Source: Candidatus Methanophagaceae archaeon (lineage in GTDB: Archaea > Halobacteriota > Syntropharchaeia > Alkanophagales > Methanospirareceae). Taken from it: 32,000 nucleotides of DNA. The notes below the pieces were generated by a model. It did not search any database. It saw only the letters and a program-made list of their open reading frames with translations, and had not been told where the DNA came from. The stretch is from NCBI GenBank assembly GCA_003194425.1, contig PQXB01000001.1, positions 460,444 through 492,443 on the forward strand, in the 5' to 3' direction. How positions within the stretch are numbered: the first letter of the stretch is position 1; each line of letters starts with the position of its first letter. This document shows positions 1 to 32,000 of this stretch, piece after piece. The position numbers were made by a program, and so were the translations under genes.

Positions 1-1
1 T

Positions 2-1516
2 ACGACAGAAATGAGCCGAGTGGCAAAGGTCGCAGGCACAGAGGGAAAACTGACCGAGCGGGCGTTAGTTCCCGGTGTCGCAGGCAGCTGGAAAGAGATT
101 GTCGAGTCCTTAAACGGCTTAATTTACACCGTCGCAGAATTCACGCTCGAGATGAGGAGAATCCTCGACAACATCTCCAAGGGCAACTTGACCGAGAAAT
201 TTGCAATGCCCGTAGCAGGCGACTTCAGAATAATGTCTGACACTGTCAATAAAACAGTCGACAGCTTCAATCTAATCGGCAGCGAAGTGTCACGGGTGAC
301 GAGGGAAGTAGGAGTAGAAGGGAAGCTCGGTGCAAAAGGGGAAGTTCCGGGTGTCGCGGGTGCCTGGAAGGAGCTGACAAATAATGTGAACACTCTCTCT
401 GCAAACCTAAAGATTCAGGTTGGAGACATTGCAAAGGTAGCCACCGCGTTAGCCAACGGCGACCTTACACAGAAAATCACTGCAGAAGCAAAAGGCGAGA
501 TCCTGCAGCTCAAGGAGACGATCAACAGTATGGTCGACAGCCTCAACGTCCTCGTTGCTCGGGTTCGGGATTCCGCTACTACTGTCGCCTCCTCAGCTCA
601 GGGCATTGCAGCCTCGGGCACCGAAATGAGCACCTCCACGATGCAGGTAGCAGCCTCAGTGCAGCAAATCGCAAAGGGCGCGCAGGATCAGGCAGAGAAG
701 ACAGACGCGGTCTCCAAGTCCGCAGAGCAGATTTCAAAGGCTGCTACCGAGGTCGCCGAGCGGGCAGACGAAGTGAACAAGGCGGCATTTGCTGCTGATA
801 AAAGTGCCCAGGCAGGTCTTAAAACCGTGGACGAGGTCGTTAAAAGTATGCAGGGAATTTCAGAGGTGGCAGAGGCGACCTCGACAACAGTCGAGACGAT
901 GACGCAGCGTGGGGAGGAGATCGCAAAAATACTGGATGTTATCACAGACATCGCGTCGCAGACGAACCTGCTTGCACTGAACGCCGCGATTGAGGCTGCG
1001 AGGGCTGGCGAGGCTGGCAGGGGCTTCGCAGTAGTCGCAGAAGAAATCCGCAAACTCGCCGAGAACAGCAGAATCTCTGCAGGCGAGATCGCGGAACTTG
1101 TGAAGTCAATCCAGAAGGAGACCGTCTCTGCTTCAAAGGCTGCGAAGACAATGACAGAGAGCGTGACCGCGGGCAGGGAAGCGACGAACAAGTCCTCTGC
1201 GGCTCTCGATAACATCTTGTTTACAATGAAGCAGACCGCAAAGACAGCGAAAGCGATTTCAGAAGCAGCAGCACAACAGAGAACGAGCATTGAGTCGGTC
1301 GTGAAGCGAGTGGAAGAGGTCTCAACGATTGCAGAGGAGACGGCGGCGGGTTCTGAAGAATCTTCTGCCTCTGCACACGAACTGACCTCTGCGATGGGGG
1401 AGCTCACCGCCTCGGGTCAGGAGCTGGTAAAAATCGCCGCAGAACTCCTCGACGCCGTGGCAATCTTCAAACTCGCCGGTAAAACTGTGTGTAGAAGAGA
1501 GGGTAGAGAGGGGTAG
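2..1516 (+). CDS. methyl-accepting chemotaxis protein, 5'-truncated by the window edge (poly-HAMP plus MCP signalling domain)
   Basis: The frame is open from nt 2, with no stop before the ATG at 11. Repeated HAMP-like units are present ([10 protein letters not shown].., [18 protein letters not shown]). The MCP hairpin core is [45 protein letters not shown]. Confidence 0.9.
425..1480 (+). repeat. copy 1 of a ~1.06-kb near-identical segment shared by the two tandem MCP genes
   Basis: It aligns to 2054..3109 at a constant offset of 1629 nt, which keeps the frame. Long identical blocks alternate with diverged blocks at about 830-905 and 1125-1260. Confidence 0.9.
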
Positions 1517-1534
1517 AGAGGAGTAGAGAGAAAG

Positions 1535-3130
1535 ATGGGGAGGAGAGTAAGAAAAGGAGAACAGAAAGAGAAATACAAAATCGTACTAATCGCAGCCCTT
1601 TTAGGCGTTTGCTGCTTTCTTACTTATTATTTTTATGTGGTTCTCTCAACAGGCGTTGTCTTTACCCACTTCTTTTACATTCCAATCATTTTAGCAGCGC
1701 TGTGGTGGGGAAGAAAAGGAACAGTTGTAGCGATTTTTTTAGCCTTCTTGATAATTTTCAGTCACTTTTACTGCCACTTCTTTCTCAAAACAGGCGTGGA
1801 GACAATTTATGATTTGATTCGTGCTCCGATGTTTGTAATTATTTCTTTTATATTGGGTGTTTTAAGTGAGCGGATTGCGAAGATGGTTGAAAGCCTCAAC
1901 GCAATTGGCAGCGAAGTAGCAAGGGTAGCAAGAGAAGTAGGAGAAGAAGGAAATCTTGGCGTGCAGGGAGAGGTGCCGGGTGTCGAGGGAATTTGGAAGG
2001 AGCTGACAGACAATGTGAACACGCTGGTTGCAAATGTGACGAATCAGCTTCGCGACATTGCAAAGGTAGCCACCGCGTTAGCCAACGGCGACCTTACACA
2101 GAAAATCACAGTGGATGCGAAAGGCGAGATCCTGCAGCTCAAGGAGACGATTAACAATATGGTCGACAGCCTCAACGTCCTCGTTGCTCGGGTTCGGGAT
2201 TCCGCTACTACTGTCGCCTACTCAGCTCAGGGCATTGCAGCCTCGGGCACCGAAATGAGCACCTCCACGATGCAGGTAGCAGCCTCAGTGCAGCAAATCG
2301 CAAGGGGAGCGCAGGATCAGGCAGAGAAGACAGACGCGGTCTCCAAGTCCGCAGAGCAGATTTCAAAGGCTGCTACCGAGGTCGCCGAGCGGGCAGATGA
2401 AGTGAACAAGGCGGCATCTGCTGCGAATAAGAGTGCCCAGGCAAGTCTTAAAACCGTTGAAATGACTGTAAAAGCCTGTCAGAGTGTATCAGAAGCAGCA
2501 GAGAAAACATTTGCAACTGTTGAGAGAATGATGCAGCGTGGCGAGGAGATCGCAAAAATACTGGATGTTATCACAGACATCGCGTCGCAGACGAACCTGC
2601 TTGCACTGAACGCCGCGATTGAGGCTGCGAGGGCTGGCGAGGCTGGCAGGGGCTTCGCAGTAGTCGCAGAAGAAATCCGCAAACTCGCCGAGAAGAGCAG
2701 AAAATCCGCAGGCGAGATCGCGGAACTTGTGAAGTCAATCCAGAATGAGACTGTCTCTGCTTCAGAAATGACGAAAAGAATGACTGAAACAGTGACAGCA
2801 AGCAGGGCAGCAAGGGCTAAATCTTCAGCCGCTCTCGATGACATCTTGTTTACAATGAAGCAGACATCAAAGGCAGCCCAGGCGATTTCAGAAGCAGCAG
2901 CACAGCAGAGAAGAAGCATTAAGTCGGTCGTGAAGCGAGTGGAAGAGGTCTCAACGATTGCAGAGGAGACGGCGGTGGGTTCTGAAGAGTCTTCTGCCTC
3001 TGCACACGAACTGACCTCTGCGATGGGGGAGCTCACCGCCTCGGGTCAGGAGCTGGTAAAAATCGCCGCAGAACTCCTCGACGCCGTGGCAATCTTCAAA
3101 CTCGCCGGTGAAGTAGGGAGAGAGGGGTAA
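1535..3130 (+). CDS. methyl-accepting chemotaxis protein with a membrane-embedded N-terminal module of about 4 TM helices and no obvious extracellular domain
   Basis: 531-aa ORF. The hydrophobic N-terminus spans aa 15-115, followed by a HAMP unit ([18 protein letters not shown]) and the same MCP signalling core as the upstream paralog. It starts 18 nt after the upstream stop. Confidence 0.9.
2054..3109 (+). repeat. copy 2 of the MCP paralog repeat
   Basis: See copy 1. The terminal ~190 nt are nearly identical up to ...atcttcaaactcgccggt. Confidence 0.9.
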
Positions 3131-3159
3131 TTGTTTAGGAAATTGTTTAGGAGTAGGAA

Positions 3160-3657
3160 ATGCCAAAAGAGACGAAAACATTTGTAATCTTCAGACTCGG
3201 AGAAGAGGAGTTCGGCGTGGAGGTAAAGAATATAAAGGAGATTACAAAGATGACAACAATCACAAGAGTTCCTCGCGCTCCTGATTTTATTGAGGGCGTG
3301 ATAAATCTCAGAGGCAGCCTCGCAACTGTCGTAAACCTCAGGAAACGGTTTAGGTTTGGTTTTGAGCCACGGGGGGAGACCGAGAGAGAGACCGAGACAG
3401 AAGCGGATTCGCGGATAATTATTGCAGAGTTAGAGGGCAAGCCTGTCGGGATGCTTGTTGACGCGGCAACCGAGGTGCTGCGGATTCCTGTCTCTGAGAT
3501 TGAGGCGACGCCCGAGATGGTCACGACAGAGGTTTCTAAAAAGTATTTGAAGGGCGTGGGCAAGGTTGAGAACCGCCTCATCGTCTTACTTGACTTGGAG
3601 CGGGTGTTGGGAAAGACAGATGAGGAGGAGAAGAAGAAGAAAAAGGGAAACGAATAA
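3160..3657 (+). CDS. cheW: chemotaxis coupling protein CheW
   Basis: FVIFRLGEEEFGVEVKNIKEI...RVPRAPDFIEGVINLRGSLATVVNLRKRF is a typical CheW fold signature. The gene sits in the che cluster. Confidence 0.9.
   Translation: MPKETKTFVIFRLGEEEFGVEVKNIKEITKMTTITRVPRAPDFIEGVINLRGSLATVVNLRKRFRFGFEPRGETERETETEADSRIIIAELEGKPVGMLVDAATEVLRIPVSEIEATPEMVTTEVSKKYLKGVGKVENRLIVLLDLERVLGKTDEEEKKKKKGNE
3376..3399 (+). repeat. 2 x 12 bp in-frame tandem repeat (gagaccgagaga, ETER) inside cheW
   Basis: Read directly: gagaccgagaga gagaccgagaca. Confidence 0.9.
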
Positions 3658-3660
3658 AAA

Positions 3661-4041
3661 ATGGGTGAAAAGAAGGTGCGGGTGTTGTTGGTGGACGATT
3701 CCACCTACATACGAACAGTGCTTGGCAGCATAATCGAGGAGGCGGGTTTTGAAGTAACGGGCGAGGCTGCGGACGGGGAAGAGGCGATTCAGAAATATAA
3801 GGAGCTCAAGCCAGACTTGGTCTTGATGGATGTCATAATGGAGCCGATGAACGGGGTGGAGGCGACGAAGGCGATACTTGACAACGACCCTGCAGCGAGG
3901 ATATTAATGGTGACGGTCTTGGAGGACAAGGAGATTGTTATGGATTTGATTAAGAAGGGGGCGAAGGGGTGCATCACTAAACCGTTCTCGAAGGAAGAGA
4001 TTGCGGAGAAAGTAAATGAAATTATGGGGAATAAGGGGTAG
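3661..4041 (+). CDS. cheY: CheY-like response regulator (receiver domain only)
   Basis: 126 aa. It has VLLVDDS, a phospho-acceptor context (LVLMDVIMEPMNG) and a conserved K (ITKPF). The gene starts 3 nt after the cheW stop. Confidence 0.85.
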   Translation: MGEKKVRVLLVDDSTYIRTVLGSIIEEAGFEVTGEAADGEEAIQKYKELKPDLVLMDVIMEPMNGVEATKAILDNDPAARILMVTVLEDKEIVMDLIKKGAKGCITKPFSKEEIAEKVNEIMGNKG

Positions 4042-4065
4042 AATAAATAAAAGGGGGAATAAGAG

Positions 4066-4626
4066 ATGGAGAATGGATTTGAGAAGGAGATGCTGGAGCA
4101 GATATTGAGGGCTACCTCTTTGAAGTCATTGATTTATTTGGAGGTCTTTATCGGCAGGGTGGTCAAACTTGAATCGTTGTCCATCCACTGGACATCAGAG
4201 CAATTGGGGCGAGAGACAGAAAAAGATTCTCTTATTTCCCAGATAGAGTTAAGAGAAGGCGAAAATCTGGTAGGAAGCATTCATCTTGTCTTCCCGCGTG
4301 AAATGGCGTTTCAAGTTGCGAAGGAGATGTATGAGGATTTGATTCCCGAGATTTCTGAAAGGCATGTTTTGGATATGCTCGAGGAGATGACAAATATTAT
4401 CTCCGCTCCTCTAACCGAGGCGATCACTTTCTGCCACCACACAACAGTCCTTCCTTCGGTTGCTCGTGTAATGAGTCCGGAGGAGTTCAAATCTTCGCCT
4501 GTAGATGGGGGTTTGGTCTTGGAAGTAAAGATGGACGGGGAAATGAGGGGGGGTATTTTCTTTGTGATGGAGAAAGGGACGGTAAAGAAGATAAGGAGAA
4601 TGCTGAAAATGAAGGCGCGGGGGTGA
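4066..4626 (+). CDS. CheC/CheX-family-like protein (putative CheY-P phosphatase)
   Basis: A single D-x3-E-x2-N motif (LDMLEEMTNIISAP) is followed by a Pro about 20 residues later. The gene lies between cheY and cheB. The rest of the sequence is not recognisable. Confidence 0.5.
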   Translation: MENGFEKEMLEQILRATSLKSLIYLEVFIGRVVKLESLSIHWTSEQLGRETEKDSLISQIELREGENLVGSIHLVFPREMAFQVAKEMYEDLIPEISERHVLDMLEEMTNIISAPLTEAITFCHHTTVLPSVARVMSPEEFKSSPVDGGLVLEVKMDGEMRGGIFFVMEKGTVKKIRRMLKMKARG

Positions 4627-4678
4627 GAGAAGAGAAGAAATCCTAATCCTGCATCTTGAATCCAAGAGCAAACGCAAA

Positions 4679-5707
4679 ATGATAAACGTGCTGGTAGTGG
4701 ACGACTCGTCGCTGATGAGGCGGCTGGTCTCGGAAATGCTGGATTCGGCACCAGACATACGAGTAGTAGGGACCGCCAGAGACGGGCGGGAGGCAGTAAA
4801 AAAGACAGAGAAGCTCAGACCTGATGTCGTAACGATGGATGTTGAGATGCCAAAAATGGACGGTCTAACCGCTCTGTGCTGCATAATGGCGAGAACGCCT
4901 GTGCCTGTCGTGATGCTCACTGCGATGGGTAAAGTAGAAGCAGACCTCGCCGTGAAGTCCTTTGAGTACGGTGCAGTGGAGTTCGTATCAAAACCCAGCA
5001 AAACCATCTCTTTGGACATAGAGGAGGTGAAAAATGAATTAGTGAGCAAGGTCAGGGCAGCCGCGACCGTGAATGTGAAAAAAATGAATTTTCGGGTTGA
5101 GGAGGTGGGGTTGGTAGAAAAACTGTTAACTCCGCCGAAGACCGACAAAAAAGTCCTGATTATTGGTGCCTCCACTGGAGGTCCTCAGGCACTCTCCGAA
5201 ATCGTTCCGAAACTTCATAGAACCTTCCCCTTAGCAGTCCTGATCGTTCAGCACCTGCCTCTTGGCTTCACGAAAAGCTTTTCAGAACGACTGAGCTGGC
5301 AGACCTCAATCGCATTGAAAGAGGCGGAAGAGGGGGATGTTTTAAAGCCAGGTCAGGCGTTCGTCGCACCAGCGGGCTACTACACACTTGTAAAAATCGG
5401 TAGGTTAAAATTGAAGAAATTGAAGAAGCGACCAAAAGGGAACAGCGCGCGACCAAGCATAGATGTAGCAATGAAATCGGCAGCAGAAGCCTACGGGGGT
5501 AGGGTGATTGGCGTCCTGCTCAGCGGTATGGGAAAGGACGGTGCAGAAGGGATGAAAGCAATAAAAGAACGCGGAGGAAAGACGATTGTGCAGGACGAGC
5601 TCACGAGTGTTATTTTTGGTATGCCGAGGGCGGCAATAGAGTTGGGTGCTGTGGACACGGTTGCACGACTGTCTGATATTGTTGAGGAGATTATAAGGGT
5701 GCTGTGA
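4679..5707 (+). CDS. cheB: chemotaxis methylesterase/glutaminase CheB (receiver plus esterase)
   Basis: The N-terminal receiver has VLVVDDS and VTMDVEMPKMDG. The esterase triad contexts are GASTGGPQAL, VQHLP and GMGKDGAEG. Confidence 0.9.
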   Translation: MINVLVVDDSSLMRRLVSEMLDSAPDIRVVGTARDGREAVKKTEKLRPDVVTMDVEMPKMDGLTALCCIMARTPVPVVMLTAMGKVEADLAVKSFEYGAVEFVSKPSKTISLDIEEVKNELVSKVRAAATVNVKKMNFRVEEVGLVEKLLTPPKTDKKVLIIGASTGGPQALSEIVPKLHRTFPLAVLIVQHLPLGFTKSFSERLSWQTSIALKEAEEGDVLKPGQAFVAPAGYYTLVKIGRLKLKKLKKRPKGNSARPSIDVAMKSAAEAYGGRVIGVLLSGMGKDGAEGMKAIKERGGKTIVQDELTSVIFGMPRAAIELGAVDTVARLSDIVEEIIRVL

Positions 5708-5741
5708 CTTTTTTAGAAAACAATTTCTTTCTACAAGAAAG

Positions 5742-7538
5742 ATGGTTGATCTCTCAAAATATAAAGAACTGTTTGTAGACGAGTCGAGGGAGCATCTCCA
5801 ATGTATAAGCCGAAATCTGCTGGCTTTGGAGAAAGAACCAAAGAGCGAGAGCAAGAGCACAGACGCGTTAAATGAAATATTTCGGGAAGTGCACACGCTG
5901 AAAAGTATGGCTGCTACGATGGGTTGCGGGGAGATGGAAAAATTAGCACACGAGATGGAGAACGTGCTTGACGGGCTGAGGAGAAGGGGCGGGCTTGAGA
6001 AAGGGGAAGGGACAGTTGATGTTCTGTTAGAATGCCTTGACGGGCTTGAGACGCTTGTCGAAGGGGTCGCGACCGGGAAGACGGTTAGCCGAGATTTGAC
6101 GAGTCTGTATAAAAAACTGGAAAATGTAGCAGTGTCAACCGCTACAGCAGCGGAGGAAAAGGAGGGAGAGAAAGTAGAGGAAGGGAAGGAGGAAGGAAGG
6201 AAGGTAGAAGCTGAGAGGGAGGGAGAGGGAAAGGAGGAAGAGAAGGAGGAGGAAGAGAAGGAGGAGGAAAAGGAGGAAGGAAGGAAGGTAGAAGCTGAGA
6301 GGGAGGGAGAGGGAAAAGAGGAAGAGAAGGCAGCAGGAAGGGTTGGTCCTGCAATACGGTTGGGGGTAGAAAAGATACAGGCATTGCAGAACCTTGCGGA
6401 GGAATTGGCGATAGCAAAGATGAGGCTTCTCCAGATTGCGTCAGCCTCAAAACACGCCAGCCCTGTCCCTGAACTCAACGAGATAACCGCCACAATCGAC
6501 CGGCTCACATCAGAACTGCAGGACAAAGTAATGCGAATGCGGTTGTTCCCGGTTGGATTCCTATTTGACAGGTTTCCACGAGCCGTCAGGGATTTAAGCA
6601 GCAAAACAGGGAAAAAAGTAGCGTTCATTGTAACCGGTGTGGAGATAGAACTTGACCGTCTTGTGCTTGACGAGATAAACGACGCTGTAATGCATCTGCT
6701 TCGTAACGCGGTGGATCACGGAATAGAGAAACCAGAGGAGAGGAAAAAGGTTGGGAAGAAGGAGGAGGGGAAGGTAGTGTTGAGTGCGCGGAGAGAGGGT
6801 AACTCTGTTCTCGTGTCAGTCGAGGACGACGGTAGAGGAATGAACGTAGAACGACTTAAAAAGGTAGCGGTTGAACGAGAAATCATAACAAGCGAGGAGG
6901 CGTCAAGGATGAAGGAGGAGGAGGTTTATGAACTTCTTGGTGCGCCAGCGGCAGGACTGAGTACGGCGAAAAAAATCACGGATGTTTCAGGCAGGGGTGT
7001 GGGTTTTGATGTGGTGAAATCGAAAGTTAGATCGCTGGGTGGAAGCGTCAAAATATCGTCAGAAAAAGGAGGGGGGACAAAAGTTGAATTGCGTCTGCCT
7101 TTGACTACAGCGATTATTCGTTCTCTGCTCGTTGGCGCTGGAGAGGAGAAATACGCTATTCCGTTGGATTCGGTAAGGGAAATAGTGGCGGTTGGAGAGG
7201 TTGAAGGAAAAGAGAATTTTAGATATCGGGGGCGGGTTCTGCCACTGCTGAGGCTGAAAAAGATTTTGGACATTCCTGGTTCTGGAGACGACGAGAACGA
7301 GAAAGACGAGAAAGATGAGAAAGACGAAAAAGAAAAGGGTAGGTTGGGATCCGTTGTCGTGGTGGAAAGAGACGACAAATTGTTTGGGATTCTGGTGGAG
7401 AGACTTGTTGGTCTGCAGGAGACGGTAGTAAAGCCGTTGGAAGGGCTGCTCAAGGACAGGCAGGGGTTTGCAGGCGCGACAATTCTCGCCGACGGCTCGG
7501 TTGCACTCATTTTGGATGTAGGCGAGTTGGTGCAGTAG
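5742..7538 (+). CDS. cheA: chemotaxis histidine kinase CheA
   Basis: HPt His box (EVHTLKSMAATMG), N box (HLLRNAVDHGIE), G1 (VEDDGRGM), G2 (GRGVGFDVV) and a C-terminal CheW-like P5 domain. E/K-rich low-complexity linkers are present. Confidence 0.92.
   Translation: MVDLSKYKELFVDESREHLQCISRNLLALEKEPKSESKSTDALNEIFREVHTLKSMAATMGCGEMEKLAHEMENVLDGLRRRGGLEKGEGTVDVLLECLDGLETLVEGVATGKTVSRDLTSLYKKLENVAVSTATAAEEKEGEKVEEGKEEGRKVEAEREGEGKEEEKEEEEKEEEKEEGRKVEAEREGEGKEEEKAAGRVGPAIRLGVEKIQALQNLAEELAIAKMRLLQIASASKHASPVPELNEITATIDRLTSELQDKVMRMRLFPVGFLFDRFPRAVRDLSSKTGKKVAFIVTGVEIELDRLVLDEINDAVMHLLRNAVDHGIEKPEERKKVGKKEEGKVVLSARREGNSVLVSVEDDGRGMNVERLKKVAVEREIITSEEASRMKEEEVYELLGAPAAGLSTAKKITDVSGRGVGFDVVKSKVRSLGGSVKISSEKGGGTKVELRLPLTTAIIRSLLVGAGEEKYAIPLDSVREIVAVGEVEGKENFRYRGRVLPLLRLKKILDIPGSGDDENEKDEKDEKDEKEKGRLGSVVVVERDDKLFGILVERLVGLQETVVKPLEGLLKDRQGFAGATILADGSVALILDVGELVQ
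6187..6331 (+). repeat. 84-bp period in-frame tandem duplication in the CheA P1-P3 linker
   Basis: aggaggaaggaaggaaggtagaagctgagagggagggagagggaaa occurs at both 6187 and 6271. Confidence 0.85.
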
Positions 7539-7603
7539 TTGGTGCAGTAAAAGGAGGCTTCCGCTCCTTAATAGAGACTTAATAGAGAGACAGCTAGAAG
7601 AAA

Positions 7604-9073
7604 ATGAGGGTGTGGCTAAAGAACGGCACGGTTTACGACCCTGCGAACGGGATAAACGGCGAGCGGTTGGACATTTTCGTTGCCGACGGGAAAATCGTGG
7701 AGGAGCCAAGAGAAAAAGAAAAGACGAGAATAATCGACGCAGCTGGCAAGGCGGTACTGCCAGGCGGAATTGACCCACACAGCCACGTGGCGACTTACGG
7801 GCTGAACTTGGCGAGGTTCTTGTTCGGGTTTCCGACGGTGAGCGAGGTGGGCGGTGCTTACGCTAAAATGGGCTACACGCACGTGAACGAGCCGTTAATG
7901 ACTTTGAACACCGCGAACTACGTGCACCACGAACTCAGCTGCATTCCAATTTTGGACACTTCCGCGTTCCTCGTTCTAAACCTGCTCGAGATTGAGAAGG
8001 AAATTCGAGAGGGCGAGAAGGAGGCGGTTGAGAACGCGGTTCTTTTTCTCCTAAACCTCACGAAAGCGGTCGGCGTTAAGATTTACGACACGAGGGTGAA
8101 GTACGCGAAGAAAGGCTTCTTTTACAGGGGAGTGAGCAGGGCGAAGTGTCTAAATTTTTTTCGCGGGGCGGTGCCGAGGGTGCAGTTGAGGACGACTCCG
8201 GAGTTGCTGGACGAGGACACGGAGGTCTTGAGCGGCTTCTGCCTGACTAACCTCGCGGCAGGCGTTGACAGCGAAGAGAGGTGGGAGGCGGCGAAAGAAG
8301 TGCTGAAGAAAGGCGGGTCTGCCGACCTCGGCGTGAAGAAAGGCGTTTCCGCCGACTCTGTCGAGAAATTCGTTAGCGTGGACGTTGGGTTAGAGCAGCC
8401 GTTGGTGTTTTCGAAGCCGAGCGAGAGCGGGAAAGTGGAAGCGGGGTCGCTGAGGTTCGCACTCGAGGCTTTGGAGTTCTTGAGGTCAGGTTCGGGTTCG
8501 GGCTGCTGCGTCTCGTTCTCAACCGACAGCCCCTTCGGACTCCCTTTTTGGTCTTACCCCAAAATATTCGCAAGCCTGCTGAACCGCGAGAACGGGTGTT
8601 CGCTCTACGAACTCGCAGAACTCACGAGAACGAACCCTGCGAGGCAGCTCGGCTTGCTACAGCAGAACAACGGCAAAGGCAACGGCAAAGGCAACGGCAA
8701 AGGCAACGGCAAAGGCAACGGCAAAGGCAACGGCAAGGGACACCTGGGCGTTGGTGCGGACGCGGACATTGCAGTCTACGACCTCGACGAAAAAACAGGG
8801 AGAGCAGAGTTAGAGAGGCGGCTGGGCTGTTGCGAGTGGCTCTTGAAATCTGGCGAGGTTGTAGTCCGTGCAGGCAGGCTGTGTAAAAGTGCGGGCAGTG
8901 CAAAGAAGAGGTCTTTTTTTTTCGTGCCGAAGACTAAGGCGAGAGAGACCGAGAGAGAGACCGAGAGAGAGTCAGAGAAAGAGACCGAGACGGTGCGGAG
9001 AATCTGCAACCGACGGTCGTTCCGAGCAGAGCACCTCAAGGTCTTCACTGCACAGGCACATTTTGCGAAGTAG
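7604..9073 (+). CDS. amidohydrolase resembling formylmethanofuran dehydrogenase subunit A (FwdA/FmdA-like), not next to other fwd genes
   Basis: The N-terminus is LKNGTVYDPANGINGERLDIFVADGKIVE...LPGGIDPHSHV (HxH metal motif). The C-terminal part has HLGVGADADIAVYD. This pattern is remembered from FwdA proteins and has not been search-verified. Confidence 0.65.
   Translation: MRVWLKNGTVYDPANGINGERLDIFVADGKIVEEPREKEKTRIIDAAGKAVLPGGIDPHSHVATYGLNLARFLFGFPTVSEVGGAYAKMGYTHVNEPLMTLNTANYVHHELSCIPILDTSAFLVLNLLEIEKEIREGEKEAVENAVLFLLNLTKAVGVKIYDTRVKYAKKGFFYRGVSRAKCLNFFRGAVPRVQLRTTPELLDEDTEVLSGFCLTNLAAGVDSEERWEAAKEVLKKGGSADLGVKKGVSADSVEKFVSVDVGLEQPLVFSKPSESGKVEAGSLRFALEALEFLRSGSGSGCCVSFSTDSPFGLPFWSYPKIFASLLNRENGCSLYELAELTRTNPARQLGLLQQNNGKGNGKGNGKGNGKGNGKGNGKGHLGVGADADIAVYDLDEKTGRAELERRLGCCEWLLKSGEVVVRAGRLCKSAGSAKKRSFFFVPKTKARETERETERESEKETETVRRICNRRSFRAEHLKVFTAQAHFAK
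8669..8740 (+). repeat. 6 x 12 bp in-frame repeat (aacggcaaaggc, NGKG) in the FwdA-like gene
   Basis: Five perfect units plus one variant unit (aacggcaaggga). Confidence 0.95.
8945..8992 (+). repeat. 4 x 12 bp in-frame repeat (gagaccgagaga family) in the FwdA-like gene
   Basis: gagaccgagaga x2, then gagtcagagaaa and gagaccgagacg. Confidence 0.9.
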
Positions 9074-9425
9074 GATGGATTTTGGTTTAAGAGGGAGGGA
9101 AAAAGAATTAATAAATTTTTCTCGTACTTTTTGAGAATTGTCGTAATTCGTATTAATTAAAAAAATAAGCACGCAGAGAGAAGCTTCTCCTTTTTGGAGG
9201 CTTGAAAAAAACCGAAAATCATTTTTAGAGGAGCGAAAAATGTACAAAACACAATGAAAAATCTAAAAATTAGAATGGAAAAATGGCGAAACGGGAAAGC
9301 GAAAGTAAGGGAGTGTGTAAGCAAAATTTCGGGAATTTCGTTTCGAGCGGAGCGGGGGGGGGGGTGAAAAAATTAATAAATTTTCTACCCTCTTCCTCGC
9401 GTTTCTTGTTGTAGCTGCAGCGGCG

Positions 9426-10658
9426 GTGCTGGTCGTGCCAGCGCAGGCGTACGTGGGGCAGGGCGAAGGAGGAGCGACGGTCGTTCTGTGGCATTTTAAC
9501 GAGGGAGCGGGAGATGGAACGAAGGATTTCTCTGGTCACTGCAATTCTGGGGAAATCACAGAAGCAAAGTGGACTGACGGCAAGTTCGGATCTGGGTTGT
9601 ATTTTGAAGAGAAGCAGGTAGTTGGCGCGAGAGATTCCAAGAGTTTCAGTCTGATCCCAAAGGCGAACCAAGTTACACTTGAAGCCTGGGTCTTCCCTGC
9701 GAAAGAAACCAAAGAAAGTCTGATAATTTTTAAAGACAAGGAGTACAAACTTGGTTTGGTAGAAAATCTCGTCTTCTTCCAAATCTGCTCCAAAGGCGAG
9801 TGGCAGAAGCCTCATGTCTGTGAGAAGAAGAAGTTAGACACGGAGCGGTGGCACCACGTGTCCGCGAGCTTTGACGGCAAGGTCACCAAAATCTTCGTTG
9901 ACGGCTGTCAGAATTACGAAAGTTACGAGGACACTGGAAAGCAAATAACCGATTCCAAAAGTCCTTTCTTCGTGGGCGGAGACGGTGAAGGTGGCTACGG
10001 TTGGGTTGGCAGGATTGACGAGGTTCGGGTCTTGTGCAGGGCACACTCTGCCTTCAACGGTGGCGTAGTTCTGAACGAGGTCTGCTGGAAGGACCCTAGT
10101 GACGGATCCCAGTGGATTGAACTTCACAATCACGGCGGTGTGGATGTCAATATTCGCGGCTGGCTCTTTTTGGATGACGAAGGAAATAAGCTTGCTAACT
10201 TTGTTGAGCAGGATAAAATCATCAGGGCAGGCACCTGGGAGGTTTTGTATAAAATAGAGAATCTTGAAGCTCAGGATTCCATCAGAGCCTACGACCTTGA
10301 TCCCGATAACGATGGTAGTGATGTTCTCGTAAAACCGAATTACGCCAACCTGGTGGACTTCGTCGCGTGGGGCGAGAAAGTAAGCTCTAAAGAATACAAC
10401 GATGGTGGAGACGATGCCGTGAGAGCCGGGTTCTGGACTGCGGGTGAGTATGTCAGGGTCAACACTGGTGCTGGTGACGATGATGTTTACCTGAAAGTGG
10501 ACGGGAACAACGACGAGGCGGTGGAGGACTGGAGCACGAGAGGAGAGCCAACTCCGGGTGCGCCAACTCCGGATGTCTCGGCGCTCGTGCTGTTCGCGAG
10601 CGGGCTGGTGTTTATTTTGGTGTATTTTGTCTGGAGGAAGACAGCCTCACAAGACTAA
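9426..10658 (+). CDS. secreted or surface protein with a LamG-like (concanavalin-type) domain, a lamin-tail domain and a C-terminal TM anchor
   Basis: The lamin-tail-like core is VVLNEV..QWIELHNHGGVDVNIRGWLFLDD. The C-terminus is PTPGAPTPDVSALVLFASGLVFILVYFVWRK (TM helix plus basic tail, sortase-type signal shape). The GTG at 9426 is the track start. A signal peptide is encoded upstream in the same frame from about 9372 (see findings). Confidence 0.7.
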   Translation: MLVVPAQAYVGQGEGGATVVLWHFNEGAGDGTKDFSGHCNSGEITEAKWTDGKFGSGLYFEEKQVVGARDSKSFSLIPKANQVTLEAWVFPAKETKESLIIFKDKEYKLGLVENLVFFQICSKGEWQKPHVCEKKKLDTERWHHVSASFDGKVTKIFVDGCQNYESYEDTGKQITDSKSPFFVGGDGEGGYGWVGRIDEVRVLCRAHSAFNGGVVLNEVCWKDPSDGSQWIELHNHGGVDVNIRGWLFLDDEGNKLANFVEQDKIIRAGTWEVLYKIENLEAQDSIRAYDLDPDNDGSDVLVKPNYANLVDFVAWGEKVSSKEYNDGGDDAVRAGFWTAGEYVRVNTGAGDDDVYLKVDGNNDEAVEDWSTRGEPTPGAPTPDVSALVLFASGLVFILVYFVWRKTASQD

Positions 10659-10716
10659 CTGCCCTCACAAGACTAACTGCCCTCACAAGACTAACTGCCC
10701 TCACAAGACTAACTGC
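10645..10716. repeat. 4 x 18 bp perfect tandem repeat (cctcacaagactaactgc) spanning two convergent gene ends
   Basis: Unit 1 holds the TAA of the LamG gene (10656-58). Unit 4 holds the TGA of pit (10701-03, minus strand). Confidence 0.95.
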
Positions 10717-11720
10717 ACGAGCCGAAACGCAGCACCGCCGATTACCGCCGAGAGCGGAATCGTAATCACCCACGCAGTAACCATTTTCCAGACCTCGAGC
10801 CACCGAATCCGCTGAACGCCCTGAAAGAACGACCCGCCGATCACCGCCGAGCCGACCACGTGCGTCGTGCTAACCGGCATTCCCGCAAGGCTCGCCCCGA
10901 CCACCGCAACTGCAGCGCCGGTTTCAGCAGAGAACCCGTGCCGTGGCTCCAACTTCGTTAAACGCCAGCCCATCGTTTTCATCACCCGCCAGCCCAGAAA
11001 GAAAGTCCCAAGTCCCATCATCAACCCGCAAGCCAACTTCACCCACAAAGGCACCTCAAAGACCGAAATGAACCCGCCTGCGAGGAGTGCCATCGTTATC
11101 ACGCCCATCGCGTTCTGTGCGTCGTTCATTCCGTGGCTGAACGCCATAAAAGAGGCAGAAGCGATTTGCAGCCGCCTAAACACGCCCTCACTCTTGAACG
11201 ACGGCGTGCCCTTGAAGAACAGAAACAAGACCCAACTCGCGAGCGACAAGAGCACCGCCCCCGCCACGAACCCCACGAGAGGACCCAGCACGACGGCGAG
11301 GAAGACCTTGTCGGTGAGGACTGCCCAATTAATTATTTCTGCACCGCCCGCAGCCAGCCCAGCGCCGAGAAGCCCGCCGACTAAAGCGTGGCTCACGCTA
11401 ATCGGAATTCCGAACGCGGTGCAGACAAAGACCCAGACGACCGCTCCAGCGACGCCTCCTGCGACGAGGGCGAGCATTAGCGCTTCGGGAAGCCCAGGCA
11501 GGACAATTCCTTTCCCAATCGTCTCCGCCACCCTTGTAGAGACGCAGGCGCCCACGAGGTTGAAGACGCTCGCAAGCAGCAACGCCTGCAGCGGTGTCAG
11601 TGCTTTCGTCGCAGTTACCGTCGCAATTGAATTCGCCCTGTCGTTCGCACCGTTCAAAAAATCGTAGAGCAGCGCGAGAGCCACAATTAGAAGAACAAAC
11701 CCCAACGCCGAGCCCGTCAT
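10701..11720 (-). CDS. pitA: inorganic phosphate transporter, PiT family
   Basis: Two PiT signature motifs are present (DFLNGANDRANS and HGMNDAQNAMG). The protein is polytopic and glycine-rich. Confidence 0.9.
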   Translation of the reverse strand: MTGSALGFVLLIVALALLYDFLNGANDRANSIATVTATKALTPLQALLLASVFNLVGACVSTRVAETIGKGIVLPGLPEALMLALVAGGVAGAVVWVFVCTAFGIPISVSHALVGGLLGAGLAAGGAEIINWAVLTDKVFLAVVLGPLVGFVAGAVLLSLASWVLFLFFKGTPSFKSEGVFRRLQIASASFMAFSHGMNDAQNAMGVITMALLAGGFISVFEVPLWVKLACGLMMGLGTFFLGWRVMKTMGWRLTKLEPRHGFSAETGAAVAVVGASLAGMPVSTTHVVGSAVIGGSFFQGVQRIRWLEVWKMVTAWVITIPLSAVIGGAAFRLVQLVL

Positions 11721-11768
11721 TTCTCTGCCCCGTCCTGTCCTTCATTCATTTCAAGTCCTTCTCTCCTT

Positions 11769-12506
11769 TCAAATCCCGCCCTTCAGCCTGAAAGTCTCCA
11801 AAATATTCGCCACATCCTCGCACTGGTCCATCGTGTCCTCCAAAATGTCCACGATTTCTTTCAGCACCATTCTCTCAAGCACCTCGTTCGGGTCCGCCAC
11901 GGGTGCTGTCATCAAAATCCGCAGCCACTTGCGGTTGGTTTTGTCCGCCTCGTTCTCTAACTCGTTTATTCTGATGTAGCACCGCTCTAAAGTCGCACCC
12001 TCGCATTTCAGGTCTCTCAAGCAGCCCACTGCGGTTTTTATCTCCTGCGACGCCTCCAAAATAATCGGCGAAAATTCGCTCACTAATTTTGGAAGCTCTC
12101 CTGACTTTCCTGACTCGCCTGCCTGCGACTGCAAGTGAGCGAAGGTCAGCCTGCTCATCGCTTTTGTCACCCCGTCGATCACATTGTCCAAGTTGTGAGC
12201 GAAGTAGCGAATGTCGCCCTTCTCCTCCGTGACTCGCGTGTGGTCGTAGAACAGCCCCTGCAGGATTTGGTGAACGACCGAGTCCGCTTCGTCCTCCAGT
12301 CTTTCAAGTCGCTCGCTGGTCTGCGAAACTTTTGAGTAGTTCGTTCCAAGCCCGACTAACAGCCCCGCTGCCTCTACCGCCTTCCCTGCAAGGTCTTCAA
12401 AGAGGACAAAAAACTTCTTCTCGTGAGGCAGAAACGCGGACATTCTCTGCAAAACCGAATTTCCGTTTACGGCTCTCCCCTTCCGCTCTTTTTTCACGGT
12501 TTTCAT
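11769..12506 (-). CDS. DUF47/PhoU-like Pit accessory protein
   Basis: It lies immediately upstream of pit on the same strand. The helical protein has the FFxLFEDxAxKxVEA N-terminal signature typical of the COG1392 family. An alternative start is the ATG at 12443. Confidence 0.75.
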   Translation of the reverse strand: MKTVKKERKGRAVNGNSVLQRMSAFLPHEKKFFVLFEDLAGKAVEAAGLLVGLGTNYSKVSQTSERLERLEDEADSVVHQILQGLFYDHTRVTEEKGDIRYFAHNLDNVIDGVTKAMSRLTFAHLQSQAGESGKSGELPKLVSEFSPIILEASQEIKTAVGCLRDLKCEGATLERCYIRINELENEADKTNRKWLRILMTAPVADPNEVLERMVLKEIVDILEDTMDQCEDVANILETFRLKGGI

Positions 12507-12530
12507 CTTGGCTGTAGAAAATGGAGAGAG

Positions 12531-12540
12531 TATTTAAATT
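12531..12540 (-). promoter_or_regulatory. candidate TATA box for the DUF47-pit operon
   Basis: The minus strand reads aatttaaata, centred about 29 nt upstream of the ATG at 12506. This is consistent with a leaderless or short-leader archaeal transcript. Confidence 0.3.
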
Positions 12541-12637
12541 TTTCTAATTTTTCATATAAAACACGAAAAATATATAAATGTGTGTTGCAGGTGTCGTAGG
12601 AGGGTAGCGAAAAAGTTTGGTTATAAATTTAATTAAA

Positions 12638-13918
12638 TCAAACAGCAGCCCCGCAAATCTCCTTTATCTTCGCCTCCGCCTCTCTCGGACCCCGCAGAAT
12701 CAGGAGGTCGCCAGCTTTCAGCACTGCGTCGCCAGCCGGGTTGTAGATCCACTTGCCCCTGCCCTCGGCTCTGCGAATTGCGAGCACGAACATTCCTGTC
12801 CGCGTCTCCAAATTCAACTCCTTCAGCGTCTTCCCAAACAGCCCCTCGTTCCTCGCCTCCAACTTCAAAATCACCTCGTCCGACTCTTTAATCGACGCCG
12901 AGAAGACAGGGTGCAGCCGAATTTCCCGAAGCACTACATCCGCAATCTCGTACGCAGCGTCCGAAATTATCTCCGAAGAAATCGCAACGTGCAGCAAGCC
13001 CCGAAGCTCGCCAAAATTGCTCCTCTCCGCTCCCGCCCCCTCTCTTCCCTCGGTTACTCCTCTCGTTACTCCCCCTGCCGCCTCCAGCACTGCGACCTCC
13101 AACTCCTCCTTCATCCCGTCCATCGCCTCTTCCAACTCTTTCACCTCCTCCGCAATCTCCCTGCTCTCAAACATCACCGCCGAGTAGGAAAGCCCAACCA
13201 TCAACTCGGACACATTTTTCATCTCCGCGATGAGGTCCGCAATCTCTTCTGACACCCTTCTCCTTTTTAGGCGCCCCTCCTCTCTCTTTCTCTCGCTCTC
13301 ATACTTCTCGCAGGTCGCTAACTTGCAGAAGACTGGAATTCCCTCGGTCGGACCCGACGAAATGACCAAGTCGCCTTCCCGCAGTCGCTCGTTCTCCTCC
13401 GGCGAATACAGCCACTCAGAACCCCTTTTTATCGCCAGTACGCTCATTCCGGTCTCGGTCTCGAGCTGCAAGTCCTTCAGCGTCCGATCCTTCAAGACCG
13501 ACGCAGGCGTTATCCTCACATTTATCACAGCCTCCTCAAAATCCTCACGGTCGAGGTAGCGAGTAATGTCCACCGACTCTGCTATTTTCGCGATGTCGCC
13601 CGCGGCGTTTGAAATCTTCTCCGCCGCACCAGCCATTTGCAGCACCGCCGAGAACGCAACCGCGTCCTCCAAGTTCCTCGCACCCAGCATTATCGCAATC
13701 CGCACCTTGTACAAGAGCGAGTGCATCCGCTCCTCCAACTTGAAGACCTCCTTCGCAATCTCGGGGTTGCTGTACAGAACCGCGGAGTAAGCCAAGTCTA
13801 ACATCGAGTCCGACAAATCTTTCATCTCCACGAGCACCCCCTTCACGCTAAACGCCCCCGTCTCTAACCCCGTCTCTGACATTCCCCTCCTTTCCTCTTT
13901 TTTCTTTCTCTTTTTCAA
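12638..13918 (-). CDS. PhoU-like plus TrkA-C domain protein with a two-fold internal repeat (COG3273-type)
   Basis: There are two units of a helical PhoU-like segment (MLDLAYSAVLYSN.. / LMVGLSYSAVMFES..). Each is followed by a TrkA-C-like segment (LKDLQLETETGMSVLAIKRG.. / LKELNLETRTGMFVLAIRRA..). The probable true start is the ATG at 13882, preceded by aggagggga. Confidence 0.75.
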   Translation of the reverse strand: MKKRKKKEERRGMSETGLETGAFSVKGVLVEMKDLSDSMLDLAYSAVLYSNPEIAKEVFKLEERMHSLLYKVRIAIMLGARNLEDAVAFSAVLQMAGAAEKISNAAGDIAKIAESVDITRYLDREDFEEAVINVRITPASVLKDRTLKDLQLETETGMSVLAIKRGSEWLYSPEENERLREGDLVISSGPTEGIPVFCKLATCEKYESERKREEGRLKRRRVSEEIADLIAEMKNVSELMVGLSYSAVMFESREIAEEVKELEEAMDGMKEELEVAVLEAAGGVTRGVTEGREGAGAERSNFGELRGLLHVAISSEIISDAAYEIADVVLREIRLHPVFSASIKESDEVILKLEARNEGLFGKTLKELNLETRTGMFVLAIRRAEGRGKWIYNPAGDAVLKAGDLLILRGPREAEAKIKEICGAAV

Positions 13919-13957
13919 AGAAAAGTTCCTTTAGTTTCTTTTCAATGAAAGGTTTAT

Positions 13958-14929
13958 TTACAGCCGAACCAAAGCCCCGGCTACAAACGCAACCAACCCC
14001 GCAGCAACCGCCACTAAAGTCTCCTTCCTCAACTGCTTCTCCTCTCTTCCAAAGAACAGTCTGAAACTCGCGTGCACAAACAACGCGTCCGCAACCAAAA
14101 TAGGCAGCAAGTAAGCGGGATTTAAAAAGTAGGAAGTGTCTGTCAAGAAGAAAGGAACTGCACTCAGCAGAACCGCGGCGGAATAAGAGAAGACAACGAC
14201 CTGCTTCGCCCTCTCCAACCCGTAGACCCTCGCGAGACTCCTAACACCCCGCAGAGCGTCCCCTTTTGCGTCTTCAATGTCTTTCATCACTTCACGCCCG
14301 AAGCCTGCAGAGAACGCGATTGAAGAGAGGACGAGCAGCGCCACCTCCTCCCCCGCTCCCGTCCCTGCTCCTGCTCCCGCCCCTACTCCTGCTCCCGCCC
14401 CTGTCCCCACCGCTGCCCCCACCGCTGCCTCCACCGCTGCCCTCACCGCTGTCCCCACCGCCGTCGGCTCTGCGATCAGACCGCCAAAGACGAACGGCAC
14501 CGCCATCGTGAACGCGATGTAAATGTTGCTCACTGCCAGCACCTCCTTCAACTTCACGTCGTAAAGAACGCCCAGAACCGCCAACACCGACGCAAGCAGG
14601 AACAGAACCCAGCCCAGAAAAGAGGCAAAGAAAAGCCCAACCACCACCGCAACGCACGCAACCAGCAAAGCCTCCTCCTTTTTTAACTCCCCCCGAACCA
14701 GCGGTCGGTCTCTCCTCTGGTTTGCAATGTCTGACTCCAAGTCGTAAAAGTCGTTCAGTGCGAAGGTGCCGGCTTGCAGAAAGACCGCGGTCAGGAAGCC
14801 GAAGACCGCCGACTTGTAGGAACAAGAACAAGCACTCCCTCCCGCGACGATTATTCCAATTAACACCCCGCAGCCGTACATCAAGCCGTGCTCTGCTCTC
14901 GTCAGTTCCCAGACAGCTTTTAATTTTAT
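13958..14929 (-). CDS. UbiA-family prenyltransferase (possibly a DGGGP-synthase-like enzyme)
   Basis: It has the LNDFYDLESDIANQRRDRP Asp-rich motif and is polytopic. The track start is the TTG at 14884, but the conserved N-terminal helix (KLKAVWELTRAEHGLM) is encoded upstream. An ATA at 14929 sits 7 nt after a GGAGGT. Confidence 0.75.
   Translation of the reverse strand: MKLKAVWELTRAEHGLMYGCGVLIGIIVAGGSACSCSYKSAVFGFLTAVFLQAGTFALNDFYDLESDIANQRRDRPLVRGELKKEEALLVACVAVVVGLFFASFLGWVLFLLASVLAVLGVLYDVKLKEVLAVSNIYIAFTMAVPFVFGGLIAEPTAVGTAVRAAVEAAVGAAVGTGAGAGVGAGAGAGTGAGEEVALLVLSSIAFSAGFGREVMKDIEDAKGDALRGVRSLARVYGLERAKQVVVFSYSAAVLLSAVPFFLTDTSYFLNPAYLLPILVADALFVHASFRLFFGREEKQLRKETLVAVAAGLVAFVAGALVRL
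14368..14462. repeat. adjacent in-frame repeats (2 x 18 bp, then about 4.5 x 12 bp) inside the UbiA gene
   Basis: ctcctgctcccgccccta x2 is followed by accgctgccccc-type units. They encode the loop AVGTAVRAAVEAAVGAAVGTGAGAGVGAGAGAGTGAG. Confidence 0.9.
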
Positions 14930-14947
14930 TTTCTTTACCTCCTTTGA

Positions 14948-15043
14948 TTATTCTTTCTCTAACGCTTTAAAATAACCCCTCAACATCTGCTCTACTTTTT
15001 TCATACAATCTCGGTCCACCTCTCCGCACAAGGTGAGCTCCAT
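14948..15043 (-). CDS. 31-codon ORF, probably the severed 3' part of the upstream ORF
   Basis: An ATG with GAGGT lies 5 nt upstream. It comes into frame with 15067..15351 once one copy of the 23-bp duplication is removed. Confidence 0.3.
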   Translation of the reverse strand: MELTLCGEVDRDCMKKVEQMLRGYFKALEKE

Positions 15044-15057
15044 TTTCAACCTCTTAA

Positions 15058-15103
15058 CAGATAGTCTCAAACTGGAACTTCAGATAGTCTCAAACTGGAA
15101 CTT
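15058..15103. repeat. 2 x 23 bp perfect tandem duplication (cagatagtctcaaactggaactt)
   Basis: Read directly. It straddles the stop of ORF 15067..15351. Confidence 0.95.
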
Positions 15104-15351
15104 TCTCTCAAAAACGCTTTAATCTCTTTTCCTATTGTGCCGTAAATTACGGCTAAATTCGCACCTCCGACCCCAACAGAAGCAATTAACGCACTCAAAT
15201 CCGAGCGAATTACAGAGACAAAAGCAGCTACTGCCAACACCACAGGAGAGACTAAAGAGACAAGGAAAATCCGCCTCTCTGATTTTAACGCATCTTTAAT
15301 AGCGCCCTCGTACATTAAAATCGCTTTCTCTATTCGCTCTCGCTTATTCAT
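15067..15351 (-). CDS. hypothetical small membrane protein (about 2 TM helices)
   Basis: 94-aa ORF with hydrophobic segments (FLVSLVSPVVLAVAAFVSV and LIASVGVGGANLAVIYG). The C-terminus and stop codon lie inside a 23-bp tandem duplication. Confidence 0.45.
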   Translation of the reverse strand: MNKRERIEKAILMYEGAIKDALKSERRIFLVSLVSPVVLAVAAFVSVIRSDLSALIASVGVGGANLAVIYGTIGKEIKAFLRESSSLRLSEVPV

Positions 15352-15370
15352 TCTTTCCTTCGCTCAACCT

Positions 15371-15508
15371 TTATCCCTCCCCGCTCAGCACTTTAAGTAT
15401 CTCTTCCTTTTTGTCTAAAATCTTCTTAGAGGTCTCCGCACTCACATTCTCCCGGATTTCTATTTCAATGCAACTTCTCTTTTCCTTCTTTCGTCCTTTT
15501 TTGTCCAT
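15371..15508 (-). CDS. 45-codon ORF below the track cutoff (MDKKGRKKEKRSCIEIEIRENVSAETSKKILDKKEEILKVLSGEG)
   Basis: Hand-translated from the minus strand, running ATG to TAA. It is co-oriented with the downstream small ORFs and the UbiA gene. No family was recognised. Confidence 0.25.
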   Translation of the reverse strand: MDKKGRKKEKRSCIEIEIRENVSAETSKKILDKKEEILKVLSGEG

Positions 15509-15535
15509 TTTTTCCCGACACCCCTCGCCTCTCGC

Positions 15536-15614
15536 CTCCAAAATCCTTCTTACCTCCCTCCAAAATCCTTCTTACCTCCCTCCAAAATCTTACCTCCCTC
15601 CAAAATCCTTCTTA
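15536..15614. repeat. about 3.6 x 22 bp tandem repeat (ctccaaaatccttcttacctcc) in the region between the 45-codon ORF and mutL
   Basis: Two perfect units, one unit with a 4-nt deletion, and one partial unit. Confidence 0.9.
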
Positions 15615-15623
15615 GCTTCAAGC

Positions 15624-15632
15624 ATATAAAAA
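15624..15632 (+). promoter_or_regulatory. candidate TATA box for mutL
   Basis: atataaaaa is centred about 28 nt upstream of the ATG at 15656. Confidence 0.35.
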
Positions 15633-15655
15633 ACTACACAAAAACAAAAAAGTTT

Positions 15656-17542
15656 ATGCCGCGGATTTTAATTTTAGAGGAACTGACGGTCGGAAAAATC
15701 GCGGCGGGCGAGGTCGTTGACCGACCCGCTTCGGTGGTCAAGGAGTTGGTAGAGAACTCACTCGACGCAGGTAGCAGACGCGTCGTCGTTGAGGTCGGCA
15801 ACGGCGGGCGGGACTACATTCGCGTAACCGACGACGGCTGCGGAATCTGCGAGGCAGACGCAGAGACCGCGTTCAAGAAACACGCAACAAGCAAGATTGC
15901 AAAAATCGAGGACTTGGCTTCTCTGCAGACGCTTGGGTTTCGTGGCGAAGCGTTGCCGAGCATCGCAGCGGTCTCGCGGGTTGAAATTAGCACTCGGCAC
16001 GAGAGCGAGGACTTCGGCACTTTCCTCCGCGTAGAAGCAGGCACGACAAAAGAGCGACGGCGGGTAACCAGAGCAGTCGGCACAACGCTCCAAGTCAAGA
16101 GCCTCTTCTACAACCTGCCCGCCAGAATCAGCACTTTTAAATCGCGGGCAACCGAACTGCGGCGAATAATCGCAGTCTGCACGAATTACGCCGTCGCCTA
16201 CCCCGAGATAAAATTTGAACTCTTTCACGACGGCAGGTTGGTGTTAAGCACGCTCGGCAACGGCAAAATGTTGGACGCCCTCGTTAACGCCTACGGCAGC
16301 AGCCTCGGCAGAGAACTCCTCGAACTGAAAGAGCTCGCTGCTCCCGCTACTTCTCCTCTTGTTCAAGTCCGCGGCTTTATTTCCAAGCCCGCAGCGTCTT
16401 ACAGCACGAAGAAGCACCTCTTCACGTTCGTAAATCGGCGGTTCGTGCGGAGCGAACTCGTGGAGAAGGCGGTGAAACGAGGCTACGGAACTTTGCTACC
16501 AAGACACGCTTACCCGTTCGCGGTTCTCTCTCTCCGCGTTCCGCCGAGCGAGGTAAATGTGAATATTCACCCGAAGAAGCACGAGGTTAGTTTCTACCGC
16601 CCCGACGAAGTTTTTCACGCCGTAGCCGAGTCGGTCTCCACGACGCTACGCAACTCGGATTTGATTCCGGAGGTCGTTAAAAAAGCAGGGACAGGTTCTT
16701 TCAGTAGGCAGAGGGAAAAGGAGAGGCAGAGGGAGAAGAAGGCAGAGAGCGAAGAAAAGAGACGAAGCAGAAGAGACGAGGCAAAACACGAAATTTTGCA
16801 GACCTCCTTTCAGTTTCAAAGACCGACTACAGAGGAGGTTAGCAAAAATGAAAAAGAAGGAGGAGGAACAGGAGGAAGAGCAGGAACAGGGACAGGAAGG
16901 GGGAGTTCAGAGTTAAACATTCGTGCCGCACCTTTGTACCAAGTCCTCGACAGCTACATCGTCGCACAGACCGACGCGGACGACTTGATTTTAATAGACC
17001 AGCACGCGGCGGCAGAGCGAATAAATTTTGAGCGGCTGCTCGAGAAATACTGGCAGTCTGGACGCCGAATAAACAATCAGACGCTCTTGAGACCTTACCT
17101 ACCCGAGCTCAGCCCGCACCAACTTTATTTGCTCCGAGAGAACGAGGAGATGCTTAGAGAAATGGGGTTTGACTTGGAGCGGTTCGGCGAGGACAGTTAC
17201 GTTGTGCGGGCAATTCCAGTGGTCTTTCACGGAATGCTTGGAGAAGACGAGATAATCGAGGTGATTGAGCGGTTGGTGGAGGGAGAGGGGGAAGTAGAGG
17301 TAGAGGTGGAGGGGGAGGAGAGCAGTAAAAGGGAAAAGAAGGAGGAGCGTTTAAAGGTCTTGTTCAGCACCGCAGCCTGCAAAGCGAGTGTGAAGGCGGG
17401 CGAGAAGTTGTCTTACGAGGGAATGCGGGAAATCGTGAGAGGACTGAAGGCTGCGAAGATGCCTTTCACCTGCCCGCACGGGCGGCCGACGATGATTCGG
17501 CTGACCAAGCGGGAGATTGAGAAGCGGTTTAAGAGGCGGTAG
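15656..17542 (+). CDS. mutL: DNA mismatch repair protein MutL (endonuclease-type)
   Basis: The N-terminal GHKL ATPase has IAAGEVVDRPASVVKELVENSLDAG. The C-terminal endonuclease motifs are DQHAAAERINFE (DQHAx2Ex4E) and FTCPHGRPT. Confidence 0.92.
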   Translation: MPRILILEELTVGKIAAGEVVDRPASVVKELVENSLDAGSRRVVVEVGNGGRDYIRVTDDGCGICEADAETAFKKHATSKIAKIEDLASLQTLGFRGEALPSIAAVSRVEISTRHESEDFGTFLRVEAGTTKERRRVTRAVGTTLQVKSLFYNLPARISTFKSRATELRRIIAVCTNYAVAYPEIKFELFHDGRLVLSTLGNGKMLDALVNAYGSSLGRELLELKELAAPATSPLVQVRGFISKPAASYSTKKHLFTFVNRRFVRSELVEKAVKRGYGTLLPRHAYPFAVLSLRVPPSEVNVNIHPKKHEVSFYRPDEVFHAVAESVSTTLRNSDLIPEVVKKAGTGSFSRQREKERQREKKAESEEKRRSRRDEAKHEILQTSFQFQRPTTEEVSKNEKEGGGTGGRAGTGTGRGSSELNIRAAPLYQVLDSYIVAQTDADDLILIDQHAAAERINFERLLEKYWQSGRRINNQTLLRPYLPELSPHQLYLLRENEEMLREMGFDLERFGEDSYVVRAIPVVFHGMLGEDEIIEVIERLVEGEGEVEVEVEGEESSKREKKEERLKVLFSTAACKASVKAGEKLSYEGMREIVRGLKAAKMPFTCPHGRPTMIRLTKREIEKRFKRR

Positions 17543-17565
17543 TAAAAGCGAAACGACAAACGATT

Positions 17566-17850
17566 TTAGTCTGGAATAATCCCTTCCCCGGTAAATATTT
17601 TTTTCGCCTCCTCCAAACTCAAATCCGCGGGCGGAACGATGACATCCGATTCTACAATCTCCGCGGGGTCCAAAGCCTTCCCCTCCCGCTTAACAACCAA
17701 AATCATCTCAACCAGCAGTTCTCTAAACCTTTCTTCATTTTTCTCCTCTACCTCCTCCACAATCTTGTTGTCAAGTTCGTTAATTCTGTTCAGAACCGCA
17801 CTGCTCACCTCAAACTGCCCTTCGCCGCCTAAAATCCGCACGACAGTCAT
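17566..17850 (-). CDS. PspA-associated small protein (PspAA-like)
   Basis: 94 aa. The N-terminal RILGGEGQFEV and the C-terminal VIVPPADLSLEEAKKIFTGEGIIPD resemble the PspAA family as remembered. Its start overlaps the pspA stop by 4 nt. Confidence 0.6.
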   Translation of the reverse strand: MTVVRILGGEGQFEVSSAVLNRINELDNKIVEEVEEKNEERFRELLVEMILVVKREGKALDPAEIVESDVIVPPADLSLEEAKKIFTGEGIIPD

Positions 17851-18617
17851 TCTTTCTGCCCTCCTTCCTGCTTCACCCCTTCCTGCCTCTCTCCTTCTTG
17901 CTTCCCCCTTTGAGCTTCTTCTTGTTTCACCTCTTGCTTAAGTTTCTCTAGTTCCAAATCCACCCCGCTGCCAACTTTCATCTTCGCCAGTTCCCGCTCG
18001 ATTTCGTCTTTACCGCCCGACAAATCCTCAAGCGTCCCGAACTCTTCCAACTCGTCCAGCGCAGCCGCCCGCGCCCGCATATTTTCGGTCTTCTCCTCTG
18101 CACGCTGCGTCGCAAGACCCACGTCGCTCATCTCTTCTGAAATCCCGCTCACTGCCTCTTTGATTTTGACCTGCGCCTCTGCTGCCGAGTACTGTGCTTT
18201 TATCGTCTCCTTTTTCGTCCTGAATGTCTCCACCTTCGTAGCCAACCGCTTCTCGGTCGCCGAGAGTTTCTCCTGCTCGCTCTGTAGTTCCGAAATCTGC
18301 TGGTTCAGACTCTCCTTCTCGAGTTCCAACTGCTTCTTCCGCTCCAACGCGAGTTTCGCCAAATCCTCGCGGTTCAACCCCAACGCCTCCCGCGCCTGCC
18401 CTGCGAGTTTTTTTATATTCTGCTCCAACTTCGCTCGCTGCAACTCCAGTCGCTTCTTTGAAGTCGCGACCTCAGCAACGCCGCGCTTGACCTTCTGCAG
18501 CGACTCCAACTGTTTTTGGTAGGAGTAGTCCAGTGTCGCTCGTGGGTCTTCAACCCTGTCCAGCACCTTACTCACCTTCGATTTCACCAAAACACTCATC
18601 CGACTTAACATTCCCAT
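17847..18617 (-). CDS. pspA: PspA/IM30 (Vipp1) family membrane-stress protein
   Basis: The N-terminus is MGMLSRMSVLVKSKVSKVLDRVEDPRATLDYSYQ. A long coiled coil follows, typical of PspA/IM30. Confidence 0.9.
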   Translation of the reverse strand: MGMLSRMSVLVKSKVSKVLDRVEDPRATLDYSYQKQLESLQKVKRGVAEVATSKKRLELQRAKLEQNIKKLAGQAREALGLNREDLAKLALERKKQLELEKESLNQQISELQSEQEKLSATEKRLATKVETFRTKKETIKAQYSAAEAQVKIKEAVSGISEEMSDVGLATQRAEEKTENMRARAAALDELEEFGTLEDLSGGKDEIERELAKMKVGSGVDLELEKLKQEVKQEEAQRGKQEGERQEGVKQEGGQKE

Positions 18618-18692
18618 TTTTTGTTTTTCTCCTTTTTTCTCTTCTCCTCTCCCTTTTTTCTCCTTTCTTTTTTTACTTCTCTCCCTTTCTTC

Positions 18693-18762
18693 CCTTTCCT
18701 TTCTTCCCTTTCCTTTCTTCCCTTTCCTTTCTTCCCTTTCCTTTCTTCCCTCTCCTTTCTTC
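18693..18762. repeat. 5 x 14 bp tandem repeat (cctttcctttcttc) inside a ~160-nt polypyrimidine tract
   Basis: Four perfect units and one variant. It lies between the DUF4389 stop and the pspA start. Confidence 0.95.
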
Positions 18763-18779
18763 CTCCTTTTTCCGTAACT

Positions 18780-19097
18780 TTATTTCTTCTCGTAGATCTC
18801 AGTCGGCTTTGGGAATATCCCTGGTCTCTCGTCGGTCATCCAGTAAATATAGCCAATTAAATGCACATAATATTCCAGGTACCCCTTAACGAAGTCGCTC
18901 AACCCCTCGTTCCTGCGTCCAAGAATCAATATCACGAACCACTGAATAACCATGCATATCTCCGCGATGAGTCCGTACACACCTAATACCAGCGCGATAG
19001 CGATCGAATACACGATTCTGACAAGCAGTTCCAACCGACTTGCGTCCCGTTCGTAAGCAAACAACTGTTTCAATCCTCCCTGCCTTTCTTCTCCCAT
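18780..19097 (-). CDS. DUF4389-like small membrane protein
   Basis: The pattern ..SRLELLVRIVYSIAI...IQWFVILILGRRNEGLSDFVKGYLEYYVHLIGYIYWMTDERP matches the remembered DUF4389 consensus. Confidence 0.7.
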   Translation of the reverse strand: MGEERQGGLKQLFAYERDASRLELLVRIVYSIAIALVLGVYGLIAEICMVIQWFVILILGRRNEGLSDFVKGYLEYYVHLIGYIYWMTDERPGIFPKPTEIYEKK

Positions 19098-19116
19098 TTC
19101 CTTTCTTCTCCCATTT
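19083..19116. repeat. 2 x 17 bp perfect duplication (cctttcttctcccattt) that includes the DUF4389 start codon
   Basis: It creates two ATGs on the minus strand, at 19097 and 19114. Confidence 0.95.
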
Positions 19117-19125
19117 TTTTATATT
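19117..19125 (-). promoter_or_regulatory. candidate TATA box for the DUF4389 gene
   Basis: The minus strand reads aatataaaa, centred about 24 nt upstream of the ATG at 19097. Confidence 0.3.
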
Positions 19126-19330
19126 CCTTTCGTTACTTTCCTCTTAGTTACTTTTGCCCTCTTTTTTAAGATATGCTCTGCTTTATAAAAAGGTTTCAGA
19201 TGCGAAATGCTCTGTAGAATAATTCAATGAGGCAATAGCTATTTGGGCGTCCCACCTAAATACGCTAACTTCTTGTTGCTCCTACATATTTTCTTTATTT
19301 TCTTTATGTCCCTAACGTGTCACCGTTATA

Positions 19331-19393
19331 GTCTCTTCCTTTTCACAAAAAGTCTCTTCCTTTTCACAAAAAATCTCTTCCTTTTCACAAAAA
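19331..19393. repeat. 3 x 21 bp tandem repeat (gtctcttccttttcacaaaaa) upstream of rps6e
   Basis: Two perfect units and one with a single substitution. The array ends 58 nt before the ATG at 19451. Confidence 0.95.
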
Positions 19394-19450
19394 ATACTTT
19401 ACGATTTATTCAACACAGCACCACTTAACAGATTTAGGAGAAAGAAGAAA

Positions 19451-19822
19451 ATGCAAGTAGTAGTAAGCGACACGAAAAGCGGGAAGGCGTACAAGGTGGC
19501 GGGCAAGGACGCGGAGGCGAGTGCGTTGTTCGTCGGGAAGCGAATAGGGGAAGTTGTGAATGCGGAGATTCTCGGGCTGGGCGGCTACGAGTTGGAAATA
19601 ACTGGTGGCTCGGACAAGCAGGGAATGCCGATGCGGAAAGATGTCTCGGGGGCTGCGAGGAAGCGGATTTTAATCTCTTCCCCTCCTGGCTACCGCCCGA
19701 AAGAGCGAGGCAAGAGGCGAAGAAAATCGGTCAGAGGCAACGAAATCTCAACCGAAATCTCGCAGATAAACACGAGGATAAAGACCTACGGGGCGAAGCC
19801 AGTTGAGGAGTTGCTCGCTTAA
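19451..19822 (+). CDS. rps6e: 30S ribosomal protein S6e
   Basis: LEITGGSDKQGMPMRKDVSGAARKRILIS..PGYRPKERGKRRRKSVRG is the S6e signature. Confidence 0.92.
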   Translation: MQVVVSDTKSGKAYKVAGKDAEASALFVGKRIGEVVNAEILGLGGYELEITGGSDKQGMPMRKDVSGAARKRILISSPPGYRPKERGKRRRKSVRGNEISTEISQINTRIKTYGAKPVEELLA

Positions 19823-21045
19823 AATGTTCTCAACTCGCCTCTGACCGCCTGTTCGGAAATCTCTGCGATGTTTGCGAGCCAGTCGTCAATTATTCGCACC
19901 ACTTTCCGCTCAGCCACCCCTGAGTTCAGCCCCGAGTTCGCACCGACAATTTGAGCAGTTGCGACCTTCGGGTCGTCAATTCGCCTGCCGATTTCGGAGA
20001 GGAGTTTTATGTAGACCTCCTGAACCCCGTCTACGCTCTCGGCGACCTCGTTGGCGATTTTGTTAGCGAGGAGGTTGTAGATTTTCCCGGTGTGGTTAAC
20101 GGGATTTTTTCCAGGCGTCCCTTCCATACTAATCGGTCGGCTTGGCGTAATTAGCCCGTTGCACCTGTTTCCGCGACCTGCAGCGCCGTCGTCGCCCATC
20201 TCCGCCGAAGTGCCTGTTACAGTGAGGTAGACCGAGTCAGGCGTGTCCGCCCTGTTCACCTCTGTGGTCACTTCTCTGCTCGTGTAAGTCTCGGCGACGC
20301 CGCTCACGAACTCTTTTAAGCCCTGCTTCGCCGCCTCGTAGTGCTGGTAGTCGTCGACGTGCTTTGAGACGAAGGCGTCGCCGACTGTTAAAATTATCGA
20401 GTCTTTCTCTCTGAGTGCCATCACTTTCATATCTTCACCTACCGCAGGCTCTTTGTCGCGGTACTCTGCCATCACGCGGTCTTCAGCGTTGAGCGCGATG
20501 GCTTCAATCTCGGAAAGCGGGGCGTGAGCAACGCCAAAGGAGGTGTCGTTCGCAGTCGGCATTTCCGTCTTCTCTCGGTCCCTGTTCCTGCTAAAAACGG
20601 TGAGAAGGTCGGAAGAGCCCTGTCCCAGCCTGCTCTCCACTACAACGTGGCTCTCCACATCAAGATTCCGAATGGTCTTCCGCAGGTATTCCTTCGCTGC
20701 TTTGATCGCGACGGTGTCAACTGCGATTTCCTCACCCTCAAAGACCCTCGTCGCTCGCCCGCTCAAGAGAATGTAAATCGGTGAAATAACCTCGCCACCG
20801 CCTTTGCTGCCGTATTTCGGGTTTGACTTGCCTGCGACGAGTTGGACTTTGTCGGTGTTGTGGTGCAAAATCGTCCCGCATTTTTCCTTGTACTCACTGC
20901 ACAACGCCACGCTGACCGCTTCTGCGATGCCGTCGCAGAGGCTGTCCGGGTGCCCCAGCCCCTTCCGCTCCACCATTTCAATCGCCTGCTCCTCAACCGG
21001 CTCCCTGCTCACGAACTCAACATTTATGTTCCTCGTTAGACCCAT
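19819..21045 (-). CDS. metK: archaeal-type S-adenosylmethionine synthetase
   Basis: [20 protein letters not shown] and the overall archaeal MAT pattern. The track ORF extends to 21120, but the K-rich 25-aa extension is unlikely to be real. The ATG at 21045 gives a protein starting [11 protein letters not shown]. Confidence 0.9.
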
Positions 21046-21140
21046 TTTTCCCCTCTCTTTTTGTCTTGCTTCTTCTTCTTTTTTGTCTTGCTTCTTCTTA
21101 TTAATTCTAACCAAAAGCAAAGAAAGAGGGAAATGAAAAG

Positions 21141-21797
21141 ATGGTTACAGAAGACCGAATAAGAACCGCCGTAGCCACGATAAAACGCGGTGGCACGGTA
21201 ATTTACCCCACTGAAACGGTCTACGGGTTAGGAGCCGACGCCTTCTCCGAGGACGCAGTGCGGAAGGTCTACAAAATAAAAAACCGAGATTTCTCGCAGC
21301 CACTCTCGGTTGCTGTCTCGTCCTTCGAGATGCTGCAGGAGGTTGCGTTTGTGGCTTCGGAGTGCTTAGAGGTTCTGAGCGAGCTGCTTCCGGGACCTGT
21401 TACGGTCTTGTTGCGGAGGAAGGCTGGAGTTGCGCCGGTCTTGACTGCGGGGTCTGCGGGGTCTGAAGTTGAAGTTGTTGGCGTGCGGTTTCCGGAGAAC
21501 GAGGTTGCGCGGCGGCTAATTGAAGGGGCGGGACCGCTTACTGCGACGAGTGCGAACCTCTCGGGCAGGGCGCCGCCGACTTGCGTTGAAGAAGTAGAAA
21601 TAAAAGCAGACATTATTTTAAATGGCGGTAAGTGTAAGTACAGTGTGCAGTCCACCGTTGTGGATTTCTCGGCGACGGCGACGCCAAAAGAGAAGAAAAT
21701 AGAAATAAAAAGGAGAGGAGCAGGTTATGAAAGAATATTGCACATCCTGCGGCGTAAAGTTGCAGGAGAAGGGCTACACGGTCTTTCCGTGCCCTAA
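21141..21797 (+). CDS. tsaC: L-threonylcarbamoyladenylate synthase, YrdC-domain type (Sua5/TsaC family)
   Basis: [22 protein letters not shown]...KIKNR..SQPLSV...TSANLSG are the YrdC motifs. Confidence 0.85.
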
Positions 21798-21888
21798 CTG
21801 TGGAGAGGTCGAGATAGGAAGATGCGCAAGGTGTCGGAAGCAGAGTAATTTGTACAAGTGTGAGAAATGCGGTTTTGTGGGACCGTAA
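21727..21888 (+). CDS. small Zn-ribbon protein (COG2888-like, translation-associated), absent from the ORF track
   Basis: Hand translation gives [53 protein letters not shown] (53 aa, four CxxC pairs). It lies just upstream of rps8e. Confidence 0.7.
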
Positions 21889-21890
21889 AA

Positions 21891-21902
21891 CTTTTTCTTT
21901 TT
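21891..21902 (+). terminator. oligo-T tract, candidate archaeal terminator
   Basis: ctttttcttttt lies directly after the Zn-ribbon stop codon. Confidence 0.25.
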
Positions 21903-21958
21903 AAGAAAAACTTTACTAAAAGAAAAAGCAAACGAAGAGAAACGACGAGGGACAAAAA

Positions 21959-22333
21959 ATGAGGTGGCAAGGAAGGTCGAGGAGAAAATACACAGGGGGA
22001 AGGCTGCATTTCCTCCGCAGGAAGAAGAAGCACGAGGCAGGTAGACCCGCAGCAGAGACGACTGTTGGAGAGGAGCGGAGGAGGAAAATCCGAACGTGCG
22101 GTGGCGGCTTGAAGATGCGACTGCTCAGGTGCGAGTTTGCGAATGTCGGCGACCCGCGAAGCGGAACCACAAGCAGGGCGAAAATAATCACCGTAAAAAG
22201 CAACCCCGCAAACCCGTTCTTCGCACGCCGAAACATAACGACAAAAGGGGCAGTAATCGAGACCGAGGTCGGCGACGCAGTGGTAACGAGCAGGCCGGGG
22301 CAGGACGGCGTGGTAAATGCGAGGCTGATTTGA
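21959..22333 (+). CDS. rps8e: 30S ribosomal protein S8e
   Basis: The N-terminus MRWQGRSRRKYTGGR and the C-terminal ..AVVTSRPGQDGVVNARLI fit the S8e pattern. Confidence 0.92.
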   Translation: MRWQGRSRRKYTGGRLHFLRRKKKHEAGRPAAETTVGEERRRKIRTCGGGLKMRLLRCEFANVGDPRSGTTSRAKIITVKSNPANPFFARRNITTKGAVIETEVGDAVVTSRPGQDGVVNARLI

Positions 22334-22346
22334 AGTTCAGGGTTTT

Positions 22347-23693
22347 ATGAGAAAATACGCAACCGAAATAACTGCGAACGATGACGGAGAACGCGTCTGC
22401 GTCGCGGGCTGGGTGCACGAGAAGCGGGACTTGGGCGGTGTCTTCTTCCTCGTCCTGCGAGACCGCAGCGGACTCGCTCAGATTACTCTGCACAAACACA
22501 AGGGTGAGGGTAAAGCAGAACAAGAGCAGGAGCAAGAACAGGAGCAAGAACAGGAGCAGGGGCTGTTTGAGCGGGTGAGGAAGGTGCCTCGTGAGTCGGT
22601 GGTCGCGGTGGAGGGCAGAGTAAAGAGCGAGCGGAAGGCGCCGAACGGGTACGAAATAATTCCTGAGCGGTTTGAGGTGCTGAGCGAGGCGTCGCAGGTT
22701 CTACCGCTTGACACGACTGGAAAAGTCGGCGCCGAGTTGGACACGAGGTTGGACGCGCGGTTTATGGATTTGCGGACCGAGCGGACGAAGGAGATTTTTC
22801 TAATTCGCAGCCTCGTCCTCAAGGCGGTGCGGGAGTTCCTGACCGCCGAGCGTGGGTTCGTGGAAATAAACACGCCGAAGATCGTGAGTGCAGCGACCGA
22901 AGGAGGGACTGCTCTGTTCCCGATTTCGTATTTCGAGCGAGAAGCGTTCTTGAACCAGAGTCCGCAGCTTTACAAGCAGATTTTGATGGCTTCGGGTTTT
23001 GACTGCGTCTACGAGATTGCCCCGATTTTCCGCGCAGAGGAGCACGACACCACAAAGCACCTGAACGAGGCGACTTCGGTGGATGTGGAGGTCGCGTTCG
23101 CAGATCACGAGGTAGTGATGAAAATCTTGGAGGAGCTCGTTGCGGCGGTGTACTCGGAGGTTGCGAATTATCCGGGCTTGGAGAGGCTGGGAGTAAGCCT
23201 CAATGTCCCGGAACTGCCGTTCAGACGCGTAACCTACGACGAGGCGGTTGAACTGCTCTCCGAGGCGGGCGAGGAAATCGAGTGGGGCGACGACCTCGGC
23301 ACTTCCGCAGAGCACAGGCTGGGCGAGCAAATCGGCGAACTTTACTTCGTCACTGACTGGCCGTGTGCGACGAAGCCGTTTTACGCTCAGCCTGCTGCTG
23401 CCGCGGGGGAAGGAGAGCGGATTTGCAACGCGTTTGACTTAATGCATCCAAGAATGGAGCTCGCTTCGGGCTCGCAGCGTGTTCATTCTTACGAGCTGCT
23501 GAAGCGGAAGATTGAAGAGAAGGGGTTGAGTGCGGACGATTTTGAGTTTTACCTCGAGCCGTTTCGGTACGGAATGCCGCCGCACGCGGGCTGGGGACTC
23601 GGCGTTGAGCGGCTCTTGATGACAATGCTGGAGGTGGAGAACATTCGGGAAGTGGTGCTGTTTCCTCGGGACAGGCGGAGGCTGGCGCCGTGA
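22347..23693 (+). CDS. aspS: aspartyl-tRNA synthetase, archaeal type
   Basis: It has an N-terminal OB anticodon-binding domain. Class II motif 2 is FRAEEHDTTKHLNE and motif 3 is GLGVERLLM. Confidence 0.92.
   Translation: MRKYATEITANDDGERVCVAGWVHEKRDLGGVFFLVLRDRSGLAQITLHKHKGEGKAEQEQEQEQEQEQEQGLFERVRKVPRESVVAVEGRVKSERKAPNGYEIIPERFEVLSEASQVLPLDTTGKVGAELDTRLDARFMDLRTERTKEIFLIRSLVLKAVREFLTAERGFVEINTPKIVSAATEGGTALFPISYFEREAFLNQSPQLYKQILMASGFDCVYEIAPIFRAEEHDTTKHLNEATSVDVEVAFADHEVVMKILEELVAAVYSEVANYPGLERLGVSLNVPELPFRRVTYDEAVELLSEAGEEIEWGDDLGTSAEHRLGEQIGELYFVTDWPCATKPFYAQPAAAAGEGERICNAFDLMHPRMELASGSQRVHSYELLKRKIEEKGLSADDFEFYLEPFRYGMPPHAGWGLGVERLLMTMLEVENIREVVLFPRDRRRLAP
22518..22559 (+). repeat. about 3.5 x 12 bp in-frame repeat (gagcaagaacag, EQEQ) in aspS
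   Basis: It encodes AEQEQEQEQEQEQEQG, inserted in the N-terminal domain. Confidence 0.9.
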
Positions 23694-23786
23694 TTTACAA
23701 CCGAACGTGAAGTCCGTTCTCACGCAAGTAGTGTTTGACCTCGCGGACGGTGTACTCGCGGTAGTGAAAAATTGATGCGTAAAAAA

Positions 23787-24671
23787 TTATTTCTCTATCG
23801 GAACAATCCTCCTCTTATCCCCCTCCTGCAGCATATCGAGAATGTTAATCAGCTTTGACTGATCCGATACGACAATTTTCGTGTTATCCTGCAGAGATGC
23901 CTGTGTCACCTCAAGCTGTTTCAAAATCTGCGCATTCCCAACGAAGAACTCCTCTGCCGCTCTCGCGACGTTCTCAATCGCCTTTGCTTCACCCTCTGCA
24001 CGAAGTATTGCCGCCGCACGATCTCCTTCTGCCTTTAGTACCTCATTTCTCTTGTCTCCTTCTGCCTCAAGAATCTGCTTCTCTTTGTACGCCTCTGCGC
24101 TCAAAATAGTGGCTCTCTTCTCCCTCTCTGCCTTCATTTGCTTGCTCATTGCGTCTGCGATGTCCTGTGGAGGGTCAATCTTCTGAACCTCTACCCGAAC
24201 CACCTTTACACCCCATTTATCGGTCGCCTCGTCCAATGTTTCTCGAAGTGCGGTATTGATTTTGTCCCTTGCGGTAAGCGTCTGGTCGAGCGTCATATCA
24301 CCGATGAGGTTTCTCAGGTTCGTCTGCGCCAATTTGCTTACTGCAAACTTGAAGTTTGCGATTTCGTATCTAATCGCCTTTGGGTCTGTCACCGCGTAGT
24401 AGATGACCGCATCAACGGTTACTGCAACGTTATCCTTTGTGATAACCGCCTGAGGTGCGATGTCAATGACCGTCTCACGCATATCTATCCGTTCTGCGAT
24501 ATTATCAACAAAAGGCACGATGAACCTCAAGCCCGGGTCCAAAGTCTCTTTATATTGCCCAAATCTCTCCACAATTCCCTTCTCATACTGTTTTACCGTA
24601 GTCACCGCCTTCAGCAACGTAACCACTGCAATAACGAAAAGAACTACCCCGATTGCAAATCCTATCTCCAT
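23787..24671 (-). CDS. SPFH/Band-7 (stomatin/prohibitin-like) protein
   Basis: An N-terminal TM helix is followed by [17 protein letters not shown]...[17 protein letters not shown]. An A/E/K-rich coiled coil follows. Confidence 0.9.
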
Positions 24672-25135
24672 TTTTTATTTTCTTCCTCCTTTTTTACGAT
24701 TAATGTGACTCCCGCCACATCAACTACAGTAATATCTTGTCCTTCTTCTATATTAATACCTTCCACAGATCTCGCCCGCCATTCCTCGTTCCCGATCTTT
24801 ACCAGACCGCTCGTATTTTTGCCAATTCTTGTTTTGACGGTTCCTGTCTTACCGATTATTGCATCAATGTTCGTCTTTGTATCGCTAACTTTCATCTTCG
24901 CCCTAATGTATTTCCTTCCAATGCCCACGTACAGCGCGCAGAAGGCGCTTGCACAGAGGGCGGTTACAAGCCACGAGTCGAGAAAACTCGTCAGGAGACC
25001 GCCCAATATTAGCGCAGAGCCAAGCATCACAAGATCAAAACCTGTCTCCACTCCTATAAACAACTCTAAAAGAATCATCAGGAGTCCCGCAACCACAAAT
25101 GCAGCCCATAACCACGCATCAAGAAGTTCTATCAT
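24662..25135 (-). CDS. NfeD-family membrane protein (short form with C-terminal OB fold)
   Basis: The N-terminal half contains TM helices. The C-terminal GKTGTVKTRIG..GLVKIGNEEWRARS..IEEGQDITVVDVAGVTLIV is the NfeD OB pattern. The gene overlaps the SPFH start by 10 nt. Confidence 0.85.
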   Translation of the reverse strand: MIELLDAWLWAAFVVAGLLMILLELFIGVETGFDLVMLGSALILGGLLTSFLDSWLVTALCASAFCALYVGIGRKYIRAKMKVSDTKTNIDAIIGKTGTVKTRIGKNTSGLVKIGNEEWRARSVEGINIEEGQDITVVDVAGVTLIVKKEEENKKWR

Positions 25136-25189
25136 TTGTCTCTCGTTCTGAGGAGTTTTAGTATTCTTAGTATTCTTATCTCCTCATTA

Positions 25190-25231
25190 AATTATTCAAC
25201 AGTCTTCCTCAATTATTCAACAGTCTTCCTC
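25190..25231. repeat. 2 x 21 bp perfect duplication (aattattcaacagtcttcctc) at the infB stop, upstream of nfeD
   Basis: Read directly. A separate 2 x 9 bp duplication (tagtattct) lies at 25159-25176. Confidence 0.95.
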
Positions 25232-27011
25232 ATTTAATTTTAATCTCCAACACCCTCTCCAAAATCGCCTCCTCTTCCGCCGAGAGCAGACCCCTAGCCT
25301 TCATCTCCTCCACCTCCGCCTCACTAACATCCACAAACAAGACCTCGTTCTCGTGTATTTGCCGCCCCACCGTCGGCTTCTTCATTGAAATCGCGACCTG
25401 CATTCCCTGCCCCGCGGTTTTTATGCTCTCGCCTCTGTCCTGAATCTCATTTATCGCACCAACCCCAGTCCCGTCGGATTTTATCAATTTCACGCCCGTT
25501 CTAATCTTCCCGCCCAAGATTTCAACGCCAAAAACCGCAGGCTTGCTCTGCCTGAAGACGCAGCCGGGCAGTATTTTTATCTCCGCAGGCGTAGTCAGCC
25601 GGTCCAAGAATTCCTTCCGCTCTCGCTCCTTCTCCGCCTTCACCCAGCCCTCGTAGTCCTCGATCAGCCGATAAATGACATCGTTCCTAAAGATCGGCAC
25701 ACCGCTCTCCAAAGCCGCCTCTTTCGCATCAGGAAGCACACCGACATTAAAACCCAAAATAACCCGCAGAAAACCGTCCTTTACCGCAACTGCGTCAATT
25801 ACATCCCGCTTGGAAATATTCCCGACCTCTGCCTTTTTTACCTTTCCCACGCCCACAGCCTTCAGTTCAAGAGAAAGAGCCTCCAGCGAGCCCATCGTGT
25901 CCGCCTTTATGATTATTCCTTCTGGGCTCGTCTCCATCTCCGTCCTCATTTCCTCAATCTCCCCCTTCACCTCTTTCACCACACTCTCAAGATTGCCTCC
26001 AGTCCTGACCCCGACCACACGCACCTGCGAGCCCGAGAGAGCGTTCTCTAAGCCAGGAGCCACTATTTTCACGCCAGAAGCCGCATTCACCGCCCGCACC
26101 CGCTCAAACCTCTGCTCCGTCCTTATTTCCTGCAACGCTCTCGGTTTCAGCAACGCCTTCACTCTCGTGACTAACGGCTCCCCCGCTCCTGCCCCTGCCG
26201 TGCTTCCCATCACGATTCGGTCGCCGACGCGGAGCCGTCCGTCGTATAAAATTACATCAATCGTGGTCCCGAGCCCCCGCTCCTCCTTCTTCTCCAGAAT
26301 CGTGCCGACGCCCGCCTCTTCCAAGTGAACCCGCAGCGTCCTCTCAAAGAACTTCTGCGAGAGCCCAATCAGGACGAGCAGCAAATCCGCAACACCCTCG
26401 CCGGTCTTCGCACAGAGCGGCACAATGCCCACCGCCTTTGCAAAGTCGTTTATTCGGTCGTACCGGTCAGCCGAGAAGCCCTTCTCGTGCAGGTCGCCCA
26501 CAATCTCGTACACCCTCGCGTCCAATTCCCGCCTCGCAAAATCCGGCTGCTCGCCGTCTCTGTAGTTGAGGACAAACGGCTTCTTTTGTGACTGCCAGCC
26601 TTTTATTCGGTCGATTTTGTTCAACGCCACGACGAACGGCGTTTTTAACGACCGCAGGACATTTAGCGACTCGTAAGTCTGCGGCTGAAATCCCTCCTTC
26701 ACATCCACAACCACAACCGCAACATCAGCCAACGCACTCCCCCGTTTCCGCAGGCTCACGAAGGCTTGGTGCCCGGGAGTGTCAATAAAAAGCAGACCAG
26801 GAACTTCAATTCCCGCCCAGTCCTTTTTTAGAGGCTCGCAAATCTTTTTTATCGTGCTAATCGGAATCTCTGTCGCCCCGATGTGCTGTGTCACTCGCCC
26901 TGCTTCCTTCGCTGCTACCGCGGTACCGCGGATTGAATCGAGCAGCGTGGTCTTGCCGTGGTCAATGTGTCCCAGAACTGACAGAATCGGGGTTCTTATT
27001 TGTTCTCGCAT
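25230..27011 (-). CDS. infB: translation initiation factor aIF5B (IF-2 homolog)
   Basis: GTPase motifs are GHIDHGKT, DTPGH and NKID. The track start is the GTG at 27020. The ATG at 27011 has better spacing from the GGAGGAGG at about 27022-27029. Confidence 0.92.
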   Translation of the reverse strand: MREQIRTPILSVLGHIDHGKTTLLDSIRGTAVAAKEAGRVTQHIGATEIPISTIKKICEPLKKDWAGIEVPGLLFIDTPGHQAFVSLRKRGSALADVAVVVVDVKEGFQPQTYESLNVLRSLKTPFVVALNKIDRIKGWQSQKKPFVLNYRDGEQPDFARRELDARVYEIVGDLHEKGFSADRYDRINDFAKAVGIVPLCAKTGEGVADLLLVLIGLSQKFFERTLRVHLEEAGVGTILEKKEERGLGTTIDVILYDGRLRVGDRIVMGSTAGAGAGEPLVTRVKALLKPRALQEIRTEQRFERVRAVNAASGVKIVAPGLENALSGSQVRVVGVRTGGNLESVVKEVKGEIEEMRTEMETSPEGIIIKADTMGSLEALSLELKAVGVGKVKKAEVGNISKRDVIDAVAVKDGFLRVILGFNVGVLPDAKEAALESGVPIFRNDVIYRLIEDYEGWVKAEKERERKEFLDRLTTPAEIKILPGCVFRQSKPAVFGVEILGGKIRTGVKLIKSDGTGVGAINEIQDRGESIKTAGQGMQVAISMKKPTVGRQIHENEVLFVDVSEAEVEEMKARGLLSAEEEAILERVLEIKIK

Positions 27012-27030
27012 AATTTTCACTTCCTCCTCC

Positions 27031-27774
27031 TCAATCTATTTCTTCAACCCACCTCTCTTCAATTACCGCTTCTTTGATGTAAATTTCTTTGTTATCGGTG
27101 TTAAACTCCGGTTTCATAGTTACTTTTATCTTTGATAAATCCTCTAATTTCCAGCCAACAGTTTTAAATTGCTGCGGTTCCACCTCGCGAATAACAGATC
27201 CCAAAAGTAAATGCAGAGCGTCATTTTTTATCTTTGCTCTTGTATTTTTGAGAGGTGTAAAGAAAAAATCTCTCGGCGACCCCTCGTGAGGTCTGGTAGT
27301 GGCTTTCAGTTCCAAATAAGTCGTCCTGCCCCACTTGTCCTCTATTTTTTCATCCGGGTAGCCCTGAGCTCCGAACTTTTCAACCGCAGCAATGCACTCA
27401 AACTCTTCCTTCTCCTCTCCTTTTCCCTCTTTTAACTCCTCAAATCTTTGCGGAAATACTCTCTCTAAAATCACACTTACTTCGTTGGCTCTGAAATTTC
27501 TGGGAAGGTGCCCCAGTTGCTCTTTGTATAAAATAGGAGTAATCAAATGTTTGTTGTGAAAAAGCGTGATAGAATCTGCTAATTTTACGATGTTTTTCTT
27601 AAGGGCGAGGTTTCTCTCATCCCTCAAGTCCATTGAATAAACCTCGTAGCCCAAAGTGGATTCAAGAATGATGGAAAAAGGAACACGATGAAAAGCAGAT
27701 AAAATGTTCTTTATAATTTTTTGATACTCCTCAAATTTCTTCTCCGTCTCTTCCGCCCCTGCTGTCTCTTTCAT
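27031..27774 (-). CDS. hypothetical PD-(D/E)xK nuclease-like protein, candidate restriction endonuclease
   Basis: The core GYPDEKIEDKWGRTTYLELKAT has the form PD..x14..ExK. Its start is 2 nt after the methyltransferase stop. The coding sequence is AT-richer than its neighbours. No family was recognised. Confidence 0.45.
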   Translation of the reverse strand: MKETAGAEETEKKFEEYQKIIKNILSAFHRVPFSIILESTLGYEVYSMDLRDERNLALKKNIVKLADSITLFHNKHLITPILYKEQLGHLPRNFRANEVSVILERVFPQRFEELKEGKGEEKEEFECIAAVEKFGAQGYPDEKIEDKWGRTTYLELKATTRPHEGSPRDFFFTPLKNTRAKIKNDALHLLLGSVIREVEPQQFKTVGWKLEDLSKIKVTMKPEFNTDNKEIYIKEAVIEERWVEEID

Positions 27775-27776
27775 AA

Positions 27777-29054
27777 TTACGCCCCCTCTTTCGTGAATAT
27801 TAATATTTTTTCCTTCTGCATCACATTGTAAAGCCCAAAGATAATTTTATCGATATTTCGCACCAGCCTGAACCCTACCGCTTCAGCAGAATTTATTGTA
27901 AATTCAACGGTCTTCACCTCTTTACCAAGATAAGTCGCGTTACCGACCACGACCGCTGCAAATTTGCCTGGTTTTAGAACCCTAAACATCTCCTCCAAAC
28001 TCCTCCTCAAGTCCTCGTTGTACAACTTAATTCTTGCCACCCCCTTCCCTCGCAGCCCCATAAATTTCTCTCTAATCTCAGACAGGCTGTACCCCAACCT
28101 CCTCCCTGACCCTAAACTCCCTGACCCTAAAGCCTTCAAAGCGTGAGCGTCGTTTGCAACATAATCCAACGCGATGGAATAAGGCGGAGAGGTTACGATG
28201 CCGTCAATGCTCTCTGAATCCACCGACAACGACAAATCTCGTGCGTCTCCCTCGACAACGCAGACCTTCCCTAATTCCAAATTCCGGCTCTCTTTAACCT
28301 CTACAAAATCCTTAACAGAAGAAACCATTAAGTCGAGATTTGTTCTAAGCGCGCTAAAAAACTCCTTCTTCCGCCTCGCACTGTCGCTTATCGCAACCAA
28401 CTCGGCTAATTTGTAAAAATTCCTCACCTTCTCGTTTGAGATTGAATTTATCATCGCATCCAACGATTTGTTCTCAATGTTAAAGAGGTTCACACCCGTC
28501 CGTTTAAGAATTTCATCACGCCACTCCTCGATCTCAGGGAGCACCGCTACAGACTCTGTCTTCACTCGGGTTTGGAGGACGCAGAGAGGCGAGACATCAA
28601 TTCCAACGCAGTTGATTCCTAATAATTCTGCCTCGACCGCGGTCGTCCCGCTGCCTACAAAGGGGTCAAGAACCGTCTCTCCTCGCTCAAGTCCGAGAAT
28701 GTTCAGGAGCGCCCGAATCATCTGCAGGTGAAACTTGCCTTTGTAGGGGTAAATCCAGTGTGTCAGGTATTGGTTTACGGAGCGAGTTCTGTTCCTCTGA
28801 ATTATCTGAAAATAATCGGTCTGCTCCCCTCTAACAGCCTTAAAATACGCCAACCTCCTTCTAAGCCGCTCCTCGTCTTCCACACCCAACAACCTAAATT
28901 TTCTGAGCCCGTTTGTTAGCTCAAACCGAGCACCCAAAACTTGCAGTTCAAGTTGAGCCAGTGCCAGCTCGTAGATAAATTGGACATTCTCAAGCATTTC
29001 CAACTGTTTGTCTGCGGGCTCATTTTTATCCGCGCTTTCCCCTTCTTCAAGCAT
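27777..29054 (-). CDS. DNA methyltransferase (amino-MTase, N6-A or N4-C type)
   Basis: Motif I is [19 protein letters not shown] and motif IV is [13 protein letters not shown], about 150 aa downstream. The track ORF runs to 29150, overlapping dnaJ by 104 nt. The ATG at 29054 overlaps the dnaJ stop by 8 nt, and the ATG at 28997 is another option. Confidence 0.8.
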
Positions 29055-30297
29055 CCTTCTCCCTTTGAGTCTTTCTACTCTTCCGCCAGAAATGTCTTTT
29101 CTTCCGACTCTCTTTCTCCTCTCGCCCCTCCCCTCGCCCCTCCCTGTCAAATTCCCGCAGCAGTTCCTTCTGCCTTTTACTCAGTTTTGTCGGCGTTACC
29201 ACACGCACTTTCACCAGCAGGTCTCCTTTCTCTCTCCCGCCGCCGTAGCCTTTTAAACTCGGCATTCCGCGGTTCTTCAGTTGAAAGACCGTGCCCGACT
29301 GCGTTCCCGCAGGCATTTTCACGCTCGCCTTCTCCCCTTCCACCGTGCTTACTTCAATCTCGTCGCCAAGCGCCGCTTGTGCAAACCGAACAGGGACTTC
29401 GCAGAACAGGTCGTTCCCGTCCCGGCTAAAGAACTCGTGCTCCTGCACGTGCAGCACGACAAACAAGTCCCCAGACGGTCCGCCTCTCTCTCCTGCTCCT
29501 CCTTCGCCCGCGACCCTTAGTCTGCTTCCTGTCTCCACACCCGCGGGCACCCGCACTAAAATCCGCTTCTTCACTCTGACCTTCCCGCTACCCCCGCAGT
29601 TCTCACAGGGCTTCTCAACTACCTCACCTCTGCCTCCGCAGCGGGGGCAGGTGGAGACGGAAATGAATTGAGCGAAACCCTGCCTCTGCACTCTTTTTAC
29701 TTGTCCCGCTCCTCCGCAGGTGGGACAGGTTTTTAGCCCGCTGGAACCCGAGCTCGCACTCGCACCTGTTCCGCCACACGAGGGGCACCGCTCCTCCTTA
29801 GAGACGCTTATTTCCTTCTCCACACCCTTCGCCGCTTCCTCAAGGGTAATTTCAAGGTCGTACCTGAGGTCCCTTCCTCTTTCTGGTCCGTACCGTTCCT
29901 CTGCTCCTGCTCTCGTGTAACCTCTGCCGCCGCCGAAGAGGTCGTCAAATCTAAAATCGCCTCGCCCGAAGAAGCTACCGAAGAGGTCTCCGAAAATGTC
30001 CTCTACGTCGCTGGACCTCGTGAAATTTGACCACTCGAAACCGCCGGGACCAAAATCAACCCCAGCACGCCCGAACCTGTCGTAGTTCGCTCGCTTCTGC
30101 GGGTCCGACAAGACCTCGTAAGCCTCCGAGATCTCTTTAAACTTCTCCTCTGCTTCTTTTGGGCTCTTCCTGTTGACGTCGACGTCAGGGTGGTATTTCT
30201 TGGCTAACCTGCGGTAAGCACGCTTCACCTCTTCTTTCGACGCTTCTCTGCCCACGCCCAGAATTTCGTAGTAGTCTTTTTCCTTCCTTTCTACCAA
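29047..30297 (-). CDS. dnaJ: chaperone DnaJ (type I: J domain, G/F region, four CxxCxGxG motifs)
   Basis: DYYEILGV...KKYHPD is the J domain. The zinc-finger motifs are [24 protein letters not shown] and CENCGGSG. The start is a TTG at 30297, preceded by GGAGGAGG-like repeats. Confidence 0.92.
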
Positions 30298-30394
30298 CTC
30301 ACCTCGTCCTCCTCCTCTCGTCCTCCTCTCGTCCTCTTCTCGACTCGTCCTTCGCTGTTAAAGAATTTATCTTTTAAGGCTTAAATTTAAAAAA

Positions 30395-30991
30395 ATGAAC
30401 TACAAGGGACACCTGACCGTCGGTCTTGCCTGCGCCCTCGCCTTAAGTCTTGCCCTCTTCGTAGCCGTGGCAGAAGACCTTTTCCTCGCTCTCCCGCTCC
30501 CGTTCTTCTCTCTCCTGCACCCGTTCTTCTCTCTCCCGTTCTTCTCTCTCCCGTTCTCGCTCGACTTCAAAGAACTGCCGTTGTGGATTTTAATCTGCCT
30601 CTTCGGCTCGCTCGCACCCGACCTCGACCACAAGCACAGCAAAATCCACAGGTGGTCTTACACCGGCTCAGTCTCGTTCGGAGCCGCCCTCTACCTCCTC
30701 TCCCACGAGCCGTTTCAGGCGTTGGCAGTTACAGCCGCGCTCGTGCTCACCGTCTTTTTACTCTCACGGCTGAAGCACCGCGGCTTTACACACCACGCAC
30801 CAGGAGTGGTCATTTTTGCGGTGCTCTTGTACGCGGCGTTTTCTGTGCTGAACTTCTCGTCGCCGGTCGTGGTTACTGGGTTTGGAGTGGCGGGGTATTT
30901 GAGCCACCTCGCTGCAGACTTCTTCTCCACTCGGAGCAAAAGAAAAGCCAACAAAGCGAGCAAGCAAACAGGCAAGCGAGCAAGCAAGTAG
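30395..30991 (+). CDS. membrane-bound metal-dependent hydrolase, YdjM/DUF457-like
   Basis: NYKGHL..., LAPDLDHKHSKIHR, HRGFTHH and SHLAADFF are His/Asp-rich motifs set in a polytopic protein. Confidence 0.65.
   Translation: MNYKGHLTVGLACALALSLALFVAVAEDLFLALPLPFFSLLHPFFSLPFFSLPFSLDFKELPLWILICLFGSLAPDLDHKHSKIHRWSYTGSVSFGAALYLLSHEPFQALAVTAALVLTVFLLSRLKHRGFTHHAPGVVIFAVLLYAAFSVLNFSSPVVVTGFGVAGYLSHLAADFFSTRSKRKANKASKQTGKRASK
30499..30559 (+). repeat. about 3.5 x 15 bp in-frame repeat (cccgttcttctctct) in the DUF457 gene
   Basis: It encodes PFFSLLHPFFSLPFFSLPFS. Confidence 0.85.
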
Positions 30992-31000
30992 GTAAGAAAA

Positions 31001-31834
31001 ATGAAAGGTTTAAAAGGGAAGGGAAAACCTGCGGTAGTGGGCGTGCTGAAAAGCCTCTCCGTTCAGGAGGCGTTGCGAGCGAAGGAGAGCGGGGCGGACG
31101 CGGTAGAGTTGAGAATTGACCTCTTGAATTTAGATTTGGGGGAGAAGGTAAATTTGGAGAGGGGGGGGAAGGGAGAGGAGGAGGGAGTAGAGAAGGTGCG
31201 AGAGTTCGTTGCGAGATTCAAAAAGGAGGGCGGGGGACTGCCAATAATCGCGACGAACCGCAGAAAAGAGGAAGGCGGGTCTTTCGGGGGCACCGAGGAA
31301 GAGCGGGTTGGTCTGCTAACTCGCCTCCTCGAGACTGCGGAGCTGGACGCTGTAGACATCGAGTTCTTCGCTCCCGAGGCGGGGAAAAAGGCTGTTTTAG
31401 AAACAGCGAGAAGACACCGCAGAACCGTTATTCTCTCGTTCCACGACTTCACAGGAATGCCAAGCCGCGAGGAGATTTTGGAAATCGTTGCGAGAATGCA
31501 CGAGGAAGGTGGGGGAACAGGTGAGGGCGGGTGCGTTGCAAAAATCGCGGTGACGCCGAGGACTCTGGGCGACGCTCTGTTTCTGCTTGACCTGACCTAC
31601 AAACTCTCAAGCGAGGGGAAGGCGGTGGCTACGATTGGAATGGGTGCAGTAGGAAGGCACTTGCGAGTAGTTGCACCCCTCTACGGCTCTGCACTGACCT
31701 ACGGCTTCCTGGAAGGCGAAGAAGGCGAAGAAGGAGAGGGAGGGGAGGAAGGAGAGGAAGGAGGAGTGGCTGTAGCACCGGGTCAGTTTAGTGTGAAGGA
31801 GTTAAGGGGAATGCTGCAAAATCTAATCTTCTGA
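31001..31834 (+). CDS. aroD: 3-dehydroquinate dehydratase, type I
   Basis: GADAVELRIDLL, IATNRRKEEGG, ILSFHDF, AKIAV (Schiff-base Lys context) and GMG..G...RV..PLYGSALTYG. Confidence 0.88.
   Translation: MKGLKGKGKPAVVGVLKSLSVQEALRAKESGADAVELRIDLLNLDLGEKVNLERGGKGEEEGVEKVREFVARFKKEGGGLPIIATNRRKEEGGSFGGTEEERVGLLTRLLETAELDAVDIEFFAPEAGKKAVLETARRHRRTVILSFHDFTGMPSREEILEIVARMHEEGGGTGEGGCVAKIAVTPRTLGDALFLLDLTYKLSSEGKAVATIGMGAVGRHLRVVAPLYGSALTYGFLEGEEGEEGEGGEEGEEGGVAVAPGQFSVKELRGMLQNLIF
31712..31765 (+). repeat. 6 x 9 bp in-frame purine repeat (gaaggcgaa family) in aroD
   Basis: It encodes EGEEGEEGEGGEEGEEGG, inserted between the conserved LTYGF and APGQ segments. Confidence 0.9.
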
Positions 31835-32000
31835 ACGAGTTTATTGATTCTACGCACTGCATTCCCCGAGCCTTTAAAATCCGCCCTACCGCCTCACGAA
31901 ACCGCCGTTCCACCCGCACTCCCTCTCGCTCCAGCCGAGCCGAGAGTTTCTTGTTAAACCCGTTCCCCGCCCTGTCGTAGTCTGTCAGAATCGCGACCCT
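31788..32000 (-). CDS. Toprim-domain small primase-like protein, 5' part outside the window
   Basis: Hand translation of the minus strand gives RVAILTDYDRAGNGFNKKLSARLEREGVRVERRFREAVGRILKARGMQCVE..., open to the window edge. The stop is at 31788-31790. It overlaps the aroD 3' end by 47 nt. Confidence 0.5.
   Translation of the reverse strand, partial: RVAILTDYDRAGNGFNKKLSARLEREGVRVERRFREAVGRILKARGMQCVESINSFRRLDFAAFPLTPSH

Follow-up and report, generated by a model that had tools for sequence, protein, structure and literature searches.

Short tandem duplications at unusually high density in chromosomal DNA of an ANME-1 archaeon

The 32,000-nucleotide stretch of DNA analysed here, hereafter called the window (GCA_003194425.1, PQXB01000001.1:460444-492443), carries numerous short head-to-tail duplications both in conserved genes and at gene boundaries, which raises the question of whether they reflect base composition, errors of assembly, old insertions or a duplication process that is still under way. 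The DNA is of the ordinary chromosomal type and comes from an uncultured thermophilic, methane-oxidising ANME-1 (Methanophagales) archaeon. Exact protein matches were found in ANME-1 ex4572_4, a MAG of the same species, and on a contig of 1.19 Mb belonging to a 'Candidatus Methanophagaceae' MAG, and the gene content is of the housekeeping type, including chemotaxis, ribosomal, tRNA-synthetase and repair genes. The GC content is 52%, and the coding strand is strongly purine-rich.

Repeat content of the window

A search with TRF returned an array at every one of the 27 loci pointed out in a sequence-only reading of the window, with the unit lengths given there. Most copies had also been described as perfect, which is correct, though not for all of them: approximately 17 arrays have 95-100% identity between copies, and the rest are those at 1496, 3376, 7297, 8941, 14389, 15535, 17863 and 31711, whose copies are 79-92% identical. 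An exact scan of the 32 kb revealed 27 perfect tandem duplications with a unit of at least 9 bp (894 bp covered), including 17 with a unit of at least 12 bp, versus a mean of 0.31 (maximum 2) and 0.01, respectively, in 100 dinucleotide-preserving shuffles within 500-bp blocks. The unit range is 9-23 bp with one unit of 84 bp, and two to three copies are the commonest. As in VNTRs or minisatellites in the general sense, head-to-tail units of at least about 7 bp are present in numbers varying between strains. Nothing resembling a CRISPR array was found, as the units abut directly without spacers and Rfam gave no match. The repeats and the two genes with revised assignment are as follows (percentages are identities between copies; contigs are those of related strains).

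1496..1530, 10 bp x 3.6, 92% (TRF), stop codon of the first MCP gene and spacer to the second MCP gene
3129..3152, 12 bp x 2, perfect, from the MCP2 stop codon through the MCP2-CheW spacer; equal length in 11 contigs
3376..3401, + strand, 12 bp x 2.2, 92%, in frame in CheW; equal length in 11 contigs
5408..5427, + strand, 9 bp x 2.2, perfect, frame-preserving, KLKKLK in CheB; extra unit in 5 of 11 contigs
6186..6340, + strand, 84 bp x 1.8, 95%, E/K-rich CheA linker; one unit fewer in 6 of 9 contigs (CheA of 570 vs 598 aa)
7297..7333, + strand, 9 bp x 4.1, 89%, frame-preserving, within CheA; not polymorphic
7525..7549, 12 bp x 2, perfect, doubling the final codons and the stop codon of CheA
7567..7588, 11 bp x 2, perfect, between genes; only one copy in 1 of 10 contigs
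8668..8736, + strand, 12 bp x 5.75, perfect, (NGKG)n in the FwdA-like amidohydrolase; at least 8 alleles in 12 strains
8941..8990, + strand, 12 bp x 4.2, 86%, (RETE)n near the amidohydrolase C-terminus; polymorphic, with a frame-shifted strain allele (L095/P0169) in which the conserved C-terminus is replaced
10645..10716, 18 bp x 4, perfect, spanning the convergent 3' ends of a LamG-domain gene and PHO4; 1-4 copies by strain, a different 14-bp unit at the same site in other strains
14355..14461, - strand, 18 bp x 2.7, then 12 bp x 6.1, 83-90%, frame-preserving, in a loop of UbiA; 5 or more length alleles, every one a multiple of 3
15058..15103, 23 bp x 2, perfect, within a species-specific 126-codon ORF (orf126) of the minus strand
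15535..15614, 22 bp x 3.8, 87%, ahead of the MutL start codon by 40-120 bp; strains range from about 1 to 3.6 copies
16706..16783, + strand, imperfect arrays of period 16 and 14, MutL inter-domain linker
16858-16898 and 17275-17322, + strand, two imperfect period-12 arrays, MutL linker; not polymorphic
17863..17910, - strand, 15 bp x 3.3, 79%, PspA C-terminal tail; not polymorphic
18684..18763, 14 bp x about 5, perfect over 4.9 units, upstream of PspA, polypurine on the sense (minus) strand; 2-5 copies by strain
19083..19116, 17 bp x 2, perfect, doubling the start codon region of a DUF4389 gene; single copy in 6 of 7 contigs
19287..19307, 9 bp x 2.3, perfect, intergenic; one unit shorter in 5 contigs
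19332..19395, 21 bp x 3, 97%, ahead of the S6e gene by 55-120 bp; only one copy in 3 contigs
19819-21045, S-adenosylmethionine (SAM) synthetase gene
21058..21099, 22 bp x 1.9, between the divergent SAM synthetase and Sua5 genes
21445..21465, + strand, 9 bp x 2.3, perfect, frame-preserving, AGSAGS in Sua5
22347-23693, AspRS gene
22521..22558, + strand, 12 bp x 3.2, (EQ)n in the AspRS OB-fold domain; 4 aa shorter in strain variant P0001
25158..25236, two perfect arrays of 9 bp x 2.3 and 21 bp x 2.2, spacer 3' of the aIF5B stop codon
28102..28131, - strand, 15 bp x 2, perfect, frame-preserving, giving LGSGS x 2 in a DNA methyltransferase
29116..29144, - strand, 12 bp x 2.4, in frame in the DnaJ C-terminal tail (EGRG x 2)
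30310..30342, 11 bp x 3, 95%, directly upstream of the DnaJ start codon
30482..30557, + strand, 21 bp x 2.7 and, overlapping with it, 15 bp x 2.5 (perfect), frame-preserving, giving PFFSL repeats in a membrane protein of the YdjM/DUF457 type
31711..31763, + strand, 9 bp x 5.9, 84%, E/G-rich AroD C-terminal tail

Several assignments of the sequence-only reading had to be revised, namely those of the SAM synthetase and AspRS genes, for which the coordinates above apply, and that of a repeat loop in aIF5B, since the arrays in question lie past the stop codon and add nothing to the protein. The MutL linker does carry arrays as had been claimed, some of them being imperfect with a period of 14-16. 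The 23-bp duplication at 15058-15103 is present, but its placement in noncoding DNA was too simple: it frameshifts orf126, which is intact in L093, L098, L100 and L107, and a separate duplication of about 11 bp is found at the same spot in L096, L097 and L099.

Density, reading frame and variation between strains

Perfect repeats amount to 8.4 per 10 kb in the window and to 4.7-13.8 per 10 kb in same-species DNA outside it (about 19 kb, non-redundant), and to 5.8 in the strain contig L107, versus 0.89 in ANME-1 relatives (652 kb) and 0.39 in outgroups (337 kb). The suspected excess over related archaea is thereby borne out, the window being about 10-fold denser than ANME-1 relatives for units of at least 9 bp and 25-fold for units of at least 12 bp, and the high density is lineage-specific on the approximately 50 kb of the species' genome sampled in all. 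Among ANME-1 the trait is patchy: Ca. Methanoxibalbensis ujae has a high density, Ca. Methanospirare jalkutatii an intermediate one and the other Methanospirareceae a low one.

The proposed filtering by reading frame is clearly visible: the unit is divisible by 3 in all 26 repeats within conserved genes versus 10 of the 18 noncoding or gene-edge repeats (Fisher p = 2.5e-4). Out-of-frame alleles, found in orf126 (two independent events), in MutL of strain L100 and at the amidohydrolase C-terminus of L095, occur where tolerable or are rare, and most loci stay in frame. In L100, one 16-bp unit is missing from the linker, which splits MutL into 414 + 180 aa. Spacers, gene ends and promoter-proximal regions have about five times the repeat density of conserved genes.

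The genic units are 74.5% purine on the sense strand compared to a background of 59%, with codons for E, G and K over-represented; among the bases of the repeat units, A makes up 33% (background 26%) and G 42% (background 33%). Purine loading is equally strong in repeat-poor relatives, so composition alone cannot account for the trait. A partial third copy is present at about half of the two-copy loci, and about half of the two-copy duplications with a unit of at least 11 bp are flanked by 0-1 bp of microhomology. Such scarcity is unlike what is expected of classical slippage between short direct repeats already present, and the initial duplication may therefore come about in another way.

Alleles were taken from about 25 near-identical strain contigs, obtained in independent metagenome assemblies. 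Unit-sized indels were observed between strains at 14 or more loci, and nearly every between-strain indel of at least 6 nt falls within repeat loci. At least 14 length changes were counted at 6 loci versus 94 SNP sites in 7.4 kb, giving a length-change rate per locus about 180 times the substitution rate per site. The copy-number polymorphism that the sequence-only reading proposed to look for is present: independent assemblies of many metagenomes have the loci in common and differ in unit number. Three independent assemblies that are 1-6 SNPs apart have the same alleles at repeat loci, and this sharing between near-identical haplotypes argues against assembly noise, although assembler bias in array length or within-sample heterogeneity may affect alleles; the CheA array, with 155 bp, is longer than k = 141.

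Both the AspRS (EQ)n insert, a segment of low model confidence, and the inserts of the FwdA-like amidohydrolase are missing in every orthologue at 83% identity or less, so these inserts are recent and not ancient, in agreement with the earlier view that the copies are recent.

Proposed process and its alternatives

It is likely that short tandem duplication and slippage are ongoing in this lineage at an unusually high rate and are filtered by selection, as the sequence-only reading had proposed; the comparisons of density, orthologues, strains and reading frame are all in its favour. A stretch of local sequence, 9-23 bp long and in one case 84 bp, would be copied head to tail, and the resulting array would gain or lose entire units, most likely by slipped-strand mispairing in replication or repair synthesis. 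Harmful changes would then be purged by selection, with conserved genes keeping only units divisible by three. Surviving genic repeats would sit in linkers, loops and tails and encode E/G/K-rich segments, spacers, gene ends and promoter-proximal regions would accept any unit length, and the outcome would be fast-evolving VNTR loci differing between co-existing strains. Expansion and contraction are probably due to slippage, which purine-rich tracts may favour; archaeal PolB and PolD, as far as cited in PMC9879509, slip on repeat templates in vitro.

Assembly artefacts, or low-complexity sequence resulting from purine-rich codon usage, are very improbable and largely refuted as the origin of the repeats. 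Repeats are known to cause assembly errors (PMC9879509), the window has the longest allele at many loci and the purine bias of its coding strand is strong. Nevertheless, the loci were recovered in MEGAHIT, SPAdes, JGI and Logan assemblies alike, most arrays are 80 bp or shorter and thus below the k-mer length, other assemblies hold alleles equal to or longer than those of the window, and identical alleles recur in near-identical haplotypes. With regard to low complexity, already doubted in the sequence-only reading, both the scarcity of duplications in composition-preserving shuffles and the equally purine-loaded, repeat-poor relatives speak against it. Another possibility is an adaptive, regulated diversification in which the repeats are kept as contingency or tuning loci and not as a by-product of mutational bias, the proposed effects being disordered protein segments, altered promoter spacing and genes switched on or off. 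This might be suggested by the arrays 40-120 bp upstream of MutL, S6e, PspA, DnaJ and SAM synthetase/Sua5, by the two independent frameshifting duplications that struck one spot of orf126, by the splitting of MutL in one strain, and by the E/G/K-rich repeat peptides, which are like Borg amino-acid repeats (PMC9879509). We consider it unlikely, as the repeats are spread across unrelated housekeeping genes, 3' spacers and duplicated stop codons with no apparent benefit, and their density peaks at the least constraint, as predicted by neutral mutational input with purifying selection. Moreover, orf126, which lacks homologues beyond the species, is perhaps not a gene at all, and the MutL frameshift is present in only one of 16 members of the protein cluster.

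A weakened mismatch-repair or flap-processing system, letting slippage intermediates escape correction, is rather improbable. MutL shows array variation in both the linker and the promoter region, with a frameshift in L100; however, the window and 15 of the 16 cluster members have it at full length. MutS-type repair typically recognises loops smaller than the 9-23 nt that would be formed here. Tandem duplications are found among the spontaneous mutations of Sulfolobus acidocaldarius (PMC7785828, PMC3139894). Halobacterium MutS and MutL are reported to be dispensable for the mutation rate (PMC2816208). The involvement of a dedicated enzyme, with staggered-nick fill-in, integrase-like or special polymerase activity, is among the possibilities discussed for Borgs and appears just as improbable in the present case. 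It would fit the many two-copy duplications without microhomology, the Borg-like density and properties of the repeats and the patchy distribution among ANME-1 lineages. At the same time, the units vary widely in size, their boundaries have no common motif visible by eye (a non-statistical inspection), no candidate enzyme is encoded within the window and the units lack the spacers of CRISPR arrays.

Relation to known repeat systems

The closest counterparts are the repeats of Borgs (Schoelmerich et al. 2023, PLoS Biol, PMC9879509), which likewise consist of perfect head-to-tail units derived from local sequence in genes and spacers; within genes, their unit length is a multiple of 3, and the E/K-rich peptides they code for are prone to disorder. 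In both cases the copy number varies within populations, homologues and close relatives are devoid of the repeats, and about half of the two-copy loci are flanked by a partial extra copy. Perfect arrays with at least three units and at least 50 nt, which serve to define Borg repeats at a coverage of about 0.6-1% of the sequence, number three in the window, or 0.65% of 32 kb, compared to 0.58-1.02% in Borgs (PMC9879509, Table 1), and none was found in 703 kb of relatives. The genic units here are divisible by 3 in 26 of 26 cases, the exceptions being the alleles of orf126, MutL and the amidohydrolase mentioned above; no out-of-frame alleles inside ORFs are reported in PMC9879509. Unlike Borgs, which are giant linear extrachromosomal elements of Methanoperedens with a GC content of about 33%, the present DNA is a cellular chromosome with housekeeping genes and belongs to an ANME-1 MAG. 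In addition, the unit bias appears to be for purines in general and not for A specifically, A being raised but G more so, the arrays are mostly short, and the proportion of noncoding or edge units divisible by 3 is above the 14-38% of Borgs (PMC9879509).

Bacterial VNTR or contingency loci, in which simple-sequence repeats bring about phase variation, resemble the present repeats as hypermutable arrays with strain-specific unit number, and orf126 and MutL in L100 do switch frame. Classical contingency loci, however, have units of 1-8 bp, are restricted to a few surface or host-interaction genes and are mostly frameshifting, whereas here units of 9-23 bp are scattered through the region and overwhelmingly preserve the frame. 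The mutL gene of E. coli and Salmonella contains a 6-bp repeat hotspot. The tandem repeat inside the archaeal mutL is similar in that a change of one unit alters MutL and could in principle toggle a mutator state, but it is an imperfect 16-bp linker repeat with the frameshift in one assembly only. In pyrE of Sulfolobus acidocaldarius short tandem duplications arise spontaneously (PMC7785828, PMC3139894), so there is nothing unusual about the underlying mutation itself; in that case, however, it is a rare event seen in the laboratory, in contrast to the accumulation to Borg-like density in natural genomes observed here.

No description of such repeats for ANME-1 was found in the published literature. 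The repeats work like Borg repeats, but their carrier is not a Borg, and comparable repeats had until now been reported only from the giant "Borg" elements found in other archaea that oxidise methane.

Gene content, affiliation and strain-level structure

The window belongs to a cellular chromosome and is not a mobile element. Its coding density is 91%, and its gene map was taken from Pfam annotation.

Genes of the window (position, strand, product; Pfam)
11-1516 and 1535-3130, plus, two MCP genes
3160-7538, plus, CheW, CheY, CheX-like, CheB and CheA
7604-9073, plus, FwdA-like amidohydrolase
9426-10658, plus, LamG/LTD protein
10701-13918, minus, PHO4, PhoU-like and PhoU/TrkA-C
13958-14884, minus, UbiA
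15656-17542, plus, MutL
17847-18617, minus, PspA
18780-19097, minus, DUF4389 protein
19451-19822, plus, ribosomal protein S6e
19819-21045, minus, archaeal SAM synthetase
21141-21797, plus, Sua5
21959-22333, plus, S8e
22347-23693, plus, AspRS
23787-25135, minus, Band7/NfeD
25230-27020, minus, aIF5B
27031-29054, minus, MjaV-like nuclease and DNA methyltransferase
29047-30297, minus, DnaJ
30395-30991, plus, YdjM
31001-31834, plus, AroD

Five of the encoded proteins match exactly entries on a 1.19-Mb contig of a 'Candidatus Methanophagaceae archaeon' MAG, and several are also identical to proteins of 'ANME-1 cluster archaeon ex4572_4'. The nearest other genomes belong to ANME-1/Methanophagales, with about 80-83% amino-acid identity for SAM synthetase and AspRS. 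The species is labelled Ca. Methanospirareceae in some database entries; in AspRS the named ANME-1c species are farther from the window than the ANME-1a/b genomes, the identity being 65% for Ca. Methanoxibalbensis ujae and 63-64% for Ca. Methanospirare jalkutatii. The long TTG-started SAM synthetase ORF gave no match in the exact-protein look-up, the real start lying 25 codons downstream. The minus-strand genes at 27031-29054 are probably a restriction-modification pair consisting of a 247-aa MjaV-family protein, assigned from precomputed Pfam annotation (a separate hmmscan gave no match for it), and an adjoining N6/N4 DNA methyltransferase, which contains a 15-bp duplication.

Strains of the species also differ in structure. 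The two tandem MCP genes (11-3130) are 89% identical over the 3' 1.2 kb, and in each of the ten other strain contigs covering the region (L082-L091, about 4700-9470) the first is replaced, upstream of the second MCP gene, by a 53-codon ORF and a protein of about 1000 aa, the length of which varies from 990 to 1010 aa; this replacement is a strain-level structural difference. A synteny breakpoint follows the amidohydrolase gene at about 9100-9400, the next genes being the LamG/PHO4 block in the window and strain contig L095, and a LeuA-like gene with shikimate dehydrogenase in L082 and L083 (15300-16900). Low-GC (43-44%) insertions that the window does not have occur in some strains, namely a PIN-domain toxin cassette in the SAM synthetase-S6e interval of L096 (971-2833) and a nitroreductase-like gene between the two PhoU genes in L095 (1772-3303); no tandem repeats were seen in these two islands, which are short. 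Upstream of the chemotaxis cluster, contigs L082-L089 possess at about 1270-2750 a gene coding for mannosyl-3-phosphoglycerate synthase, with a length of 468 to 486 aa between strains. The compatible solute that this enzyme produces is typical of (hyper)thermophiles, and the presence of the gene fits a thermophilic lifestyle.

Excess of tandem repeats over chance and over related archaea

A sequence-only reading had reported at least 28 tandem duplications in the window, mostly with perfect copies. All 27 loci that it listed appear as arrays in the Tandem Repeats Finder output with the same unit lengths. An independent exact scan found 27 perfect non-overlapping duplications with a unit of at least 9 bp and at least two copies, 17 of them with a unit of at least 12 bp, covering 894 of the 32,000 bases. 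In 100 shuffles preserving dinucleotide content within 500-bp blocks the mean number was 0.31 (maximum 2) for units of at least 9 bp and 0.01 for units of at least 12 bp, so the excess is far beyond chance or local composition. The observation itself is confirmed; identity between copies is 95-100% in about 17 arrays and 79-92% in the remainder. Neither Rfam nor a tRNA search gave a match in the window, and the intergenic arrays fit no known RNA family.

Density was compared throughout as perfect repeats with a unit of at least 9 bp per 10 kb in the exact scan. The window has 8.4 (5.3 for units of at least 12 bp), and the same species outside the window, represented by about 19 kb of non-redundant sequence with two strains per region, has 4.7-13.8, the whole species sample amounting to about 50 kb. 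L107, a long contig of another MAG that is 97.4% identical, has 5.8. The values drop to 0.89 (0.21 for units of at least 12 bp) in ANME-1-related genomes (56 loci, 652 kb) and to 0.39 (0.06) in outgroups (21 loci, 337 kb), and the nearest AspRS relatives with long contigs show 0-0.9. The loci fetched via SAM synthetase have no synteny with the window and served for the density comparison only, not for orthologue alignment.

High values recur in contigs of Ca. Methanoxibalbensis ujae (5.6-8.6) and in the ANME-1-LC contig L079 (5.9); Ca. Methanospirare jalkutatii has 2.3 perfect repeats plus many imperfect arrays, and two other Methanospirareceae contigs have 0-1.2. Repeat richness is thus not confined to the species of the window and is common, in different degrees, to a few thermophilic ANME-1 lineages. 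The region 915-7130 of L079, from a more distant ANME-1 MAG, shows a different flavour of repeat richness, with several arrays of 7-8 bp units in at least four copies, e.g. CCCTTAG and GGCTAAA. In a single 90% cluster, the AspRS entries of Ca. Methanospirare jalkutatii (P0113, P0295-P0308) have lengths of 481 to 520 aa, because the called start is altered by a 15-bp x 4.5 array immediately preceding the gene and because a 9-bp repeat coding for G/N/D in a loop varies in copy number (contig L112, arrays at 9908-9973 and 11121-11160).

Orthologue alignments date the AspRS and amidohydrolase insertions as recent. Among 23 aligned AspRS sequences the (EQ)n insert is limited to that of the window and to a variant 98% identical to it and shorter by one 12-bp unit (4 aa), and all orthologues at 83% identity or less are without it; the amidohydrolase insert, (NGKG)n, is likewise restricted to the species. 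In the predicted AspRS model, which is of only moderate quality (mean pLDDT 74.8), the repeat residues 52-71 separate a strand from a helix in the OB fold and have the lowest confidence within that domain. The AlphaFold model of the amidohydrolase was unusable (mean pLDDT 48).

Reading frame and copy number among strains

Thirteen of the 27 perfect repeats lie wholly within conserved genes, every one with a unit divisible by 3; another 13 lie in spacers or across gene ends, and one (23 bp) in orf126, a 126-codon minus-strand ORF. Non-coding sequence makes up 9% of the window and is enriched in repeats, seven of which are strictly intergenic (p = 0.009). When same-species DNA from outside the window is added, units are divisible by 3 in 26/26 genic cases vs 10/18 elsewhere (Fisher p = 2.5e-4), which bears out the earlier claim that genic units are multiples of 3 and the others unconstrained. 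Such a pattern is what duplications arising everywhere and in any length should leave behind once selection has purged the harmful ones.

Out-of-frame alleles were found as well. The 23 bp x 2 duplication at 15058-15103 frameshifts orf126, which is intact in four other strains, and an independent duplication of about 11 bp at the same spot disrupts it in three further strains; this putative gene has no homologue outside the species. In strain contig L100 the loss of one 16-bp linker unit (window 16724-16739) splits MutL into 414 and 180 aa (L100 558-1802 and 1-540), and if the split is real, the strain may have no working MutL or may produce the protein as two fragments. In L095 a frameshift at the (RETE)n array replaces the conserved C-terminus of the amidohydrolase. 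At 19083-19130 a 17-bp duplication copies the DUF4389 start codon, giving two ATGs 17 nt apart and mutually out of frame directly downstream of a ATATAAAAAA motif on the minus strand; speculatively, it could alter the choice of start.

Copy number was read from about 25 same-species contigs (95-100% nucleotide identity), which were found by exact-protein look-ups, come from many metagenomes and were assembled with MEGAHIT, SPAdes, JGI or Logan pipelines, each repeat locus being anchored on its flanks. Unit number differs at 15 loci among these independent assemblies.

Copy-variable loci (window position, unit length)
5408, 9 bp
6186, 84 bp
7567, 11 bp
8668, 12 bp
8941, 12 bp
10645, 18 bp
14389, 12 bp
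15058, 23 bp
15535, 22 bp
16706, 16 bp
18684, 14 bp
19083, 17 bp
19287, 9 bp
19332, 21 bp
22521, 12 bp

The (NGKG)n locus has at least eight alleles among 12 strains, and locus 10645 carries one to four copies of the 18-bp unit in some strains and a different 14-bp unit in others. Older imperfect arrays at 992, 2621, 3376, 7297, 11433, 16858, 17275 and 17863 are invariant. Essentially all indels of at least 6 nt between strains fall in repeat arrays, according to automatic classification and inspection of the rejected cases, and the repeats make protein lengths vary between strains in nearly every second gene. A 7.4-kb stretch shared by nine haplotypes contains 94 variable SNP sites vs at least 14 length-change events at only six repeat loci, i.e. 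about 180 times as many events per repeat locus as SNP events per nucleotide site. Three independent assemblies 1-6 SNPs apart (L093, L094 and L101) have the same alleles at all six loci, an agreement that speaks for inherited alleles and against assembly noise. The variation was read from assembled contigs. Most arrays are at most 80 bp long, under the k-mer of 141 of the MEGAHIT assemblies. The repeats may add to the fragmentation of the assemblies of this species, many contigs of which are only 1-5 kb.

Origin of the repeats and comparison with Borg elements

The proposal of an ongoing duplication or slippage process combined with selection for reading frame is supported by these results; its molecular cause is inferred. 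The strain differences in unit number would fit slipped-strand mispairing; archaeal PolB and PolD are cited in PMC9879509 as slipping on repeat templates, and in Sulfolobus acidocaldarius short tandem duplications are among the spontaneous mutations (PMC7785828, PMC3139894). Loci of under three copies fall into two groups of about equal size: at the junction, one has 0-1 additional matching bases, i.e. no microhomology, and the other a partial extra copy. A first duplication step without microhomology is not accounted for by classical slippage. The genic units are 74.5% purine on the sense strand vs 59% for all coding sequence and encode mainly E, G and K; the intergenic arrays, too, are polypurine when read on the strand of the neighbouring gene. 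The strand purine excess is as high in several repeat-poor relatives as in the window, which rules out purine loading as a sufficient cause. Footprints of transposon target sites were set aside because the unit lengths are too variable. Nothing in the window points to the reason for the high rate in this lineage. The MutL of the window is intact, as are 15 of the 16 members of its protein cluster.

The generic definition of VNTR/minisatellite loci fits these repeats, and a likeness to classical bacterial contingency loci is seen at a few sites only. The nearest described phenomenon is the tandem-repeat syndrome of Borgs, giant extrachromosomal elements of Methanoperedens, and the density matches: by the criterion of the Borg paper (perfect arrays of at least three units and at least 50 nt; PMC9879509) the window has three arrays covering 0.65% of bases, compared with 0.58-1.02% in Borgs and at most 0.01% in their Methanoperedens hosts (PMC9879509), and 703 kb of relatives contain no such array. 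Common to both are also the frame rule, the variability within populations, the absence from homologues, the disorder-prone peptides and, at about half of the two-copy loci, partial repeats at the flank. Borgs are reported to differ from their host chromosomes in exactly this richness (PMC9879509). The window is not a Borg: its repeats stand on the housekeeping chromosome of an ANME-1 archaeon.

Full-text literature searches for tandem repeats with ANME-1 or Methanophagales found no description of the phenomenon, and two ANME-1 genomics papers are silent on it; the one comparable case in archaea that the searched literature offers, that of Borgs, is extrachromosomal. In the window, perfect tandem repeats that resemble those of Borgs and evolve fast stand on the chromosome of an archaeal cell, where they reach core genes such as those for AspRS, DnaJ, MutL and CheA. 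Prokaryotes are normally repeat-poor, and in a survey of 117,861 genomes archaea ranked lowest among the domains in short-tandem-repeat density (PMC12699852). For ANME-1 populations in vents of the Guaymas and Pescadero type, the loci can serve directly to tell strains apart.

Borg-level density on a cellular chromosome means that the process can do without machinery encoded by Borgs, or at the least that it also operates outside them, and the repeat-rich and repeat-poor ANME-1 lineages form a natural comparison set for finding the cause. A further suggestion, which we consider rather unlikely, is that the Borg repeat syndrome is the footprint of a specific, possibly transferable activity making perfect duplications without microhomology, such as a polymerase variant, a nuclease variant or a missing processing factor, and that this activity is present in several thermophilic ANME-1 lineages; its carriers would be the species of the window, Ca. 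Methanoxibalbensis ujae and, less so, Ca. Methanospirare jalkutatii. If such an activity exists, the repeat syndrome would be no peculiarity of Borgs, and comparing repeat-rich with repeat-poor ANME-1 genomes could reveal the responsible gene.

Follow-up and report, generated by a model that had tools for sequence, protein, structure and literature searches.

The window, the whole 32,000-nucleotide stretch of DNA analysed here, carries on its forward strand a surface-protein gene whose signal peptide is preceded by a long G-tract and by no canonical start codon. The features of the locus, with positions counted from the first letter of the window, are as follows.

9093-9119, + strand: 27-nt near-copy of the junction, GGGAGGGAAAAAGAATTAATAAATTTT, with 85% identity to 9358-9384
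9208-9232, + strand: BRE/TATA-like leader motif AAAACCGAAAATCATTTTTAGAGG, a block conserved with the sister species and a putative promoter
9254-9367, + strand: uORF 1, 37 codons, from ATG 9254 to TGA 9365, running through the G-tract
9283-9414, + strand: uORF 2, 43 codons, from ATG 9283 in the frame of GTG 9364 to stop TAG 9412
9344-9408, + strand: predicted mRNA hairpin (MFE fold)
9345-9364, + strand: hypervariable purine segment, GAGCGGAGC + G11, 20 nt in the window
9354-9364, + strand: G11 tract, read from the window sequence
9360-9367, + strand: Shine-Dalgarno-like GGGGGTGA, made up of the 3' end of the G-tract and TGA (cf. GGAGGTGA)
9364-9366, + strand: GTG, in this species displaced by +1 from the signal-peptide frame
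9365-9367, + strand: stop TGA of uORF 1, read from the window sequence
9367-9372, + strand: A6 run, fixed in the species
9372-9374, + strand: ATT, the proposed initiation codon, 4 nt after GGGGGTGA
9372-9449, + strand: signal peptide (M)NKFSTLFLAFLVVAAAAVLVVPAQA, cleavage predicted before YVGQG
9372-10658, + strand: LamG/LTD surface-protein gene, 428 codons and stop; TM anchor at the C-terminus

The main frame reads ..GGGGEKINKFSTLFLAFLVVAAAAVLVVPAQA/YVGQG and is closed upstream by an in-frame stop, TAA 9318. Re-reading of the window sequence confirmed the positions given in the first-pass annotation for ATG 9254, G11, GTG 9364, TGA 9365, A6, ATT 9372 and GTG 9426, together with its claim that the signal-peptide frame lacks a canonical start, as ATG, GTG and TTG are absent from this frame between 9318 and 9426. 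The sole in-frame near-cognate codon upstream of the hydrophobic core is ATT 9372. The G11 tract is the only run of G or C longer than 8 in the whole window and was unexpected by chance, as 0.017 runs of at least 11 would be expected in 32 kb. The near-copy at 9093-9119, whose frame reads GKRINKFFSYFLRIVVIRIN up to a stop and likewise has no canonical start, is probably the relic of a duplicated 5' end. The leader motif AAAACCGAAAATCATTTTTAGAGG was one of the few blocks retained in an alignment with the sister species across an otherwise diverged upstream region, and it may serve as the promoter. A promoter inside AAAAAATTAATAAATTTT was also considered and was rejected, this stretch being conserved as coding sequence (K-I-N-K-F).

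The body of the encoded protein matched the Pfam family Laminin_G_3 (E = 4e-19), and an LTD domain was recognised with E = 5e-8 and a score of 33.7 bits, slightly below the Pfam cut-off of 34.3 bits. No known sorting-signal family was found at the C-terminus with NCBIfam. A Sec-type signal peptide was defined as a basic n-region, a hydrophobic h-region of 10-15 residues and an A-x-A c-region ahead of the mature protein, and by sequence inspection, used in place of a dedicated predictor, this layout was found in (M)NK-FSTLFLAFLVVAAAAVLVV-PAQA|YVGQG. The same arrangement of n-, h- and c-regions, ending in ..AQA|YVGQG, was seen in the homologs P0002, P0003 and P0004, which bears out the earlier description of a textbook signal peptide upstream of GTG 9426, and QAYVGQG was unchanged throughout the homolog alignment. 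Differences from the sister species within the signal peptide followed a codon-wise pattern with a 3-nt indel. A search against all proteins returned mostly giant multi-LamG proteins, in which signal peptides do precede the LamG domain, though these matches were uninformative as to the start codon. The gene product is best explained, on this reading of its sequence, as a functional LamG/LTD protein, secreted and anchored in the membrane at the surface of an ANME-1 archaeon. In public annotations the product has 407, 428, 454, 455 or 463 aa; most of these models omit the signal peptide, an exception being P0001 (428 aa, MNKFSTLF..., NCBI/nr), which starts at ATT 9372. Initiation at GTG 9426 or 9435, the choice of most gene callers, was rejected, as it would drop the conserved signal peptide; the codon at 9426 furthermore reads GAG in three loci.

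For comparison, 13 same-species loci were retrieved; they lie on 12 contigs, drawn from ENA, JGI and Logan assemblies made separately. Both the A6 run and ATT 9372 were present in 13/13 of these, and the A6/A7 length variants that had been suggested were not found among these loci. A7 was instead seen in the sister species, where the arrangement G10 + TG + A7 places the GTG in frame and gives the N-terminus MKKIIKFS... (GTG AAA AAA ATA = MKKI...). The sister codon homologous to ATT 9372 is ATA and, given this codon and the in-frame GTG, retention of an Ile codon at the position may reflect coding conservation alone. Scans for orthologs among GTDB representatives and JGI metagenomes recovered this species again and, beyond it, only LTD/LamG proteins of distant bacteria, and no outgroup polarising A6 vs A7 was found in either set.

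With no in-frame canonical start upstream of the conserved signal peptide in the class A loci (the window, L007-L010, L029, L038 and L039), translation in this species may start at AUU 9372, driven by a strong Shine-Dalgarno (SD) element; judged from sequence, the chance that AUU is the initiator is put at about one half. Loss of one A relative to the sister species, fixed in all strains, would leave AUU as the sole usable in-frame codon, to which ribosomes would be directed by the SD element GGGGGUGA at 9360-9367, derived from the 3' end of the poly-G tract. Initiation there may be helped or modulated by termination-reinitiation from a putative uORF whose UGA lies 4 nt ahead of AUU, and by a predicted G-tract hairpin over the SD, which could restrict ribosome access. 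Pairing of GGGGGTGA with the anti-SD 5'-AUCACCUCCU-3' was calculated at -15.1 kcal/mol, using an archaeal consensus (PMC7531240) that may not be the host's own 16S sequence; assuming this consensus, the value was the strongest among 26 starts tested. Among 20-nt stretches sampled along the window the element ranked in the top 0.2%, with 0.18% of them reaching -14 kcal/mol, and its end lies 4 nt upstream of the ATT, an SD-compatible spacing. Other genes in the window carry GGGGG or GAGGGG 4-9 nt before ATG, and in the sister species a G6 run precedes the ATG of the neighbouring paralog by 7 nt. The spacing also resembles the natural start of P. abyssi aEF1A, in which GGAGGUGA is followed after 5 nt by AUG (PMC6237735), and this was counted for the AUU reading, as was the finding from Haloferax ribosome profiling that near-cognate codons make up ~30% of putative alternative initiation sites (PMC7261190). 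Counting against it, however, archaeal start codons are given in reviews as AUG, GUG and UUG (PMC7531240), aIF1 discriminates against non-canonical codons (PMC6237735), the N-terminus would be lost when the signal peptide is cleaved off, and 30S binding would be impeded by the predicted stable hairpin, whose 5' arm contains the SD element. Among the three starts proposed in the first-pass annotation, ATT 9372 nevertheless emerged as the best supported, being a conserved codon with the strongest SD match and the start of a public protein model.

The length variants sought at the G-tract were found between strains. In the segment bounded by TTTCGTTTC and T(G/A)A6, seven configurations were read from DNA, with runs of G7 to G11 and total lengths of 7-20 nt: the window allele (GAGCGGAGC+G11, 20 nt), GAGC+G8 (12 nt), GGGA+G8 (12 nt), GGGA+G7 (11 nt), G8 (8 nt), A+G7 (8 nt) and G7 (7 nt). 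An eighth, G10, was inferred from protein P0009. Purine indels and changes in the G-run itself (G7, G8 and G11 from DNA, G10 from protein) both contribute, and with lengths of 7, 8, 11, 12 and 20 nt all three frames are occupied, as expected for a non-coding position; if the tract is part of the 5' leader and precedes the start codon, indels need not keep the reading frame. Each configuration was seen in more than one independent sample, GGGA+G7 for example in L007, L008 and L039 and G8 in L009, L010 and L029. A long G-run and the SD element were kept in every allele and in the sister species. In the MFE fold, one side of the stem consists of the G-tract, GUG and AAAA and the other of UUUUC-UACCCUCUUCCUCGC, and the apical loop holds AAUUAAUAAA, AUU included. 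This predicted hairpin reached -31.4 kcal/mol (z = -4.0) for the window allele and -28.7 kcal/mol (z = -4.7) for the sister species, and it was predicted in all haplotypes with a stability that grows with tract length, from -17.7 to -31.4 kcal/mol. RNAalifold found no compensatory pairs among eight alleles, and hence no evolutionary support for the hairpin, and a search of 8900-9700 against Rfam gave sub-threshold chance matches only (miRNA and group II intron models) that echo the hairpin.

Several explanations of the missing start other than AUU initiation were weighed. Long homopolymers are error-prone and the G11 count rests on one assembly, so a sequencing or assembly error, the true sequence having A7, or as many Gs as would bring back a canonical start, was considered; it was judged extremely unlikely. 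At the A-run the suggestion was refuted, because a run of the same length in all 13 same-species loci, across separate assemblies and assemblers, means that A6 is fixed and not an error. Tract configurations also reappeared exactly in independent samples, and neighbouring genes in the window are intact; over its first 1091 nt, the gene just upstream matches L005 with 100% identity. A further explanation, held to be quite improbable, is that the gene was lately silenced by the A7 to A6 loss and is drifting as a young pseudogene, with the missing start a sign of decay. Within the species, pN/pS was 1.04 (6 synonymous and 23 non-synonymous changes) vs 0-0.15 in neighbouring genes (19 synonymous and 4 non-synonymous in three neighbours; Fisher P = 1.5e-5), and a ratio of about 1 is also expected for a recently silenced gene. 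Non-synonymous diversity, at 0.024 per site, was close to the synonymous diversity of the neighbours, and 4/4 changes in the signal peptide were non-synonymous, among them V to E, seen in three loci. However, not one stop or frameshift was present in 404 codons of eight full-length same-species alleles, the sole indel being of 3 nt, and dN/dS against the sister species was 0.25. Variable residues avoided both family-conserved positions (1/22 vs 34% expected, P = 0.0012) and hydrophobic positions (3/22, P = 0.007), and the changes were mostly K/E, D/N and S/R at recurrent sites reshuffled among alleles, with the minor allele in at least two proteins at 12 sites, as expected of a surface protein that is functional and diversifying. 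That every allele, and the sister species too, has kept the long G-run and SD likewise speaks against decay, and these comparisons indicate that the protein is still under selection.

Translation could alternatively begin at GUG 9364 and reach the main frame through -1 slippage on G_AAA_AAA or through transcriptional slippage that adds an A. As had been pointed out, one extra A puts the GTG in frame, and the product, MKKINKFSTLF..., agrees with the sister N-terminus MKKIIKFS; this start would need slippage in the present species. Slippage of Lys-tRNA on A runs is well known. Shift sites of the form A_AAA_AAR have been proposed for archaeal Mg-chelatase genes (PMC5009743), and the Listeria surface-protein gene inlA is reversibly inactivated by a 5' A7/A6 tract (PMC2831843). 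Two loci, however, have lost the GTG altogether (GTA in L003/L004), and the SD match of GUG 9364 reached only -9.7 kcal/mol and abuts the codon. The motif approximates the canonical X_XXY_YYZ heptamer without conforming to it, and in place of a stimulatory structure 5-9 nt downstream, the following 10 nt form an AU-rich loop. A6 is moreover short for efficient transcriptional slippage, and slippage from this GUG was considered distinctly unlikely. A fusion of uORF 1 with the main frame would result if ribosomes translating this uORF from ATG 9254 shifted +1 at GGG-UGA, the P-site Gly-tRNA moving from GGG (9362-9364) to GGU ahead of UGA 9365-9367 in a prfB-like manner, so that GGU GAA AAA AUU is read. 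The G11 tract can be parsed into 5 nt of SD, 3 nt of spacer and the shift codon GGG, with the SD-like G-run acting as stimulator; the product would be the protein directly encoded by class C strains; and the uORF ATG lies 22 nt after the end of the TATA-like motif in both species, a position that lends some support to translation of the uORF and would fit a leaderless one. This reading was nonetheless rated very unlikely: it comes purely from the letters of the locus, fits class A alleles only (the sister species would need -1), finds little space for SD and spacer in G7 or G8 tracts, and depends on a uORF whose peptide is not conserved.

The possibility of an ON/OFF switch at the G-tract, raised in the first-pass annotation, was considered in the light of the allelic variation. 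Its arithmetic was correct, in that one G fewer fuses ATG 9254 with the main frame, and in-frame fusions with the main ORF exist: they involve uORF 1 in L006 (463 aa) and in OYT65217.1 ('ANME-1 cluster archaeon ex4572_4'), and uORF 2, from ATG 9283, in L003/L004 and L005/L011 (454-455 aa; P0011, P0017 and P0019). In a contingency locus of this kind, indels would move either ATG in or out of frame, the ON form carrying a basic N-terminal extension of 27-35 residues and the window being OFF. The tract is the most variable site of the region (eight configurations in ~14 assemblies) and belongs to a surface-protein gene with diversifying, recombining alleles, and a long n-region is also seen in homolog P0036. 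G tracts of 7-11 are mutable in organisms using such switches, which was counted for this explanation. Homopolymer tracts are enriched at gene 5' ends, archaea included (PMC2831843). As in the poly-G/C contingency loci of Neisseria, Haemophilus and Campylobacter, and as in the 5' poly(A) of Listeria inlA (PMC2831843), a surface-protein gene here has homopolymer tracts at its extreme 5' end, tract length varies from strain to strain, and some lengths fuse an upstream ATG in frame. Unlike in those systems, the tract does not lie between a conserved start codon and the gene body, and the commonest class, which has neither ATG in frame, would be OFF (10/15 of the distinct cluster proteins listed; 4/8 configurations). 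The extensions from the two ATGs are unrelated, and each lacks conservation, whether inside one species or across both, the uORF 1 peptides of the two species being a 2-nt indel apart in the alignment. Several tracts are interrupted (GGGAG7, AG7) and thereby stabilised, and every configuration turned up again, unchanged, in independent samples and with differing protein alleles, which indicates stable alleles and argues for slower length change than fast switching would bring. The tract is thus variable and fused alleles are real, but occupancy of all three frames, stable configurations and constraint at conserved positions are unlike a classical ON/OFF switch, and a contingency locus was deemed unlikely.

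A broader proposal, itself unlikely, is that the poly-G tract controls the gene through its variable length, in effect as a contingency or tuning locus of an archaeon. The number of nucleotides in the tract would then set the stability of the SD-masking hairpin, with AUU exposed in the loop, and it would also decide whether ribosomes on the uORF, possibly a leaderless one, terminate 4 nt before AUU and reinitiate, run past it, or read directly on into the protein. In class A loci uORF 1 ends at the TGA of GTGA, leaving a 4-nt gap between UGA 9365-9367 and AUU 9372, and a differently coded uORF in the sister species (L001/L002) ends likewise, its stop overlapping the GUG start as GUGA. That termination-reinitiation occurs in archaea where genes overlap or lie very close together is established (PMC6728339, PMC10666635) and was counted for the AUU reading, and the putative uORF of the class A loci could permit it. 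The arrangement resembles archaeal ATGA/GTGA coupling (PMC6728339, PMC10666635) also in that distant homologs form a cluster of ATGA-overlapping tandem arrays, but it differs in that the upstream partner is a short, non-conserved putative uORF and the downstream codon is AUU. In such a scheme, ANME-1 strains or subpopulations would express differing amounts or forms of the LamG/LTD envelope protein.

The AUU reading itself has bacterial counterparts. In E. coli, infC and pcnB start at AUU with a strong SD, a feature tied to IF3 autoregulation. As in these genes, whose ATT starts fall under translation table 11, a canonical start is absent here, AUU follows shortly behind a strong SD, and a public protein model of this genome already starts at ATT. 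The present case, known from sequence, differs in its archaeal host, with aIF1/aIF2, and in an SD that is itself a length-polymorphic poly-G tract. A similarity also exists to a known system in which a strain-variable homopolymeric G-repeat in the 5' leader of a cell-envelope protein gene can tune, rather than switch, expression according to its length. That system has an sRNA partner, whereas here, in an archaeon, the G-run doubles as the SD and its predicted pairing is with signal-peptide codons.

Taken together, sequencing error most likely does not account for the locus, nor is it clearly an on/off switch. The practical gain is modest, as the best answer to the missing start codon is an ordinary one that public annotation already contains, and a phase switch is unproven. 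The locus does show how gene callers mishandle such genes, with five annotated lengths and the signal peptide mostly lost. If initiation at AUU is true, it would represent a well-supported natural archaeal start other than AUG, GUG or UUG, backed by population data and driven by an exceptionally strong SD. ANME-1 archaea have no genetic system and a rich virome, and variation at their surface is of ecological interest; the locus flags a strain-variable poly-G leader on a fast-diversifying ANME-1 envelope protein.

On re-reading of the sequence, the elements that the first-pass annotation had placed at the 5' end of the LamG/LTD surface-protein gene, from the ATG at 9254 through the G11 run, GTG 9364, TGA, A6 run and ATT to the GTG at 9426, were all found at the positions it reported. 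The junction is laid out on the forward strand as follows:

9254, upstream ATG, start of short ORF 9254-9367
9354-9364, G11 run
9364-9366, GTG
9365-9367, TGA
9367-9372, A6 run
9372-9374, ATT
9426, GTG in the main frame
9254-9367 and 9283-9414, short upstream ORFs (uORFs), both ATG-started, entering the junction in two non-main frames

The frame of the LamG/LTD body extends back through the signal peptide (..EKINKFSTLFLAFLVVAAAAVLVVPAQA/YVGQG) to the TAA at 9318 and, as had been claimed, contains no ATG, GTG or TTG between that stop and GTG 9426; upstream of the hydrophobic core, the sole near-cognate codon is ATT 9372. Chance does not account for the G11 run: in 32 kb, the expected number of G or C runs with 11 or more bases is about 0.017, and none longer than 8 was found elsewhere in the window. 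A G8 run is present at 31161-31168, within ORF 30992-31834.

The protein body matched Pfam Laminin_G_3 (4e-19) and LTD (5e-8; 33.7 bits, slightly below the 34.3-bit cut-off). The public protein model of the gene (P0001, 428 aa, sources NCBI/nr) opens MNKFSTLF..., so that ATT 9372 is already its start, and the same gene is called at 407, 454, 455 or 463 aa in other assemblies, where gene callers either revert to GTG 9435, with loss of the signal peptide, or take an upstream ATG. The 90%-identity protein cluster includes OYT65217.1 from the Guaymas Basin genome 'ANME-1 cluster archaeon ex4572_4'. At the C-terminus (window 10530-10655), homologs down to 34% identity share an invariant motif, E-x-TPGAP-x-PDVSAL-x-LF-xx-GL, with a TM helix and basic tail after it; this looks like an archaeosortase or PEP-CTERM-style sorting or anchoring signal, and no NCBIfam model matched it.

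Junctions were aligned from 13 same-species loci on 12 different contigs (L028 shares the contig of L011), taken from separate assemblies in ENA, JGI and Logan, and from two sister-species contigs whose protein is 81% identical. This comparison gives population data of the kind called for in the first-pass annotation, and the variability of the G-tract proved real, the segment between TTTCGTTTC and T(G/A)A6 being the most variable site of the region.

Configurations of the G-tract (configuration; length; source where noted)
GAGCGGAGC+G11; 20 nt; window
GAGC+G8; 12 nt
GGGA+G8; 12 nt
G7; 7 nt
GGGA+G7; 11 nt; loci L007, L008, L039
G8; 8 nt; loci L009, L010, L029
A+G7; 8 nt
G10; inferred from the OYT65217.1 protein

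Tract lengths span all three reading frames. Class A comprises four configurations and accounts for 10 of the cluster's 15 listed distinct protein sequences; here the ATG 9254 uORF terminates at the UGA within GUGA and a canonical start is absent. In-frame fusion to ATG 9283 (class B) and to ATG 9254 (class C) is found in two configurations each. Every configuration was seen again unaltered in independent samples, alongside different protein alleles; the site is an indel hotspot with stable alleles, not a product of random errors. The length of the A-run, by contrast with that of the G-tract, was identical in 13/13 same-species loci, including L003 and L004, in which a G-to-A substitution changes GTG to GTA at unchanged length. 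The species is therefore fixed for A6, which is no assembly error; for the A-run, the homopolymer-error explanation is refuted. A single A separates this lineage from the sister species, where G10, TG and A7 bring the GTG into frame (GTG AAA AAA ATA ATA AAA TTT, MKKIIKFS). In L007, L008 and L039, GTG is changed to GAG at the equivalent of window 9426-9428, so that the h-region of the signal peptide gains a Glu (AAAAELVVPAQA) and the start called in the first-pass annotation is lost.

The 3' end of the G-tract and the TGA together read GGGGGTGA, and the archaeal Shine-Dalgarno (SD) sequence is GGAGGTGA, the complement of the 16S 3' consensus AUCACCUCCU (PMC7531240). With the archaeal consensus anti-SD rather than the organism's own 16S, the predicted duplex before the ATT reached -15.1 kcal/mol over 9 pairs, the strongest of 26 window starts tested, and -14 kcal/mol or stronger was attained by just 0.18% of sampled background stretches. 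GUG 9364 gave -9.7 kcal/mol with no spacer, and GTG 9426 gave -1.7 kcal/mol. A gap of 4 nt separates the SD from the ATT; in P. abyssi, the natural aEF1A start has GGAGGUGA and 5 nt before its AUG (PMC6237735), other window genes carry GGGGG or GAGGGG 4-9 nt upstream of ATG, and the paralog adjoining the sister-species gene carries G6 at 7 nt. Gains and losses at the 5' side of the tract would keep the SD-to-ATT spacing constant, and all three frames would be tolerated because of this. With the ATT kept in all same-species loci, SD-directed initiation at AUU 9372, one of three options raised previously, is the best-supported reading. ORF 4063-4626 stops in a second GGGGGTGA (4619-4626), about 50 nt ahead of a CheB-like gene.

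Within the species, the LamG/LTD gene (window 9444-10655) was a local diversity hotspot of recombining charge-swap alleles, with 23 non-synonymous and 6 synonymous changes (pN/pS 1.04), whereas the adjacent phosphate-transport genes (10704-13882) were under strong purifying selection, with non-synonymous and synonymous counts of 2 and 8 for PHO4, 0 and 7 for PhoU_div, and 2 and 4 for TrkA_C/PhoU (LamG gene against the three pooled, Fisher P = 1.5e-5). Taken alone, this contrast would fit a young pseudogene. However, the variable residues were family-conserved in 1/22 cases against 34% expected (P = 0.0012), 3/22 variable positions were hydrophobic (P = 0.007), K/E, D/N or S/R exchanges formed the majority of changes, the minor allele occurred in at least two proteins at 12 sites with combinations reshuffled, and no allele carried a stop or frameshift, the sole indel being of 3 nt. 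Loss of function is accordingly considered improbable. dN/dS against the sister species was 0.25. From these patterns we conclude that the protein is probably functional and diversifying, as expected of an envelope protein; translation in the lineage without a canonical start would then have to include the signal peptide.

Three other routes to such translation were each regarded, like a pseudogene, as improbable: fusion to ATG 9254 through G loss, the arrangement of the class C alleles; use of GTG 9364 with a shift or one extra A, the latter being the sister-species state; and a prfB-like +1 shift at GGG-UGA, which, as read from the sequence, would bring ribosomes of class A alleles into the main frame. 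No sign of rapid tract switching was seen among the compared loci. The earlier suggestion of a homopolymer ON/OFF switch is partly supported: tract length does vary, but the data speak more for an SD-forming tract within the leader, together with an AUU start, than for a classical frame switch.

Initiation at the AUU may be modulated. The class A uORF ends 4 nt ahead of the AUU and could be coupled to it; in the sister species a uORF likewise terminates at the GUGA, its UGA overlapping the in-frame GUG. The uORF ATG lies 22 nt past a BRE/TATA-like block (AAAACCGAAA..TTTT(T)AGAGG), among the few blocks common to both species, and the uORF could therefore be leaderless, feeding termination-reinitiation, which in archaea is documented for ORFs that overlap or are very closely spaced (PMC6728339, PMC10666635). 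ATGA-overlapping arrays host distant homologs; at locus L012 (467-6774), four of five tandem LamG/DUF2341 genes are linked by such overlaps, and a 730-aa paralog directly follows the sister-species gene (L001 1398-3590). In a predicted hairpin, the G-tract would pair with the pyrimidine-rich T-L-F-L-A codons, burying SD and GUG with AAUUAAUAAA in the loop (MFE -31.4 kcal/mol, z = -4.0, in the window; -28.7, z = -4.7, in the sister species). Predicted stability ranged from -17.7 to -31.4 among alleles, rising with tract length, and no covariation support was found; the hairpin may be a by-product, because a G-run beside Leu/Phe codons pairs anyway.

A 27-nt stretch 265 nt upstream of the junction, GGGAGGGAAAAAGAATTAATAAATTTT (9093-9119, to about 9160), nearly copies it (85%); its frame, reading GKRINKFFSYFLRIVVIRIN and a stop, is like a signal-peptide start and has an ATT but again lacks a canonical start codon. 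A duplicated 5' end probably left this relic. Across the LamG stop and the 3' terminus of the convergent PHO4 runs an exact tandem repeat of 18 nt x 4 (CCTCACAAGACTAACTGC, 10645-10716); strains show 24 differences per 300 nt in this region, and the gap called between the LamG gene and PHO4 is 6 nt (L011), 20 nt (most loci) or 179 nt (L003). The other hotspot of strain differences is the 3' portion of the FwdA-like amidohydrolase gene, with in-frame tandem repeats at 8668-8736 and 8941-8990 (12 nt x 5.8, encoding (GKGN)n, and GAGAGAGACCGA x 4). In L009 (1-2700 against window 6300-9000), tRNA-synthetase, ADP-ribosylglycohydrolase and DUF1847 genes replace CheA and the amidohydrolase, and synteny is lost just upstream of the gene's ~370-nt leader; gene and leader therefore act as a movable or recombining unit.

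The bacterial genes infC and pcnB are initiated at AUU with strong SDs, and the proposed start would by analogy work in the same way. A variable G-repeat in the leader is shared with H. pylori tlpB/RepG (PMC8295292). Translational contingency loci share the tract polymorphism but not their defining layout, since the tract is not flanked here by a conserved start on one side and the body on the other. The archaeal setting and population-level support give the finding moderate interest, and a tuning or contingency role, if shown, would give it more.
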